DNA of 64,000 nucleotides from a virus (IMGVR_UViG_3300048516_000001:1-64000), one strand, 5' to 3'; numbered from the stretch's first letter, positions 1 through 64,000 are shown. Program-made: numbers and translations. Notes: a model not told the origin generated them from the sequence alone.

Positions 1-136
1 GTTTACGAACTGCTTTAACATCGCCACGCTCACTCGCTTGAAATATCCGCTTTTGCAACTTGAAAGTTACCCGTTCTAGCTTGCGCCAATTTAGGTCTTT
101 CCATTCCACCGTCTGATTGTTCAGCGTTTTAGACAT
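1..136 (-). CDS. Group II intron reverse transcriptase/maturase, N-terminal 45 aa (partial)
   Basis: My translation of the minus strand from ATG at 136: MSKTLNNQTVEWKDLNWRKLERVTFKLQKRIFQASERGDVKAVRK. This matches the conserved W..I.W.K.E..V..LQ.RI..A...GD.K.VR motif of intron-encoded proteins. Too short to appear in the ORF track. Confidence 0.75.
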   Translation of the reverse strand, partial: MSKTLNNQTVEWKDLNWRKLERVTFKLQKRIFQASERGDVKAVRK

Positions 137-738
137 TTTCATTGCTACTTGTTGTATTCCTTTGGAATTACCGTGCATCTGTCGGCATATCCTCACCATT
201 ACAGCGAGGCATTCGCTTTTGATACAATCCCGTCCCTTTAAATCTTTCGTTAGCTACTTACTGGATTTCGACCTCTCCAGAGATTTAAAAGGGTTACTTC
301 GTTCCGATTACACACCTTTGAGTCTTTAGCGCGATGCTATCCACCGGGTTTATAGGTAATGCTTATAGGTCAAACTGTAAATTGCCTATACCTTATCCTT
401 GCCTTTTGGCTTGGTGTTAATCAGTCTTTACCGCGTTTTTCAGAGGTTTTATTCTGATTTTAGCCATTACACCATACATTATTACGATGGTTCAGACACA
501 TCTTTGATTTCTCTACGCATGGACTCCTGCTCGACAGTTACCGGGTTCGGCTCCTAGTAGTCTGCCTTTTAACCCCGCTTTAGCTTGATGGTTGCTACCC
601 ATCGAACTAGGGGCTATGCTTTCACCGCTGCATCTGCGGGGTAGGTTTTGCACCTACTTGTATAATCAGTTGTCTGGCTAATGGAACCAGCTAACCGTCC
701 CTGAGTATTTCTACTCATTTGGGTCAAACGAATCGCAC
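1..738 (-). mobile_element. Group II intron, 5' part (ribozyme domains upstream of the intron ORF plus ORF start); continues past the left edge
   Basis: Minus strand reads GTGCG at 738-734 (canonical intron 5' end). About 600 nt without an ORF follow, then an ORF starts at 136 with a typical intron-encoded RT N-terminus. Domains V/VI lie outside the window. Confidence 0.65.
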
Positions 739-753
739 TACAATAATAATGTA

Positions 754-1056
754 TCACCTTTCCCTATTTTCTATTGCATCAACAATAGCTTGGTCGAAGG
801 CTTCATCGGTAGGTTTTGCTAGCTGCCCAGTCGCGCAAAGCCATCTTAATTGGATGTTTCGTCCGCCTCTGCAAATGCGAGTACCGTTGCTACTGTGGCA
901 GATATGTTGCCCCTCTCCCATTAAATTCTGAGTATATTTGGCGTAAGCCCCTGGTGAAAGTTGTAGAGGTTTTTTGCCTTCAAATGGGCAAGTTAGGCAA
1001 GGTTTAGGCTGAACGGGGTAATCTCGCATATCTCCGGTGATGGTGTTGATACTCAA
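754..1056 (-). CDS. Hypothetical Cys-rich small protein
   Basis: 100-aa ORF, last gene of the minus-strand block. Its stop lies 15 nt upstream of the intron 5' end. Confidence 0.4.
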   Translation of the reverse strand: MSINTITGDMRDYPVQPKPCLTCPFEGKKPLQLSPGAYAKYTQNLMGEGQHICHSSNGTRICRGGRNIQLRWLCATGQLAKPTDEAFDQAIVDAIENRER

Positions 1057-1061
1057 TTGTT

Positions 1062-1319
1062 TTATCCTTCTAGGCGATTAATCATCATTATCAGTTCCAA
1101 GGCTTCTCTTCTTGACCTGAACCAAGTTAGCGGCTTAATAGTAATTGCTCCACTCTCGCAAGGTACAGACAAAAAACCTTCATCTTCAAAACAGCCACCC
1201 GTTGATAGAGAGTCTTGCAAGTCTTGCATTAATCCTGACCTGTATTCAGGTGAAAGCCTTTCTAAGTTAATTCCCCACAGCCTGACAGCAACATCAAATA
1301 TGCTTGTATCTCCCGGCAT
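1062..1319 (-). CDS. Hypothetical protein
   Basis: 85-aa ORF in the same orientation and tightly spaced with its neighbours. The opposite-strand ORF 1057-1335 is judged spurious. Confidence 0.4.
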   Translation of the reverse strand: MPGDTSIFDVAVRLWGINLERLSPEYRSGLMQDLQDSLSTGGCFEDEGFLSVPCESGAITIKPLTWFRSRREALELIMMINRLEG

Positions 1320-1394
1320 TGTTCACTCCCCTTGAAGCTATTGTAATAATTGAAATTGACCCACTTTTGACTGAGTATAAAAGGAATTCAGCAA

Positions 1395-2345
1395 CTAACG
1401 CGCTATATTTTTAGCGTGACTCTGCTTGCTCCAATTGGAATAAGCCTGAACTGGGATACCAATCTTCTCCGGCAACTCAGAAGGAAATTCAAAAGGGTCG
1501 GGTGATGGAGATAGCAATTGCTGCCTAATCTGGGCAACTTGTTTTGCTTGGCTGGCTTGCTGTGATTGATTCTGAGAGTTGAAACCCGTTTCGATATGCA
1601 GGTTTCGCCACTCCTGATAGTTAGGTTGGCGCGGAGATTGACCACTGTAACGCTTAATTTTCTCCACTGCGTTTGCGTAGTCAACACTCAACGGCTCCAA
1701 CTCTTTCAAGACCTGTTCGGCTGCTTCCATGCAACGCCTTTCTTGAGTGGCGTACTCTTGTTTTAGAACCATCCATTCTTCAGTTATTTGAGCCTCCCTT
1801 GCTTTGATAAACTCTACAGCTTTTAAAGCAGTTGCCGTTAATAGCTTAGGGTCTTTTCGCGCAATTCCTGCCTGTTTTGACTGAGGGTAGAAATTGACTC
1901 CCAACGTTTCCCCGGTTGGGTCATAGTAGTCGAAACTTCCAAGTATTGTCGGACTTTCAGCTTGGTACACCGCCAGCGGAATCTTAAAGGCATCCGCCCA
2001 ATTTCCTTGAGCTGGAGTGACAAAATCCAGTCTAGGGGCTTTCACTTTGGCTTCTCGTGCTGTTACACAACGGCTACAACATTCATCGAAATACCCCTCT
2101 TCCGGTTCAATTTCGTTGCTAATCCAAAGTGCTTTAACTTTATCCCAGTCAAACGAGTCGGTGTCCAAAATGAGCATACTTCGACAGAACCTGCCACCCG
2201 TATTAGGTTCTTCTGTTACCGTGCCATCTGTTTTGAAAAGTCCCCCTCGTTCTCGGTATACATCACCGGAGTGGACAATTTTTAACATTTTCTCGATTTC
2301 GTCTCTTGAGATTTCCGATTTCTCAAGATTTTTTTTATTGAACAT
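1395..2345 (-). CDS. Hypothetical protein (316 aa)
   Basis: Long ORF, 5 nt downstream of the preceding gene. No motif recognised. Confidence 0.6.
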   Translation of the reverse strand: MFNKKNLEKSEISRDEIEKMLKIVHSGDVYRERGGLFKTDGTVTEEPNTGGRFCRSMLILDTDSFDWDKVKALWISNEIEPEEGYFDECCSRCVTAREAKVKAPRLDFVTPAQGNWADAFKIPLAVYQAESPTILGSFDYYDPTGETLGVNFYPQSKQAGIARKDPKLLTATALKAVEFIKAREAQITEEWMVLKQEYATQERRCMEAAEQVLKELEPLSVDYANAVEKIKRYSGQSPRQPNYQEWRNLHIETGFNSQNQSQQASQAKQVAQIRQQLLSPSPDPFEFPSELPEKIGIPVQAYSNWSKQSHAKNIAR

Positions 2346-2350
2346 TGCTT

Positions 2351-2869
2351 TTACGCTCCAAATATTTGAGTTGCAAAATAATTGATTCTTCCATCATCAC
2401 CCTGGAGTCGTGAGATGGAAATACCAATTCCGGTATGCGTGAAATAAGGTTGAATCATTACTGTGTGATGTCCTGAACTTTTTATCCAGCCAGGGACAAT
2501 CAATGTGTGTTGCTCGGAAAATTGAAAATCGTAACACTCTCCACCCGCCAAGTTTTCTCCGGCTCTCGCAAAAGATTTCATAACTTGCGGGCCCCTTGCC
2601 TCATTCCAGCCATCGTGAGTTAGGCGACTGCTTTTATCCATCCACCTACTGTGGGTGGTAGCAATCTCGCTAAGCCTTGAATCTATTGTCAAAGGATTGA
2701 GGTTTCGACTCTCTCTGTAGTTATTGACCTCAATCAAGATTTGATTTTCAAGGCTCGAACCTGAGTCTATCCTTTGTCTGCTAGCGGTTTCAGTAGGTAC
2801 TGATTCAGTGGTATTACCTTGTTTAACTGGCGGTGTCCAGACATCGACAATCCTTTGAAAGAAATCCAT
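2351..2869 (-). CDS. CAP/SCP/PR1-like (YkwD-type) domain protein
   Basis: C-terminal pattern HSRWM...LTHDGW...GENLAGG...PGWIKSSGHHTVMIQP.FTHTGIGIS...YFATQIFG resembles the CAP-domain signature. Confidence 0.65.
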   Translation of the reverse strand: MDFFQRIVDVWTPPVKQGNTTESVPTETASRQRIDSGSSLENQILIEVNNYRESRNLNPLTIDSRLSEIATTHSRWMDKSSRLTHDGWNEARGPQVMKSFARAGENLAGGECYDFQFSEQHTLIVPGWIKSSGHHTVMIQPYFTHTGIGISISRLQGDDGRINYFATQIFGA

Positions 2870-2880
2870 TTGCTCTCCTG

Positions 2881-3246
2881 CTATTTAGAATTTGGCTTGA
2901 CATCTTGCTTCAAGCACTCTTCTAGGTGCTTTGTTGTTAGCTCTGCGTTTAACCCAGTGAGAACACCTGTCTTTTGCAGGAAGTCGTTGTTTTCCACCTG
3001 CATCATTACGGCTTTTTTCCGTACTAACTTCTGTCTTTTGAGCGCTAACGAGCTTGCCAAAACTCCTATGGCAATAGCAAGCAACAGACTTGCCGTTTTA
3101 AGGTTTGATGGTTTGCCACCAAAGAATAGACTTCCTAACCACGCACCACCAGATATGGATATTGCTACGGTTGTTTTGGTGGTTAGAGCGTTGAAATCTT
3201 TCTCGTTAAAAAGATTTCCAAAGAAATGCTCAGTCGTTTTCGACAT
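2881..3246 (-). CDS. Small membrane protein
   Basis: Start chosen at MSKTTEHF (ATG 3246), which overlaps the upstream stop as TAATG. Hydrophobic segments GAWLGSLFFGG and LLLAIAIGVLASSLAL. Confidence 0.5.
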   Translation of the reverse strand: MSKTTEHFFGNLFNEKDFNALTTKTTVAISISGGAWLGSLFFGGKPSNLKTASLLLAIAIGVLASSLALKRQKLVRKKAVMMQVENNDFLQKTGVLTGLNAELTTKHLEECLKQDVKPNSK

Positions 3247-3500
3247 TAGGTTGCAACCCCTACGATAAGTCCACAAGTGATGCAAAACCAAAACCCGATA
3301 GAGTAGGCGATAACTTTATTGACCGGGAAGCTCCATAGTTCCGAGAACAGCGTAGGCATAAGAGTTGCTAAAAGATTTGAACAGATAACTAACCCTAGAA
3401 TGATAATCCCTATATTGGCGGCTAGTAACTGAGATTTGATTGCGTAAATTAGAAAGTTGGTCGAAACTAAAACAGTTAATCCTAATGCGAGTGGAAACAT
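3246..3500 (-). CDS. Small multi-pass membrane protein (84 aa)
   Basis: Internal ATG at 3500 lies directly after the stop of the upstream gene (3502). The product is almost entirely hydrophobic helices. Confidence 0.5.
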   Translation of the reverse strand: MFPLALGLTVLVSTNFLIYAIKSQLLAANIGIIILGLVICSNLLATLMPTLFSELWSFPVNKVIAYSIGFWFCITCGLIVGVAT

Positions 3501-3501
3501 T

Positions 3502-3936
3502 TTATTTCCTGTAGGGTAGTTGTGGAAAATTGCGAGATTTCTCAATTTGTTCGGGACGGCTAGATGAGCTGTCCCCAGAGAGTAAAGCTGCATAATCAGG
3601 GAGAACTTGTGCTGCAACAGATTTGACTCGCTGCTCGGCTTCGTAGTACCTCTGCGACTCGGTAACGACAACTTCTATGGTGTCTGCCACTGCTACCGCT
3701 ACATCAGTTGTTGCCCTAGCTTTCTCTGACACCCCTTGAAGTTGGGCAATGGTAATGGCTGCTTTAGCTTGAAGCGCCTGACTTTGTAGTCTCAAGTTCT
3801 GCACTGTTGGGTTAACGGCTTCCTGTAGTCTCTTTGTTTCACCCGCGAGTTCGTTTGTCTCTTCTTGGGTGTAGAGACGTATTTCACCTAATCCGCCCAA
3901 GAGTTTATTGATTGCTACTGAGATGATGTTGCTCAT
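3502..3936 (-). CDS. Coiled-coil protein
   Basis: 144-aa ORF, Q/A/E-rich heptad-like sequence. Confidence 0.55.
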   Translation of the reverse strand: MSNIISVAINKLLGGLGEIRLYTQEETNELAGETKRLQEAVNPTVQNLRLQSQALQAKAAITIAQLQGVSEKARATTDVAVAVADTIEVVVTESQRYYEAEQRVKSVAAQVLPDYAALLSGDSSSSRPEQIEKSRNFPQLPYRK

Positions 3937-4082
3937 TGATTTACTCCTGTCGGTTTGGCGTTGAGAGGCTTACTTGGAAGTAACTTGACAAGCTTGTTTA
4001 ACATTTGTTAGTTGTGTTAATTAACTGTTGCCGATATCCGGCAGACCTGCACACTCCGACTCCGAGGTGGTGTGCAAGAAGT

Positions 4083-4514
4083 TTATTTCTTTTTCCTTGC
4101 AATTTTCCATAGCTGTGTGAAAGCGTATTTAATCCAACTGCCAACAAAGTAAAAATAAAACCACAAAGGCTTATTACTTTCACTCCAACAATGAAGTAGA
4201 TATCGAGCTTTCCATTGCTCGAAATAGGGTAGTCGAAAGAATTCTGTACCCCCTGACTTCCGACCCATGTAAACATTAAACCTGCGGAAATGATTGTGCA
4301 TCTTATCTTCTAACGCTCTCATGCTTGAGGTATGTACCAACTCTACCAACTCTAGCTTGCCCCAATCTTCCTCTAATTCGCGTTTTCGTAGGTGAATTTC
4401 GCGACCAGTTAATCCGATTTTGTAGAAGCCTTTTGTGTCTTTAAAGATGTAGACACTGCCTGGCACATAATCATTGCGAACGCCATTGATATAGCGATTG
4501 CTAAGCTTCTTCAT
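4083..4514 (-). CDS. T5orf172 / GIY-YIG-like domain protein
   Basis: GSVYIFKDTKGFYKIGLTGREIHLRKRELE...LELVELVHTSSMRALEDKMHNHFRRF...GGTEFFRLP matches the T5orf172 (MUG113) pattern. 4-nt overlap with the upstream ATPase gene. Confidence 0.7.
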   Translation of the reverse strand: MKKLSNRYINGVRNDYVPGSVYIFKDTKGFYKIGLTGREIHLRKRELEEDWGKLELVELVHTSSMRALEDKMHNHFRRFNVYMGRKSGGTEFFRLPYFEQWKARYLLHCWSESNKPLWFYFYFVGSWIKYAFTQLWKIARKKK

Positions 4515-6319
4515 CCTGTCAACTCCTTGTATTCTGCAAGTGCTGATTCATAAGCTTTCGTCTTACCTGGTCGTGCATTCCATAATATCCAGATAATTTC
4601 GGTTTGGTTGTGTTTCGTTTCATGTTTCAGTTTTTGAATTAGCTCAATTGCTTGATTTCTGCCGAGTTTCAAGGGCGTGAAATAAGCAATACCAGAATCG
4701 GTGAAACTATTGTCAGATGGTTGTTTCACGCCTTGAGCGGTATCTGAAACCATTTCACCTTCGCCCAACTTCGGCTTAAAACCGAAAATCCGTTCCAGCC
4801 TCTCAACCTCACTCTCTTTGTCTGTCTTGATTTCAGTTTGCGACTCAATCGATTCTATTTCTTTAGGTTGTTCTAATTCAATTACAGCAGTATTTTGATG
4901 CTGCTGTTGATAGTACCTGACATCAGCTTGAAGGCAAACACTCGCTGGTTCCAATGTCGAGAAAATAATAGGACGTTCGCTGTGTTGTGAGATTGGTCTA
5001 AGCTTCTCAAACTCGGCAATTAATCTAACTCGAATATCTCTGTCGCTGATGATGTGCTGACTTTGAATCATGTAGGACAAAACACCATAAGAATCATTCA
5101 CTCCTTCATCGGTTGTATAGTAATTTCCCAGCCCAATTAGGTTGAAGTTTTGACGCGAGTTGTTGTCAGCTTTCATGCCAATTGCTTTTAGATTGAAACT
5201 TTGTAAATCTGCCCACAAGCAAACATTGAAGTCACGCCCGTTGAGAACAATATCTACTAATTCAACCAAGTAGTTAGAGTCTTTAACGTCGGGATGAGCG
5301 GTTAACTTCTCTAACGCTAAGCTGATGCTGAACCAGTCAGCCAGTAGTAGACGAACAGGTGATAGATTCTTCCTCTTTTCCTCGTCTAAGTGTCTGCGCT
5401 TGTCATAGATACTCCATACATGGTGAATAGTATCGAGTGTTTTTTTGACTTGGTTGATGTCAAAGATTGTGACTCGTCCCTTCTCTTTCAACCCACAGAA
5501 ACTATCATTTTTCTGACTAACTACCCAGAACTCTGCGGACGACTGTTTCTCTTTGAGTATTGAAATCAAAGCCGCTTGAGTAACGCTTTTACCGCCACCT
5601 GTACCTGCAATCAATAGCAGGGATTTCCTTGATAACGCTAGCTGATTAAGAATAGCTTTCGCTTTAGTTTCGGACGGATGTAACAAACCCGGTTCAAGCA
5701 CTGGTTGGCTAGCAATTTCAGTCACCCCAAACGTGTCAACGATACCGTCAGTCAAGATACTTTTTTTTTCAGCCTCGTTTTCGCTTGCTGACGGCAAGGA
5801 AGCTTGTTGATTGACTGATTGAGTGTTAACGGCGGGTAATTGCTGTTGCTGGCGTGTTTCCGGCTCACTAGCGTACCAATTGCTAGCTTCTGCAAGTTCA
5901 ATAAACGCGCTTTCAAGGTCTTTCTGGTGTGCTGTAACAGTTGTTGTTTTGTTCGCCTCGCACAACTCCCGCTCTGTTTGAAGTTCAATGTCAGTGCGGA
6001 TTTTACGAACCCGTTTTGCTTTCTGGTATTCCTCCCCCTCTAACTCGATTTCCGATAGTCGATTGGAGACTATCAGGAATGCCATCACCGACAGAGGAAC
6101 CGAACCCATTAACAACAGAATGGCTAGAATTGTGTAGTTTGACGCAACTTTGATGGCGGGCTTCTTGAGCACTTTGTATTCGTGCTCTGTGACGATTTGC
6201 TCGGTACTGGTTAATTGATAGCGGGTTTGTTTGGGAACCATTGCACCGAGTATCATCAGCGCGTAAGCAGCCGTCACACAGCCAGAAAACATTGCTACTG
6301 CTTTGAGGTTCTTTTTCAT
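4511..6319 (-). CDS. Membrane-anchored P-loop NTPase (FtsK/TcpA/coupling-protein-like)
   Basis: N-terminal hydrophobic helices, a coiled-coil, Walker A LLLIAGTGGGKSVT, and a hydrophobic strand ending in D (VRLLLADW). Overlaps both neighbours. Confidence 0.55.
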   Translation of the reverse strand: MKKNLKAVAMFSGCVTAAYALMILGAMVPKQTRYQLTSTEQIVTEHEYKVLKKPAIKVASNYTILAILLLMGSVPLSVMAFLIVSNRLSEIELEGEEYQKAKRVRKIRTDIELQTERELCEANKTTTVTAHQKDLESAFIELAEASNWYASEPETRQQQQLPAVNTQSVNQQASLPSASENEAEKKSILTDGIVDTFGVTEIASQPVLEPGLLHPSETKAKAILNQLALSRKSLLLIAGTGGGKSVTQAALISILKEKQSSAEFWVVSQKNDSFCGLKEKGRVTIFDINQVKKTLDTIHHVWSIYDKRRHLDEEKRKNLSPVRLLLADWFSISLALEKLTAHPDVKDSNYLVELVDIVLNGRDFNVCLWADLQSFNLKAIGMKADNNSRQNFNLIGLGNYYTTDEGVNDSYGVLSYMIQSQHIISDRDIRVRLIAEFEKLRPISQHSERPIIFSTLEPASVCLQADVRYYQQQHQNTAVIELEQPKEIESIESQTEIKTDKESEVERLERIFGFKPKLGEGEMVSDTAQGVKQPSDNSFTDSGIAYFTPLKLGRNQAIELIQKLKHETKHNQTEIIWILWNARPGKTKAYESALAEYKELTG

Positions 6320-6840
6320 CAGTAACCCCTCTTTCTTTTGGGTAGGAAGCTACTAGCGAACTTAACGGCTGTAAGTGCCGCCACAACCAGGAATCCGACA
6401 AGCACTGTAACAGCTAACTGCTGATTCTTGGCGAGCCAATCCAACATTAGGTCAGAGTTACTGATAGCAGCAGCGAAACCAGTTCCGATGCCACCAGTAA
6501 ACAATCGAAATTTGTCAAGTGTCTTGAGCTGCCCCCAAGTAAAGGCGAATATCAGCCCGACTCCGACTAACGCTAATCCAAACAACGCCATGACGACAAC
6601 AAACCAGTTGATTGAACGAAAGATTAGGAAAAGTAGTGATGCGCCGCTGATAAAGATGGTCAAACCCGCTAATTCCTGAGCTAGCACCCATTGCTTTGTA
6701 ACCCTTTTATAAAGGTCGTTTTCGATTGGAATAACATCGTTTTCTGCGTAATCTTCAGAGGCTACATCAATCGTCACCTCGGCTGATTTGTAGGGGGTAA
6801 TCGGAGTGTTTTCTTCCTCCCCCATTGGGTACATAAACAT
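6319..6840 (-). CDS. Multi-pass membrane protein
   Basis: 173 aa with about 4 hydrophobic helices. 1-nt overlap with the ATPase gene. Confidence 0.6.
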   Translation of the reverse strand: MFMYPMGEEENTPITPYKSAEVTIDVASEDYAENDVIPIENDLYKRVTKQWVLAQELAGLTIFISGASLLFLIFRSINWFVVVMALFGLALVGVGLIFAFTWGQLKTLDKFRLFTGGIGTGFAAAISNSDLMLDWLAKNQQLAVTVLVGFLVVAALTAVKFASSFLPKRKRGY

Positions 6841-6843
6841 TGA

Positions 6844-7473
6844 CTACCTCTTGCTAAAAAGCTTTTCAAGCTTGGTTCTGGCTGCCGCTATCTTTTGGTC
6901 GTCTTCCGTTTCTTCTTTTACCTTGTCGGAAACTTGACTTTTGGTTTTCTCGACCTGACCATCTGACTTCTCTTTCTTCCTTTTTGTAGCGTCAGCAGCT
7001 ATTAGAAGACGGTTCTTGAAGTCTTGAGTCAGGTAATCCCTTTCTATATCTCCTTTTCTTTGAATTAACCCTTGTTCTTCTGTTAGTTGATGTTGCCAGG
7101 TGCGGTAATGTTCTTCATACTCTGTACCTGCCAATAGGGAAGACATAACAAATCCGTCCTCTCTTGTTTTGGTGGCGTACATAAGCTCAAGAGCCGAGGC
7201 TCTTAAGCTTTCGATTTCTTCGTGTGACTCGCAGATAGTCGTAAGGTACTCAAAGAATTTATTAGCCATTTCAGCTTGCAGGAGCCCTCCTTCTGCCAGG
7301 GCTTTTGCTTGTGCCATATTTTCGAGATTTAAAGCACCAATTAAACCAGGATTGATGCCAAAAAATCGAACCAACGCTGGTGGAATCTTAATACCTGAAA
7401 GCCATTGCGGGACATTAGCTAACGCAAGGTCTACGTCGTGAGCTTTTGCCAACTTCTTTCCAGCCTTAGCCAT
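6844..7473 (-). CDS. Hypothetical protein with charged C-terminal tail
   Basis: 209-aa ORF. Overlaps the upstream gene by 1 nt. Confidence 0.6.
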   Translation of the reverse strand: MAKAGKKLAKAHDVDLALANVPQWLSGIKIPPALVRFFGINPGLIGALNLENMAQAKALAEGGLLQAEMANKFFEYLTTICESHEEIESLRASALELMYATKTREDGFVMSSLLAGTEYEEHYRTWQHQLTEEQGLIQRKGDIERDYLTQDFKNRLLIAADATKRKKEKSDGQVEKTKSQVSDKVKEETEDDQKIAAARTKLEKLFSKR

Positions 7474-7793
7474 TACCTGCCCCCAAATGATGAATTAGTT
7501 TTGCAAAACTCGTCAATCTTGGCTTGATTTTGTCGTAGGTTGAAACTAGCAACTATTGCTTTTGACTCAGCTTCAGAAAGCGCTTTTTGATTAATGGCGT
7601 TAGTAGCTGAGTAGCCAGTAATCGCACCCAGAGCCAGTAGGCTTAACGCACCTCCAAATACCAAGAGTTGTTTACTGTTTGACGGCTCTGAGTGTTGATT
7701 GAAATCCGCTTGAGAACTGCTAACAACTACCGCTCCACCTGCGTTTAGATGTAAATTAGCGAACTGTTGACGTTCTTTCGTAATTGTGTTCAT
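7473..7793 (-). CDS. Single-pass membrane protein
   Basis: 106 aa, with central helix LLVFGGALSLLALGAITGY. Confidence 0.55.
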   Translation of the reverse strand: MNTITKERQQFANLHLNAGGAVVVSSSQADFNQHSEPSNSKQLLVFGGALSLLALGAITGYSATNAINQKALSEAESKAIVASFNLRQNQAKIDEFCKTNSSFGGR

Positions 7794-8009
7794 GAATTAA
7801 CCTCTTTAAGTGTTGGCTCTCGGTCGTTGATTAACAATGTAAAAGTTCAAGAGAAAGAATGCGGTCATTTGCTCGAATACTATTAGAAACAATCCGAGAA
7901 AACAGTCGAATAATCTTGGTAAACATTGGTTGATTTTCCGTGGTTAAACGTCGATTGATTAACGACAGGAGAATCAATTGAAACAGCAATCGATTCTCCC
8001 ACCGATTGA

Positions 8010-8375
8010 CTACGCTACGTCTATGACATCCGCAGACACAAGCATTTTTTTTGGGCCTGTCGAAGACAGTTGGAAACGCGATTCATCTTCCAGTTCTGCA
8101 AAAGAGGCAGAAAATCCTTCAAGATGTCCAAAAATTTCGTCTCCAATGTCGCCAAAATCTCCTCTTGAAATGTCGCCGATAGCGTCAGTAATTCCGCCTA
8201 AAACGTATGCCTTAGTGCTCCGCCGAACGTCGTTTCTAACCTTGTCTAGTTGTGCCTGAATGTTGCCGACTCCGGCATTAGTATCAAGCGGTTTAGCTGC
8301 TTTAGCCTTTCGACCGCCGCCACGATTTGCAGATTTAGCTTGATTGATTGCTTCTTGTTCAGATTGAGTAGTCAT
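8010..8375 (-). CDS. Hypothetical protein
   Basis: 121-aa ORF overlapping the upstream gene. The opposite-strand ORF 7978-8259 is judged spurious. Confidence 0.5.
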   Translation of the reverse strand: MTTQSEQEAINQAKSANRGGGRKAKAAKPLDTNAGVGNIQAQLDKVRNDVRRSTKAYVLGGITDAIGDISRGDFGDIGDEIFGHLEGFSASFAELEDESRFQLSSTGPKKMLVSADVIDVA

Positions 8376-8724
8376 TGAAGTAGTCCTCTATGGTTTGGAT
8401 GATTGACTTGATTGCAGGTATTCGTCCGCGTTGCCTAACAGTTTGTCGGAATAGCCAGATAACCTGCGCTTCTTCCCGTGTAAACCCTTTTCGGCGACAT
8501 CGAAAGGGCTTCTTTCTGTTTGGGAACATTTCAGTAAGTTGAGTTTCCCTTGTTACTTCTTCCAACTGAATCAACTCCAGCTTTCGGAGTGTCACCACAT
8601 CCCGACGCAATTGCCCTAAAGAGATACCCATCGTTGCAGCCATCAGATCAGTATTTAACCAGTCAATCTCGTCTGGAACTATTGCCGATAACGGTTTGAA
8701 CTGGCTATGAACCTGGGCGTACAT
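8359..8724 (-). CDS. Hypothetical protein, possible HTH
   Basis: First gene of the minus block. The segment TDLMAATMGISLGQLRRD looks HTH-like. Confidence 0.5.
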   Translation of the reverse strand: MYAQVHSQFKPLSAIVPDEIDWLNTDLMAATMGISLGQLRRDVVTLRKLELIQLEEVTRETQLTEMFPNRKKPFRCRRKGFTREEAQVIWLFRQTVRQRGRIPAIKSIIQTIEDYFNDYSI

Positions 8725-8788
8725 GATAAATTTCTAAGGTTGCTAAATGTTCATTATGTGCGCGTTATTAGTTCGACAAACTTCTAAT

Positions 8789-8814
8789 GAACTTTTAACG
8801 AACTTTTAACGAAC
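8789..8814. promoter_or_regulatory. Tandem 11-bp repeats GAACTTTTAAC x2 (+GAAC) in a divergent intergenic region
   Basis: Read directly: gaacttttaacgaacttttaacgaac, lying between divergent genes 8359-8724(-) and 8954-9184(+). Confidence 0.3.
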
Positions 8815-8953
8815 ATGAACACACTGTAAAGGATGCTGCGCGAAGTTGTCAAGGGGCAACGCAAACTATTTTTGTACTTTTGCTGAAACCCGCTAGACGA
8901 CTAGGTTTTTCTGTGAGACACTTAAAGAAGTCGCGAAGTAGTAGAGCATTTAC

Positions 8954-9184
8954 ATGGCAAAAAAAGAAGACCCCACTTATTCACCGCTGCGGGGTCACGT
9001 CCCGAAAGACCTGTATAAACGTTTCAAGGCGTATTGTGTTGAAGAAGAGATGGACAACTCCCAAGCACTGGAAAACGTACTCAAGTTTTATTTTGACTAC
9101 CGAGAGAAGGTAGCACCTAAAAGCGAGATAGCGACAGAGTTTGAGAAGATTCAGAAAAAACGAACTAAGGGAAAAAGTGCATGA
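8954..9184 (+). CDS. Ribbon-helix-helix (CopG/ParG-like) protein
   Basis: LRGHVPKDLYKRFKAYCVEEEMDNSQALENVLKFYF fits a beta-strand plus two helices RHH pattern. Confidence 0.55.
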   Translation: MAKKEDPTYSPLRGHVPKDLYKRFKAYCVEEEMDNSQALENVLKFYFDYREKVAPKSEIATEFEKIQKKRTKGKSA

Positions 9185-9531
9185 TTGCCAAAAAATCAAT
9201 TTCTATTAATACAGTTTTATTGACATTGCTGGCTTTATCGCTGGTCGGCTGTGGCGACGAGAAAGGTAAAGCGATTCGGCAGAACGAATATGGAGTAGAT
9301 TGGCCGTTTACAGTGGAGGAAGGGAGGCTGTCTTGTGTCTGGTTTTCCGAACGTCGGCAAGTTGTGACGTTCATCGCACCAAACGGAACTGAATATGCGC
9401 TGAATGGTATTGCCCGTAGCTCAGGCTTTTTCCGACCTGTCGAACCAATCCACAAACCTGATCCAAGTAGCTCGCGATTGTACAAAAACTTAAACCCGGT
9501 GATTGCGAACGGGTTGAAGCTTTGTCCTTAA
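9181..9531 (+). CDS. Lipoprotein
   Basis: Signal peptide with lipobox LSLVGC. 4-nt overlap with the RHH gene. Confidence 0.65.
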   Translation: MIAKKSISINTVLLTLLALSLVGCGDEKGKAIRQNEYGVDWPFTVEEGRLSCVWFSERRQVVTFIAPNGTEYALNGIARSSGFFRPVEPIHKPDPSSSRLYKNLNPVIANGLKLCP

Positions 9532-9541
9532 GGGTGCAAAA

Positions 9542-9793
9542 ATGGAAGAAATAAAGACAGACCTAAAAAAGCTGATTCTATCCCATCAAAGCCTCAGCCA
9601 ACTCCGAAAACCGCGACAACAGTACATTGCCAATCAATTAGTTACCGTATTCTGTAAAGGTAAAAACCTAAAAACTGCACTTAGAGAAATTCATCAAAGT
9701 TGCGGAGAACGAACTAGGATTATTGCAAGTAAGGTGACGGAAGACTTGGCATTGCATCTCGCCAGGGTTGCGGCAATTCCTGACGAACCCTAG
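9542..9793 (+). CDS. Hypothetical protein
   Basis: 83-aa ORF followed by a strong terminator. Confidence 0.5.
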   Translation: MEEIKTDLKKLILSHQSLSQLRKPRQQYIANQLVTVFCKGKNLKTALREIHQSCGERTRIIASKVTEDLALHLARVAAIPDEP

Positions 9794-9820
9794 CTGAACA
9801 AACAGGAAAATCAACAAAAG

Positions 9821-9856
9821 CCACCCACAGTCCGAACCGCTGTGGGTGGTTTTTGT
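9821..9856 (+). terminator. Rho-independent terminator
   Basis: CCACCCACAG (9821-9830), 9-nt loop, CTGTGGGTGG (9840-9849), then TTTTTGTTTTG. Confidence 0.75.
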
Positions 9857-10010
9857 TTTGCCAGCCTTGTTATAACAGAACCGAGCGCACCCGCTCGCGC
9901 GTGTATTAAATGCAGCCTGTGCAAGCGTCAGCTACATTGTTACTACAACAGCCAAAACGCGTATGTCGCATATGCTTGAGTCATACCAAAAAAATACTTT
10001 CCCAAAACAC

Positions 10011-10040
10011 TTGACAAAACCTTTGCGGGTAGCCTATAGT
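10011..10040 (+). promoter_or_regulatory. Family-A promoter, copy 1
   Basis: TTGACA 10011-16, 18 nt, TATAGT 10035-40, preceded by AAAATACTTTCCCAAAACAC. Confidence 0.6.
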
Positions 10041-10078
10041 AGTTTACATACTGTCTGCACATCCCTTACTAGAAAGTT

Positions 10079-10309
10079 ATGCACCACATCAAAAACGTCA
10101 AACCATTTAGCAACGAACAGCACCCAACCGAAGGTGAACACAAGAAGTTGTTGCGAGAACGGCAACGACAAGAGAAACATTCTGGATTTCAACAATTGAC
10201 TGAACTCTGTGGCTGGGAGGAGTTTGACATGGCAAAGCGACTAGCTGAAAAGTATCCCATGTGGGGCTATCAAATTGTTGACGGAACCGTTGCGGATAAA
10301 GTCAACTAG
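10079..10309 (+). CDS. Hypothetical protein
   Basis: First ORF downstream of the family-A promoter. Confidence 0.45.
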   Translation: MHHIKNVKPFSNEQHPTEGEHKKLLRERQRQEKHSGFQQLTELCGWEEFDMAKRLAEKYPMWGYQIVDGTVADKVN

Positions 10310-10377
10310 CACACAACCGGGTCGCGCATGGTACACGCGAAACAGCAAACCACTCATTAAGCCAAAAGGTAAATTCA

Positions 10378-10878
10378 GTGAATCAATTCCAACTTTTACA
10401 ATTCTTTGAAGAAATCGAGCAATATCCCAAGCATCACAATATCTCCGTTATGGAGCGGTGGAAGGATGTGATGGACTTTTTTTACGATTTCTTTGATGGG
10501 TTTTACAAGAGAGATACAGAAGCCTGCACGCGAAGCAGCAACTTAGTCACTCAGTTTAAACCAATGAAAACAATCGAATACATTCAGGTAAATTCAAGAC
10601 CAATGATAGATTTTTACGAAAGAGAACAAAAGCCACAAGAGCGGACTTTAAACACTCAGACAGAGCCATTGGTAAAATGCTGTGACTGTAAATATTGGAG
10701 CGGTCTAATAGGGTCACCCAGTGAATACAAAAGAGAGTACAGACAGCCTATAGAGGCTAAGGTTCTTATCTGTGCAGTCAAAATTTGTCCACAACCTGAC
10801 GGTAGCGAACTAGAGCTGGCTGATGGTAGACTGGCTCACGCGAGTCATGATTGCAACGATTTCGAGCAAATTCAATAG
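10378..10878 (+). CDS. Hypothetical Cys-containing protein
   Basis: 166-aa ORF with a GTG start in the track. Confidence 0.5.
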   Translation: MNQFQLLQFFEEIEQYPKHHNISVMERWKDVMDFFYDFFDGFYKRDTEACTRSSNLVTQFKPMKTIEYIQVNSRPMIDFYEREQKPQERTLNTQTEPLVKCCDCKYWSGLIGSPSEYKREYRQPIEAKVLICAVKICPQPDGSELELADGRLAHASHDCNDFEQIQ

Positions 10879-10888
10879 TAAAGAAACC

Positions 10889-11083
10889 ATGAAGTCAGTC
10901 GAACAACTCAGACTCGAGTCTGCAAAAGCAGGTATATACGCAATTGAAGAAAGCCAAGGTAAATGGCTCTGCGTCCAAAAGTCTAGCGCTGGATTCTTGG
11001 CAAGAAATGAACGCAGCGAAGCTATGGCACTCAGGGCTGGACTAGACAGAGTGAAGTTAATGCAGCCACAAATCGATATGTAG
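10889..11083 (+). CDS. Hypothetical protein
   Basis: Internal ATG (MKSVEQL) chosen because the longer ORF overlaps the previous gene. Confidence 0.4.
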   Translation: MKSVEQLRLESAKAGIYAIEESQGKWLCVQKSSAGFLARNERSEAMALRAGLDRVKLMQPQIDM

Positions 11084-11187
11084 TAATCAGCGCCAATCTG
11101 CGGTACGGCTGAATAGAACCGCAATAACAATTTAAAACAAGCGTAAATAGTGCGACATCTACGCAATTCACTTTACCAATTAGTAAC

Positions 11188-11475
11188 ATGGCACTTCTCG
11201 ATATTTCTGGAAAGAAAAAAGCTGAAATCTTAGCAGCTCTCTACAACAGTTCAAGACCACTGGGTATGGGCATCCTTCATTATAAATCTGAGACAATGAC
11301 CGTTCAGGAAGCGTCTGCAATACTACAGAAAGATACCTGCTTTGATTATTTAATGGGTCGCGTGATGAAAGTTAATCTGAGTTCCGACACCCTCGACACA
11401 TGGGGGTACGACCGTGACAATGGCGACGGCGCAGCGATGAAAGCTATCGCACACATTAGCGATGAGTCAGTCTAA
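11188..11475 (+). CDS. Hypothetical protein
   Basis: 95-aa ORF flanked by the repeated hairpin element CGCCAATCTGCGGTACGG..GAATAGAACCGC (11091-11122 and 11503-11534). Confidence 0.5.
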   Translation: MALLDISGKKKAEILAALYNSSRPLGMGILHYKSETMTVQEASAILQKDTCFDYLMGRVMKVNLSSDTLDTWGYDRDNGDGAAMKAIAHISDESV

Positions 11476-11645
11476 CTCAAATAGGCAATAGCTGATGTTT
11501 TTCGCCAATCTGCGGTACGGTCGAATAGAACCGCGCGAGAACCATGACAATAAAACCTATGAACAAACCAGTTGTAGTTTATCACCAAGTCAAGCCTGGT
11601 ACTGACTGTCCTGACGGCATCTGTGCTGAGTAAGTGGATACAAGA

Positions 11646-12011
11646 TTAATTGTACTTCAAAAACTCGCCAGATACAGGCAGTAATTCATCAGTCAAAGCA
11701 AAACAACTCAACATCTTTACGTTTGAAATACCCTTTTTATCGGTTCTAACGTCGTAAATAAACCCATTCACTGCTTCAGTAAATGCGCTTCTAATGTCAA
11801 TCGTTCCCTTTTTCAGCCACTTCAATTTGGTCGGTGAAATAGCTGTGTAAAGCCACCTGTTGCCATCGTCTATTTCATCTACCCAAAGTCCAAGATAGTT
11901 TTGTTCGTCCTGATTTCGACAGGAGAAGAAGACGGGCTGATTATCGTATTGATTGAAAATATCTACATACTCAAGTTTGCCAAGTCGAGTATTTTCGGGA
12001 AGGCAACTCAT
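11646..12011 (-). CDS. Hypothetical protein
   Basis: 121-aa ORF ending in LKYN, like the gene upstream of it. Confidence 0.5.
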   Translation of the reverse strand: MSCLPENTRLGKLEYVDIFNQYDNQPVFFSCRNQDEQNYLGLWVDEIDDGNRWLYTAISPTKLKWLKKGTIDIRSAFTEAVNGFIYDVRTDKKGISNVKMLSCFALTDELLPVSGEFLKYN

Positions 12012-12013
12012 AA

Positions 12014-12277
12014 TTAATTGTATTTCAAAATCTCGTCAATAGCCTCTTGTGCCTTAATCACCGCCTCGGATTCAGTAGGATAATCTACAATGGGCAAGTC
12101 TAGCATTCGGCAAAACCCCTGAAAACCCTGTTCAGGATTACAACGACGCCAAACATAGAAATAATGCCCAGTAACTACTGGCTCAGTTAAACCCCTAGCA
12201 ATTCTGTCTCGCGCCTCTTCGTAGGTCTTATTTGTTGTTATCTTGAAGCTTCTGTAATCGCGCCAAGTGTTAGTCAT
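12014..12277 (-). CDS. Hypothetical small protein (paralogue of 12270-12503)
   Basis: 87 aa. Shares the layout basic N-terminus ... ESEA..A.. I.. IL with its neighbour. Confidence 0.5.
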   Translation of the reverse strand: MTNTWRDYRSFKITTNKTYEEARDRIARGLTEPVVTGHYFYVWRRCNPEQGFQGFCRMLDLPIVDYPTESEAVIKAQEAIDEILKYN

Positions 12278-12503
12278 GTCTGTTTATAAATGTAAGGATT
12301 GTATCAATTATCTGCTGAGCTGCTGCTAGAGCTTCGTTCTCCGTCGCCAAGGATTCGGACTTCCTGCTGATGTACTGGTGTCCCTCTGGCATCCAAATGT
12401 GGAAGCGGTAGGCGAGTGTTCGCAATCTTTGTGCCTTGTGTCGTTTCATTGTCTGAATGACAGCAATCCGACAGTTTCCGTAGTCATGGAAGTTTCCGGT
12501 CAT
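12270..12503 (-). CDS. Hypothetical small protein (paralogue of 12014-12277)
   Basis: 77 aa. Overlaps the downstream gene by 8 nt. Confidence 0.5.
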   Translation of the reverse strand: MTGNFHDYGNCRIAVIQTMKRHKAQRLRTLAYRFHIWMPEGHQYISRKSESLATENEALAAAQQIIDTILTFINRHD

Positions 12504-12537
12504 TACACTTTAGCTTTGAGTTGACCATAAATATCGA

Positions 12538-13104
12538 CTACCAAGAAATCACATCGCATTGAGCGGCTTCCGTCAACTCACGCACGATGTCAATAGCGCG
12601 CCTGTAGCCGACACCTTTTTTGATTTTCACTGGCACTTGAACGCCCATCATTTCTGCCTTTTCCCATGCTCTTGACCGCATATAAGCCAATTCCTGCTCT
12701 GTGGGCATGATGACGGGAAGTTCGGCTGAAGTTGAAACGGATTGCGGAACTACTGGATTCTGAGCGGTCGTCATCCACTGCTCAACCCAACTTTCAACTT
12801 GAAACCCAAAATCGTCACTAAGCCACATGGCAAACCTGACCGAAAGTTTTGGATGTAGCCAAGTGCCTCCCCCTAATTCAGGAGAACCTTCAAACACTTG
12901 GTGCAACTCAAATACGGGAATTCCTGTATTTGAGTTGAGATGTTTTAATGTTTCTTGAGTTCGTTTGTTTCGCAGCCAGTCAGCCACATCTTTTCGCTGT
13001 CCGGTAGCCTTTCGATAGGCTGTTGTCATAGCAGTAGCGTTAATGTAGCCATCTACAACTCGCTGAGATACAGGAACGCCAGACACATCACGTGTTATAT
13101 TCAT
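12538..13104 (-). CDS. KilA-N domain protein
   Basis: VVDGYINATAMTTAYRKATGQRKDVADWLRNKRTQETLKHL...GGGTWLHPKLSVRFAMWLSDDFGFQVESWV matches the KilA-N signature. Confidence 0.8.
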   Translation of the reverse strand: MNITRDVSGVPVSQRVVDGYINATAMTTAYRKATGQRKDVADWLRNKRTQETLKHLNSNTGIPVFELHQVFEGSPELGGGTWLHPKLSVRFAMWLSDDFGFQVESWVEQWMTTAQNPVVPQSVSTSAELPVIMPTEQELAYMRSRAWEKAEMMGVQVPVKIKKGVGYRRAIDIVRELTEAAQCDVISW

Positions 13105-13201
13105 TTAGTTGACCTTTACTAGAGGTTAAAGTCTCTGGAGTTTCGGTGCTTTCAACACCAACTCGCGAGAGGCATTTTAATTATACCACGGTAGTCAGCA
13201 C

Positions 13202-16200
13202 TCAAACTTCAAGGGGCACCTCCCATCGAATCTTGTCGGGCCAGGCCAGAACCTCGCCTACTTGCTCTATCAGCATCCGGTACTGCGCGTCGTCCGTGGC
13301 TGCCACAAAGCCTGCTCTCACCCATTTCCCCCATCGACTCACCCAGCCCATCCTGCCGATAGATTCGGAGGATTTGGGGTTTTGGGGGTTAGTCGATGGC
13401 TCTGTTTGGGTAGCTGATGCTGTCCTAGATACTCCTATTTGATTATTAATAAAAATAGGAGTATCTAGGCCAGCCCCAACACTAGACGGACTAGCGGTTT
13501 CAGCCGATTTTACAGATGCTCTTTTTGCTTCAGTTTTTTGACTCATCCTGGCTGCTGTCAAGTCAAAAAGTTCGTGCCAATTTTCAGCCAAGGAGCATAT
13601 ACGGGTCAGACCGGTTTTGCTTTCCTTCCACGTTACCTCCGGCTGGTAGAAATACTCATATCCCCGTTTCCCGTCTCCTCCCCGCGTCCGTCTGGACATC
13701 AACTTTATTCCTATCAGCCCCAACAATTTATTAAGGTACTTGATGCCGTCCTTGCCCGGCTCCCCCAGTATTTTCCGAATGCCTTTGCGCTCTCCACCTT
13801 TCAAGAGCTTTTTAATTTCTATTGATTCATTAGTCCAAGAAGCGTCAGCAGGATTTAGGAATTGTATTATGTTGAGTTCGCGAAGTGCTTGGAGTTTCAG
13901 CCAGCGGGTGCTGTGGTCAGGTAGGAAGGATTCAAGCCCGCCCGATTCCCATTTAGATTTCTGCAAGTATTCAGCATCCTCTGGATTGTGGAATAGCCAA
14001 GAATTCTCTAAATGAGATAATAGGGAACTATCCTTACCTCGAATTCTGTGTACAAATTCCCATTTCCACAGTTCTGTATTTTCAATTGCTGGCAATCTTG
14101 CTTTGAGAAACGCTTTTTCAGCTTGGCATCTTTCGGGCCACCTTGCTTTGTTTCTGCGAGATATTTCTTGAGCTTCCTCTAGTGCGATATCAGGAGAGTC
14201 GAATATTTCCTGTGATTCTTGCTCCTTGCAGGCAGTTTTTTTGTTAGCATGGTCGCCTGATTCATCTTCATTCAATATCGGCTCATTAACCTCGTATCCG
14301 CCGTCTATCAAGGCTTCTATCAAGAATTCTCTTAGATTGGATTTCTCTAAATTCTCCTGAGCTTTGTAGTGACAATAGGCGTAAAATAGCGGGTCGTCCA
14401 ATTGCCGGAGAATGTCAGCCCTGACAGCTTCTTCATACTCTGATGGGCATAGCAACGTGCTTTCAATAGAAATAGTAGCTTCTATTTGATGCCTGATTTG
14501 ATTATCGTAATACGACTTTTTATCGTCACTGCTGCTAAGCCCAATTTGAGGGCAAAGAACCGAGATTTGATTGATAGGATGCCTTACACGCCGTAACATC
14601 TGGATTAGTGAATTAATCCCCAGATTCCCGCAGAACAATCCGAATACATCCGAAAACTTTCCAGACGTGCTAATATCAAGCCCGTTCTCAAGTGTAGGCG
14701 TGTAAGCAAACCAGTTCAGGATTTCTTTTTCAAGATGGGCGTCGGGGTTGGTTTGTAAGGCAGTTTCTTCAGGGTCATTTGAGTTTTTTGAGCATACTAA
14801 AAGGCCTTTACCTTTTACCTCGGTTAGGCTCAAGGCAATGGCTTCTGATTCGGCTACAGAGCAATCTGTGGCAATTACTGGGCAATCCGAGGCTAGGATT
14901 CTATTAATAAAGTCCTGTTTTTCGGCTGCTGTCGCAGTTGCCTTTTCAGTTTGGTAAACGCTAACTTTCGGGCAATTGCCTTTATATTCGTTCAGGTATT
15001 TTGTGATTGGCTTGTTGCCCGCGAGCTTTGCAATCACACCAACTGTGTAATCTGTTAGATGCCCATCCAGCAAAATTATTCGGCTAGCATCTTGACAAGC
15101 TTGAGCGAATAGTTGTTTAATCGCTTCCCTATTATGCTTCAGAGTCGGGGACATTAGTAAGTGCCTGATAACGCTTTCGGTTTCATCCAGAATGATTGTC
15201 GCGCCTTCAAAAATATCAGGAGGAAGTTTGAGCAGCGAATCAAAGCACAGGCATAGGCGGGCGTTAGGGTCACGAAACATCAAATACCCATTGTGAGCAT
15301 CAAGGTGGTAAAACTCGCATTTTTCGGCTGTCTGGAGCAACAGCCCATTCCGACTCCCCAAAACAATGATTCTGCCTTCTGGATTGCTGGCAATGATATC
15401 TTTGAGCCATTGAGTCTTCCCCGTTGCTAGACCGCTTTTAATGGCTGTAATTGTGCCGGAGGCTGGTGCGGGTGCATGAAAGAATCGGGAGTTGATTATG
15501 TAATCGGGAATGTAATTCCTGTAACGCCGCCACTGTGCTTTTATTTCCAGTTTTCGGCAATCTTGAGCATCAGTAATTACCTTGGCAAGATTACCGCCCC
15601 CAACTACAAAATCATCAGCACCTTTGTCCGGGCCTGGCAAAAGTGCAACTTTAACAATTGCACTTTTGAATAATTTGCTTAAAGTGCTGGTCGCTTTGAA
15701 TTCTGAACTTTGTGAATAATCCCCAGTTCGGTAGTCGAAGAGAATTGTTATTGCACGACCTTCTGTGTCAAACGGTTTGAGTGATTCGTGGAGTTCTCGT
15801 GCAGTTGCTCTTTGATATTGTGTTCCATCAGCTTTTGTGACGCTCTCGCCGCGTTCGGTAACTTTGTACCCGGTGTTTATTCCTGGTAATCCGATTGCTG
15901 CATACCCGCGACTGATTACCGCTGCTGCTTTCTTTTCACCTTCAGTAATTACAATTGGGCAATGATTATTAAGTATCAAATCCCAAAAATCAATCCATTC
16001 TCCCCGTAACCCAATTACAGGAAATTCTGGTACAGGCAAATTAGCCTTGGCTAGTATCAGTTTCCCAATACTTTCATTTACTAAAGGAAAGAAGATTTCT
16101 AATGGCTCCCCTTTAGGCTGGAAGTATGTTCGGGGCTCCAAGCCAAATCCTTTGCGTTCTTTTTTTTGCTTGTAGCCAAGCGGTATCCCATCAAGTTGTT

Positions 16201-16564
16201 TAAATCGGCCATTGCAAGTCCATCCCCTCGCAGGTTGACCCGCAGACCAGTAAATACCTTTTTCTTTGATAATCCCAAATCTGGCCGCTTTGGTATCTCC
16301 GGCTAAATCTGCGGGTAGATAAAATTTGTTGCCTAGCGTATACCCAGCACTCCCAGTACAACGAGCAAGATTGCGGGCCGCCTCTACACTGCTGCCACCG
16401 CTGCTATCGCTATTAGTCGTTTTATCTGTTTCGCCGTAGAGGAGTCCGTAGGTCGCAAGGCCTTGTGAGGCAAGGAAATTCAAACGGGCAATATCCTCAT
16501 CAATGCCTGATTTCACTATCAGGTCATTATACAAAAGATAATCGAGTGATACTTTGTTACTCAC
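13202..16564 (-). CDS. Replication protein: TOPRIM/DUF3854-like primase domain plus P-loop helicase (CyRepA-like)
   Basis: TOPRIM-like VITEGEKKAAAVISRGYAAIGLPGINTG ... ILFDYRTGD. Walker A KSGLATGKTQ and Walker B IILDETES. 1120 aa. Confidence 0.75.
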   Translation of the reverse strand: MSNKVSLDYLLYNDLIVKSGIDEDIARLNFLASQGLATYGLLYGETDKTTNSDSSGGSSVEAARNLARCTGSAGYTLGNKFYLPADLAGDTKAARFGIIKEKGIYWSAGQPARGWTCNGRFKQLDGIPLGYKQKKERKGFGLEPRTYFQPKGEPLEIFFPLVNESIGKLILAKANLPVPEFPVIGLRGEWIDFWDLILNNHCPIVITEGEKKAAAVISRGYAAIGLPGINTGYKVTERGESVTKADGTQYQRATARELHESLKPFDTEGRAITILFDYRTGDYSQSSEFKATSTLSKLFKSAIVKVALLPGPDKGADDFVVGGGNLAKVITDAQDCRKLEIKAQWRRYRNYIPDYIINSRFFHAPAPASGTITAIKSGLATGKTQWLKDIIASNPEGRIIVLGSRNGLLLQTAEKCEFYHLDAHNGYLMFRDPNARLCLCFDSLLKLPPDIFEGATIILDETESVIRHLLMSPTLKHNREAIKQLFAQACQDASRIILLDGHLTDYTVGVIAKLAGNKPITKYLNEYKGNCPKVSVYQTEKATATAAEKQDFINRILASDCPVIATDCSVAESEAIALSLTEVKGKGLLVCSKNSNDPEETALQTNPDAHLEKEILNWFAYTPTLENGLDISTSGKFSDVFGLFCGNLGINSLIQMLRRVRHPINQISVLCPQIGLSSSDDKKSYYDNQIRHQIEATISIESTLLCPSEYEEAVRADILRQLDDPLFYAYCHYKAQENLEKSNLREFLIEALIDGGYEVNEPILNEDESGDHANKKTACKEQESQEIFDSPDIALEEAQEISRRNKARWPERCQAEKAFLKARLPAIENTELWKWEFVHRIRGKDSSLLSHLENSWLFHNPEDAEYLQKSKWESGGLESFLPDHSTRWLKLQALRELNIIQFLNPADASWTNESIEIKKLLKGGERKGIRKILGEPGKDGIKYLNKLLGLIGIKLMSRRTRGGDGKRGYEYFYQPEVTWKESKTGLTRICSLAENWHELFDLTAARMSQKTEAKRASVKSAETASPSSVGAGLDTPIFINNQIGVSRTASATQTEPSTNPQNPKSSESIGRMGWVSRWGKWVRAGFVAATDDAQYRMLIEQVGEVLAWPDKIRWEVPLEV

Positions 16565-17058
16565 AATATACCCCCAATTACTTGATTACCTTGAGTATAT
16601 TGTGCTAAGCTAGAGCTACAGAAAAAAGTTTCAAGGTTTTCGAGAAAGATGTTGCCAAGAGGCAAAGTATAAGCTATCATATAAGTTACAGATGCCGATT
16701 TACGGCTAGCCCTAATTTTGTTTGTTTCGCTAAAACTTCAACAAAGTTAGGATGTACGGGAAAAATAAACTCAAAAAGCAATTCGTTTGTCGGCGGGTTG
16801 CTTTTTGATGTGAGAGCAGTCTCAAAGCGCTTGGTTGCGGGCAAAGACACAGTGCAACCGCTCAACACAAGTTAATTTTATCACAGTTAAGTTAGTTTGG
16901 AAATAGTTTACACAAGACTCTTGACTTAGGTTAATCGTATTGCTAACATAATTCAATACCGCCGATGCCCAACAATGTGCCAGTAGCGTTAGATTACTGG
17001 ATAGCACAAAACCGCAGATTCAAAGACATTAACCCCTAGTGAAGGTCAATTTAAATCT

Positions 17059-17403
17059 ATGTTATCTGAAATGTTTCGGTCATTACCAACAGTTATACTT
17101 GCGGCTGTGAATAACGCTGCAATTGAAAACCTCAAGAGAAGAGGTCGCCTGTCTCTTTGTAACGCAACAAACGAAGTTTCTGTGTCTCAATACAAACTGT
17201 GTACTATTAAGGTTAATGCAATGAGAAACGAATACTACACGTGTAGTTACTCAATATATTTCGGTGACATCTTGTTATCTGAGGGTGATTACTGTTTTAA
17301 TACGGAAGAGTCAAGAATCGAGGCGCGGGGATGGATTGACAACCAAGAAGCTTTGGTTGACGGTAAATTGGCGAGGATGAAAAACAAGTTAAATTTAGAG
17401 TAA
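17059..17403 (+). CDS. Hypothetical protein
   Basis: 114-aa ORF, first plus-strand gene after the replicase divergent region. Confidence 0.45.
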   Translation: MLSEMFRSLPTVILAAVNNAAIENLKRRGRLSLCNATNEVSVSQYKLCTIKVNAMRNEYYTCSYSIYFGDILLSEGDYCFNTEESRIEARGWIDNQEALVDGKLARMKNKLNLE

Positions 17404-17449
17404 ATTGTAGAACTCTATTTTTACTTTTAATAAAAGAAGTACAACATCT

Positions 17450-17788
17450 ATGACTAATCTAACAGAGTTTGACTTTAATACTCAACAAGTTCGAGTAGTT
17501 ACTATTGAAGGACTGCCTTGGTTTGTGGCTAATGACGTTTGTGTCATTTTAGGTCTTGAAAATGTTAGTCAAGCATTGAGCCTTTTAGGTGAAGGCAAGA
17601 AAAGTATTGCTTCTGTGGACACCCTTGAAGGCAATCAAGATATGTCGGTAATTTCAGAGTCTGGAATGCTTGTCTTAGTTTCCTCAAATGAAAAACCAGA
17701 GGCTAAAGAGTTCCGCAAGTGGGCGATACTTGTGGTCTTTCCGGTTGTATTCAGAACTAACAGTTATTCCCTTGAGTGGCTTGATTAA
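17450..17788 (+). CDS. Bro-N domain protein (short, antirepressor-like)
   Basis: FDFNTQQVRVVTIEGLPWFVANDVCVILGLENVSQAL...SVISESGMLVLVSSNEKPEAKEFRKW is the Bro-N signature. The usual C-terminal domain is absent. Confidence 0.8.
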   Translation: MTNLTEFDFNTQQVRVVTIEGLPWFVANDVCVILGLENVSQALSLLGEGKKSIASVDTLEGNQDMSVISESGMLVLVSSNEKPEAKEFRKWAILVVFPVVFRTNSYSLEWLD

Positions 17789-17820
17789 ATGCAATTAATA
17801 CGCTCAAATCTTACCCACCA

Positions 17821-17847
17821 ACCCGGCAGTCACACCGGGTTTTTTTA
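17821..17847 (+). terminator. Rho-independent terminator
   Basis: ACCCGG, 8-nt loop, CCGGGT, then T7. Confidence 0.7.
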
Positions 17848-17851
17848 ATAC

Positions 17852-17978
17852 TTGACGTATTCTAATCAACCTGCTATTATTAAATCAATCGATACGTTTA
17901 CGGCAATTGCGTGCAGTGAGTAGCGGTTTTAGTGTGTTTTCATTTGAAGTGGTTTTCATCCCAAGCCTGCGAAAGCGG
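17852..17978 (+). ncRNA. Candidate small RNA unit (promoter plus about 90 nt plus terminator), function unknown
   Basis: TTGACG 17852-57, 17 nt, TATTAT 17875-80. Hairpin CCTGC-GAAA-GCGGG (17956-17969) followed by T7. No ORF lies in between. Confidence 0.3.
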
Positions 17979-18000
17979 GTTTTTTTATTAGAAAATTGAG

Positions 18001-18029
18001 TTGACAGGATTCGCATCTTCGATTACAAT
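18001..18029 (+). promoter_or_regulatory. CRISPR leader promoter
   Basis: TTGACA 18001-06, 17 nt, TACAAT 18024-29. Lies about 130 nt upstream of repeat 1. Confidence 0.6.
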
Positions 18030-18156
18030 AGACTTAACCGAACCACGAAAACTAAATAATATTCAATCTTTCCATAACACTTTTGCAATTGCGGGAGTCG
18101 GCTTGACGCAACTCAATCTTGACAACTAGATACACCAACGATTTCACACGTCTGCG

Positions 18157-18552
18157 GTCGCAATCAACCTAAACCCCTATCAGGGATTGAAACCAGTACA
18201 GTGCCGCTTTATCCTTGCCTTGTGTGAGTCGCAATCAACCTAAACCCCTATCAGGGATTGAAACGTGGCTTCTTCGCAGACGACGCTAATAGCTTGCCGT
18301 CGCAATCAACCTAAACCCCTATCAGGGATTGAAACTGGAGCAAATTAAATAATGCTAATTAACAAAACTCGTCGCAATCAACCTAAACCCCTATCAGGGA
18401 TTGAAACGTGTCTAGTGGATCCGGTTGTAGGTGAATGAGTTTGGGTCGCAATCAACCTAAACCCCTATCAGGGATTGAAACTCAGACTAGCAATCATGTG
18501 CTGCACAAACATCAACGTCGCAATCAACCTAAACCCTACTAGGGATTGAAAC
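18157..18552 (+). CRISPR. CRISPR array, 6 repeats and 5 spacers, no adjacent cas genes
   Basis: 37-nt repeat GTCGCAATCAACCTAAACCCCTATCAGGGATTGAAAC starts at 18157, 18228, 18299, 18371, 18445 and 18517. The last copy is degenerate (36 nt). Spacers are 34, 34, 35, 37 and 35 nt, all different. Confidence 0.95.
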
Positions 18553-19059
18553 GTCCCCTTTGATGACTTGACCTAACCCGCCCGCCTGTTGCAAACCAGG
18601 CTTAGAAATCAACGTTTCAGTGAAGTCAACCGACAAAGGGCAACTGTAACCAGTAACCGACCCATGTTCTGAGTTCTGCCAGCCCCAAGATTCTTTCTTC
18701 TCTGCTGGCTGCGGAACCTTTACCCGCTTCAACTCTCGGATATACCAATGAGACTTATCATCGTAAATAACACTGTAGGGCGCTTGGATTGTTGACTTAC
18801 TTTTGTCTTTTGACACGATTGCACCTTCCTCATCCACAAGGTGACTCCAATACTTCCAAGGTAATCGACAGCATGGAGCGTACCCGCCACTCTCTTTACC
18901 ATCTAAACCGTTTGTAGCTTTGTAGTAGTAATAATTTGTTTCAAAATCTTCTAAGGCTGATAATCCACAATTCCACACAGACTTAGAAATTTGTAACCAC
19001 TTTTCTATTTTTTCTTTCTGTTCGAGAGACGGAAAACATTTAAATTCTAGTGTGAGCAT
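18529..19059 (-). pseudogene. Truncated tnpB-like (IS891/IS1341 OrfB-type) N-terminal fragment
   Basis: Starts MLTLEFKCFPSLEQKEKIEKWLQISKSVWNCGL, the TnpB/Cas12 N-terminal pattern. It has only 176 aa and no RuvC motifs. Its 3' end runs into the last CRISPR repeat. Confidence 0.5.
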
Positions 19060-19326
19060 AATTGAAAATCTTTTGCGAAGGGCTTTGCAAACTCAGTATA
19101 TCATGTTATCTTAGTAATATAAAGGTAGGGAGCTTTCACCCCATTACCTGTGAGCTTTGACTCATAAAAGCGAGTGTAGCGAAAGCAGCTTGAAGCTAGT
19201 CGTAAGACAGCAATCCTGAAAAATCGAAAGATGCGGGGAAACCCAAACAGGATAATTATCTGGTAGGGCAAAAGAGTGGGAACAATCTCGCTCTTTTGTT
19301 TTGGATTGAAATTGAAATTGAATATC

Positions 19327-19355
19327 TTGACAAGATTAATAGCGTTAGCTATAAT
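19327..19355 (+). promoter_or_regulatory. Consensus sigma70-type promoter
   Basis: TTGACA 19327-32, 17 nt, TATAAT 19350-55. Lies 27 nt before ATG 19382. Confidence 0.65.
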
Positions 19356-19381
19356 AGTAATATTTACCACTTCTCAATGTC

Positions 19382-19963
19382 ATGCAATTACTCCCTAATA
19401 GCGACTCACCGCAATCCGAAAGCATTGAGATTAACCAGCAGTTGCAACTATCTAGTAGCGACTCACCGCAACCTGAAGATATCGAAGAAATTAACTGGCA
19501 GTTGCAGTTAGCCAGCAAGGTACAAATTAAGCGGTGTAGCAAATGTGGAGTTTTCTCCAATCCGTATCAAAGTATCCCGCCAAAACAACTTGACGCTTGG
19601 TGCGATGACTGCTTTGTCAATACTCCAGCAATAGAACGCACTCGCAAAACCTCAGTCGGTGAACATTGGAAGTTGATACAGAAACAAGAAAGGGAAGCTC
19701 AAAAAAGAGCGGAATTGGTAGCACAGTTACAGGCACAAAAGAAATTGCTAGCCGAAAAACGTGCTAAGGATAAGAATGCACCTAAAAAGTCAAAAAAGAA
19801 GACTGTAGAAGACGCTTATTCGTTAGCCCTAGACTTTGGGGAGTTGAGCGTTGATGTAGAGGAGGACAAAGCACGGGACGCGATACTGGCACACGATGCA
19901 CGACGGGCGTACATTGCACGAGTGCAAGATAGGACAATTTTTGATGAAGACTATTGTCAGTAA
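19382..19963 (+). CDS. Hypothetical protein with tandem N-terminal repeat, Cys4 motif and basic coiled-coil
   Basis: 193-aa ORF with CSKC...CDDC. A 57/60-nt tandem duplication spans 19399-19510. The last codons and the stop lie inside the IscB element end. Confidence 0.6.
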   Translation: MQLLPNSDSPQSESIEINQQLQLSSSDSPQPEDIEEINWQLQLASKVQIKRCSKCGVFSNPYQSIPPKQLDAWCDDCFVNTPAIERTRKTSVGEHWKLIQKQEREAQKRAELVAQLQAQKKLLAEKRAKDKNAPKKSKKKTVEDAYSLALDFGELSVDVEEDKARDAILAHDARRAYIARVQDRTIFDEDYCQ

Positions 19964-20195
19964 CTCAGGTCTAAAGACACTGAGCTTGTAAGACGAAAGT
20001 TGAAGCAAGCTATCCTGACCAGCCTAAGTCTTAACTGACTACGTTTTTTGAGTCACGACACCCCGGAATGCGAAGCTAGTTCCTTGCCCTGTCGTCTGCA
20101 ATTAAACAGTTTTAAAGTCACTGAAACAGTGTTGCAGGTCTAAAAAGCTCTTAAAACATTGGCGAAGCTAACATAACCTAAGCAATTAGAGAAGG
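19954..20195 (+). ncRNA. Predicted IscB omega-RNA scaffold (guide expected just upstream, about 19935-19953)
   Basis: About 245 nt of non-coding sequence directly 5' of iscB, beginning with the hairpin CTCAGGTCTAAAGACACTGAG. IscB omega-RNAs are known to sit in this position. The fold was not verified. Confidence 0.5.
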
Positions 20196-20200
20196 CAGAA

Positions 20201-21472
20201 ATGTCAAATTACACATTAGTCATTGATTCAAATAAGCAGCCGTTAAGTCCATGTCATCCCTCGGTAGCAAGGAAATTACTAACGTCGGGTCAAGCTGCGG
20301 TATTCCGTATGTATCCATTCACCATCATTCTCAAAAAAGAGGTAATCGCCACGCCAGAACCCATTGAACTCAAAATAGACCCCGGTTCTAAAACAACTGG
20401 GATAGCCTTAGTTCAAGGGAACAAAGTTATCTTTGGTGCTGAACTAACTCATCGTGGTCAAGCTATTAAAGCAAGCCTTGAGTCTCGCAGGATTTTACGC
20501 CGGAATAGAAGAAATCGCCATACTCGCTACCGTCCCGCTAGATTCTTAAACCGGACTAAATCAAAGGGTTGGTTGGCTCCATCACTAACACATCGGGTAT
20601 TAACTACACTGACTTGGGTAAACAAGTTTATTCGGTTAGCTCCAATCAGTTCGATTTCTCAGGAGCTTGTGAGATTTGACTTACAGCAAATGGAGAATCC
20701 TGAAATATCAGGCATTGAGTACCAGCAAGGCACTCTTTCTGGCTACGAAGTACGTGAGTATCTACTTGAGAAATGGGATAGGAAATGTGCTTACTGTGAG
20801 ACAGAAAATATTTCCTTGCAGATAGAACATATTCATCCTAAATCAAAAGGTGGCTCGAATCGTATCTCCAATCTATGCCTAGCCTGTGAACATTGCAACA
20901 TCAAGAAAGGTACTCAAGATATCAAGGTTTTCTTAGCTAAGAAACCTGATGTTTTGAAAAAGGTACTTGCCCAAGCAAAGCGTCCACTAAAAGATGCAGC
21001 AGCGGTTAACTCTACTCGTTGGGCATTGTTCAACGCTCTTAAAACTACTGGATTAACTGTTACCACTGGTTCAGGAGGTAGAACCAAATTCAATCGAGCG
21101 AGCCTCAATCTTCCTAAGACTCATTGGCTAGACGCGGCTTGTGTCGGCGAAGTAGAAACATTAAAAGTCCTAACCAAAAAACCTTTGCTCATCAAGGCAA
21201 CTGGTCATGGTTCTAGGCAGATGTGTAGAACTGACAAGTTTGGATTCCCATCGCGCTATGTCCCTCGGTTCAAGTTTGTCCAAGGTTTCCAGACTGGCGA
21301 CATCGTGAAAGCGATTGTAACCAGTGGGAAGAAAATCGGAACCTATGTCGGGCGAGTTGCTGTTCGTTCTACTGGCAGTTTCAATATTTCTGCGTCAACA
21401 TTAGTTCAAGGTATTAGCCACAAGTATTGTTCAGCAATTCATAAAAAGGATGGTTATGCTTACTCAAATTAA
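20201..21472 (+). CDS. iscB: IscB RNA-guided nuclease (RuvC+HNH)
   Basis: PLMP-like N-terminus (KQPLSPCHPSVARKLL...YPFTIIL). RuvC-I IDPGSKTTGIA. Arg-rich bridge RRILRRNRRNRHTRYRPARFLNR. HNH CAYC..LQIEHIHPKSKGGSNRISNLCLACEHCNIKKG. RuvC-III KTHWLDAACVG. Confidence 0.9.
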   Translation: MSNYTLVIDSNKQPLSPCHPSVARKLLTSGQAAVFRMYPFTIILKKEVIATPEPIELKIDPGSKTTGIALVQGNKVIFGAELTHRGQAIKASLESRRILRRNRRNRHTRYRPARFLNRTKSKGWLAPSLTHRVLTTLTWVNKFIRLAPISSISQELVRFDLQQMENPEISGIEYQQGTLSGYEVREYLLEKWDRKCAYCETENISLQIEHIHPKSKGGSNRISNLCLACEHCNIKKGTQDIKVFLAKKPDVLKKVLAQAKRPLKDAAAVNSTRWALFNALKTTGLTVTTGSGGRTKFNRASLNLPKTHWLDAACVGEVETLKVLTKKPLLIKATGHGSRQMCRTDKFGFPSRYVPRFKFVQGFQTGDIVKAIVTSGKKIGTYVGRVAVRSTGSFNISASTLVQGISHKYCSAIHKKDGYAYSN

Positions 21473-21475
21473 GTC

Positions 21476-21558
21476 AGATTCAAGGCGATTGAAACCGCCG
21501 GGTCGTTTCCCTCTCAGCACTAAAGTGACTGAGTTTCCCACTTACCGAGTTGTTTATA
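21476..21558. repeat. 83-bp perfect inverted repeat, left copy (inverted LE)
   Basis: Exact reverse complement of 42106-42188, checked base by base. Confidence 0.95.
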
Positions 21559-21647
21559 TGAGGCAAAGACTTGAATAATTGTAATTTTAGCCGTCTTGAA
21601 AGACGGGGCTTTTACCCAGTTTTCTGGTAAATAGCTCTAAACGTACT

Positions 21648-22019
21648 TTGTCCATAAGTATTATGTCAGAAAACAAATTAATTCTACCTTCCGAAGTTGG
21701 TGAAGTGTCAGACGGGTTTCACACTTTTAATGAATTGTACGACCATCGCTGCACCTTGTTTCTCGCATTGTTAACGTTGGTTAATAATGCTTGGTATTCT
21801 AAAAAGCATAGTGACGGGTCTGAGTGGAGCGGCTGGTTTATTGCTGGCGTTGAGATAGAAGAAGGTAAGCAAATTACATATCATCTGCCTAATAAGTACC
21901 TGAGAATTGCTGAAGACAGGTTGGACTATAAGGAGTGTGCGCCGGAATGGGATGGACATACCTCAGCCGATGTTCTGATACGCTTGACAGAAGTGCGAGA
22001 CGCAAGCCCCTGGCTTTAG
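21648..22019 (+). CDS. Conserved phage-type hypothetical protein (EWDGH motif)
   Basis: 123-aa ORF with DGFHTFNELYDHR...WYSKKHSDGSEW...ITYHLP...EWDGHTS. Its last codons lie in the LE of the downstream IS. Confidence 0.55.
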   Translation: MSISIMSENKLILPSEVGEVSDGFHTFNELYDHRCTLFLALLTLVNNAWYSKKHSDGSEWSGWFIAGVEIEEGKQITYHLPNKYLRIAEDRLDYKECAPEWDGHTSADVLIRLTEVRDASPWL

Positions 22020-22113
22020 ACACGGGGAAAAGTCGGCAGCGGTTTCAACCGCATTGAATATTTCTTTACATTTCAATACGCAATATACAGATTCGTTCGT
22101 GTATACTGCGGGT

Positions 22114-22512
22114 ATGAAAGTAAAACTCAAATCCAATGCCAATGTAATATACTCTTGTAACTACCATATTGTTTGGTGTCCTAAGTATCGTAGGTCTGTG
22201 TTGATTAACGGTGTAGATATTCGCCTGAAATCGATTCTACAAGAAGTCTGTGCTGAATTCAATGCTGAGTTACTAGAAATGGAAGTCATGTCAGATCACG
22301 TCCACATTCTGGTAGGAGTAGACCCACAATTCGGAATTGCAAAATTAATTAGATACCTGAAAGGGCGTTCATCTCGACTGTTGAGGCAAGAATTTCCTTG
22401 GTTGAAAAGCCGACTACCAACTCTTTGGACAAATAGTTATTTCGTTGCAACGGTTGGTGGTGCACCGTTATCCGTCGTTAAGCAGTATATCGAGAATCAA
22501 AAAAATGTCTAA
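22114..22512 (+). CDS. tnpA: IS200/IS605 Y1 (HUH) transposase TnpA
   Basis: YHIVWCPKYRR, HUH motif SDHVHILV, and catalytic Tyr region SYFVATVGGAP. Start taken at MKVKLKS. Confidence 0.9.
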   Translation: MKVKLKSNANVIYSCNYHIVWCPKYRRSVLINGVDIRLKSILQEVCAEFNAELLEMEVMSDHVHILVGVDPQFGIAKLIRYLKGRSSRLLRQEFPWLKSRLPTLWTNSYFVATVGGAPLSVVKQYIENQKNV

Positions 22513-23772
22513 TTACGGATGCCAGCAAAACTTAATTAGTCCCGATTCTAGTCTGAAGGCGATTTTAGAGTTTGTATGTGGTGAATCAAATAAGTTGGCG
22601 AATTGTGCGCTGTACTATGGTCGTCAGTTGTATTTCAAGACTGGTAAGATTCCTGGAAAATACGATTTCCATAAAATGTTCAAATCAAATTTGCATTTTA
22701 AAGCTCTGTATTCTCATGTCGCGCAGCAAACTTTAACCAGCGTCGCCGAATCTTTTAGTTCGTACATTGGGCTACTAAAAGGAATTAAATCTGGGACTGT
22801 CACACAGCATCCAAGATTGCCGGGATACAGAAAAGATTCTCTGAAATTAGTAACATTCCCCAAAGCTGATGTCAAATTCAAAAACGGACTACTACGCTTT
22901 CCGTTGGGTAGCAAGGTCAAGCTTTGGTTTGGAGTTGGGGAATTCTTTTTGCCGATGCCATCAAATTTGGATTACAAGAAATTGATTGAAATTCGGATTC
23001 TCCCCAAAAATCGCTGTTTTTATGCCGAATTTGTGTATCGAACAGAGGAATTGGCTGTAGATGTTAGTCCAGGTCGTGTACTGGGATTAGACCACGGAAT
23101 TAATAACTGGTTGACAGGAGTATCCAATGTGGGAACTTCTTTCATTATTGATGGGCTACACCTAAAGTCCTTGAATCAATGGTACAACAAGCGAATCTCT
23201 GTCTTGAAAAAGAATCAACCCCAAGGTTTCTGGTCAAATCAATTAGCCAGGATTACCGAGAAAAGGAATAGACAAATTAGAGATGCAGTAAACAAAGCAG
23301 CGAGAATTGTAATTAACCACTGCCTTAAAAATCAAATAGAGACCGTAGTTTTCGGGTGGAATAAAGATCAGAAACAACGTGCAAATATGGGTAAAAAGAC
23401 TAATCAAAAATTCGTACAAATTCCCACGGGTAGACTGAAAGACAGGATATCTCAGTTATGCCAACAGCATGGAATTAAGTTTGTAGAAACCGAAGAAGCA
23501 TATACCTCAAAAGCCAGTTTTCTCGATAATGATTCACTACCTAAGTTCGGTGAAAAACCTGAAGGGTGGAAAGAATCAGGAAAAGAGTAACTCGCGGACT
23601 GTATCGTTCAGCAGATGGTACAAAAATCAATGCCGATTGCAACGGCGCAGCCAATATTATCAAAAAAGTAGCGGTAAAACTGGGATTGAATCTTAGTGGA
23701 ATCAGTAGCGGCGACTTGATAGCGCCTTTGAAAATCCGACTCTGGACTCTTCAAGAATCCCCTCGCCTTTAG
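22505..23772 (+). pseudogene. tnpB: tnpB (IS1341-type, no zinc finger) with a 1-nt frame disruption near 23582-23585
   Basis: Two overlapping ORFs (to 23590 and from 23566) together align with the intact TnpB at 42371-43693. The break falls at GGAAAAGAG, versus GGAAAACGAG in the intact copy. The RuvC-III motif NADCNGAANI lies after the break. Confidence 0.8.
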
Positions 23773-23830
23773 GCATGGGGAGTATCAAAGACTGGATTGA
23801 CAACGGTTCTTATATTTTGCCAAAGTATTG

Positions 23831-23968
23831 ATGACAGCAACATCTCAGTCCTACGAACTCCGCCCGTATCAAGATAATCTAATCGCTGAGGTTAGATTAT
23901 CTTGGGCTGCTTATCGTCGTCTTCTATTGCAATTGCCTACAGGTGGCGGCAATGCCAGATATTGCTAA
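23831..23968 (+). pseudogene. N-terminal remnant of a DEAD/SF2 helicase gene
   Basis: My translation: MTATSQSYELRPYQDNLIAEVRLSWAAYRRLLLQLPTGGGNARYC*. It has the LRPYQ and LPTGGG(K) helicase motifs I/Ia and stops inside the Walker A motif. Confidence 0.5.
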
Positions 23969-24135
23969 ATCAATTACAGTCAGTGGGCGTTTATTGAAGA
24001 AGCAGGAAACCGCAGAAAATTAGACCCTGAAGAAGATTGGGCTAAAGTACAGTATTTGAAATATCGGAAGAGTTGACACCATTGACCGAAAAGCGATAAA
24101 CAGATAAAGCTCACTCGCTCCCGACAAGCAACCTA

Positions 24136-24313
24136 GAGCATTGTAACCAGTTAAGCCCATCCACTGAAACCGTTGTACCGCATACGTTCTCAGCGTGTCG
24201 GCAAAATACTTTTAGAAAACACTTGACAATCCTAATCGGGTAGCCTATACTGATAACAGTTGGGAAGCAAACCACTGCCCGACACGCCACACTGAACCAC
24301 GAAAACCAAATGA
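24136..24313 (+). repeat. About 180-bp promoter/5'UTR cassette, copy 1
   Basis: Aligns with 25101-25280 along its whole length with scattered mismatches, including the promoter and AACCAAATGA at the start codon. Confidence 0.85.
24223..24251 (+). promoter_or_regulatory. Family-A promoter, copy 2
   Basis: TTGACA 24223-28, 17 nt, TATACT 24246-51, upstream AAAATACTTTTAGAAAACAC. Confidence 0.6.
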
Positions 24314-24990
24314 CGAAAGAATCAGAATCGGTAAAAATGAAATTACACTTAATACTATCAGGTAAGGAATGTAATAAATCAGACTTCAAAGACCTCAAAG
24401 ATTTAGCTCATCGTCGGTTTAGTGACGAGTTCAAAGAAGCTATTTGCGATACGACTCTGTACAATCTTAACCCTCCCTATTGGGCGTACTTAGAGTCTTG
24501 TACTAAAAAACTAGAAAGTAAGAAATTCAACAAAACTGAGAACGGTCAAGTTTTAGAAGTTCTTCGTTCGTGGGCGAAAATTATTCCTTTGCTTGAAGAA
24601 GTCGCCACACACATAGAAAATGTTCGCAAGGTAAGCGTAGTAAAAGCCCCGTCTCGAACGCTAGAGAATACGGGAACTTGCGCGATATGCGCGCAGAACA
24701 CCAAGCTGTTAAACGGGAAAATAGTCAATCACGGGTACGAGGTTAAGTGCCATCAGCACGTAGGAGGAATCTGCTTTGGTGTGAATTATCCACCATTAGA
24801 AGTGTCATCGGAAGCACGTATTAAATATGTAGAGCATCTCAAGAAGCTTAAGATTGACTTGGAACGTCGGAGCAAACCTGTCACGCCATTGTCCGTGGGA
24901 GAAAAATTAGTTGCAGGAAATCTGAGAGGTGTAAATCGAGAGCTAGCGTTTTTTGAAAAACTTATCACTAAGACTGTGCAAGCGACCTAG
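24310..24990 (+). CDS. Hypothetical protein with Cys/His cluster
   Basis: 226-aa ORF with CAICAQ...NHGYEVKCHQHVGGIC. Confidence 0.6.
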   Translation: MTKESESVKMKLHLILSGKECNKSDFKDLKDLAHRRFSDEFKEAICDTTLYNLNPPYWAYLESCTKKLESKKFNKTENGQVLEVLRSWAKIIPLLEEVATHIENVRKVSVVKAPSRTLENTGTCAICAQNTKLLNGKIVNHGYEVKCHQHVGGICFGVNYPPLEVSSEARIKYVEHLKKLKIDLERRSKPVTPLSVGEKLVAGNLRGVNRELAFFEKLITKTVQAT

Positions 24991-25100
24991 AGCGCGTCAA
25001 CCGATTCAATCCACACAAGCTGGGGGAATTCAGTCCTCCAGCTTGTTAACCATTACTCAACCAAGACGACATCATTAACACCTGAATTCATCCAAGCTAA

Positions 25101-25280
25101 GAGCATTGTAACCAGCTAAGCTTATCCATCGAAACCGTTACCCCGCATACGTTCTCAGCGTGTCGGCAAAATACTTTTACAAAATGCTTGACAATCCTAG
25201 TCGAGTAGCCTATACTGTTATTAGTTGGGAAGTAAACCACTGCCCGACACACACCGAACTGAACCACGAAAACCAAATGA
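25101..25280 (+). repeat. About 180-bp promoter/5'UTR cassette, copy 2
   Basis: See 24136-24313. It is preceded (25062-25107) by a degenerate copy of the start of gene 26796. Confidence 0.85.
25188..25216 (+). promoter_or_regulatory. Family-A promoter, copy 3
   Basis: TTGACA 25188-93, 17 nt, TATACT 25211-16. Confidence 0.6.
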
Positions 25281-25930
25281 ACACTCAAGCTAAATTTGCT
25301 CAAATTGACGCAGAGATTGCCGAGTTGCAATCCAAGCTAGCGGAAGCGCAAGACCGTCGAGAACTGCTAGCGTCAGTTAAGCCTGCCTGCGACGCTGCAT
25401 TGGTAGCGATTGATAAGGTTCTTGACAGGTTGTGCCTAGTCGGGCTGTCTGATGAATTTGGATTAAAGGAAGTCGCTGCATTTAAATCGGCGATTGACGC
25501 TAAATTCAAGTTTATGGAAGACGAGGAAGACGAATGGGCTACACAAACTGAAGTCGAAATTCCGCAAGTTGTAAAGCAGTCCAAGCGTACTCAGTCATGC
25601 GCTAAAGCTGAAACGAAAGACTACCAAAAACTTGTTTTTGGCGATACTTCTTTTCCTGACCGCCCCGTTCAAAGCAGACAGTTCAAAATCATAATTCAAG
25701 AGTTGACGGGAATAGGAATAGAAATTGGCAAAGCTATTGCTAGCCGTTCCGACGTTAAAGGATGGCATCTCCGATGGGGTCAAGACAAAGCTGGACTCTA
25801 CTGGGCAGTTGGAGGCGGTTGGGGTGTTGAAGCTCTAAAATCAGGCGATGAACTAACAGGAAACTGGGAAGGCTTTAACCTTGACCAACAACTTGAATGC
25901 AACGGCATTGCCATTGACGACATTGACTAA
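25277..25930 (+). CDS. Hypothetical protein (N-terminal coiled-coil)
   Basis: Start set at MNTQAKF (ATG 25277), downstream of the promoter. The track ORF start at 25160 would lie upstream of the promoter. Confidence 0.6.
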   Translation: MNTQAKFAQIDAEIAELQSKLAEAQDRRELLASVKPACDAALVAIDKVLDRLCLVGLSDEFGLKEVAAFKSAIDAKFKFMEDEEDEWATQTEVEIPQVVKQSKRTQSCAKAETKDYQKLVFGDTSFPDRPVQSRQFKIIIQELTGIGIEIGKAIASRSDVKGWHLRWGQDKAGLYWAVGGGWGVEALKSGDELTGNWEGFNLDQQLECNGIAIDDID

Positions 25931-25999
25931 CTAATAGCAATCGGGGCTTAATTAGCCCCGCTCAATTCTAACCACTTCAAATTACCACACACTAAAACC

Positions 26000-26749
26000 A
26001 TGCAAGCCACGAAAACCACAACAAAGACCGAGCAATTCACAGGTACGGTTACAGAAGCTAAGTTAGTAGAAGCGACCGTTTACGGTATTGACTACAGCGC
26101 CAATGAAAAATATGCCAAAGCACTCAAAGTTACGTTGCAAGCCAATGACGGTCGGATGGTGCAGTTTTACTCCTCTAGCGTTAAAGTTACGATTAGTTGC
26201 CCGGCTGGTTGCCCAATTGCGGTTGTAACCTGTGAAGAAAATGATTGGATTGAAAAAGTGCAGAGACAGGGTGAACATAAGATTGTCGGCGACACCCTTC
26301 AATCTCGGTTGAAGCTAGGCGACTTAGTGACAGTTACAGGCCGGGTAAAAGCGGCTTATAACAATAGTAAATCAGTCACAATTAACTACATTAAGCTTGT
26401 CGAACTGGTATCGCTTGGTGGGCGACTACCCCAAAAAGAGTATACTTACAGTCCGGGTGACTTCCTTGTAACTTACAACGCAAAAGGTGAGCGCGTCCGA
26501 GATGAGCATAAAACCAACAATGGCGAGATTTGGAGTTACAAGCGCGTAATAAATGAAGTGCTAGAGAACGGCCACTCTTTTTCTGTCCCCTTAGCGACAA
26601 TAGACTCCCTCAAGGGTAACGCCGCCGACCTAGACGGTTATTGGCTCAATCAGTTGTTAGCCAGCCAAGAGACATATTGCCTAGCCTGTTGGCTTGACAG
26701 TCGGAGGGAGAAGCTATTCATCAAGAATCAAGCAACTGACATTTATTAA
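26000..26749 (+). CDS. Hypothetical protein
   Basis: 249-aa ORF. No motif recognised. Confidence 0.6.
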   Translation: MQATKTTTKTEQFTGTVTEAKLVEATVYGIDYSANEKYAKALKVTLQANDGRMVQFYSSSVKVTISCPAGCPIAVVTCEENDWIEKVQRQGEHKIVGDTLQSRLKLGDLVTVTGRVKAAYNNSKSVTINYIKLVELVSLGGRLPQKEYTYSPGDFLVTYNAKGERVRDEHKTNNGEIWSYKRVINEVLENGHSFSVPLATIDSLKGNAADLDGYWLNQLLASQETYCLACWLDSRREKLFIKNQATDIY

Positions 26750-26795
26750 TCCAATGGGGAGTAATCCCCTTTGTTCACCTACTTAACACCGCAAG

Positions 26796-27053
26796 ATGAC
26801 ACCATTAACACCCGAATTCATCCAAGCTAAGAGCATTCTCAAATCTCATCCCGTCCCTGGCGGCGGCGGACAAGCGTCCGGTTATGTGACACTCAGAACA
26901 TGGGGCGAACAGTGGGTAACTCATTTTTACGATATCCAGACTGGTGGCTTCAACTCAGGCCGCTATTGGGATACCCTAAGTGACGCTGAGAATAGCTTCA
27001 GTGTGCGGGTCAAGGGCTTTGAGCAGCATCTACCTACATTTGCTCACTATTAA
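26796..27053 (+). CDS. Hypothetical protein
   Basis: 85-aa ORF followed by a terminator. Confidence 0.5.
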   Translation: MTPLTPEFIQAKSILKSHPVPGGGGQASGYVTLRTWGEQWVTHFYDIQTGGFNSGRYWDTLSDAENSFSVRVKGFEQHLPTFAHY

Positions 27054-27098
27054 CGCCTAGCACCTTGTACTGCTCAACACCTTGAGAAATAAAGAAGC

Positions 27099-27129
27099 CC
27101 CGCAACTAGCTAGTCAGTTGCGGGTTTTT
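27099..27129 (+). terminator. Rho-independent terminator at a convergent junction
   Basis: CCCGCAACT, 8-nt loop, AGTTGCGGG, then TTTTT. Confidence 0.7.
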
Positions 27130-27139
27130 GCGTACAGAT

Positions 27140-27736
27140 TCACAGTCCTGTAGGTTTGCCGTTAACGCGAGTAAACATCCGTCCCCAGCCATCGCTCGGA
27201 TTAGCCCAAAGTTGACGCATCAAGTCAAAGCTGTAGCGGTCATTCTTGCCAGTATAGCCCCCTATTTTCCGATAGAAGTTCTGAGCACCTTCGCGGACAC
27301 CGTATGGGTCATTTACAATGATTTGCTTGGTGTTTCTATCGTATCCAACTATGCAAACAATATGTCCGTCTTTCTTGTAAATAAGTCCCGCTGGCATAGG
27401 CATATCTGCGTCAATGGAGGCGATTACATGGTCAATATTTAGCGACGTGCTGAAGTATGATTCCAGCCCTAGTTCTGCAAGTGCTTTTGTATTCGCTGTA
27501 TGGTCGGTAGTGTCGCCAAAAGTGTTTAAAATCCTCCCATAATAGGACTCTCCCTCGCTGTAGCCTAAACGTTTTGCAGCCTCAGTCAATGACTCTAATC
27601 CGTGACGCTTCAAAATGTAATTTGCAGCCCCCGCATTCGCTGTCATGCAGCACTGTCTCGAACCCGGCCCAAACAAGTTAGAATCGTTATCATTTTGGTC
27701 AAAGTGGTCAACATTTAACAGCTTGTTAGTAGTCAT
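27140..27736 (-). CDS. Papain-like (C39-like) cysteine peptidase, putative endolysin
   Basis: Candidate catalytic Cys in SRQCCMTANAGA and His in DGHIVCIVGYD. Sits next to small membrane-protein genes. Confidence 0.55.
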   Translation of the reverse strand: MTTNKLLNVDHFDQNDNDSNLFGPGSRQCCMTANAGAANYILKRHGLESLTEAAKRLGYSEGESYYGRILNTFGDTTDHTANTKALAELGLESYFSTSLNIDHVIASIDADMPMPAGLIYKKDGHIVCIVGYDRNTKQIIVNDPYGVREGAQNFYRKIGGYTGKNDRYSFDLMRQLWANPSDGWGRMFTRVNGKPTGL

Positions 27737-27966
27737 AAATTCTCACGGTAATTGAACTTTTTAACTTTTTTATGAATTCGTAGTTTAATTATTTTAATGA
27801 TACAGAGAGTTCTTACTAGGTCAGCTTCAGCATTTTCCCTTAATCCATGTGCCGCCATTCCCGATATGTACCCATATTGAATCGACATATCTTCTAAAGC
27901 ATACAGCAATTCTTGTAAGGTGACCTCTGGATTTTCCAATACTTGAGAAACTTGATATTCTGGCAC
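27733..27966 (-). CDS. Hypothetical protein
   Basis: 77-aa ORF. 4-nt overlap with the peptidase gene. Confidence 0.45.
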   Translation of the reverse strand: MPEYQVSQVLENPEVTLQELLYALEDMSIQYGYISGMAAHGLRENAEADLVRTLCIIKIIKLRIHKKVKKFNYRENL

Positions 27967-28002
27967 TGTTCTTCAGAATTAAATCTGTAAAATTTTACGA
28001 TT

Positions 28003-28422
28003 TTAATTATTGTTGTCAATGTCTTCTATTGAGTCATCTTTTACGGTGTTAGAATTTCTGAAAGTTGTTCCAGATACTACTATTGTCACCATAGTATTGA
28101 TTGCAACTATCATCTGAGAGGGGATTTCGCGACCTGTCCATATTAGCAAGTTGTAGTTGATAACCGCAGTTACCATAGCAATGGCTAAGCCTACCAGCGC
28201 ATAATCAACGGTTGATAGTTTTACTTTTGATTCTTGTTTAAGACCTGTCACCTTGAATACACTAGACATAACGCTTCCTCCACCAAAACTACCAAGCAAT
28301 GCGATTAAGTCTGTTGGGATTGTTTTATTTGTCCAGGTCAAAAGCATATAACTAATTATTATCAATATAGCGCTTGTCGCCATAGTGACAATTACATAAT
28401 CCGCTAAAAATAACTGCTTCAT
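28003..28422 (-). CDS. Multi-pass membrane protein (holin-like)
   Basis: 139 aa with about 4 hydrophobic helices, in the lysis-gene neighbourhood. Confidence 0.5.
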   Translation of the reverse strand: MKQLFLADYVIVTMATSAILIIISYMLLTWTNKTIPTDLIALLGSFGGGSVMSSVFKVTGLKQESKVKLSTVDYALVGLAIAMVTAVINYNLLIWTGREIPSQMIVAINTMVTIVVSGTTFRNSNTVKDDSIEDIDNNN

Positions 28423-28427
28423 TTATC

Positions 28428-28877
28428 TCAACCCTCATAAAAATCGGACTCGTTAACTTGATTTAGTCGTCGTCTTTCTCTCTCCCATTTAAGCTTTTCT
28501 CTTAGCCCTTCTACTCGGTCTGCGGGTGAATTATATCCACCCGCGATGAAGTCACTAGCACCCATGACCGTTCCTAATAGTTCATGGACTAAAGCCATTT
28601 GCTGTTGAAGCATTTCAATACTGTTGGCATTTGGTCCGACTTTGCGAAGAAGTTTGTTTACATTGTTCTGGTTTTCTTGAGTCTTCGTTTTCGCCGCATC
28701 AACCAATTTGACAAGTATTGCATAAGCACCTTCAAGTTTTCTAACTTTTTTCAACAGGAAAAGAAAAGCAACAATATTGATTGTACTTAATATGATAGAC
28801 ACATATAGCAATAGCTGTAAACAATTGCTAAATAAATCAAGGTCAACGTTAGTCGCGTTCCAGCCAATGATTTCCAC
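28428..28877 (-). CDS. N-terminally anchored membrane protein with coiled-coil
   Basis: 149 aa, GTG start, helix LLLYVSIILSTINIVAFLFLL. Confidence 0.5.
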   Translation of the reverse strand: MEIIGWNATNVDLDLFSNCLQLLLYVSIILSTINIVAFLFLLKKVRKLEGAYAILVKLVDAAKTKTQENQNNVNKLLRKVGPNANSIEMLQQQMALVHELLGTVMGASDFIAGGYNSPADRVEGLREKLKWERERRRLNQVNESDFYEG

Positions 28878-28939
28878 TGTAGTAATAGAGGTTTCAATGT
28901 AGTGAATCTAGATCAATTGTTTATGTGTTTCGCGAACCT

Positions 28940-29281
28940 TTATGACAACCTCCGTAGGTTTTCTGCAAACTTCCTTTCCCAATCAAACCGTCTCAACGCT
29001 TCCCAAGCCCAAGGTCTGCCCGGTCTACTGCTTCCATTTCGGTAAGTTACTCCTTCGTGGAGGTAGATTGCATAGTTAACACCCCATATATAATCAGCGA
29101 GAAACCTAGTAGGGAAAAGTGTTAGTTGACTAGCTCTGAATGCTCCTGTGTCCACGATATCGCCACTGTAATCTGGAAAAGCGCCAGGTTCAGAAATAAC
29201 TTGCGTCATCTCCGCCCCAAACTGAAAAGAGGTTTGTTTAAAAGCTTGCTCGATTTTGTTTTCCAATTCTTGCAGTGACAT
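28940..29281 (-). CDS. Head-tail connector/completion protein (HK97 gp10-like?)
   Basis: GDIVDTGAFRAS...YAIYLHEGV...GRPW resembles the gp10-family pattern. Lies in the structural block. Confidence 0.45.
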   Translation of the reverse strand: MSLQELENKIEQAFKQTSFQFGAEMTQVISEPGAFPDYSGDIVDTGAFRASQLTLFPTRFLADYIWGVNYAIYLHEGVTYRNGSSRPGRPWAWEALRRFDWERKFAENLRRLS

Positions 29282-29619
29282 TAATCAATCTCCAAATAGT
29301 TGGTTGCCCAGCTTGGGACTTTTCCTTCTTTCGATAACTGAGAGAATGTTTCAGATACATAGCCTGGAATTCCGGCATCCATTTCATCAAAACTTTCAAG
29401 CATTTTAGCGTAAGGGTTAAACCATTCAATCTTTGGGTTTTTAACTCCCTGAGAGGACAAGGTTGCGACTCCTAGACCTGCGATTGGGATAGCACTTTGA
29501 TTGGCATTCTCTAGTAAATGTTTATCAATCGCCCTCAAGGCTTGAAACACGAAAGTCAATGGTTGATATGCAAAATTATCAGCATTAAATCGAGCATCAT
29601 TGGGGAAATAGAATTGCAA
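29281..29619 (-). CDS. Structural-module hypothetical protein
   Basis: 112-aa ORF. 1-nt overlap with the downstream gene. Confidence 0.5.
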   Translation of the reverse strand: MQFYFPNDARFNADNFAYQPLTFVFQALRAIDKHLLENANQSAIPIAGLGVATLSSQGVKNPKIEWFNPYAKMLESFDEMDAGIPGYVSETFSQLSKEGKVPSWATNYLEID

Positions 29620-29642
29620 CTTCCACCAATACCCAGCCCAAT

Positions 29643-30101
29643 CTATTTTTTTTCAGGCTTGGCTACAGCATCTATTTCAGCTTGCTGCTCTGGCGATGGA
29701 GGAACTTCTAGCTTGCGTTCTTTCCATCCACTTTTTTCATCAATCGTGAAATATTCATAGATGGCATGAACTAACAACGATGACATCGGACGCTTAGCTT
29801 TACCACTTTTGGATGGCATAACCAAAACTTCTTCTTTCGACAAAAACTCGTTTGGCTTCTTGCCAGCCCGAAACTGCAAAAGTTGAGAAACAATTTCTGA
29901 TTCAGCCGCGCTCATAGGTAGCTTTTGACCGTCCTTATCTTTTTCTGCGTTGAGGATGTACGTGTTAAGTAAGTCTTCCTCAATCCAGGTTAAACTACCG
30001 TATTTTGGTAATATAATTTCATTGCCAATACCATCGGATACCGCGTGAGTGCCGGGGTCTTCTTGATAAGATTTGAACGGGAATAAGTTATCTTCTGGCA
30101 T
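29643..30101 (-). CDS. Structural-module hypothetical protein
   Basis: 152-aa ORF. Confidence 0.5.
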   Translation of the reverse strand: MPEDNLFPFKSYQEDPGTHAVSDGIGNEIILPKYGSLTWIEEDLLNTYILNAEKDKDGQKLPMSAAESEIVSQLLQFRAGKKPNEFLSKEEVLVMPSKSGKAKRPMSSLLVHAIYEYFTIDEKSGWKERKLEVPPSPEQQAEIDAVAKPEKK

Positions 30102-30104
30102 AAT

Positions 30105-30341
30105 TTAGTGATTGATTGGTAGCTCAATATTCAGATTCACAAGATTTAAACTGTCAGGTAATCGAACCGTCATTTGTTTGACAGAATCACCATCTTTTAA
30201 AATGCAAACGGTTCCTTGGATTTTGGTTTTTCTTACTAACAGAATTCCGACCTGTACATTGCCCTCGGTAGCCCAACAATGACAAGCAAATACATCCAAG
30301 GAACGCAAGCACCTAAAAAATTGCCGCATAAGCTTAAACAA
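30105..30341 (-). CDS. Hypothetical small protein
   Basis: 78-aa ORF overlapping the upstream gene by 8 nt. Confidence 0.35.
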   Translation of the reverse strand: MFKLMRQFFRCLRSLDVFACHCWATEGNVQVGILLVRKTKIQGTVCILKDGDSVKQMTVRLPDSLNLVNLNIELPINH

Positions 30342-31032
30342 CTACGGGAACTGGGTCTGTTTCAACTATCTTCCCAAGTAGGGTTATATCCATATCTGCG
30401 TTGACGAACCCATCGTCCGGCGCGCCTTCCTTGATACCAGTACAAACGGCAGGGCCTTCAATACGGTCGCCTGCCGTATAGCCATCAGTAGGCGCGGGCA
30501 TTTCGCGAATCATCCAAAATTCGCGGTCATTCTCAGCACACCATTTGATTGTTTTATAACCTGCGTTCTTAAAATAGTACAGGCCAGGTAACGAGATTTT
30601 TTTCTCAACGCCTGTGATGATACCGTCTTGAGAGCCACCAGTATTAAACGTGGTCACGCCAGAGAAATTGTAACTCCGGTCAAGGTCGGCACTTTTTCTA
30701 TCCCAAATATAGGTAGGGAATTCGGCAATTGCGCCAGTAGGAATTGCTTCAGGTAAAACTACAACAGTTAGGGAGGTTGCATTGGCCTCAGTAGTTGTAT
30801 TAACTTGACAGAGAAATTCTTCGCCATCAGTTCCCACAAACATTAAGTATTGGCCTTTCTGGATAATCCCAATCAATCCGGCGACTGTGATTGAAGTTGC
30901 ACCCTTCGCGGCTGCCGTTGCAGTTAACGTAGACTTTATGGGTTTTGTTCGTTTACCTTTGGGAAGGACGGCAACATATATCTCGGTTGCCTTTCCTTCT
31001 ACCGGAGCGTGAGAAGCCAGTTTTACAGCCAT
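30334..31032 (-). CDS. Virion structural protein (possible tube/major tail-like)
   Basis: 232-aa beta-rich ORF in the structural block. The assignment rests on position only. Confidence 0.4.
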   Translation of the reverse strand: MAVKLASHAPVEGKATEIYVAVLPKGKRTKPIKSTLTATAAAKGATSITVAGLIGIIQKGQYLMFVGTDGEEFLCQVNTTTEANATSLTVVVLPEAIPTGAIAEFPTYIWDRKSADLDRSYNFSGVTTFNTGGSQDGIITGVEKKISLPGLYYFKNAGYKTIKWCAENDREFWMIREMPAPTDGYTAGDRIEGPAVCTGIKEGAPDDGFVNADMDITLLGKIVETDPVPVVV

Positions 31033-31076
31033 TTAATTTAAGAATATCAACCGTACTATTATTAGTATCAACACAA

Positions 31077-31487
31077 TTACCTCTGCCAATTGATGACAGC
31101 AGATTCTTTCAAGTAAAACGATTGGCTCTCAACTGTTTGCATAGACCCGTCAGCCAAGATTCGAGGCCCTATTCTTTGTACTAAGTCCCAAAGATTCGCA
31201 ACTAATAAATCGTGAGCAAAGGTTGTATCTTTTGTCAAATTCCACTGATTCACAACCAACCTACTTTCATGCTCAAGCAATGTTCCGCCCAACAAAAATC
31301 TAATCTTGGTTGAAATGCGAGGGTAAATAACCACTTCCAATCCCGTGATATTTGTTCCGGGCTGTGGATAAGGCCTGTTTGAAGCGATAGCAATCGCGGG
31401 AACAGAGGTATTGTTAGCAAAAGTATAGACCCCTAATTCGCTTGCCAACACTTTGATAATTCGTTCTCGCAATTTGCTATAATCCAT
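31077..31487 (-). CDS. Structural-module hypothetical protein
   Basis: 136-aa ORF. Confidence 0.5.
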   Translation of the reverse strand: MDYSKLRERIIKVLASELGVYTFANNTSVPAIAIASNRPYPQPGTNITGLEVVIYPRISTKIRFLLGGTLLEHESRLVVNQWNLTKDTTFAHDLLVANLWDLVQRIGPRILADGSMQTVESQSFYLKESAVINWQR

Positions 31488-31858
31488 TATTCAATGACCG
31501 AGGCTTCTATTTTAAGTTTACCTTCTTCTACTACAACGTCTTGAGTTCCAATTGAGCGCTGAATTCCGTAAATTAAGCTTAAGCCGCTTTCAAGGCTTTC
31601 GGTATCAGAACCTGCTATAACAAAGGTTGCACTTAAAGAATTTGTTCCGATTGTAGTTGTCATTGCAGCACCCGCAACCGTAAGAACTGCCGCAGAGTCA
31701 GGGTCTGTTATCAATTGTTTGGCCAAGAATTTTAACGTTGCGCCTGTTTGGTTTGCGCCTTGGATGACAATTTGACAAAAATAATCTTTCCCCATTTTTA
31801 GCGATTGACCGTCAGCGTCTTCATCGTCAATTGTGAATCGAGAATAATTTTTAATCAT
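31487..31858 (-). CDS. Structural-module hypothetical protein
   Basis: 123-aa ORF. 1-nt overlap. Confidence 0.5.
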   Translation of the reverse strand: MIKNYSRFTIDDEDADGQSLKMGKDYFCQIVIQGANQTGATLKFLAKQLITDPDSAAVLTVAGAAMTTTIGTNSLSATFVIAGSDTESLESGLSLIYGIQRSIGTQDVVVEEGKLKIEASVIE

Positions 31859-31860
31859 CG

Positions 31861-32550
31861 TTAATCCTTGGCTAAAATAAGGGTTCCACTTGCAACATTG
31901 GCCCTTTGACTGATTGTGCTATTTTCAACTATTACCACAAAATCAAACTCTGACTCTGTACCAGAAAAAATAACTTGATTAGGGCGCAACTGCAAGGCTG
32001 CCAAAAGTAATATTTTCCCATCTCCCAAGTCTTGAACAAAGTCAGTTATTATTCCACCTGGCGCTCCGAACCTGGTTTTGGTTAAAATAACGACATCTGT
32101 TCCAGGTTGGTTGATTTTAAAAATTACTTGCAGTAATTCAACGGCCAAAACGGTTGTTTCTGTAAAGTTAATTGCTAAGCTGATTTGATGGGAATTACCC
32201 TGTCTTAGACTCTGTCGGTGCAAGTTTTTCCCAACACAGGAAATTGCCGCTGTAGGTGCTGGCGATTCAGGCCAAATAGCTAGACTACTGCAAGCGGTTT
32301 CAGTTTCAGTATTAACTAAGCTTGCCGGAAAGTGTTTGATAAGCGCGGTAGCTTTACCATTTGACTCCGTTTCTACCTCTCTCAACCATTGACTTGATAG
32401 AAACCATTTAAGGGCTAGCTCGGTCGCCATAGATTCGGTTTCTGAAACTGTTGCAGCGTCAGGATAAATACGTTTCCTTAGTCCCGATGCTAATATTTCA
32501 ACAGTTTCAGTTTCGGTTAGCGCTGATGCAGCGGGGAAAAACTGGGGCAT
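31861..32550 (-). CDS. Structural-module hypothetical protein
   Basis: 229-aa ORF. Confidence 0.5.
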   Translation of the reverse strand: MPQFFPAASALTETETVEILASGLRKRIYPDAATVSETESMATELALKWFLSSQWLREVETESNGKATALIKHFPASLVNTETETACSSLAIWPESPAPTAAISCVGKNLHRQSLRQGNSHQISLAINFTETTVLAVELLQVIFKINQPGTDVVILTKTRFGAPGGIITDFVQDLGDGKILLLAALQLRPNQVIFSGTESEFDFVVIVENSTISQRANVASGTLILAKD

Positions 32551-32569
32551 GATAATAAACCAAGAATTT

Positions 32570-32596
32570 AAAAGGGCATTTCAACAGTACCCTTTT
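32570..32596 (-). terminator. Hairpin AAAAGGG-N13-CCCTTTT between structural genes
   Basis: Symmetric A/T-flanked hairpin that could act on either strand. Confidence 0.35.
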
Positions 32597-32659
32597 AATT
32601 TTATTAGGAAATCTTTGAAGTAATTCTTAGAAGCTCCGTACCTTCAGGTCAGAGTCATG

Positions 32660-33460
32660 TCACTTAAGTTGGAAAGTGAACGACCCCGCCTGTAGAATCA
32701 TTTGCGCGTTAGTAGCCATGTTTACATCTGGAACAAGAGGTGCGCTAGCAAGATATGGCCCACCATCCTCTGAACCAAATAAAGCGACATGAGAAATATT
32801 GCCTTGAGCGCTTGCACTTATTGGAAATTGTAAGTTTAGAGCGGTTCCCAAACTACCATTTACGGCTGAGGTAAATGAAGTCTTATTATTGTTAAGTGCT
32901 TGCCTAACGTATTCAGCAGCGGCGGGTTCGATTCCGCTGGCGGTCGCCGTTGGCGCTGAACTCGTGTATCCCGCCCACAGAATTGGCTCAAGCGGCAAAG
33001 GTGTACCCAAGTAAAGGCAGTTCATAATCGCAGTTCGCCAGTATTGGCTGTAGTGCGAAGTAGCTTTAAATCTATGGGTGACAACACCAGCAGGGATTAT
33101 TAAACTATTTCGATTCTGAATAGTCAAAGACCCGTTAATTGGGATGAAAAGCAATGGGTTTCCACCCACACTGGAATCGTAAATAGTCAAAGCGACTGGG
33201 GTTCCTTGCGCCCCGGACGCTCTTGGTAATTCCAGGTCTGCAATATTAGTGACCGTGCCATCTACAGCTACGCTCCAAACGGTTGGAATAGCGCTAATTC
33301 GAGCGTAGTTAGCGCCAACAGGTTCGGTTCCAAAACCGTTTAAAGCCGATGCTGTCATCGTGTACCCGATATGCTTGCTCGGTGGTGGGAAATTAATCCC
33401 ACCGAGCAATGCGTCTTGGATTTTGTTGGCAAGCCAGCCTGATATCGTTCCGTTAGCCAT
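32660..33460 (-). CDS. Virion protein with internal two-domain duplication (decoration/fibre-like?)
   Basis: 266 aa. The N- and C-terminal halves share the pattern ...ALLGG.. /..GTEP..A.Y.R... Confidence 0.45.
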   Translation of the reverse strand: MANGTISGWLANKIQDALLGGINFPPPSKHIGYTMTASALNGFGTEPVGANYARISAIPTVWSVAVDGTVTNIADLELPRASGAQGTPVALTIYDSSVGGNPLLFIPINGSLTIQNRNSLIIPAGVVTHRFKATSHYSQYWRTAIMNCLYLGTPLPLEPILWAGYTSSAPTATASGIEPAAAEYVRQALNNNKTSFTSAVNGSLGTALNLQFPISASAQGNISHVALFGSEDGGPYLASAPLVPDVNMATNAQMILQAGSFTFQLK

Positions 33461-33665
33461 TGCCTTCTACCTCTTTCGGCGGCTTGTTCTTTGCCTTGGA
33501 TTCAAACAAAACTTGTTGCTGAGGTTCTGTTGGCAGGTCGGGAGATATCGGGATTGTTGTTTCTTCGATTTTTGTGTGAAATTCTTTATTAAAGTCCGTG
33601 ACTTCAATCAACACAAATTCTAATTCGGGGCGGCGATTATCTTTGACTTTGATTAGTTCAACCAT
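33453..33665 (-). CDS. Hypothetical small protein
   Basis: 70-aa ORF between the capsid gene and the next structural gene. Confidence 0.4.
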   Translation of the reverse strand: MVELIKVKDNRRPELEFVLIEVTDFNKEFHTKIEETTIPISPDLPTEPQQQVLFESKAKNKPPKEVEGNG

Positions 33666-33669
33666 GATT

Positions 33670-34812
33670 TCACCCTAAGATTCTACAGGCACATTCGGGC
33701 CTGATAACAGCGCATCCGTAGAGAACGTCGAAACAGAATTTTGTCTGTTTGTATTCGCGAGAAATCTCCAACCGCATTGTCATTCCCGACAGGTCATCGG
33801 TAAAAGATTCAATTCGATTTCCGATTGGGTCAATGTCTAATAATGGGCGAACAGCAAGCGCAAAGGAGTCTCGGTGGAAAGCCATGTTGACGACGTGACT
33901 AGCTACAACCGTGATAGCTGTACTCGCAGCGGGAGCAGTTTTTAGTGCTGGAGAAATTGGCCAACTTGTTAAGGTGGCGTCCTTTCCTACAACGTAGCCG
34001 TTCGGGTCGCCTGCAATCTTGAACAAATCACCTTCGACAGGTGCGACTGTTGCACCAGAAACAGTTAAAGTTTTCACCCCAATCGTGTTGGCTGCGCCCG
34101 TCGTAACAATCGTACCCGCAGCTTGGGTTGCATGAGTAAGGGAGTTTTGGGTCATGTACCAGTCAAAGCCAAGTTTTCGACCAATCATCCCCTCTTGAAT
34201 TGTTGCAACAGAACCAGAGTCGGATGCAGAAATAAATTGAGGAAGTGAGGTTGCGTTTGCCTCAGCATCAACATCTAAGATAATTCGGCGGTCAGCCATT
34301 GGAGCAAGTTGTCGGTTCAGAACTTTTCTTGCTTCTTGTGCTGCACCCAACCCACGATGTGAGGCATAAGTTCCAGCTACTTCCGGTTGAAAAGGTGTTT
34401 GTCCAGCAGTTCCGGCTATACCTGAAATCTGTTTGTACAATCCCATAATTGACTTGTCAATCGAGTTCGCCAAACTACGAGCGGCTTCGAGAACTTGCAA
34501 ATTTTGAAATCCATCCATTACTTGAAGAAGGTCTTTGTCTGTCATCGCAAATTCGACCTTCTTCCACTGGTCAAGCTTTACTTGCACCATGCTCGGCGAA
34601 ATTGCTGGAGCGGGGTAGGGGATGTGATTGGGAATTACATCTACGGCATCGCCCATGCTGGAAGGAATTGGAACATCGACAGTTGAACCGCGTTGCCTTG
34701 CGTCGGTGTCAAAGTTTCGATTAACGAGCGCACCCATGACTGAGTTTTCGCGCAACGCCACAATACCTTGGGCGAGAATTTTAGGGATTACTGCTTCTAA
34801 ATTATTAGCCAC
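33670..34812 (-). CDS. Major capsid protein (HK97-fold, P22-coat-like family)
   Basis: 380 aa. The N-terminus LEAVIPKILAQGIVALRENSVMGALVNRNFDTDARQRGSTVDVPIP is typical of this coat family. Lies directly downstream of the scaffold gene. Confidence 0.75.
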   Translation of the reverse strand: MANNLEAVIPKILAQGIVALRENSVMGALVNRNFDTDARQRGSTVDVPIPSSMGDAVDVIPNHIPYPAPAISPSMVQVKLDQWKKVEFAMTDKDLLQVMDGFQNLQVLEAARSLANSIDKSIMGLYKQISGIAGTAGQTPFQPEVAGTYASHRGLGAAQEARKVLNRQLAPMADRRIILDVDAEANATSLPQFISASDSGSVATIQEGMIGRKLGFDWYMTQNSLTHATQAAGTIVTTGAANTIGVKTLTVSGATVAPVEGDLFKIAGDPNGYVVGKDATLTSWPISPALKTAPAASTAITVVASHVVNMAFHRDSFALAVRPLLDIDPIGNRIESFTDDLSGMTMRLEISREYKQTKFCFDVLYGCAVIRPECACRILG

Positions 34813-34905
34813 TTTTTTGTAAATGAAGAGGGGAGTATTCAGCCGCGCTCCGAATCACTCGTAGAAGAAAGGCATCACGCCAACCTTGGGCTAACTTTAT
34901 AGTCA

Positions 34906-34931
34906 ACAAAAAAGCCGGAGACCGTCCGGCT
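34906..34931 (-). terminator. GC-rich hairpin plus T-run between the scaffold and capsid genes
   Basis: Minus strand reads AGCCGGA-CGGTC-TCCGGCT followed by TTTTTGTT. Confidence 0.5.
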
Positions 34932-34958
34932 TGTAAGATATTCAGCAAAAAGTTTTGA

Positions 34959-35732
34959 TTATCGGGTAATAATTGCCTTGCCAGAGGCAATATCATCCAT
35001 ACTGGCACGACCATTTCGAGCTTGTTCTACGGAATAGACTTTAACCTGTCTTCCATTTGAGCTAACGGTTGGGGTTGCACCCGTGCCAGAGTTGGTATTT
35101 TCAGGTTCAAACAGCACGCCCGTCGAACCCTTTTTCAGGTCAATCATTTTTTCACCGATTGACTTCGGCCGTCCATCGCTATTCATCTCAACGTTACCAA
35201 TAGCGTTAAGAAAGACGATTTTGCCGTCTTCTTCTAGCTTGATACGTTTTTGAAGTACAGATAAAATCGTTTCAACAGGTGTAATGTCTTCCATGCCTTG
35301 TGCTGTCAAGTCAAAACTTGACTTTCTGCCACCAGCCTCAAAAAAAGCTTTTTCAATTGCTGTCGTTGTACGCAGATTGTTGATTTCATTTTTTAGCTCG
35401 GAAGCTTGTTTCCGAGCCATCTCTGCCTCTGTTAAGTATTGCTTTTTCGCTTTATCGAACTCCTTTCGCATTAGCAAGTCTTGCTCTTCTCTTTCGTCAT
35501 TAGCTAGTTTTAGCTTTTGGTATTTGTCTGGGTCAATAGCTTTGACTTTCTCCAACTGAGTCAAAAGCTCTTGTTCTTTGGCGGATTTTTCATTAAGTAA
35601 CTTTTGTATCGCTGCTTTTTCTTCTCTCTCTTTTCGCAGTGCCGACAGCAGACCGTCATTGTCTGGCGACTCGGCTCGTGTAGTAGCTTGCTCTGTGGCG
35701 GTTGTCGGTTCAGTTTCGATTTCTGGAGGCAT
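34959..35732 (-). CDS. Scaffolding protein
   Basis: 257 aa, highly charged and coiled-coil-like, immediately upstream of the capsid gene. Confidence 0.6.
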   Translation of the reverse strand: MPPEIETEPTTATEQATTRAESPDNDGLLSALRKEREEKAAIQKLLNEKSAKEQELLTQLEKVKAIDPDKYQKLKLANDEREEQDLLMRKEFDKAKKQYLTEAEMARKQASELKNEINNLRTTTAIEKAFFEAGGRKSSFDLTAQGMEDITPVETILSVLQKRIKLEEDGKIVFLNAIGNVEMNSDGRPKSIGEKMIDLKKGSTGVLFEPENTNSGTGATPTVSSNGRQVKVYSVEQARNGRASMDDIASGKAIITR

Positions 35733-35773
35733 AAATGATTATAATAGAGGTTTCAATCTTTATTATAATCACC

Positions 35774-37309
35774 ATGCCGCTTAAATTCAAGCATCAAGCC
35801 ATCGAACAAGACCCAGACTTGCCATCTTATTTGAGTGAAGAATACTTGAATCAGTTGCCGTTCTGGGAATTCGTAGCTGATATGTACGAAGGTAGAACGG
35901 CATGGTATATGGTTGAGCCATTCCGAACTGGGTCAAGTATGGTTCTTGACATCAATATAGGCGCAAGATATTTGCCCAGAGAAGAGGCTGAACCTGAAGA
36001 AGAGTATGCGAAGCGCATGACTCGAAGTTACTTTGACAGAAAGTTTGCAGATGCTATCGACAGTAGTGCCGGATTTTTGTCTCGCTTTTTGTTGAATGAT
36101 GATGTACACGAAAGTATTAAAACCAGTATCGACAACGTTGACCTCTGTGGTAACAGTCTGGAGGTATTCTTGAAGGCAGCAGATATAAAAAGTCTGCGAG
36201 ATGACCACTGCTTTGTCATGGTTGATTTTCCAAAGCGAAACACCGAAATAACTGACGCTTATACTGAATCAAAATACAAAACTCGCCCGTATTTTTTATT
36301 AATTGATGCTAGAGATGTTATTAACTGGAATACTGAAATCAAGAACAATAAAATGATGGTGACTCAAGCCACAGTTCGGGAAACTTTTGTTAGAAAAACT
36401 GGACGATACGGTAGTGAAAAGGCGACTCGTTATCGAGTGTTAACCCCAGGCGCTTATAAGGTATATGAAATAGAAGAAATAGAAGAAACGCCAACGCGGA
36501 CTGATTTAATTTTAGTTGAAGAAGGTACAACCACGCTAGATTTTGTACCGTTGATTCCCTATTGCTTGCTACCGAGAGACTCAGACTTTTTTACTGGCAA
36601 ACCACCGTTGTACGATATTGCCGAATTGAATTTAAAACTATATCAGAAACAGTCTGAAAAAGATGAAGCGATGCACAAAGCGAATATGGCTATTTTGCAA
36701 ATTCAAGAAACAAGTCCTCCTAGAGTGAGGTCTGACAAAGACGAAACTCGTGTTGCAACAATAGGGCCGAACACTTGTCTGTGGAACGTGAACGCTTCAT
36801 TTGTTGAACCATCGGGTTCAGCACTAGGACATACACAAGCTGACATTGAAAAGCTAGAGCTAACTATTGAGAAAAAGACACTCGCTTTTCAAAGCGGATA
36901 CGCTGCACCCCCTACGGCAACAGAGATTGCGCGTGATTCAGCCACGGCACAAGCTAGTTTAGGCTCAATGGCTAGAGCTAAAGAAAGCATTGTGCAACAA
37001 CTGTTTGATACTTGGTGTTTGTACATGAATGCACCGGGCAAAGGTGGAACTATTAAAGTTAATAAAAAGATTGTTGAAGTTGGAATGAGTGAAGCGAAAG
37101 CCGGATTGTTATTACAAATCCGTGCCGCTGGTGAGATTACTCGTCAAACATTCTTAGAAGAGTTACGCAAAGGCGATGTATTGAGTAAAGACTTTGATGT
37201 TAATGCCGAGGTTGAAAAACTAGAGAGTAAAATGAAGCAAGAGATGACAACACAATTAAGTAAGGCGACGGCATTAGCAAATGACAACCCCGCAGCAATT
37301 TATCAGTAG
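35774..37309 (+). CDS. Portal protein
   Basis: About 510 aa. Divergent from the scaffold gene and directly followed by an SPP1-gp7/MuF-like gene. Start set at MPLKFKH. Confidence 0.6.
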   Translation: MPLKFKHQAIEQDPDLPSYLSEEYLNQLPFWEFVADMYEGRTAWYMVEPFRTGSSMVLDINIGARYLPREEAEPEEEYAKRMTRSYFDRKFADAIDSSAGFLSRFLLNDDVHESIKTSIDNVDLCGNSLEVFLKAADIKSLRDDHCFVMVDFPKRNTEITDAYTESKYKTRPYFLLIDARDVINWNTEIKNNKMMVTQATVRETFVRKTGRYGSEKATRYRVLTPGAYKVYEIEEIEETPTRTDLILVEEGTTTLDFVPLIPYCLLPRDSDFFTGKPPLYDIAELNLKLYQKQSEKDEAMHKANMAILQIQETSPPRVRSDKDETRVATIGPNTCLWNVNASFVEPSGSALGHTQADIEKLELTIEKKTLAFQSGYAAPPTATEIARDSATAQASLGSMARAKESIVQQLFDTWCLYMNAPGKGGTIKVNKKIVEVGMSEAKAGLLLQIRAAGEITRQTFLEELRKGDVLSKDFDVNAEVEKLESKMKQEMTTQLSKATALANDNPAAIYQ

Positions 37310-38189
37310 ATTTGAAACGGTCACTAGCCAGTTAGAAAATAGAGCCGCAAATACATTAAACGAAGCGCTTGACTCTGCGTACAAAGAGATAGAAGCAGAA
37401 CTCAGAAAGAAGTATCCATCGTTGGCTAATTCTGGGTCTTTGATGGTTACCAGAGACTCAATACTGCGACTAGAAAAATTGAAAGGTGTTTTGCAACTTT
37501 TGAACCCCCAGTCTTCTCAAGAATTGCAAGCTGAATTCCAAAAAATCTTACAACTGACAAATGAGGCTGGGGACACTTTAGCCACTCAGATGACACGAGC
37601 TAGAGCGGGTGAAGACTGGCAAGTTAAGTCAGGTGAAATCCCTATCGAAGCGGCTGGATTTGCGGCTGCTAATATGGTCGCGCATCTCAATCGCTACTCT
37701 TCTGAGTTTGCCAGTCGGGCAACTGTTTTAGTTACTCAAGGCGTAATCCAAGGCTGGGGAACCGCCAAAGTTGCAAGCTTGCTTAGAAACGAACTTGGCA
37801 TAAAAAAGGGTAGGGCCGAAGTAATCGCTCGGACAGAAGTGCTTAGCAGTTTTAATCAAGCCGTGGTAGCCTCCTACGACAATTCAGGTATTGAGTATGT
37901 CCAAGTGATTGCCACAGGCGACTTGCGAACTTGCGGAACCTGTGTTGCTCGAAATTTAAAGGCATACCGAATTCGAGATGTCTCTGTACCGTTCCATCCG
38001 CGCTGTCGGTGTACCTTGATGCCGTGGAGTCCCGACTGGAGTCAAAACGACTCGTGGCTTAAGCGATTCAATGAAACTGTTCGGAATGAATTTACTGGAA
38101 CGCTAAATAACGGGTTGAGCGCATTTGAGAAGATGAACGGCATTACCAGTCCACCTGTTGCTGCATGGACTCCAGCGGAATTAGACTGA
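37281..38189 (+). CDS. Head morphogenesis protein (SPP1 gp7 / Mu F-like)
   Basis: C-terminal signature GDLRTCGTCVARNLKAYRIRDVSVPFHPRCRCTLMPW. Confidence 0.8.
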   Translation: MTTPQQFISRFETVTSQLENRAANTLNEALDSAYKEIEAELRKKYPSLANSGSLMVTRDSILRLEKLKGVLQLLNPQSSQELQAEFQKILQLTNEAGDTLATQMTRARAGEDWQVKSGEIPIEAAGFAAANMVAHLNRYSSEFASRATVLVTQGVIQGWGTAKVASLLRNELGIKKGRAEVIARTEVLSSFNQAVVASYDNSGIEYVQVIATGDLRTCGTCVARNLKAYRIRDVSVPFHPRCRCTLMPWSPDWSQNDSWLKRFNETVRNEFTGTLNNGLSAFEKMNGITSPPVAAWTPAELD

Positions 38190-38285
38190 TTTTATATTAC
38201 AACCTACTCGCAACCCGATTTGTTTGAAAATTTCTGTTTTAATAAAAGTAAGTGTTTATATCACCTATTTTTTATTTTGTAAATT

Positions 38286-38729
38286 ATGGCTTCGCCGTTT
38301 GAGTCGGTTGCTAACGCAAAATTATCGTTTCGTGTTCCATCTGCCGAGATGGTGCTTGATAGTGCTGGGAATCGAACACCCAAAACAACGTCTGTTGTAG
38401 TGATAGCCGCGCTTAAGATGTCCCAAGACACGCGATTCCAGCGAACCCAAGAAGGAAGTCCGAACGCTATTTCCGGGGCGGCTCAGCTTGTGGAAACGTG
38501 GAAAGGTTATCTTGTTGAGCCGTTGTTAATGCCTTCTGCAATCAAGCCAGGGATGCTAGCGGACGCAGAAATTGCCACAGGATTGCAAAACTCAAGTCTA
38601 GGAATCCCTGAACCATTAATTGAAAAAGGCGAGTTTCAACTGCTTCCAACGCCTCAAAGCCCGTCTCTAATAGCATCAGGTATTCAAGAAGTTACCCCCA
38701 TTTCTGGAACATTTACGAGAATAAACTAA
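38286..38729 (+). CDS. Hypothetical protein
   Basis: 147-aa ORF. Confidence 0.5.
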   Translation: MASPFESVANAKLSFRVPSAEMVLDSAGNRTPKTTSVVVIAALKMSQDTRFQRTQEGSPNAISGAAQLVETWKGYLVEPLLMPSAIKPGMLADAEIATGLQNSSLGIPEPLIEKGEFQLLPTPQSPSLIASGIQEVTPISGTFTRIN

Positions 38730-39133
38730 TGCAAGATTTACGACAAACAACTAATAGAGTGCGAATGGCTCTCTATTTAGGAATTGAAATGTTTGATGAG
38801 GTTGTAATCGCTCTAGAAGTAGCCGAAAGTACAAGCGTATTTTTAATAGAAGAGGTTGAAAAAGATTTAACGCAATTAGAGAAACTTTCGGCACAGCTAA
38901 CTGCTGAATTAAGCAGCCCTAACTCGGCACTTACGCAAGCAGATGTCTTGCGGTTTGCTGAAGGACAAAGAGCAAAAGGGATGATTATTCTGCAATACAA
39001 CCTAATCCAAAAGTTGGCGAACACATTAGGGCTAAGACCAAACCTAGAAATTGTAGAAAATATTGCAGCAGCTATGGGCTTTGCTTTGGGGAATACTAAT
39101 AATCTAATCTTTGGGCAAATTCAAAGAAGCTAA
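38729..39133 (+). CDS. Hypothetical protein
   Basis: 134-aa ORF. 1-nt overlap. Confidence 0.5.
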   Translation: MQDLRQTTNRVRMALYLGIEMFDEVVIALEVAESTSVFLIEEVEKDLTQLEKLSAQLTAELSSPNSALTQADVLRFAEGQRAKGMIILQYNLIQKLANTLGLRPNLEIVENIAAAMGFALGNTNNLIFGQIQRS

Positions 39134-39898
39134 ATGGCGATTACCTTTTACGACTACAAGACAAATCCGACAATTAAAATTCGCAATAAATTAGTAGAAG
39201 AAAATATCAATTTAGCTCGTTTTGTCGCACATAAAATTGCGTCAAGAGTGCCTATTCCTTACGAAGAATTAGAGCAAATTGCATCAATGGGATTGATTTT
39301 AGCAGTTGAGCGGTACGACCCTACAATAGGTGCTAAATTTAGCACCTTTGCAATCCCCTTGATTACGGGACGGCTATTGAACTTCGTTAGAGACAGTTCT
39401 AATGTCATTCAATTGCCTCGAAAGTATCATGAGATACTTCAAAAAGGAAAGAGAATCCTCAGAGAATTAAGCGTATCTTTGGGGCGGACTCCCACTAAAA
39501 ACGAGTTCTTTCAATCACTTTTCAACCTTGGGGTTACTCAATCTGAGTTTTGCAAGGCTAAAAAAGCATATCAAGATTGTAGATACATATCCTGCTATGA
39601 TACCGCAATCAGTAGTGTCTCAGATACGCTTAACTCAGAGGTTGAGCCAACTTATTCTTATAAATCGCGGGAATTGCAAGCTAACGAAACTCACATAGTA
39701 AATAGTTTAGAAAAGAATGAGTTAATAGGTAAAATAAAGAATATATTAGAAGTGGATATTGCCGATTTGAGCTATCAAGAAGCCGTAATCCGCTTGTACT
39801 TCTTTGAATATCTATCCGTCAATAGAATAATTGAATTGTTAGACCTGTCTAAAGTACAAGTATTTGAAGCTATAAAAGAGTGGTGTCGGTCTGTCTAG
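39134..39898 (+). CDS. Sigma-70 family sigma factor (group 3/SigF-like)
   Basis: Region 2: GLILAVERYDPTIGAKFSTFAIPLITGRLLNFVRD. Region 4-like HTH: LSYQEAVIRLYFFEYLSVNRIIELLDLSKVQV. Confidence 0.75.
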   Translation: MAITFYDYKTNPTIKIRNKLVEENINLARFVAHKIASRVPIPYEELEQIASMGLILAVERYDPTIGAKFSTFAIPLITGRLLNFVRDSSNVIQLPRKYHEILQKGKRILRELSVSLGRTPTKNEFFQSLFNLGVTQSEFCKAKKAYQDCRYISCYDTAISSVSDTLNSEVEPTYSYKSRELQANETHIVNSLEKNELIGKIKNILEVDIADLSYQEAVIRLYFFEYLSVNRIIELLDLSKVQVFEAIKEWCRSV

Positions 39899-40256
39899 GC
39901 TTTAGTATCTGCTTGAACGAATTGATATCTTTGGCTTCAAGAATACTTTTTGATTTTTCTTTCTTGTTCTGAATATTCGCCCAAGTTCTATGCTCTAACT
40001 CGCCCAAATCAAAAGAATCATTGCTCAAGGTAGATTCTAATACACGTTTAAACTGTTCAACCTCAGATTCATTAAGCAATATATTAGCCAGTCGCCACGC
40101 CTTGCGAATAGTCTGTGGGTCTTCATTTCCAAAGTCCGCTAAGCTTGTGAAATCATTAGTGAAACTAGCTTTTAAAAATCGAATAGCCAATATTCCTGAT
40201 TCCATTGTTTTAACTCTTGTAATATCCAATGCCTGTTTGATATCGAATAGGTTCAT
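39870..40256 (-). CDS. Hypothetical protein
   Basis: 128-aa ORF downstream of terL, overlapping its end. Confidence 0.45.
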   Translation of the reverse strand: MNLFDIKQALDITRVKTMESGILAIRFLKASFTNDFTSLADFGNEDPQTIRKAWRLANILLNESEVEQFKRVLESTLSNDSFDLGELEHRTWANIQNKKEKSKSILEAKDINSFKQILKPRQTDTTLL

Positions 40257-41619
40257 TTAGACAGAAATGTGCACCAGAAGCAGCATCGGTAATATCTTTG
40301 ACTTTCCCATCAGGAAACTCGTGCATCCAGCTTAAAAATCTGTCATTCCACGAGGCTCGTAGAAGCTTGACTTTCCCCCTAAAAGTGTCAGTAGCCAAAG
40401 GCTTTGCACGTTTCACCTTGTCTCCGAGTGGTCGGACACCTTCTGCATCAATATCTGGGTGTAATCCCATTAGTAATTGCTTGATATGCTCCTCGTCGCG
40501 TTTTCCACTACTTCCCCCTTCCAACTCCCAACGGACTTTGCACCACAATCCGTCCTGTTGCGCGGTTGCTATCATTAATTCGTCGCCGCCAACCGGCCCA
40601 ACTTGTTCAGCGATAACGTCAACCACGTAATAAATTTCATCAACTAATCGCATTTTGACTCCGGCGGTATAGCAGGCGTTAGAACGAACGGCCGCCTCTG
40701 TTGCCGCCAAATCCCAAAACCTAACTTCTTCGCCGTTGTAATCTAAAGGCGGAACATCATCAACAATTTCAAACCAAGCGCGGTTAAATAACTTCCCCGA
40801 CTCTTCCTTAACTTTCCAATTTCCATAAAGTAGTCGAGCTTGGTCTACCGGATGCAAAGCCTGAAGATTTGCCAGATACTCCGGGTTCTGCTGCATCAAA
40901 ATTTGATTGTCTTCGATTTTAGCAGGAATGAAAGTAAAGCTTTTTGCCATTAAGTCAGGATATCTATTCTCAAGTTCATCTCTTGAGCTACCCCAAACAA
41001 TCTCGCCACTCTGCCGAATAAAGTAACGAACAATTCCACTGTGTTCTGGAATCGGGAACCCTTCATCATCTAGCCACCAATCAACAAACCCCGCAATCCA
41101 AGAGTCGGCATCGGGGTTAGTTGTACAACGAACATAGGGGCGAATTCCACAAGTTGAGCGGTTGCGACTAAACAGATAGAAAACAACTGATTCGCTAAAA
41201 TGTGTTAATTCGTCTATCAGTAGAAGGGGAATTTGACTACCTTGATACTTGTACTTAGCTTGCTCGTTTCCCAAGTGTCCAAACCCTATTTTTGCGCCAC
41301 TAGGAAACAGCCAGTCAAGCGTACCTCTTCTAGGGATTGCACCTAATAGCGGATAGATGTCTTCTGAAGTATCCCAAAGTGCGCCTTCTTCGGTTATTTG
41401 AGGAAAACTTTGTCTAAAAAAGACGGCACCAAATTTTGGATTTGTTATATGACGTAAAGCCTCTAGTAGCAGTGCATAAGTTTTTCCTCCACCTGCCCCG
41501 CCGCCGTAAATAGAGAAGTCAGCGGAGGTAGTTAAAAATGCTTCTTGCTGTCCCGATTGTGGCTTAAGTATTAAATCTGATGACTTGACGGGTAATTTCT
41601 TGTATTGTTTTACGGGCAT
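40210..41619 (-). CDS. terL: Terminase large subunit
   Basis: Walker A YGGGAGGGKTY, Walker B LLLIDELTHF, C-terminal nuclease-like half. 469 aa. Confidence 0.9.
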   Translation of the reverse strand: MPVKQYKKLPVKSSDLILKPQSGQQEAFLTTSADFSIYGGGAGGGKTYALLLEALRHITNPKFGAVFFRQSFPQITEEGALWDTSEDIYPLLGAIPRRGTLDWLFPSGAKIGFGHLGNEQAKYKYQGSQIPLLLIDELTHFSESVVFYLFSRNRSTCGIRPYVRCTTNPDADSWIAGFVDWWLDDEGFPIPEHSGIVRYFIRQSGEIVWGSSRDELENRYPDLMAKSFTFIPAKIEDNQILMQQNPEYLANLQALHPVDQARLLYGNWKVKEESGKLFNRAWFEIVDDVPPLDYNGEEVRFWDLAATEAAVRSNACYTAGVKMRLVDEIYYVVDVIAEQVGPVGGDELMIATAQQDGLWCKVRWELEGGSSGKRDEEHIKQLLMGLHPDIDAEGVRPLGDKVKRAKPLATDTFRGKVKLLRASWNDRFLSWMHEFPDGKVKDITDAASGAHFCLNEPIRYQTGIGYYKS

Positions 41620-41627
41620 AGCCAGAC

Positions 41628-42065
41628 TTAATCTCGATTGTTTTCGGGAAGGTAAATAGACACAGTTTGTGGCCTATCTAAATTAATCTGTTGAGGAGCT
41701 TCTTCAGTCTTTTCTTTCATCCCGCAGCGAGTCTTCTCATACCAAATTATTGCCGTCATGTCACGGTCAACGGTTGCTTTTTCAAAAAGCACTTTAGCGA
41801 CAGTTATCCTTGCTCTGGCTAAACCTTTGTCATAAGCTTCTTTAATGGTTGGGTTCCATTTTTTATTGCGATACAAGGTTGATTCGGACACACCCAAAAT
41901 CGCTGCTATATGTCCGACAGGTAATCCGTAACCAGCCATTACGCCAATTGAGCGTAACTCTGCTTCTGTAAAGACTTTCTTGGGGCGGCCGCGAGAAGTT
42001 TCGGTTTGCTGCTCCTCCCCTGATTCTAAAGTTGATTCATCGTCAAAATCTACAGTCTCGGTCAT
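41628..42065 (-). CDS. Terminase small subunit (HTH)
   Basis: 145 aa directly upstream of terL. HTH: VGHIAAILGVSESTLYRN. Confidence 0.6.
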   Translation of the reverse strand: MTETVDFDDESTLESGEEQQTETSRGRPKKVFTEAELRSIGVMAGYGLPVGHIAAILGVSESTLYRNKKWNPTIKEAYDKGLARARITVAKVLFEKATVDRDMTAIIWYEKTRCGMKEKTEEAPQQINLDRPQTVSIYLPENNRD

Positions 42066-42105
42066 GGGGTTGCAATTGTTGATACTAAAATTAATGTCAA
42101 CAATT

Positions 42106-42188
42106 TATAAACAACTCGGTAAGTGGGAAACTCAGTCACTTTAGTGCTGAGAGGGAAACGACCCGGCGGTTTCAATCGCCTTGAATCT
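42106..42188. repeat. 83-bp perfect inverted repeat, right copy (LE of the tnpB element)
   Basis: Exact reverse complement of 21476-21558. Confidence 0.95.
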
Positions 42189-42246
42189 TATCAAAACTTA
42201 ACATGACTACAACGCCAAACTCCAGTAACTATGATACGATAGTTGC

Positions 42247-42384
42247 ATGAGTAAAAAAGCGTTGCAGATACAGATAGACAAAATCGAAAGAGAGAAGTTA
42301 GAAGCCCTTTCTTCTAACTGGGGGCTGAGTTTGGCGGGTGTAATCAGAAGGCTGATTAGGGAGTTTGAATATGGCAAAAACTAG
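42247..42384 (+). CDS. Small RHH/CopG-like protein inside the IS (45 aa)
   Basis: My translation: MSKKALQIQIDKIEREKLEALSSNWGLSLAGVIRRLIREFEYGKN. It has an RHH-like strand plus helices. Below the ORF-track cutoff. Confidence 0.4.
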   Translation: MSKKALQIQIDKIEREKLEALSSNWGLSLAGVIRRLIREFEYGKN

Positions 42385-43693
42385 AAAAAGTATGGGCGTT
42401 CAGCAAGTGCTATTACACCCAGACATAGAGACCAAATCAATACTCAATTACTTGTGTGAACAGTCAGGGAAGCACTATAACAACGGTGTCTACTTTGCGC
42501 GTCAAACGTTTTTTAAGACTGGAAAATTGTTAACCGGAAAGTTTGACTTGGTTTATGAGCCGACTGTTTCTAAGACTATTGTAGCTAAGTCACTACCTTC
42601 TGTGCCTGCCCAGCAAACTCTTTTGTCTGTGACTGAAGCATTCAAATCTTTTAAGGGCTTACGTGAGCTTTATTTCAATGGTCAGTTGCATTTCAAGCCT
42701 AAAGCACCTAATTATCTCAAAGGTACAAAACTGTTCAAGGTTGCTTATCCTAATTCAGGTGGACAAAAACCAATTTTGAATAATGGACAGTTGAGATTCT
42801 CTTTGGGGTTGACAGTTAGACGCTGGTTTGGAGTATCAGAATTGTTTCTGCCGATGTCGTCAAACATTGATATCGGCAATGTGAAAGAGTTTACAATCCT
42901 ACCTAAAAATGGTGCATTCTATCTTGAGTTGTCCTATGAGATTGCAAGTCAAAAGCATGAGTTAGATATTAATCAAGCGCTATCCATTGACTTAGGGACT
43001 GCTGACAACCTAGCTGCTTGTGTCGATACTCTGGGAAATTCTATGCTAATTGATGCCAGAGCAATGAAGGCGATGAATCAGCTTTGGAATAAAAAAGTAT
43101 CGACTCGCAAGGATGGGAAAGAACACGCTTACTGGGATGACTGGCTAGACCGTGTGACCCGTAAGCGCAACCATCAAATGAGAGATGGCACTAACAAAGC
43201 TGCAAAGTTGATTGTTGACCATTGTCTTAAGTTTGGTATTGGGACATTGGTAATCGGTTGGAATGAAGGCTTCAAAACTAATGCTAACATGGGCAAAGTA
43301 AACAATCAAAAGTTTGTACAGATGCCTTTGGGGAAGCTCAAAGAGCGGTTGAAGCAACTCTGCGAATTACATGGCATTAGATTTGAAGAAACCGAAGAAG
43401 CCTATACCTCTAAAGCTAGTTTCTTAGATGGAGATTCCCTACCCAAGTACGGCGAAAAGCCTGAAGGGTGGAAAGCATCAGGAAAACGAGTTAAGAGGGG
43501 CTTGTATCGTTCAGGAAACGGCTCAGTGGTGAATGCAGACTTAAATGGCGCTGCAAACATCCTTAGAAAAGTAGCCAGCAAGTTAGGCATAGACCTAAAC
43601 CAACTGGGAAGGCGGTGTTTGACGACCGTAGCGAGAATAAGACTTTGGGTTTTACCTAGAGTTGTTCTGTCCGCAGAATCTCAGTCTCTTTAG
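42371..43693 (+). CDS. tnpB: TnpB RNA-guided nuclease (intact, zinc-finger-less variant)
   Basis: RuvC-I LSIDLGTADN, RuvC-II VIGWNEGFK, RuvC-III NADLNGAANILRK. Homologous throughout to 22505-23772. The start could also be 42365 or 42392. Confidence 0.9.
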   Translation: MAKTRKSMGVQQVLLHPDIETKSILNYLCEQSGKHYNNGVYFARQTFFKTGKLLTGKFDLVYEPTVSKTIVAKSLPSVPAQQTLLSVTEAFKSFKGLRELYFNGQLHFKPKAPNYLKGTKLFKVAYPNSGGQKPILNNGQLRFSLGLTVRRWFGVSELFLPMSSNIDIGNVKEFTILPKNGAFYLELSYEIASQKHELDINQALSIDLGTADNLAACVDTLGNSMLIDARAMKAMNQLWNKKVSTRKDGKEHAYWDDWLDRVTRKRNHQMRDGTNKAAKLIVDHCLKFGIGTLVIGWNEGFKTNANMGKVNNQKFVQMPLGKLKERLKQLCELHGIRFEETEEAYTSKASFLDGDSLPKYGEKPEGWKASGKRVKRGLYRSGNGSVVNADLNGAANILRKVASKLGIDLNQLGRRCLTTVARIRLWVLPRVVLSAESQSL

Positions 43694-43708
43694 AGCTGAG
43701 AGTGTCAA
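43560..43708 (+). ncRNA. Predicted TnpB omega-RNA (reRNA) scaffold; guide would start at 43709
   Basis: TnpB guide RNAs are known to derive from the 3' end of tnpB plus the RE. The RE hairpin contains the tnpB stop codon in its CTTTAG loop. The 5' limit is a guess. Confidence 0.4.
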
Positions 43709-43779
43709 TGCAGTTGCTACAGCTATAAAAAGTAGAAAAGTAAGCGCAATGGCAGCGTCGCAAGACAGTTGTTTTGAGC

Positions 43780-43865
43780 GTCTAGAGGCACATTGACAAT
43801 GCCTTTGAAGATTGCAGCAGTAATCTATTCAAGAATCTCGGTGTCTTTAGACCTGAGAGTGTCAA
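43780..43865 (+). mobile_element. Solo right-end (3' tnpB/omega-RNA) remnant of a third element
   Basis: TTGACAATGCCTTTGAAGATT...CAAGAATCTCGGTGTCTTTAGACCTGAGAGTGTCAA parallels the last ~85 nt of both tnpB elements. No tnpB ORF precedes it. Confidence 0.6.
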
Positions 43866-44258
43866 AAGTGACAATATTATCAATTGTTTAAAGCTGTGTG
43901 GAATTAAGAGTGAATCAACGAAAGTAGAGCCAGAAAAGGTAACAGAGTTGATTCACAATGCTGACGAGATAGCAACTCAACTAGGTACATATTTATTCGG
44001 ATTTAGCGCTAATTGTGTTGCCGCCAGCTACCACGGATTAAAGCCTTTTCGCAGCAGTGGAAGTATTGATGGCTGTCAGGGTTAAACGCACACTTCCATC
44101 GTTCTTTATTTGTTGACGAGCGCTTTGGATTTAAGAAAGCTCAAACTTACGCGCATATAGAAGGTAAAAAAACTAACGACTCTGAATTGCTCAAACATTA
44201 TTTTGGTAGCGCCGTCACTCAAAAAAAAGATAGGTTAGAGTTTAATTCACAATTTTAA

Positions 44259-44861
44259 TTAAGGCTCCAAATCGGTTAATTCCCTTGCAACCTCTTCCAG
44301 TCTGGTGATTGTTATTACTTCCGGCGTGTTAACTCCAATATACTTCTTTTTAGGGCTTTTCCCACCCATTTTTCGACAGCCGTACCAATACCACAGAGCA
44401 TTCTGTGGCTGTCTTCTGGCAGTGAAAGGTTTATGCCCCAGAGAAGACACGAACCGAAAAGATGGAACCGATTGCAGCCAGTCCCTACCCTGTTCTGAAT
44501 CTAATTGAAAAATTGTTCCGTCTGGTAGCGTGACCGCACCCGCTGAGACTATGGCGATGGTTTGTTGCATAGTCCTTCCCCTTGCGTCGCGAGTAAAGGT
44601 TACGCCTGACTCTTGCGACTGCGAGGATTCTTTTTGCTGAAGTGACATTTTACTGATTTCCGTGTTTTCGTGCTCATCTAGGCTACCATGCTGACCGGAT
44701 TTTGGGAAGCCCCGATTTTGATGGGTCAGCATATTTACTGAATCACACCCACGCCCGCGAATATACGCTACCGTCACGCTATCTGTCAACCCCCTTATGC
44801 CAGTTTCCGTGTAATCGTTACACCGCATACTTTTTAAGCCTTTGTGACAGTTTCTTTGCAA
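44259..44861 (-). CDS. Hypothetical protein (start uncertain, possibly 44648)
   Basis: The C-terminal part FTARRQPQNALWYWYGCRKMGGKSPKKKYIG looks like a conserved small domain. The N-terminal third overlaps a plus-strand promoter region. Confidence 0.4.
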   Translation of the reverse strand: MQRNCHKGLKSMRCNDYTETGIRGLTDSVTVAYIRGRGCDSVNMLTHQNRGFPKSGQHGSLDEHENTEISKMSLQQKESSQSQESGVTFTRDARGRTMQQTIAIVSAGAVTLPDGTIFQLDSEQGRDWLQSVPSFRFVSSLGHKPFTARRQPQNALWYWYGCRKMGGKSPKKKYIGVNTPEVITITRLEEVARELTDLEP

Positions 44862-44867
44862 AAATGC

Positions 44868-44896
44868 TTGACAAATCCCAAAATCTGTGGGATAGT
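44868..44896 (+). promoter_or_regulatory. Family-A promoter, copy 4 (diverged)
   Basis: TTGACA 44868-73, 17 nt, GATAGT 44891-96. Confidence 0.45.
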
Positions 44897-45006
44897 AGTT
44901 TTAGTTGGAAAAACGAACCGCCAACAACGCCTCACTACCGCTACTGTCCACAACTGTTACCCAGTATACGTCTCAAGCCTCCTCAAAAAATACTTTTGAA
45001 AAACGC

Positions 45007-45036
45007 TTGACAAACTATCGGACAGTAGCCTATAGT
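45007..45036 (+). promoter_or_regulatory. Family-A promoter, copy 5
   Basis: AAAAATACTTTTGAAAAACGC, TTGACA 45007-12, 18 nt, TATAGT 45031-36, then GATAACAGATA. Confidence 0.6.
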
Positions 45037-45071
45037 GATAACAGATACAAAACACCACTGAACCTTGACAA

Positions 45072-45425
45072 ATGAATATGCCTAACATAAACGCCTCGCT
45101 TATCCAAACCGCGCTGCTAGCACTACAACAGTCCAATCAATTGGAGTTCACTATGACCGGCGGCGACAGTGAAGACAAATCGGGATTCTGGTGGAAAAAC
45201 TACGTGACAGACGATGATATCCTCCTTCATTCCATCGTTTACTTGACTGAAGCTTCACCCACCGGGTACGCAGTACAGACGTGCTACTCCGTCTGCGACG
45301 AAGACGACGATGAAGTATTAGCCGTGATGCTGGACAAAAATCTTGAAACTTTCAAAGATTTTCAACTCATCTTCGCTCCTGACTACCTCGAAAAAGTTTA
45401 TGTTTCTCATATTTCCGAAAACTAA
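45072..45425 (+). CDS. Hypothetical acidic protein
   Basis: 117-aa ORF after the promoter. Confidence 0.55.
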   Translation: MNMPNINASLIQTALLALQQSNQLEFTMTGGDSEDKSGFWWKNYVTDDDILLHSIVYLTEASPTGYAVQTCYSVCDEDDDEVLAVMLDKNLETFKDFQLIFAPDYLEKVYVSHISEN

Positions 45426-45506
45426 ATAGAACCTCAACCGGGCGGGAAACCGCCCCACGCCCACACCCTACACATTCTTACGCACTCAGACCCACAGGAC
45501 AAAAAC

Positions 45507-46055
45507 ATGGAATTACTAACAGCTCGCTTTGCACAAATCGCCACACAAATCGACGCTACAACTGCTCAAATTACCGCGCTACAAGCTCAACTCAGTGAAC
45601 TGCAAGAGCATCAGCAACAACTGTTATCAGTCGAACAAGCTTGCCAGTCGGCGCTCTCTCAGGTTGATACCGCGTTGATGATGTTGCACCACGTAGACCC
45701 GTCGCAGGTTGCTGTTTTCAAAGAAGCGATGGTCGCAAAATTTAGCACCGAGGTAATTGCTCAACTGCCTGCAAGCCCAGAACCGGAACCCGTGCCAGAG
45801 CCGACACCAGCACCAGCACCAGCGCCAGAACCGGAAGCGCCAGCGGTTGATGTCGAGATTGCTCCAATTATTGATCAACATTTGGAGCCGGAGCCGGAAG
45901 AAACTGCGACAGTCACAGAACTTAATCAGCTTTCCATTCAGATTATTCGCAAGCTTGCCAGTAAGAAGAAAGTCGGAGGAAGCGGGACGCGAGCGGAAAT
46001 TGCCTCGCGCTTAGCGGGACTTGTAACCAAGGATGAGATTTGGAAATCTGCCTAA
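45507..46055 (+). CDS. Hypothetical protein: coiled-coil, PE/PA linker, SAP-like C-terminus
   Basis: 182 aa with PEPEPVPEPTPAPAPAPEPEAP. The C-terminal LNQLSIQIIRKLASKKKV..RAEIASRLAGL is SAP-motif-like. Confidence 0.6.
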   Translation: MELLTARFAQIATQIDATTAQITALQAQLSELQEHQQQLLSVEQACQSALSQVDTALMMLHHVDPSQVAVFKEAMVAKFSTEVIAQLPASPEPEPVPEPTPAPAPAPEPEAPAVDVEIAPIIDQHLEPEPEETATVTELNQLSIQIIRKLASKKKVGGSGTRAEIASRLAGLVTKDEIWKSA

Positions 46056-46113
46056 GTCTTCGGGGGGTGCGTCCCGCCAACGCACAACAGAAATCACTTA
46101 CGAAAACCGTACA

Positions 46114-46674
46114 ATGCAAACACAATCAACACCGCCAACAATCGCCGATTACCGCCTTCAATTAGATACCTTGCGTCAGCAAGAAAACGAGCTATTTCAA
46201 CTAGCTCTAACTAACCCACAAGAAGAGATTCTAGAACAAATTCAAGCAATTTGGACACAACGAAACAAGGTATATCAAACAATGGATAACGCTATTACAC
46301 CAATGCCAGCCGAACTCATTCAATCCGTTTCAGAGCCAGCACCCGTGGTCGAAACACCCTATACCTTAGAAGAATTTCAAGCTATCCCAAGTGTCGGAAG
46401 TTGGCGATATACGGGTGAAGTTTTCAAGCGCTACTGGGTTTGTAAATGCGCGACGGGAAGGTATTCAACACTTCCCCAATCAGTTATCAATTCCTACGGG
46501 CTGACCCCCCGCCAAGTGGCAATCTTGGAAGAAAAAATCCAAATTACTAGACCTAATGTCGTTGAACCAATGCCAGACGGAGGGTATGAGCCTTGTTGGC
46601 ACGATATAGCAGCGATGTCTCGCACGGACAAGGATTACGCCAGTAACAGAGAAATCATAATGGGACGGTACTAA
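46114..46674 (+). CDS. Hypothetical protein
   Basis: Start set at MQTQSTPP. The longer track ORF overlaps the previous gene. Confidence 0.55.
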   Translation: MQTQSTPPTIADYRLQLDTLRQQENELFQLALTNPQEEILEQIQAIWTQRNKVYQTMDNAITPMPAELIQSVSEPAPVVETPYTLEEFQAIPSVGSWRYTGEVFKRYWVCKCATGRYSTLPQSVINSYGLTPRQVAILEEKIQITRPNVVEPMPDGGYEPCWHDIAAMSRTDKDYASNREIIMGRY

Positions 46675-46734
46675 GTTTGCGGGGGTCGCGCATCCGTCAA
46701 ACGCGAAGTAACATCAACCAGGAGAAAACGAACG

Positions 46735-46977
46735 ATGCCAGAAGTAAGACCTTTCGCGACCACAGAAACACTGAACCTAGTCAACGCAGCCGCCATCAAT
46801 CAAAAGCAATTACTCCGGCTACAGCTAGCAGCGCAAATACTGTCGGGAATAATTACAGGCAACGATGCTTTGTGGTGTAGAGACTCAGATGCAAGTTGTA
46901 GCGACAAAGAAATGACTGACAGGGCGCTGAAATTTGCCGACTTACTACTTAAAAAAGTCACAGAGTCAGCCGACTAA
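46735..46977 (+). CDS. Hypothetical protein
   Basis: 80-aa ORF. Confidence 0.45.
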   Translation: MPEVRPFATTETLNLVNAAAINQKQLLRLQLAAQILSGIITGNDALWCRDSDASCSDKEMTDRALKFADLLLKKVTESAD

Positions 46978-47047
46978 ACCAGTCTAACTCAGAGGGGCGT
47001 GACTCACACAACGCGCAAGCAACCACTAATCAACCACCAACACTGAC

Positions 47048-47392
47048 ATGACACACTTAAACGTAACTAGAGACATTGCAATTGATGCCGTTAATTACCG
47101 AATTAGCGTCCAGAGTTACCAGATTTACAATCTAATAGGGTCGGGTGATCTGATAACAAATATAGTAATACTCGAAGGATGGCTTGTACTTGGATGTCTG
47201 CGAGGCTACTCTAGTTTAGGCGATGATATTCCACTGATTTCAAAAAATACTGATAAAAATTACGAATCATCAAGAGGAAACTTTCACGCAGAAGAAGGAC
47301 GAGAATTGGCGGTAGAATACTTACAGCGTTTGACGGATGCTCAATTGATTGAAGCAATCCAACGAACGTTTAACAACACGGCGAATATTTAG
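47048..47392 (+). CDS. Hypothetical protein
   Basis: 114-aa ORF. Confidence 0.5.
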   Translation: MTHLNVTRDIAIDAVNYRISVQSYQIYNLIGSGDLITNIVILEGWLVLGCLRGYSSLGDDIPLISKNTDKNYESSRGNFHAEEGRELAVEYLQRLTDAQLIEAIQRTFNNTANI

Positions 47393-47463
47393 TCTAACAG
47401 CATTTCTAATCTTTAAGCGCATCAGCGGGAGTTGCGCCCCGCACCACTTAAAGGAGTCACACA

Positions 47464-48009
47464 TTGAAAACCCAACTCGAAGAAATCAACCCCGGTGAAG
47501 CCGCTCTAGTCATGTGCGTAGACATGAAAACTTATGATTACGCAAGCAAAAAAGAAAAGTCATTTCAAGGTGTTCCAATCTTGCCTCATGAGTCGCACAC
47601 AGATGTTGGAATTATCAATTTTCCTGATGAGCATTATCATTACGATTTCCGCTTTTTTCCCAAAGAACTCGTGACAAATTTAGTTGGAGAACATGACGAA
47701 TTTATTGCCGAGGATCCTGACGAATGGTTGGCGGTAGTTCAACGGGCTGACGAGGTAATAGGCAAGCCGTATCTAAAAGAATTGATATGCCTCAGAGAGA
47801 TGCCTGTCTTTCCGCTTAATTACAAATTCAGCGCTAAGCTTGAACGAGCCTATGAGCAGCATTCATTGGTCAACAACATATGCCCTCACAAGGGTTACAT
47901 GACGTTTGAATCAAACTGTCATGGCTGTGACCGGATTTGCCCTGGGCACGGACTGGGATTCAAAGATAGTAAAGTTTACAAGCGTAGCAAGTTTCTAAGG
48001 TACAATTAA
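47464..48009 (+). CDS. Rieske-type [2Fe-2S] motif protein
   Basis: CPH-X16-CPGH (ICPHKGYMTFESNCHGCDRICPGHG) fits the Rieske C-x-H-x15-17-C-x-x-H spacing. Confidence 0.5.
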   Translation: MKTQLEEINPGEAALVMCVDMKTYDYASKKEKSFQGVPILPHESHTDVGIINFPDEHYHYDFRFFPKELVTNLVGEHDEFIAEDPDEWLAVVQRADEVIGKPYLKELICLREMPVFPLNYKFSAKLERAYEQHSLVNNICPHKGYMTFESNCHGCDRICPGHGLGFKDSKVYKRSKFLRYN

Positions 48010-48156
48010 AACAATCACGTTCCACCCAAACTCAACCAACAGCAGTTTATCCGTAACGGGAATTGCTGTTGGTTGAGCTTTCATATTAAGGAGTAACACA
48101 ATGGCTAACGTAACGCTTAAAGAAGTTATTCAGAATGCTCCAGCGGAGTTACAAAA

Positions 48157-48624
48157 TCAAAGTCCTAGAAACTCTCTAGGTACGATTAATTTAAGTATGA
48201 ATCCTGCATCTAGCAGGCACTTAATGGGTGACGAAACTAGATAAAACTTATCAGAAATTTCTTCAATTACTGATATTGAGATTCCTTCCATCTGTGCGCT
48301 CGTAGGCATTCTGGTCAGGTAAGATATTTCTGTTATACACATATAACCGCAATTTCTGGCACAGAGTGACTGCTTGTAAATCGGTTTCTCGCCTACAGTC
48401 TCGAAGATATAAGTCTGTTCTTCTTTAAGGACTGTTGCCCGAATCTTGTTGGGATTGTTGTCGCAAAACGCTTTCGAGCGCAAGCATTGCCTTAAGTATT
48501 GCGTCCAACGTTTTATGATTTTGGCAATATCTCTGTCTTCTTCTTCTTCTTCCGATTCTTCCAGAAGATATCTGACTTCTTCAGAGGTTGGTATGCAATC
48601 GACATCGATATTGGACAATGACAT
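48157..48624 (-). CDS. Hypothetical protein
   Basis: 155-aa ORF, an isolated minus-strand gene. Confidence 0.5.
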   Translation of the reverse strand: MSLSNIDVDCIPTSEEVRYLLEESEEEEEDRDIAKIIKRWTQYLRQCLRSKAFCDNNPNKIRATVLKEEQTYIFETVGEKPIYKQSLCARNCGYMCITEISYLTRMPTSAQMEGISISVIEEISDKFYLVSSPIKCLLDAGFILKLIVPREFLGL

Positions 48625-48933
48625 ATACTTTGATATCCTTTGTGATTTGACTGCCTTATTATGGTATCAGTTAAAGACGGTTATTGCAATGAAATCGCGC
48701 AATAAGTAACATCAAATAAAAAAGCTTTTATTGACCGTCTTTTTTCCTTTCTTCAAGTGAGTCGTATTCTTAATATGTCTATTGTATTAATGGTTTTTAC
48801 TGTTAGAATAGTTATATAATACAACGATACAAATATCGCATATATCCAAATTCTCCGCAAGTTCATAGTCTTGCTAAATTGTTTGGATGCTGTCGTGTCG
48901 TAACAACAAGACCCGCCAATAAGAGCGTAACCG

Positions 48934-49155
48934 ATGCCAATTAACAACTACAGGACTCGTGACAATCGTGGAGAGAATCACCCTCGTTCAATTCTAACCG
49001 AGGGTGACGTTTGGGAGATTATCAAGCTCCAATCTGAAGGACTTAGTATTGAATCAATCTCTCAAAAGTTTGGAGTGTCCAAAAGTACGGTTCGCAGTAT
49101 TTTAGCAGGGAAATCTTGGAAGCATTTAAAAAGGGAAAAAGATGCAAATAATTAA
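48934..49155 (+). CDS. Small HTH DNA-binding protein
   Basis: EGLSIESISQKFGVSKSTVRSILAGKSW is a typical HTH. Confidence 0.55.
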   Translation: MPINNYRTRDNRGENHPRSILTEGDVWEIIKLQSEGLSIESISQKFGVSKSTVRSILAGKSWKHLKREKDANN

Positions 49156-49504
49156 ATGGCTTAACGACAACGAAGTATTAATTAGCAGTCAGCTTGCTTC
49201 AGCAATGGCGGCATTTGAGTTCCACAATGGCAAACTTAGTTTGACTGACGAGTCAGTGGGTGGACTTATCAAAGAGTTAGTTAAGTTCACTAAAGAAGCA
49301 TTACAAGATAGAGACAACTTCTATGGCAAAGGCGACAAAGCTAGTACGGTTTACAACTTAATCTCAGAAAATTGTGCATCCCACGGACTACAGCGCGCAA
49401 TTGACGAAATAGAAAACAGGTTGCATGAATGGAAAGTTTGCGATGAAATTGATTGCTTAATAGTTGAAGTTGTAGCCTGTACGGTTCAATGTTGTGACAA
49501 CTGA
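49142..49504 (+). CDS. Hypothetical protein
   Basis: 120-aa ORF overlapping the previous gene. Confidence 0.5.
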   Translation: MQIIKWLNDNEVLISSQLASAMAAFEFHNGKLSLTDESVGGLIKELVKFTKEALQDRDNFYGKGDKASTVYNLISENCASHGLQRAIDEIENRLHEWKVCDEIDCLIVEVVACTVQCCDN

Positions 49505-49520
49505 ACTTTGCTAAGCAGTG

Positions 49521-50615
49521 TCAAAACCATTGCTCTATAACTGCCTCAGCTACTCGTTGCATCATTCTAGGTGGAACGCTCATACCAATCATGTACTTGC
49601 CTATTCTGTCAGTCTTGGCTTGATAGTCATCAGGAAATGAGCCGAGGCGTTTCCATTCCCGGAATGTGAGAGTGCGGCATTCTGACCAATGTGTGAGCTT
49701 TCCAGGATTCCCGGTTAAGGTATTGCTAGGAGTTGCGCTGCTTATCTTGCAATGATTAAAATAAGCTCTTCGACCAAGCTCACGCACTGTTGCAACTTCA
49801 AAACCTTCTCCAGGATTTATTTTGTAATACCAATTTTTCGTTAAATTAGTTGGCGCTGTGTCTCTAATCTCACTATCAGTCAATATTTGCAAATCACTTG
49901 TAGCATCGCCTGCGCTAATCCATCTGTGCGTAGGGTTAAGAATCAATTTAGGCTTGGCAATATCATTTCGTAGCGCTACGAAAAACACACGCTCTCGCTT
50001 TTGTGGAACGCCACAATCGGCGGCGTTAACTAGAAATAGTTGAACGGTATATCCAATTTCCTTAAACCTAGCCATTATTAATTTTACATATCCTTTGGCG
50101 TTGCCTTGAATCAAGCCTTTGACATTTTCGGCAATACAGATTTTAGGCTTAAGTCTTTCAGCTAAATCTAAGTAGTCAAAAAACAAATCATCTAGCACTT
50201 GCTTAGATTGCCCTTCCCTAAAATGTTTTGCTTTCCCCCAGTCTTTCTCTCTGTTACCAGACATTGAGAAGTTAGAACAAGGTGGGCTACCGTCTAAGAT
50301 ATCCAAACTAAACAATTCGTCAGGCAGTTCTTGCTTAACTAAATCCTTAACAGGACACAAGAAATAATATTTTGGATTCAGATTTAATTTATAGTGATAA
50401 GCCATTTCTGGGTCTATATCATTAGCAGCAATCACATCACAACCAGCTAATTTATAACCTAGTGAACTGCCACCACCACAACTAAAAGTTGTCAATACTT
50501 TTAATCCGTTTTTTGGCACAGACTCCAAATCTTTTAAGAACCAAGCATAAGGATTAGTCGTTGAATTCAAATTGACATTTTGGACACTTGTGTTGGAATT
50601 CATAATCATCTGCAT
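49521..50615 (-). CDS. DNA (cytosine-5)-methyltransferase
   Basis: Motif I FSCGGGSSLG, motif IV GSPPCSNFS, motif VI ENVKGL, motif VIII QKRERVFFVA. Confidence 0.9.
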   Translation of the reverse strand: MQMIMNSNTSVQNVNLNSTTNPYAWFLKDLESVPKNGLKVLTTFSCGGGSSLGYKLAGCDVIAANDIDPEMAYHYKLNLNPKYYFLCPVKDLVKQELPDELFSLDILDGSPPCSNFSMSGNREKDWGKAKHFREGQSKQVLDDLFFDYLDLAERLKPKICIAENVKGLIQGNAKGYVKLIMARFKEIGYTVQLFLVNAADCGVPQKRERVFFVALRNDIAKPKLILNPTHRWISAGDATSDLQILTDSEIRDTAPTNLTKNWYYKINPGEGFEVATVRELGRRAYFNHCKISSATPSNTLTGNPGKLTHWSECRTLTFREWKRLGSFPDDYQAKTDRIGKYMIGMSVPPRMMQRVAEAVIEQWF

Positions 50616-51195
50616 CTATTTCTTTAGTTGAAGAAGGTTTAATACTATTATCGTCATCTTCATTTTGCATATTGTCAAGATTTAACAAAAAGTCAATATC
50701 ATCCCCGTCAAATCCAATCATCAACTCCTGAGCGTCTGCTAGTTCTTGAAGTTCAGCAAGCAGACCTTCATCATACATTCTGGAAATATCAAGCGCGGTG
50801 AAGTCGCCGCCAACCATAGTCAGGGCGTTGTCATCTATCGCGTAAGCACGAGCCTTAACTTCCGACTCAGAATCATTCCCGAACAATACCGGGACGCACC
50901 AGTTACTGCTATCATCAATTGCAATCCCTTTCGGTGGCTTCTCTCCGTTGTGTTGCATCCATAATAATGCCTCAACCCGCCCATTTCCGGCAACTACGCC
51001 ACCAGCGCCACCGTTTAGCTTAGACTCCCATTTGATTGCTGATTTAAATCCATACTTTCGTAATGAGTCGGCAATTTTGCCAAGGTCATGTTTTTTGAGA
51101 TTTTTCTCAAATAATGTAGCTTCCGAGATTGAAACGTATTGAAGGGAGAGAAGTGAATCCATAAAGTGCTGATTGATTGTTGTAGATATTATCAC
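50554..51195 (-). CDS. ParB-N/Srx-like domain protein with C-terminal CxxC
   Basis: VVAGNGRVEALLWM resembles the ParB-N GxxR box. An acidic tail ends in KCPKCQ. Overlaps the methyltransferase gene. Confidence 0.5.
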   Translation of the reverse strand: MIISTTINQHFMDSLLSLQYVSISEATLFEKNLKKHDLGKIADSLRKYGFKSAIKWESKLNGGAGGVVAGNGRVEALLWMQHNGEKPPKGIAIDDSSNWCVPVLFGNDSESEVKARAYAIDDNALTMVGGDFTALDISRMYDEGLLAELQELADAQELMIGFDGDDIDFLLNLDNMQNEDDDNSIKPSSTKEIDADDYEFQHKCPKCQFEFND

Positions 51196-51210
51196 CAGTT
51201 TAGCGACGAC

Positions 51211-51239
51211 TTGACAAATGTTGTTTATCTTGCTAAGAT
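51211..51239 (+). promoter_or_regulatory. Family-B promoter, copy 1
   Basis: TTGACA 51211-16, 17 nt, TAAGAT 51234-39. Shares the 18-nt TGTTTATCTTGCTAAGAT with 56105-56122. Confidence 0.55.
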
Positions 51240-51283
51240 ATTAACAGCTAAGTCAAAAGAAGTTTTGAATAAGGAAAGAACCA

Positions 51284-51481
51284 ATGCTAGTCACAGAGCT
51301 AATAGAATACCTCAAGCAATGTAACCCTAACGCCAGGGTCGCGCTTTCAGTAAACGAAGAAGAATGCACATCCGTAGACTTTCTCGATTTCAATACAAGT
51401 CTCAATCGAGTCTGTTTGTACGAGTACAGACCTGAGTCAACCAGTCAATTTGTAATTGTTTCTGAATCAGTTGCAGCGTAA
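51284..51481 (+). CDS. Hypothetical small protein
   Basis: 65-aa ORF. Confidence 0.45.
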   Translation: MLVTELIEYLKQCNPNARVALSVNEEECTSVDFLDFNTSLNRVCLYEYRPESTSQFVIVSESVAA

Positions 51482-51567
51482 TTTCAACTACAGTTAAACG
51501 CATCAATCTATCTTAGGTTGATGCGTTTAGCATTTTAACCACTTCAAAAAGCAAAAGGGGAAAATCA

Positions 51568-52050
51568 ATGGGTGAACAAAAACGTCGGCAGATATTAGAC
51601 ACTGGCTACGGGAAGCCAACACAATTCAGCTATCAGTCTTGTTGTGATGGCAAAGTTGTAGTTAAGCCTCTTAACTGCAAACTATCTGTAACAAGTGGTT
51701 TCCCAATTGAGGTAGAACCGTTCAGGAATATAGAAGAAGTACCAGACCGACTACTAAATCAAGCTAGAAAGGAATGCGTAAAATATGCAGATTTTTGTGC
51801 GCTTGTATTTGTAACAAGTGTCACTTTGGAGGAACGCTTTATTCTCCCTATTGTTGCAACAACATTTCCAACCCTAAACGAAAAAGGAATAATTTCTGTA
51901 GGGGCAATGTACGCTTGTGGCGTTAAAACTAACTCAGACATCGTCAGTATGATGACGCTTGCTCTTGTTATCCCATTAGTCGAAGCAGAAATTAACTACC
52001 TTGTTGCCACAGCGTTTAAAAAGTTTCTTGAGGGGAGACCGCAAACTTGA
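51568..52050 (+). CDS. Hypothetical protein
   Basis: 160-aa ORF. Confidence 0.5.
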   Translation: MGEQKRRQILDTGYGKPTQFSYQSCCDGKVVVKPLNCKLSVTSGFPIEVEPFRNIEEVPDRLLNQARKECVKYADFCALVFVTSVTLEERFILPIVATTFPTLNEKGIISVGAMYACGVKTNSDIVSMMTLALVIPLVEAEINYLVATAFKKFLEGRPQT

Positions 52051-52052
52051 GC

Positions 52053-52135
52053 AAAGTCCAGGCTGTCGTACTTAGGTTGTTCGCGTACCAAAAATCACAA
52101 CAACCTAAGTACGATACTCCAACAAAAACCCTCAA
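52053..52135 (+). repeat. 83-bp direct repeat, copy 1, with 13-bp-stem hairpin
   Basis: CGTACTTAGGTTG, 21 nt, CAACCTAAGTACG (52067-52113). Near-identical copy at 52399-52482. Confidence 0.85.
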
Positions 52136-52398
52136 GTGCTTTCCCGCTAGCAGCCAAAGCTTGTTTGATTTTATATTGGGCAACTTCCCAGCGAACCTGT
52201 TGCCTACCACCTTTGTCCGTTACCTTTTGCTTGACTAATGCCAGTTTGCCCAAAGCACTTTCCAACCCACTACTACATCCGCTCCTATTTGTCAATGATC
52301 AGTAAAAAAGTAAGTTTCTATTGACTATTTTCAATCAATTTAAGACCTGTTAAGACCTGCGAAACTTATAGATATCAAACATATGGAGCCATTCAGGT

Positions 52399-52482
52399 AA
52401 AGTCCAAGTCGTCGTACTTAGGTTGTTCGCGTACCAAAAATCACAATCAACCTAAGTATGATACTCCAGCAAAAACCCTCAA
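52399..52482 (+). repeat. 84-bp direct repeat, copy 2
   Basis: Differs from copy 1 by a few substitutions and a 1-nt insertion. Confidence 0.85.
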
Positions 52483-52829
52483 ACGACTATATATCAACGA
52501 TTCAAGACTAAAACGCATTAAGGTTTATTAACTCTTTATTTTCTTAAAGAAATTTCTATAGAAAAGAGTTAACAAAGAAAAAAGAAATCCTGCACGTCCT
52601 TAAGGCGATTTAGTCTTGAAAACCTTGAAACCCTTACTGTATATAGATTTCTGTGATATCACGGAGGTTGTTGTAAATTCGACACTAATGGGCTACAATT
52701 ATTGCAGGCGAAGGTGCTTTGGGTTATCAACGCTTTTACCAGTTTTTTGATTCCGTCCGGTTCAATGTTCGCAAAAAAACGCCCGCCCCTTGTTCAAGAA
52801 GGACGGGCAATCAACTAGAAAGTATTAAT

Positions 52830-53918
52830 ATGCCTCCAATTGTAACAAGCTTTCCCTCAAAAGTCAAGGCTATTTCCTGGAATTTAGCAAGAAAACTCAA
52901 CGGTTATACCCTCAAGCAAACCTTCACAATGCTAGGGATTTTGAATGAACTTCTTTACTGCGCGGCTGTCAACGCAAAGGTTATCACTCGCGACGCAAAA
53001 GGCAAGATAATCTGGAATCACAAGAATCTGTCAGCGCTCTTAAACGCGCCTACAGTAGAGACTCCAGTGACTTATGTTGCAGAATATTTAAAGCTTTTTT
53101 GGAATGGAGTGGCGTACCATTCCGTTAATGCTGCTATGAGGTTTAGAGAGATTTTGTCTCAGGAGTTCCAACTCTTCACTCTGGAAAAACGAGACTGGTC
53201 TGATCCAAAAAACCGCCACCGCCAACCTAACCCGTGCGGAGGGATTGATGTAGTTCTAGCGCTACTGCTAGCGGAACAATGCGAGATTCGATTGAAGGAA
53301 CACTACAAGCTGGAAGAGACCGGCTTGGATTGGAGTCAAGAAATCGGGAATGGTAACTATCCGATGGTACGGGATGAGTCTAAATCTTTTCCCAAACACA
53401 AAGCGTTTGTTTTGGTTAAGTTGCACCGGATGATATTGGGTTCGGTAGTTGGCTATTGTCGGAATGATGACGACTTTGAGCCTCAAGGTGAACTACTACC
53501 CTTAGCGGCACAAGCCATTGAAAATAAATACCTTGCGCTACAGGCAGCGGGTACGCTAGACCAGGCAGAATCAAAACTGAATGAGTTGATGGGCGACAAT
53601 CCCGACGCGGACGTACAAGAGTTGCTGGCAGAACCGATGGAGATTGTCGAGACTGAGGCGGTTCAGTCTGGCGGCCTTGCAGTTGTTGTCGGTCACGTTG
53701 CTAAGGTAATTCCGTTGGCGGCTGGCTTGATTCGCTGCTGTATGTGGGTACAGCCAGCGCCACGACTGAAGAAAGAGAAAGTATTGGCCGTGCCGTGTTC
53801 GGTGTTAGAGCAATCAGAGGCAGCGCTGGCATGGTGGAAAGAACGGATTGAGAATTCTGGACTTTGGCTGTCTGAGTTGGCCCCGACGTGGGTATGGGAT
53901 GCCGTGCTGCCGTTTTAG
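52830..53918 (+). CDS. Hypothetical protein (362 aa)
   Basis: Start set at MPPIVTSF (ATG 52830). No motif recognised. Confidence 0.55.
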   Translation: MPPIVTSFPSKVKAISWNLARKLNGYTLKQTFTMLGILNELLYCAAVNAKVITRDAKGKIIWNHKNLSALLNAPTVETPVTYVAEYLKLFWNGVAYHSVNAAMRFREILSQEFQLFTLEKRDWSDPKNRHRQPNPCGGIDVVLALLLAEQCEIRLKEHYKLEETGLDWSQEIGNGNYPMVRDESKSFPKHKAFVLVKLHRMILGSVVGYCRNDDDFEPQGELLPLAAQAIENKYLALQAAGTLDQAESKLNELMGDNPDADVQELLAEPMEIVETEAVQSGGLAVVVGHVAKVIPLAAGLIRCCMWVQPAPRLKKEKVLAVPCSVLEQSEAALAWWKERIENSGLWLSELAPTWVWDAVLPF

Positions 53919-54041
53919 ATAGAATCGCGCCCGCGATATATGCAATCTGCGTGAAGCCTAGCCGTTGTCTACCATTAACCGAGTAAAAGCTTTGCTGTGT
54001 ATACGTTTGACCTGTATCCAAAAAATACTTTCCCAAAACAC

Positions 54042-54070
54042 TTGACAGATCTCGGACAGTAGCCTATAGT
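54042..54070 (+). promoter_or_regulatory. Family-A promoter, copy 6
   Basis: AAAAATACTTTCCCAAAACAC, TTGACA 54042-47, 17 nt, TATAGT 54065-70, then GATAACAGATA. Confidence 0.6.
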
Positions 54071-54109
54071 GATAACAGATAGAAAAAACCACTGAACTAC
54101 TTCAAAATT

Positions 54110-54553
54110 ATGAGAACTATCGTTGCCACCGCTACAACCGACCAAGAAGCTACCGACATCTACCTTGCGCTTTACGGTGAACATCCCCATGTTGAGTACG
54201 CCAACATCGACGGATTGCAAGTCACATTCATTTACATCCCTATTGCAGAAAAAGAAGCCCAACAAGAGCAGGCAAACAGAGAGTGGATAGAAAAGCACTC
54301 ACAGCCTAAAACTGAGTCGAAAAAACAACGCAAACAGCCAAGTGTCCGCGAGTTGAACACCAAAGTTGAAAAATTGTACTTGTTCCACCTTGAAGTAGAT
54401 AAAAATGCTGGAGTTTACGACATCAGACAGCTTTGTAGCGGTAAGATTTTGTTCACTTCCAAAAGCGGAATCAGTGTTAGTCGGCAACTGACCAAAATGT
54501 ACTGGGATAAGACGATTAACCATCTGCAAAACAACGGACTAATTGCACGTTAA
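54110..54553 (+). CDS. Hypothetical protein
   Basis: 147-aa ORF after the promoter. Confidence 0.55.
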   Translation: MRTIVATATTDQEATDIYLALYGEHPHVEYANIDGLQVTFIYIPIAEKEAQQEQANREWIEKHSQPKTESKKQRKQPSVRELNTKVEKLYLFHLEVDKNAGVYDIRQLCSGKILFTSKSGISVSRQLTKMYWDKTINHLQNNGLIAR

Positions 54554-54620
54554 CCTGTCGAGGCAGCCTATACGATAGTTTACATAGTCAAGAAATCACA
54601 GGCAGCTTACAGGAGTAATC

Positions 54621-54917
54621 ATGGAATCTCACGAAAGAATCTTTGTAATTGACCAAATTAAAGAAGGACTCGAAAAGTTGCAAACATGGCAATTGTTGCA
54701 ACTACTAACTGAAATCAAAAAAGATTCTGAATCGTCCTTGCATCCAAACAAATGCTCTAGTTGTGGAGCCCCTATTATTTGGAGCAAAACTAAATCAGCT
54801 TTCTTGAATCAAACGACAGGCGCTAAACATAATTGCCCGCAAAATAGACACTCTCCGAGTGCATCAATTATGGGGCTATGCAAATGCCCAAAATGCAATT
54901 CAAAATTCCAGGCTTGA
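54621..54917 (+). CDS. Hypothetical zinc-ribbon protein
   Basis: CSSC...CPQ...CKCPKC. Confidence 0.5.
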   Translation: MESHERIFVIDQIKEGLEKLQTWQLLQLLTEIKKDSESSLHPNKCSSCGAPIIWSKTKSAFLNQTTGAKHNCPQNRHSPSASIMGLCKCPKCNSKFQA

Positions 54918-54997
54918 ATTAACGCCGTAGAAAATCAACCGGGCAGCGTCGCAAAACTGCCTCACCTACTCACAAATTACAATCTAGTAACATAATC

Positions 54998-55399
54998 ATG
55001 AAAACATCAAAATTTCCCAGAACAACTCTTATTTACGACTTGATTCAAAGGTTTGAGGTACGGGACGGCGTACTTCGCCTAATGTCTAGCGACATCACAG
55101 TTCTAGAAGGAGGACATCATCTCTTATCTGTCGCAAAAGACTGGATGAAAGTTAACACTAACTTTTATTTAAATACAACTAAGCATTACCTCGGCTATCG
55201 CAAGGTAGCTTCAGCTAGTTCTAAGTACCAACTGGTTTTAACTCAGAGAGGGGAAAGCTTGCAAGTAAGCTTTCCGCACAGCGAACGTGTGTGCTTAGAA
55301 GTTCACCAAGACACACTTTTTCCGTATGCCTCGCGGACTTCCGTAAGCTCGTCGGAAGAATTAATTGGATTGTTAGAAGTTCTTTTTGCTGGTAAGTAA
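54998..55399 (+). CDS. Hypothetical protein
   Basis: 133-aa ORF. Confidence 0.5.
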   Translation: MKTSKFPRTTLIYDLIQRFEVRDGVLRLMSSDITVLEGGHHLLSVAKDWMKVNTNFYLNTTKHYLGYRKVASASSKYQLVLTQRGESLQVSFPHSERVCLEVHQDTLFPYASRTSVSSSEELIGLLEVLFAGK

Positions 55400-55401
55400 A
55401 C

Positions 55402-55731
55402 ATGGGATTTAATTATCGTGAAGACATAGACTGCTATGTTTACATCCCGCCGCTGACCGGATTAGATTTGAAGCATAATTATTTCAAGGTTCGAGATGAA
55501 TGTGCTGATTCTCTAATCCGGTTGCAAAGTCTAGAAATTCAAAAACACAATCGTTTTGGATGGGCTGAATTAATTACAGTTGCCGATACAATCGGACTGC
55601 CTATAAAGACGACTTGCCAGTTTCTGGAAAAATGGGGAAAAGTCAGAGACGGCACGTGGGAAGTAAAAGAAATACAAGGCTTTACGTCTAAAAGTATCCG
55701 GGAACAAGTTGAAGCAAAAAACAAGATTTAA
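55402..55731 (+). CDS. Hypothetical protein
   Basis: 109-aa ORF, 2 nt after the previous stop. Confidence 0.5.
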   Translation: MGFNYREDIDCYVYIPPLTGLDLKHNYFKVRDECADSLIRLQSLEIQKHNRFGWAELITVADTIGLPIKTTCQFLEKWGKVRDGTWEVKEIQGFTSKSIREQVEAKNKI

Positions 55732-55967
55732 GGATTGATTGACGACAGCAGTTCCCGAATCGTCTCAGCGGTAAGAGCACGTCCTAGTTGCTCAATCAAC
55801 TCCGAAAAACTCAGGTTGTTCTCCACCGCCACCGCCTTAAATTTAGCGTGCGTTGCGGCCGTTAAGCCTACAGATAGGCTTTGCTTTTTCCCGCTGTATA
55901 GGCGTTCTTTCCCTCGCCCTTTACGGGTTCTTGCAGGTACGACGATTACTTTTTTCTCGGATGCCAT
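55728..55967 (-). CDS. RHH-type DNA-binding protein (repressor/ParG-like)
   Basis: Basic N-terminal tail followed by SLSVGLTAATHAKFKAVAVENNLSFSELIEQLGR. Divergent from the family-B promoter. Confidence 0.55.
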   Translation of the reverse strand: MASEKKVIVVPARTRKGRGKERLYSGKKQSLSVGLTAATHAKFKAVAVENNLSFSELIEQLGRALTAETIRELLSSINP

Positions 55968-56093
55968 AGCTTTTAATTTAGAGGAATCTATCCAATTATC
56001 TTAGCAAGATTTAAACCGTAGCACAAGGGTATAGACTCTAACCGTTATAACGCAAGGCTTTCAGTCATCTACAAATTAATTTGGATCTAGACC

Positions 56094-56122
56094 TTGACAA
56101 CCAATGTTTATCTTGCTAAGAT
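56094..56122 (+). promoter_or_regulatory. Family-B promoter, copy 2
   Basis: TTGACA 56094-99, 17 nt, TAAGAT 56117-22. Confidence 0.55.
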
Positions 56123-56179
56123 GAACACATCGAACCAAAAACAAATACTAAAACCAAAAACCACTCAACTGAAGCGAAC

Positions 56180-57319
56180 ATGGAAACTACGAACCAAAAC
56201 GAACTTGTTTACTCGTCGCAGGCACTTACAGAGTCGGGAAGCTTAGCTCTTGGAGCTTTACCCTTGGATTTAGGAATGAGCCAGCTTTCCGCTATAGAGA
56301 AAGACACAATTATCTTAGCTGACGGAAGGCTTGTTAGGCTGACTGGAACAGACGAAGATATACAACTCATTGCCGCCGACCGTGGCATGAGAGTGAAGCA
56401 AACACTCATCCACTTATACTTGTCGGGTTTGAATCTGGCTACAGCCCGCGATTACTTTGTAGAGGCTTACGGTAGCCACAAAGAGTTCTGGGAAAAGATA
56501 ACCGAGAAAACGGGCTTCAGCAAGGCTAAGTTAGAGAACGAAATTAAAATCAGCCAAGGTTTTACGAAACAAGAAATTGAATCTCTTGCCGAAGCCGGAG
56601 CCACACAGTCAATCGCTATTCGGCTGTTGAAAGCTTCACCAGCAGTCAAAGAAGAAGTAATCGTCCAAGCGGAGCAAGGTCGGGTCATCACTAGCGCTGT
56701 TGCTAGTGAGATTATGGAGTGGAATGAAGAAGAAGAAGAAGAAGAAGAAGACGATGAAGACGGTGAAGACAGAGAGCCGATTACACCAACTCAAAACGCA
56801 TCCAATCAAACAGACAATTCAGCAGCTAAAAAACAAGTTGAGAACACTTATGACATTTCGGCTACAGTCGTTAGTTGTGAAGAAGTCATTACCGAGGAAA
56901 ATTACGCTTCAAGTGTCAAGTTATTGGAGAAAAGACTCCAAGGCTTGTTGAATGCTATTGAAGCGGGTCGAAACCGGAGTTTCGCCATTCGGGGACAGTC
57001 AATCAGGGAAGAACAGGCTATCGTTTTGGCTACCTTCTACAACATAAAGCTTCCTAGTTCGAGAGCAGAAAAAGACGAGTCCCACTGGATTGCAGAGGCT
57101 AGAGAACTCTTACCTAAAGGGGTCGCAAAAGAGTTTAGACCTCTGTACATTATGGCGTTAGTAGATGGCTACTTGGGCTACATCCGTAACGAACCAAGCA
57201 AACCTGCTATCTATGAAACTTTTACTAAGTACCTCAAGGAAGACTCAAGAAAAGCTTGCCACAATCTTTTTGACGTGGGATTCACTCAAGCGAAATTAGA
57301 AGCCGAGAGCATTAAGTAG
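56180..57319 (+). CDS. Hypothetical protein with poly-Glu/Asp tract
   Basis: 379-aa ORF with EEEEEEEDDEDGED encoded by the GAA run at about 56735-56775. Confidence 0.6.
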   Translation: METTNQNELVYSSQALTESGSLALGALPLDLGMSQLSAIEKDTIILADGRLVRLTGTDEDIQLIAADRGMRVKQTLIHLYLSGLNLATARDYFVEAYGSHKEFWEKITEKTGFSKAKLENEIKISQGFTKQEIESLAEAGATQSIAIRLLKASPAVKEEVIVQAEQGRVITSAVASEIMEWNEEEEEEEEDDEDGEDREPITPTQNASNQTDNSAAKKQVENTYDISATVVSCEEVITEENYASSVKLLEKRLQGLLNAIEAGRNRSFAIRGQSIREEQAIVLATFYNIKLPSSRAEKDESHWIAEARELLPKGVAKEFRPLYIMALVDGYLGYIRNEPSKPAIYETFTKYLKEDSRKACHNLFDVGFTQAKLEAESIK

Positions 57320-57361
57320 AGTTAACCGGGGCATCTTTGCCCCTTATCGCCACATTAAATA

Positions 57362-57757
57362 ATGACTCCCCCCGAATGGTTTCCTTCAGTCCCGATTTTT
57401 CAACCGATAGACCCTCGATTCTGTCTAGCAACTTATTTTTCTGACGAAATTGAAGAAAATGGCGGATTCACGACAAAAAAGTACGTTGCTGACTTCCTTG
57501 AAAACAATGACTTGGAGTTCCTGCAATGGTACAAAGATTATCAGATTCTGTATGACTGGAGTGAGCAAAGAGTAATGGTTAGCGGTTACGAGCAAGCTTG
57601 GGAGACTGCTGAATCAATCAAGTGTAGGTTAATTGATTCAGGCAGCGCAAGATGGGAAACGGAAGATGTCGTAGTTCCACTAGCTAAGCTGTTTGTTGAC
57701 GCTCTAGAAGCATCTAAACCTAGCAAAGGTCAACTAGAACTACAACTAATTTATTGA
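57362..57757 (+). CDS. Hypothetical protein
   Basis: 131-aa ORF. Confidence 0.5.
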   Translation: MTPPEWFPSVPIFQPIDPRFCLATYFSDEIEENGGFTTKKYVADFLENNDLEFLQWYKDYQILYDWSEQRVMVSGYEQAWETAESIKCRLIDSGSARWETEDVVVPLAKLFVDALEASKPSKGQLELQLIY

Positions 57758-57832
57758 TTTGATTGGCGCTCAGTTCTAGCGGGAGCTAAAAGGGCTAGTA
57801 TTCTACATTTAAACCATATCAAGGTATTAGAA

Positions 57833-58054
57833 ATGCTGCATCCTAAGATTTCAGAAATAGCCAAAAGACTTGAGAGACAATCTGTAATCCGATTTACTAA
57901 AGAATCTGCAATGTTTGAGTTTAGTAGGATTCATGCAAGTCAAGCTAAAGATTATGACGGAACTCCGTGTAACTGGCCACTGACGGATGTTAGAAACCCA
58001 ATTCAACTTAGAATCGTCAGAGACGGCAAAGCAACGTATACGAATTACTGGTAA
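57833..58054 (+). CDS. Hypothetical protein
   Basis: 73-aa ORF. Confidence 0.45.
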   Translation: MLHPKISEIAKRLERQSVIRFTKESAMFEFSRIHASQAKDYDGTPCNWPLTDVRNPIQLRIVRDGKATYTNYW

Positions 58055-58155
58055 GAAATATCAAGCCTTAATTCGATTGGCGACACCTGCCATTAAGTGC
58101 GTGTGATTAACTAGCTATAGTCACAAACGAACCCAAAAACTAAACCTAAAAACAG

Positions 58156-58860
58156 ATGACTGCTCCTAACAACAAATCGAAATTTTCAGACTTTTCGGTA
58201 TTCGGCGCAAAACCTAAAGATGCTGTACTACTGCCTAGTTCGGCAATGAATGTTCGCAACAACTGTCAGTCAGGGCAATGGACAATTGGAGACAGGGACT
58301 ACGGCTCAAAATGTTCGATGACAATTCTCAAGTTCTCTCGCTTCTTTGGTTCGCTTGGTCAAACTAGCAATACATTATGGGGTCAGCTTTGGTTCATAGC
58401 AGAAAGTGGCGAACTCCCTCAAGGTGTGGTAATGGTAACTTACCTCAAGAACCGTAACTTAGACGCTTTCAACAATCTTATCGCAGAGGTTCAGTCAAAA
58501 GGAACCGAACCAGCCTTGGGTGTTTTCACCCCTGAGTTTGTCAAGCAATCTGGGCAAAAACCAGATGACAGTGGAGTAGCCAGACCAGTCAATTACTACA
58601 CCCTAAAATGGACTTGGAGCGAACGTTCCGACACTCAATACGCGATTATTGAGCAAGCGGCGGCGCTTCTATCAGACCCGGTAAACGCTAGTCGATTAGT
58701 CGATTTACAGGGAACGCGAATGATGCAGTGCGTAGACAACCTCAGGGGTGAAGAGTTGGCAGCATTAGTAGGTGGAAACGCGCAAGACAGCTTGCAGTTG
58801 CAGCAACGCTTAACATCCGCAACAGCTAACGCACTTCCTGCAAGTGCGTCTGAGTTCTAG
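58156..58860 (+). CDS. Hypothetical protein
   Basis: 234-aa ORF. No motif recognised. Confidence 0.55.
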   Translation: MTAPNNKSKFSDFSVFGAKPKDAVLLPSSAMNVRNNCQSGQWTIGDRDYGSKCSMTILKFSRFFGSLGQTSNTLWGQLWFIAESGELPQGVVMVTYLKNRNLDAFNNLIAEVQSKGTEPALGVFTPEFVKQSGQKPDDSGVARPVNYYTLKWTWSERSDTQYAIIEQAAALLSDPVNASRLVDLQGTRMMQCVDNLRGEELAALVGGNAQDSLQLQQRLTSATANALPASASEF

Positions 58861-58905
58861 TTCTAATCTTACAACTAGGTAGTTTTTCTACCTAGTTGCT
58901 CACTT

Positions 58906-59115
58906 GTGAAACACATGAAAAACCAACCGCTACCCGCCGCCGTACAAGAGCAAATTGACAGATTCTATCGCGACTATCCACTAAAAAACGCCCAAGATTT
59001 AGCGGAACGGTATCAAAAATTGGTACTCAGTGAAGACTATCGCTCGGCAAGCTTAGGACGGACTGAAAGTCGCATGGTAGAACGCAGCAGACCACGGAGC
59101 AGGGGCAAGCAATGA
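58906..59115 (+). CDS. Hypothetical small protein
   Basis: 69-aa ORF (GTG start, or ATG at 58915). 4-nt overlap with the next gene. Confidence 0.45.
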   Translation: MKHMKNQPLPAAVQEQIDRFYRDYPLKNAQDLAERYQKLVLSEDYRSASLGRTESRMVERSRPRSRGKQ

Positions 59116-59462
59116 AAGCACATAATAAGTCGTTAACAGACTGGCAAAAGTATTCGGTCAATGCTATTGCCAGCGGACTCTTAGAATACGAAGCGCAGCA
59201 GTTGTGCTTAGGTGAATCCGTCAATATTGACACCTGTAAACAATGGATATCCGCCAACAAATATCCGTTTGGAATGCGGGTCAATCATCCTTACAGGGTT
59301 TGGTGTCAAGAAATTCGTTTAGTCTCGGAGTTTTTATCTACTCGTATTGCCGTAAGACACTATCAGATGTGGCGACAGGCGTACAGAAAGCCCCGCAAAG
59401 TAAACGAGTACAACGAAAGAAGAAAAGCCAACTTCAACCCTAACCAGCTTTCCCTGTTCTAG
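59112..59462 (+). CDS. Hypothetical protein
   Basis: 116-aa ORF. Confidence 0.5.
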   Translation: MKAHNKSLTDWQKYSVNAIASGLLEYEAQQLCLGESVNIDTCKQWISANKYPFGMRVNHPYRVWCQEIRLVSEFLSTRIAVRHYQMWRQAYRKPRKVNEYNERRKANFNPNQLSLF

Positions 59463-59494
59463 CTGTGTTAGACTGATTTAAAATCAACAGAGGA

Positions 59495-59713
59495 ATGACA
59501 ATCATGTTTCTATCATGCAACGTCGAACTTCCGGTAGCTTCTACTTTAATTGTACACGAATCAAGCGACACGGAAAAACCTCCGAGTCCCGGTTCTGATA
59601 GAAGAAAATCCAGTGAGAGCGAAGCAATATTAAGACAGCATCGCTTATACCGTCCCGAGCTAGTTGATGTTGTTGTACCAGGCACAACCCGCGTAGGCAA
59701 GCACTGGGTGTAA
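59495..59713 (+). CDS. Hypothetical small protein
   Basis: 72-aa ORF whose stop overlaps the next start (TAATG). The competing minus-strand ORF 59440-59733 is judged spurious. Confidence 0.35.
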   Translation: MTIMFLSCNVELPVASTLIVHESSDTEKPPSPGSDRRKSSESEAILRQHRLYRPELVDVVVPGTTRVGKHWV

Positions 59714-60189
59714 TGTATAATTTTCAACAACAAAAGCAGCTAGGACTAGACGGAGAAGAAAGGTTAGACTTTTTCTTCTCCCGCTGGTACGATATTAAGG
59801 AAGTTCCTTTTGAGCTTCAAAAAGAAGGCATTGATAGGTTTTATATTCCGAAACGTGGCGAAGTAACGTTTCCATGTTTGATAGAATATAAGACCGATTT
59901 TCACGATACAGGAAACGTATTCATTGAGACTCATTCTGTAATTAGACAAGGGCGACCAGATGTCCGAGGTTGGTTGTACACTAGCAAGGCTGACTGGTTG
60001 ATTTATTATTTAGTTTTGCGTGAAACAGCTTTTGTCGTTGATTTTGGCAGGCTTAAGATATTTGCACAAGAATGGAAGAAAACTTGTCAGCGCAGAGATT
60101 GCAAAAATAAAGATTACAAAAGTTCTGGTTTGCTTGTGCCTATTCCAGTGTTCCAGTTAGCCTCTCACGCTATTTTTAACATAAAATGA
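59713..60189 (+). CDS. Possible PD-(D/E)xK-fold nuclease
   Basis: GIDRFY...CLIEYK gives a D...ExK arrangement. Weak call. Confidence 0.35.
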   Translation: MYNFQQQKQLGLDGEERLDFFFSRWYDIKEVPFELQKEGIDRFYIPKRGEVTFPCLIEYKTDFHDTGNVFIETHSVIRQGRPDVRGWLYTSKADWLIYYLVLRETAFVVDFGRLKIFAQEWKKTCQRRDCKNKDYKSSGLLVPIPVFQLASHAIFNIK

Positions 60190-60635
60190 AGCAACTGAGT
60201 CCCCGCATTATTGAAATCGTACTACCTCTTCCGCCAATCTCGTTAAATCCGTTTATGCGGACACACTGGGCGGCGCGAGAAAAACTTTTAAAACCTTACA
60301 GGAAAATTGTCTCTGACAATCTCATTGGGATTGAGCCGTTTTTAAAAGTACATACCGAATGGGAGTGGACGATATTTGGTAGTAGTAAAAAGTTTCTGAA
60401 TAGAGATGCTTCAAATCTTTCGTCTGTAGGTGAAAAAGTTATTTCAGACGTTCTTGTGAAGTCTAAGATTTTTCAAGATGACTCAAATAAATATATCCAA
60501 AATCCTATTCTTCATTGGGCTTTTAATGACAGCACGAAAGACCCTAAAGTTCATGGAACAGGAGAAGTGCTATTACGCTTATCAGACGTTCCGCTTTACG
60601 GCAGCCAATTTATTAGAATAGAGAACGACAAATGA
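60186..60635 (+). CDS. RusA-like Holliday-junction resolvase
   Basis: LPLPPISLNPFMRTHW...RDASNLSSVGEKVISDVLVKSKIFQDDSNKYI resembles the RusA pattern (PPS.N ... D.DN..K...D.L....I..DD). Confidence 0.5.
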   Translation: MKQLSPRIIEIVLPLPPISLNPFMRTHWAAREKLLKPYRKIVSDNLIGIEPFLKVHTEWEWTIFGSSKKFLNRDASNLSSVGEKVISDVLVKSKIFQDDSNKYIQNPILHWAFNDSTKDPKVHGTGEVLLRLSDVPLYGSQFIRIENDK

Positions 60636-60964
60636 TTAACAACGACAATAATGAAATACAATCACTGATAACTTTCGATAGAGTGCTGTTTGGTGGTCGG
60701 CGAAAAATACGTTTATCTCAAAAGGAGTTAGCTGTTGAGCTTTCAGACCGTACACATCAAATAGACCACATCACCTATTCAAAAATAGAAAACGCCCGAA
60801 TAGACATTAGGTCTAGTGAATGGGATTGGCTTATACCAAAACTTAGTTATCAACTTCAAATTGACAAACGTTGGTTGCAAGTTATCCGCGAACAAACCGC
60901 TGTCAAATCTATATTGCCAAATAGCCCAACGTTGATTACTTACGCTCGACAACTTGGAGATTGA
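60632..60964 (+). CDS. XRE-family HTH protein
   Basis: LFGGRRKIRLSQKELAVELS...YSKIENA. Confidence 0.55.
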   Translation: MINNDNNEIQSLITFDRVLFGGRRKIRLSQKELAVELSDRTHQIDHITYSKIENARIDIRSSEWDWLIPKLSYQLQIDKRWLQVIREQTAVKSILPNSPTLITYARQLGD

Positions 60965-60965
60965 A

Positions 60966-61244
60966 ATGCCAAAATTGAAAGTTATTCAAGCTGATGGTTC
61001 GTTCTCGATTGTTGAAGATGAAACCTTCAAGAAAAAGCAAACCCTGTCAGTTGGTAAGCCTCCTATGCCAAGGCAAAAAATGTTAGATACAATTGTAAAC
61101 GCATTGCAGACCCAAAGCGGTCAGACAATAGAGCAATTGGTTGAATCAACCAAGATTTCCGTACACTATACGAGGAAATACTTGCTAGACCTTGAAAAAG
61201 ACAAGAAAATAGTCCGAAGTAATTCAAGGTATTATCTTACTTAA
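60966..61244 (+). CDS. Hypothetical protein (possible winged helix)
   Basis: Start set at MPKLKVIQ. Confidence 0.45.
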   Translation: MPKLKVIQADGSFSIVEDETFKKKQTLSVGKPPMPRQKMLDTIVNALQTQSGQTIEQLVESTKISVHYTRKYLLDLEKDKKIVRSNSRYYLT

Positions 61245-61249
61245 AAGAA

Positions 61250-61804
61250 TCAAGGCTGCACTAATCCTGTTATCAAAATAGGTATGCGATATTTTTCTAT
61301 CAAGTCGTTCATCGCACTCAAATCCTCTTGCTGTAGAACATCGGCTAAAGCAGTCAGTATTTCATCTAGGCAAACTTGCAGCGCTATCAAGTTCACGCTC
61401 CCAGAAACCGCACTAGATAGTGCTAGCGCAAAGTCTGTATACGCCGCGTTAGCCTGCGTATTCTCACCCGCTTGCTGTCGCGCAATGGCGAAGATTTGAG
61501 TTGTGATTAATTCATTGTAAAACCCCCTATAGTCGGGAGGGATAACTATTGTTCCGTCTGCGGGTGTTGATAATTGTGTTGTTCGGGCATTAAACGCTAC
61601 TGTAAAAATAGCATCTAACGCGTCTTGGATTTCCACTAAATCTAAAGTAACAGGATTGCTAATGTCGAATATTGCGGGCATTTCTTCATCTCCTATTTTT
61701 AGGGATTTAGAAAAGTAAACCTTGACAATTCCACCGTCATATTCAAGACGACTTATTCTGTCAATTTGAGTTTTAGTTGGGGTCAATTCGGTTTCTAGTT
61801 GCAT
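61250..61804 (-). CDS. Hypothetical protein downstream of the tail fibre (chaperone/assembly?)
   Basis: 184-aa ORF. The role is inferred from position only. Confidence 0.45.
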   Translation of the reverse strand: MQLETELTPTKTQIDRISRLEYDGGIVKVYFSKSLKIGDEEMPAIFDISNPVTLDLVEIQDALDAIFTVAFNARTTQLSTPADGTIVIPPDYRGFYNELITTQIFAIARQQAGENTQANAAYTDFALALSSAVSGSVNLIALQVCLDEILTALADVLQQEDLSAMNDLIEKYRIPILITGLVQP

Positions 61805-61808
61805 GAGT

Positions 61809-63365
61809 TTATACTATATTTACTACTGTTCCATTTCTCCAAAACGCTCCTGAAGGCAATCCGGCGCTAGATGTTGGGAGTCCAGAGCAAACTATGCTTC
61901 CTGCAATTCCTACCCCCCCAGAGACTGCCAGCGCCCCCGTTGTTGATGATGTTGATGCTGTGGTATTGCTTAGAGTTACAATCCCAGTTAAGGCAGTATT
62001 TCCAGTGATTATGCTCACCTCAAAAAGAGATGCTTCAAAACCCCCAAAAGCAGTAGCTCTTCGCTGAATTTGTAGATTCCCCCCATCTAATACAATATAA
62101 GCACCTTTAGGAGTAGTAGCATCAGTCTCATCTAACCAAACCCCAGGGAAAGTGGATTGAAGGCGTATCCTACTTGCAGTAAAAGTTTTAATTCCGCTAA
62201 TATTCTGATCGCTAGTTAAGTCTACAAAATTCTGAGTAGCGCTATTTGTCCCCCCATTGGAAATGGGTAAAACTCCACTTATATGAGTAGTTAGCCCAAC
62301 TTTCCCATAACTAGGCGCAACTCCAACCCCGCCAGAGATTAAAGTATTTCCAGTGGCTACATTAGCTAATTTGGAAAGAGCGGTAGTCGTACTAGCAAAC
62401 AGTACGTCTCCAACGGTATAAACCGATTGCCCAGTTCCTCCTAAAGTTACAGGTAAAATATTAATAACATCAGTTGTTAGGCTGACTTGAGACAATGTTA
62501 CATTAGTCCCGTCGCTTCTCAGGACTCTATTGCCTACTTGAGTTCCCGATAAAGTGTTTAAGGCTGTCTGCTTATTAGATAAGTTAACTAAATTTCCAGC
62601 ACTATTTAAAAGTATCTGCGTAACGTTTAAACTATCTTTGTACTCTAGATTGTTAACGTTCCTCCAAACAGTACCTACAGAAGTTCCGGCAGCGCTAGGT
62701 ATAACTAAATTCCCAGTAAAAGTAGGACTAGCTAAATTAGCTTTTAAATTAAGTGCGGTTTGAGTAGCGCTCGAAATAGGTTTACCAGCGTCGGAAGTAT
62801 TGTCTACACTGCCAAGCCCTAAATTTGCGGCAGTCAGAGTAATGTTACTTGACCCGTTAAAAAGAACACCGTTGATATTTCTTCCAGGTGTTAGAGTTGC
62901 CGCGCTTGCAACAGACTTGCTTGCATCTGCTGTATTATTTACACTGCCTAATCCGAGCGTAACCCTCCCTGCTGCACTGTCAGCGTCATCAATTAAGGTT
63001 TCTCCAAAGGCACTGAGAGTAGCCGTGCTCGCAATGTTCCCATCTTTTTTAATCAGGCCGTTGGTGCTTAAATTCGCAATAGAACCCAGAATACCTACAA
63101 TCTGAGATACGTCTAATTTAAGGCTTTGAATGCAGCGTCCCGGACTCCCCGGAATTACCGAATCCGGTCGCACGACAGAGATTTCGTCAGGTGCGACTAC
63201 TGACGCTGGTTGCCAGACCCAAACTTCGATATTGTTTGTTGAAACATTTGGAACTACAAACCACACACCTGCGGGGTCAGCGCTACCAAAGTTTATAGCC
63301 TTTAGAGCGGGTAAGCCTGTGAGAAAATTAGCAGTAGTAAAAGCCCTACCTGTGTCAGTGGGCAT
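61809..63365 (-). CDS. Tail fibre protein
   Basis: 518 aa, Gly/Ser/Thr/Asn-rich, with repeated LGLGSV(N/D)NT(A/S)DA(S/G)K..S.A motifs typical of phage fibres. Confidence 0.65.
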   Translation of the reverse strand: MPTDTGRAFTTANFLTGLPALKAINFGSADPAGVWFVVPNVSTNNIEVWVWQPASVVAPDEISVVRPDSVIPGSPGRCIQSLKLDVSQIVGILGSIANLSTNGLIKKDGNIASTATLSAFGETLIDDADSAAGRVTLGLGSVNNTADASKSVASAATLTPGRNINGVLFNGSSNITLTAANLGLGSVDNTSDAGKPISSATQTALNLKANLASPTFTGNLVIPSAAGTSVGTVWRNVNNLEYKDSLNVTQILLNSAGNLVNLSNKQTALNTLSGTQVGNRVLRSDGTNVTLSQVSLTTDVINILPVTLGGTGQSVYTVGDVLFASTTTALSKLANVATGNTLISGGVGVAPSYGKVGLTTHISGVLPISNGGTNSATQNFVDLTSDQNISGIKTFTASRIRLQSTFPGVWLDETDATTPKGAYIVLDGGNLQIQRRATAFGGFEASLFEVSIITGNTALTGIVTLSNTTASTSSTTGALAVSGGVGIAGSIVCSGLPTSSAGLPSGAFWRNGTVVNIV

Positions 63366-63406
63366 GAATATTAATTATGAATAGTTCAAAGTTAATGTCA
63401 CCAAAA

Positions 63407-64000
63407 CTACTCGTAAATTTTGTCAAGGATATATTCAATCTCTTGCTGCTGAAATACTTTCTTGTATTTAGGAATTGCGGGTGCTTCAATATCTCTGTCA
63501 ATACCCTGATGCCACGGCACTCCTCCCCCTAGGTTTAAAGCTTGGAACTTGTAATCAGTGAGCATGACAGGGCTGTAGTCAATGCCGATAAAATTACAGC
63601 ACTCAGTCAATACCTCGACTTTGTGGGAGATTAGTCGTTCGTATTCAACCATCAAATGATTCTTGTTCTCAGCGTACTTTTCGGTGATTTTGATAGAATC
63701 TTTCCATCTCTGTATACAATGATTTAACGTCCACTGTCCGCCCCATAGTTGATTTTCGGTCATATGGGTAGCTTCCCACAAAGATGCAATTGTATCTAAC
63801 CCGTTTCTAGTGATATGAATGAATTTTGCGTTAGGAACGAATGTTTGAATTTCAGGAATAAAAAATATATGTTCGGGTGTCTTTTCTACCCAGATATTTT
63901 TCTCGTTCTCAATTGTCAATCCATCCAAAACGCCGATAAACCATGTTATCTTCTCTTCAGTTGTCTGACATTCTCTAAAAGGTTCTAGCAACTCTGGACG
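63407..64000 (-). CDS. Sulfotransferase-family protein (N-terminus beyond the right edge)
   Basis: EKTPEHIFFIPEIQTFVPNAKFIHITRNGLDTIASL ... VEYERLISHKVEVLTECCNFIG fits the sulfotransferase pattern. The open frame continues to the window end. Confidence 0.55.
   Translation of the reverse strand, partial: RPELLEPFRECQTTEEKITWFIGVLDGLTIENEKNIWVEKTPEHIFFIPEIQTFVPNAKFIHITRNGLDTIASLWEATHMTENQLWGGQWTLNHCIQRWKDSIKITEKYAENKNHLMVEYERLISHKVEVLTECCNFIGIDYSPVMLTDYKFQALNLGGGVPWHQGIDRDIEAPAIPKYKKVFQQQEIEYILDKIYE

Follow-up and report, generated by a model that had tools for sequence, protein, structure and literature searches.

The 83-base inverted repeat of this cyanophage genome is one left-end (LE) sequence common to two small IS200/IS605-type transposons, both non-autonomous, that lie in opposite orientations. 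One of them carries iscB and its omega-RNA, and the other, IS-2, carries tnpB only. The exceptional feature of the pair is the 100% identity of the two LEs across different types of cargo. Very probably the elements inserted independently, on opposite strands, into the genome of a tailed cyanophage, and their left ends are identical through a recent event. The window referred to below is the whole 64-kb stretch of DNA that was analyzed, and the features discussed are collected in Table 1.

The arms of the repeat and their family

Repeat search and direct reading agree that the two arms (21476-21558 and 42106-42188) are reverse complements at 83 of 83 positions, as the sequence-only reading of this DNA had stated, and that they lie 20547 nt apart. 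The repeat search found no longer inverted repeat in the window, where the chance of a perfect 83-mer pair is effectively zero (~2e9 position pairs x 4^-83, by our own arithmetic). Each arm consists of the final base of a target motif (TAM) and ~82 nt of LE; in arm A, read on the minus strand, that base is the T at 21558. The LE contains an imperfect hairpin, CTCAG(T)CAC-TTTA-GTGCTGAG, followed by GGCGGTTTCAATCGCCTTGAAT, which is located at 21513-21533 in arm A (CTCAGTCACTTTAGTGCTGAG), is included in the MFE fold, and is accompanied by a second small stem, GGCG-GTTTCAAT-CGCC. The same layout recurs upstream of tnpA at 22007-22060, as previously noticed, with a different stem (CCCCTGGCTTTAGACACGGGG ... 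CGGTTTCAACCGCATTGAAT).

The proposal that the arms are transposon left ends holds up well, because homology to IS-free relatives breaks exactly at their outer edges (21558 and 42105-42114). The relatives do not have the repeat, and the break against relatives L004-L007 at 42105-42114 agrees with the 42-kb copy as the LE of the tnpB-only element. All of the breakpoints fall at predicted ends: 19955/19956, 21557/21558, 42105-42114, and 43865/43866. Relative L017 matches the window at 19320-19953, then at 21558-21991, and then from 23789 onward, and L004-L007 match it as far as 42105-42114, with homology returning at 43866. The boundary of arm B is ambiguous by a few nucleotides because 42106-42114 (TATAAACAA) is identical to native phage sequence in L004 and L005. 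At the inner edge (AATCT), cargo of the IscB type and cargo of the TnpB type part ways, and they do so in relatives also. Among the relatives, a clean empty site exists for IS-1 but for neither the IscB element nor IS-2, the sites of which are occupied by other DNA (925 bp in place of the former; either 787 bp or 3.8 kb in place of the latter). Simple insertion is therefore not demonstrable for these two elements.

The arm LE pattern occurs at >120 places in a genome scan, nearly all of them (a handful excepted) in genomes labeled cyanobacteria, and the scan, viral contigs, and window together provide 132 distinct copies. The hairpin is supported by strong covariation: its two variable stem positions are Watson-Crick paired in 122 of the 132 copies, with seven pair combinations. 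Directly 5' of the LE, the TAM reads NTCAT in 122 of 128 copies and NTTAT in four (126/128 together). For the two window elements, its register is ambiguous by 2 nt: CTCAT|ATAAAC fits the IscB copy while giving the non-canonical AATTT at the 42-kb copy, whereas the alternative, TTTAT|AAAC, gives the non-canonical CATAT at the IscB copy.

LE and right-end (RE) hairpins lie on one strand in each element. The nearest same-strand RE is of the IscB type for 34 LE copies and of the TnpB type for eight; one LE family pairs with both RE types. In seven LE copies with iscB, from cyanobacterial genomes and viral contigs, the gene is always antisense and ends ~88-126 nt from the LE start (88-100 nt in six). 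Genes for IscB that are 92-93% identical sit between different ends, and the arm-type LE, recognized by its own sequence pattern, accompanies only 14 of 82 IscB relatives. Such combinations suggest modular exchange of iscB and transposon ends.

Table 1. Features of the IscB element, IS-1, and IS-2 in the window
Feature	Position	Strand	Description
Predicted guide segment	19940-19955	+	Directly 5' of HEARO start
IscB element	19956-21557		iscB and omega-RNA antisense to LE-to-RE; closed by arm A
IscB omega-RNA (Rfam HEARO, RF02033)	19956-20177	+	cmscan 149.5 bits, full-length model
iscB	20201-21472	+	423 aa; RRXRR/RuvC-like and HNH domains
Arm A	21476-21558	-	LE of IscB element
IS-1	21989-23788	+	Autonomous IS200/IS605-type; different end subfamily; TAM = TTGAC
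IS-1 LE hairpin	22007-22027	+	Part of IS-1
tnpA of IS-1	22114-22512	+	Pfam Y1_Tnp, E = 1.5e-45
tnpB of IS-1	22445-23590 / 23566-23772	+	Gene split by frameshift
IS-1 RE	ends at 23788	+	Ends AGTATCAA
Arm B	42106-42188	+	LE of IS-2 (TnpB-only), identical to arm A
IS-2	42107-43708, extended to second RE at 43865	+	Opened by arm B; tnpB sense
45-aa ORF in IS-2	42247-42384	+	Overlaps tnpB start; kept in L048 copy
tnpB of IS-2	42365-43693	+	442 aa from TTG start; ATG at 42372
RE1, native right end of IS-2	43675-43708	+	AGAAT, hairpin CTCAGTCTCTTTAGAGCTGAG, then AGTGTCAA
Extension past RE1	43709-43865	+	157 bp, ends in second RE
RE2	43832-43865	+	Hairpin 20/21 identical to RE hairpin of IscB element

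The IscB element and IS-2

The match to HEARO is well above the gathering score of 83 (E = 2e-31), ends 24 nt before the iscB start on the same strand, and begins at the exact point at which homology to relatives stops (19955 in L050 and 19953 in L017). The strand of HEARO and iscB relative to arm A bears out the antisense arrangement that had been described. The first stem of the RNA (19964-19984) is the reverse complement of the RE hairpin of the element, and the omega-RNA therefore starts at the transposon right end. Because iscB and its RNA lie opposite the transposase-active 'top' strand, the guide is predicted to abut the RE and to be RE-flanking phage DNA, here from the 3' end of a phage ORF of 193 aa, and the earlier suggestion of a guide 5' of the omega-RNA, across the RE flank, agrees with the start of HEARO. 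Its length is taken to be ~16 nt, by analogy with published IscB systems. The sequence is exact in the IS-free L050, where it is followed by ATGGTGAA; the flank there continues with ATGGT, one mismatch from the expected reverse complement of NTCAT (ATGAN). In L017, the RE-flank sequence itself has one mismatch.

At the domain level, Pfam assigns RRXRR (E = 8e-74) and HNH (E = 8e-10) to IscB. Metagenomes contain 215 relatives of it, with identities reaching 93%. Arm A does begin 4 nt past the iscB stop (21472 to 21476), and the element shares, as was thought, its LE family with the TnpB element. The RE flanks are of two classes, CAAG-hairpin-TTACTGAC in the IscB element and GAAT-hairpin-AGTGTCAA in the TnpB element.

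The Pfam domains OrfB_IS605 and Cas12f1-like_TNB are both found in the 442-aa TnpB of IS-2, which is 79-84% identical to TnpB of cyanobacterial elements with the same LE family. A second copy of IS-2 (L048), with an LE 92% identical and TTCAT directly before it, stops at the end of RE1 and has only 4 nt (TGCA) in common with the window beyond; the first hairpin, ending at 43708, is thus the element's own RE. The likeness of the hairpin at 43837-43857 (CTCGGTGTCTTTAGACCTGAG) to the reverse complement of 19964-19984 (CTCAGTGTCTTTAGACCTGAG) was correctly reported, but its description as solo does not stand. With this hairpin the insert at 42 kb comes to its actual right-hand end: foreign sequence runs to 43865, L004-L007 match again from the next base (43866), and the empty site in these relatives reads TTTTTTTAT|AAGTGACAAT. 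A search for a TnpB omega-RNA found no Rfam family near either RE (43300-43950, E <= 1), and with two REs the guide is ambiguous. The 45-aa ORF has no PHROG match; by eye only, it has a ribbon-helix-helix likeness.

By analogy with described systems, the LE of single-stranded DNA would form a short hairpin, imperfect in that one T is unpaired, to which a Y1 (HUH) TnpA dimer would bind, cutting just 3' of the TAM (NTCAT/TTTAT) beside the LE. The element would then leave as a single-stranded circle and re-insert after another TAM. IscB or TnpB, guided by RE-flank sequence, would cut the emptied site (TAM plus flank), and recombination following that cut would restore the element.

Source of the transposase, origin of the identity, and gene order

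Neither the IscB element nor IS-2 encodes TnpA, which would be supplied in trans. The sequence-only reading suggested that the single phage-encoded TnpA of IS-1 could mobilize all three elements, which we regard as possible but unlikely. The window encodes no other Y1 transposase, and the ends of IS-1 follow the common plan: the loop is of the CTTTAG type, CGGTTTCAAYCGC lies downstream of the hairpin in the LE, and the RE has AGAATC ... AGTRTCAA. In the IS608 paradigm the TAM is reportedly read by DNA-DNA pairing with the LE, and one enzyme can therefore serve different TAMs. Furthermore, one TnpA serves several related end families in a published system (Meers et al. 2023, bioRxiv 10.1101/2023.03.14.532601). 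Against this, the hairpin stems and their irregularities differ (CCCCTGGC...ACACGGGG in IS-1 versus CTCAG-T-CAC...GTGCTGAG), as does the TAM: that of IS-1 is evident from its clean empty site in L017 (TTGAC|AGACTGG, with no target-site duplication) and is seen at two further insertion sites, whereas the arm-type LE family has NTCAT/TTTAT. Autonomous elements with the arm-type LE carry another, divergently oriented TnpA that is 41-46% identical to the IS-1 enzyme, and many copies of the LE family reside in host cyanobacteria. We infer that the cognate TnpA of both elements is probably host-encoded.

Among 272 pairs of an IscB-type and a TnpB-type LE, the window pair alone reaches 100%; the next reaches 90.4%, and the mean is 76%. 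That none of the 271 others exceeds 90.4% implies recent homogenization or exchange of ends, and these identity statistics point to gene conversion between the two copies or a swap of end modules as the event that may have occurred. Selection is an unlikely cause because the LE family tolerates 10-35% divergence elsewhere.

Between the arms lie IS-1 and genes for endolysin, tail, major head, scaffold, portal, and minor head proteins, a sigma factor, and both terminase subunits. Homologous recombination can use perfect inverted repeats of 83 bp as substrates, and it had been suggested that this 20.5-kb segment could invert, in which case two genome isomers would coexist in the phage population. 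The precedent comes from the Anabaena cyanophages A-1(L), N-1, A-Lf14, and others, which resemble the window as Nostocales-type cyanophages with inverted repeats bracketing tens of kilobases. In A-1(L)/N-1-like phages, ~30-kb segments were found in both orientations by PCR and read mapping, and in A-1(L) tnpB adjoins one repeat, as it does the 42-kb arm here (Shi et al. 2026, bioRxiv 10.64898/2026.02.14.705889). The repeats of those phages, however, are 400-700 nt long, far above 83 bp, and conserved in position among relatives, and their inversion has been shown; those of the window are accounted for as transposon ends, are absent from relatives, and show no inversion. At the DNA level, the window is unrelated to A-1(L)/N-1-like phages, and all matches of its TerL are distant (<=46%). 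An independent IS-free contig of 58.6 kb is collinear with the window from 50464 to 17828, across both arm positions, and the window therefore has the ancestral order, neither inverted nor misassembled as had been feared. An exact 63-mer metagenome scan, itself without power, gave zero matches to alternative-junction contigs, and a non-systematic look at ORFs near the arms noticed no invertase gene. An invertible segment is thus improbable.

That the repeat is an artefact of assembly or polishing (through collapse or copying of a repeat, for example, or a chimeric join) is extremely improbable. Misjoins can arise at repeats that exceed the k-mer in length, and the arm identity is unusually perfect, but the outer flanks and the order across the arms are backed by independent contigs from other samples. 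Moreover, each arm has precisely the position beside its cargo that an LE should have and that it has in relatives, and the related copies L048 and L189 carry LEs of their own there.

Comparison with known systems and wider meaning

IS608 of Helicobacter pylori is the mechanistic paradigm of the IS200/IS605 family. Its subterminal imperfect hairpins lie on one strand, it inserts 3' of a short specific motif, and its RE ends in TCAA with GAAT 5' of the hairpin. The window elements have the same subterminal one-strand hairpins, insertion 3' of a motif, and an RE with GAAT ... TCAA, and their autonomous relatives, with divergent tnpA and tnpB, are like IS605/IS606. Unlike IS608, they have a pentameric TAM (NTCAT), the IscB element and IS-2 are without tnpA, and the cargo includes IscB. 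Stand-alone omega-RNA loci have reportedly been described, and the arm LE family is likewise found mostly in PATE-like or omega-RNA-only miniatures, 360-540-bp elements with only omega-RNA/RE and LE; both window elements, in contrast, are full-length and protein-coding.

The ISGst elements of Geobacillus stearothermophilus are IscB/TnpB IS200/IS605 elements for which TnpA acts in trans (Meers et al. 2023, bioRxiv 10.1101/2023.03.14.532601). They too are non-autonomous, with related LEs and REs, HEARO upstream of iscB and bounded by the RE, and tnpB in sense. Their AT-rich TAM (TTTAT / TTCAT), common to transposase and nuclease, abuts the LE, as NTCAT/TTTAT does here. Because this architecture and trans-mobilization by one TnpA are published, the core of the sequence-only reading is correct but known. 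The window elements differ in their cyanobacterial/phage lineage and their location in a virus genome, in having two LEs that are 100% identical across cargo types, and in RE classes that differ in flank.

We give little credence to two further ideas, in which the two identical inverted ends would be more than passengers: that they may enable the phage genome to flip its 20.5-kb structural/packaging block, or that the IscB and TnpB elements may pass between co-infecting cyanophages as RNA-guided homing drives. If the former were true, it would provide an IS-end origin for the 'genomic isomerism' reported in other Nostocales cyanophages. If the latter were true, spread of the elements would be coupled to loss of neighboring accessory genes, because the IS-linked replacements (0.8-3.8 kb) have TAM-like motifs where they end.

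The inverted repeat and its surroundings

The 83-bp inverted repeat, whose copy beside iscB we call arm A and whose second copy we call arm B, proved to be perfect (100% complementary), both in a repeat search and on reading the two strands. Its arms are 20,547 nt apart. No other inverted repeat in the window is as long, and a perfect repeat of this length cannot be a product of chance in 64 kb. Much of what had been read from the sequence was confirmed: the iscB stop codon, which ends at 21472, lies beside arm A; the arm holds an imperfect hairpin, CTCAG(T)CAC-TTTA-GTGCTGAG, followed by GGCGGTTTCAATCGCCTTGAAT; and an end of similar build is found upstream of tnpA, at 22007-22060.

Features in and around the elements (window positions unless prefixed by an L-number, which denotes a related viral contig or genome locus compared with the window)
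Feature	Position	Strand	Details
CRISPR-like array	18157-18554	+	six 37-nt repeats GTCGCAATCAACCTAAACCCCTATCAGGGATTGAAAC, the last degenerate; five spacers
HEARO, IscB omega-RNA	19956-20177	+	Rfam, 149.5 bits, full model covered
iscB	20201-21472		423 aa; Pfam RRXRR (E = 8e-74), HNH
Arm A	21476-21558	-	left end of IscB element
Y1 transposase (tnpA of IS-1)	22114-22512		Pfam
TnpB (IS-1)	22445-23590		Pfam
Large terminase	40210-41619		Pfam
Arm B	42106-42188	+	left end of IS-2
45-aa ORF	42247-42384	+	MSKKALQIQIDKIEREKLEALSSNWGLSLAGVIRRLIREFEYGKN; between left end and tnpB, overlapping tnpB start
TnpB (IS-2)	42365-43693		Pfam
Candidate TnpB target sites			TTTAT+AAGTGACAAT... / TTTAT+TGCAGTTGCT...
62-nt direct repeats, six members	9956, 24168, 25133, 44813, 44952, 53987	+	end in CTTGACAA
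IS-linked replacement	19954-21558		versus L017 5986-6909
IS-linked replacement	42106-43865		versus L006 and L007
IS-linked replacement	L050 3429-3760		versus window 27022-27089
iscB in different surroundings	L187 4400-6100; L188; L190		92-93% identical
Miniature elements without iscB	L054 1299-1735; L044 9426-9872; L075 4645-5017; L056, L065, L066

The genes between the arms match PHROGs for endolysin, tail, major head, scaffold, portal, minor head and sigma factor; the phage is a tailed phage, and its G+C content is ~0.42 along the entire window. Across the window, HEARO alone among Rfam families scores above threshold, and a scan around the right ends of IS-2 at E <= 1 gave no match for a TnpB omega-RNA. 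The 45-aa ORF of IS-2 is conserved in the L048 copy of that element and has no PHROG match. The tnpB of IS-1 lies in two frames (22445-23590 and 23566-23772), broken near an A-run at 23566-23590, and its out-of-frame C-terminal part aligns to the end of intact TnpB; this could reflect a pseudogene, a sequencing error or slippage. An ORF at 18529-19059 that looked TnpB-like by eye was dropped because it has neither a Pfam match nor tblastn similarity to the TnpBs of the window. No cas gene lies near the CRISPR-like array, which is conserved and variable in length, since a close relative (L050 7547-8860) has 18 repeats at the matching position. The 62-nt direct repeats may serve the phage as promoters or regulatory elements.

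Element boundaries, replaced DNA and genome order

Close relatives of the phage are present in IMG/VR, and those free of the insertion sequences pin the element boundaries to ~2 nt. In four contigs (L004-L007), whose small terminases are 97-99% identical to that of the window, homology breaks off at 42105-42114 and resumes at 43866. The inserted DNA at 42 kb thus begins at the outer edge of arm B and extends to the end of a second right-end (RE) hairpin, whose AGTGTCAA ends at 43865. In the same way L017 matches 19320-19953, then 21558-21991, then 23789 onward, and L050 matches up to 19955, which bounds the IscB element by the HEARO start (19956) on one side and by the outer edge of arm A (21557/21558) on the other. 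The site of IS-1, which occupies 21989-23788, is cleanly empty in L017 (TTGAC|AGACTGG); TTGAC also precedes IS-1-type left ends (LEs) at two other sites. A solo, slightly degenerate LE of this type, with no transposase behind it, follows TTGAC at L017 8681-8751, inside the homologue of the window ORF at 26000-26749. Empty sites retaining the 83-mer were looked for and none was seen; the relatives lack it.

Relative to the available relatives, neither the IscB element nor IS-2 is a simple insertion. The former stands in place of 925 bp (three small ORFs) of L017/L050, and the latter in place of 787 bp (L004-L006) or 3.8 kb (L007). Because L004/L005 natively read CAATTTATAAACAA|GATG, window positions 42106-42114 are also native phage sequence; beside the RE flank of IS-2 the relatives read TTTTTTTAT|AAGTGAC. 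IS-2 may have inserted after TTTTTTTAT, with a deletion through the 9-nt repeat TATAAACAA to follow, and recombination between two direct copies at neighboring target motifs (TAMs, which lie 5' of the LE) would have led to the same outcome. The TAM register is ambiguous by 2 nt at both arms. At three of four IS-type insertions, 0.3-3.8 kb of accessory phage DNA is replaced or deleted by comparison with IS-free relatives, and TAM-like motifs mark the endpoints; IS-1 is the only clean insertion of the four.

The hairpin at 43837-43857, identical at 20 of 21 positions to the reverse complement of 19964-19984 in the RE of the IscB element, had been taken for a stray solo RE; it instead closes the inserted DNA at 42 kb. 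The native RE of IS-2 is the first hairpin, where the 95% identical copy in L048 ends. An extra 157 bp (43709-43865) follows in the window and closes in the second RE, which leaves the TnpB guide ambiguous, with two candidate target sites.

Misassembly through the repeats, a possibility raised by the sequence-only reading, is argued against by an independent 58.6-kb contig (L005 + L050) that lacks all three elements and is collinear with the window from 50464 to 17828, from which it follows that the order in the window is ancestral. Inversion of the segment between the arms is plausible in principle, as two coexisting isomers of a ~30-kb segment between 400-700-nt inverted repeats have been reported in other Nostocales cyanophages (Shi et al. 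2026, bioRxiv 10.64898/2026.02.14.705889), and recombination could likewise proceed through a perfect 83-bp repeat. An exact 63-mer of the LE found 0 matches in metagenome contigs and is hence uninformative on a minority inverted isomer. No match to two window regions turned up by megablast among 50,697 phage records, and tblastn with the large terminase (TerL) found only distant relatives (<=46%). The phage is thus not close to any of the isolates collected there, those of the A-1(L)/N-1 group among them.

One left-end family in cyanobacteria

Species-representative genomes were scanned with a 33-nt LE pattern comprising the hairpin and its flanks, with two variable stem positions left free. 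It occurs in at least 120 places, and all but a handful of the matches listed are labeled cyanobacteria (Dolichospermum, Anabaena, Nostoc, Microcoleus and others). When distinct LE copies from these matches, the viral contigs and the window were tallied, the variable stem positions formed Watson-Crick pairs in 122 of 132, in seven combinations. This covariation gives good support to the hairpin; folding energy does not carry it, since DNA folding of the 96-nt LE region gave an unremarkable z-score of -1.41. Directly 5' of the LE, again among the matches listed, 122 of 128 copies have the motif NTCAT and four have NTTAT.

The nearest same-strand RE is IscB-type (CAAG-hairpin-TTACTGAC, the reverse complement of the HEARO 5' end) in 34 of the copies listed and TnpB-type (GAAT-hairpin-AGTGTCAA) in eight. 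Twenty-three of the IscB-type copies are 360-540-bp elements that have the omega-RNA without iscB; these miniature omega-RNA(RE)+LE elements are the commonest form of the family (23/42 classifiable copies among the matches listed) and are found in related phage contigs as well. Where iscB accompanies this LE among the copies listed, it is always antisense, with its 3' end ~88-126 nt from the LE start (88-100 nt in six of seven, like the window), and the autonomous elements carry tnpA and tnpB, tnpA being divergently oriented. A 53-nt element after TTTAT at L050 3376-3428 has a single hairpin between the 5' flank of an LE and the 3' flank of an RE (AGTGTCAA); it is either a minimal element or a product of recombination between LE and RE hairpins. 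Across cyanobacteria, a single LE family is thus shared by IscB, TnpB, autonomous and omega-RNA-only elements.

Exchange of ends and the source of transposase

Of the 272 pairings of IscB-type with TnpB-type LEs from the copies listed, only that of the window is identical; identity averages 76% and in the second-best pairing reaches 90.4%. Outside the window, the closest full IscB element (L189) is 90.6% identical overall, its LE 83.5% identical to the 83-mer, and the closest copy of IS-2 (L048) has an LE identity of 92% against 95% for the whole element. Identity between the arms ends at AATCT; in relatives, too, the cargo of IscB-type and TnpB-type elements diverges from exactly this point. 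From these sequence comparisons we infer a recent homogenization or exchange of the end module, in the phage lineage or in a host. Its direction was sought from the L048 and L189 identities, and the 83-mer looks mosaic. Ends and cargo reshuffle more widely: the omega-RNA 5' part beside iscB genes 92-93% identical in DNA to that of the window looks unrelated, and the downstream end of these genes is different. This LE type was found by pattern search in only 14 of 82 IscB relatives, and exchange of ends is common in the IscB/TnpB element group.

The sequence-only reading had also placed the IscB element in the end family of the TnpB elements, with iscB antisense to the LE-to-RE polarity and a predicted guide reading across the RE flank. 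This was right, and, together with mobilization in trans, was already known from the work of Meers et al. (2023, bioRxiv 10.1101/2023.03.14.532601), in which TnpA and the nuclease both recognize the TAM, located directly beside the LE, and several related TnpB and IscB elements are excised by one TnpA. The TAMs of their Geobacillus elements, TTCAT and TTTAT, are the same as those of the cyanobacterial LE family. Read along iscB in its sense direction, the RE flank would be followed at the donor joint by the TAM reverse complement, fitting the 3'-TAM geometry of IscB.

Which transposase serves the two elements is a separate matter. IS-1 supplies a TnpA within the same window, but its ends belong to another subfamily, with TTGAC as TAM and a different hairpin, and the TnpAs of autonomous members of the LE family, among the copies listed, are only 41-46% identical to it. 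The IS-1 enzyme may or may not act on the IscB element and IS-2; a cognate TnpA supplied by the host is more likely.

The IscB element and IS-2, carried by a cyanophage, fit the known architecture and leave current understanding unchanged, the locus being a natural, in-virus example of it. Its noteworthy feature is the perfect identity of LEs across two types of cargo, and it provides material for studying both the exchange of end modules and whether OMEGA nucleases act in competition between phages.
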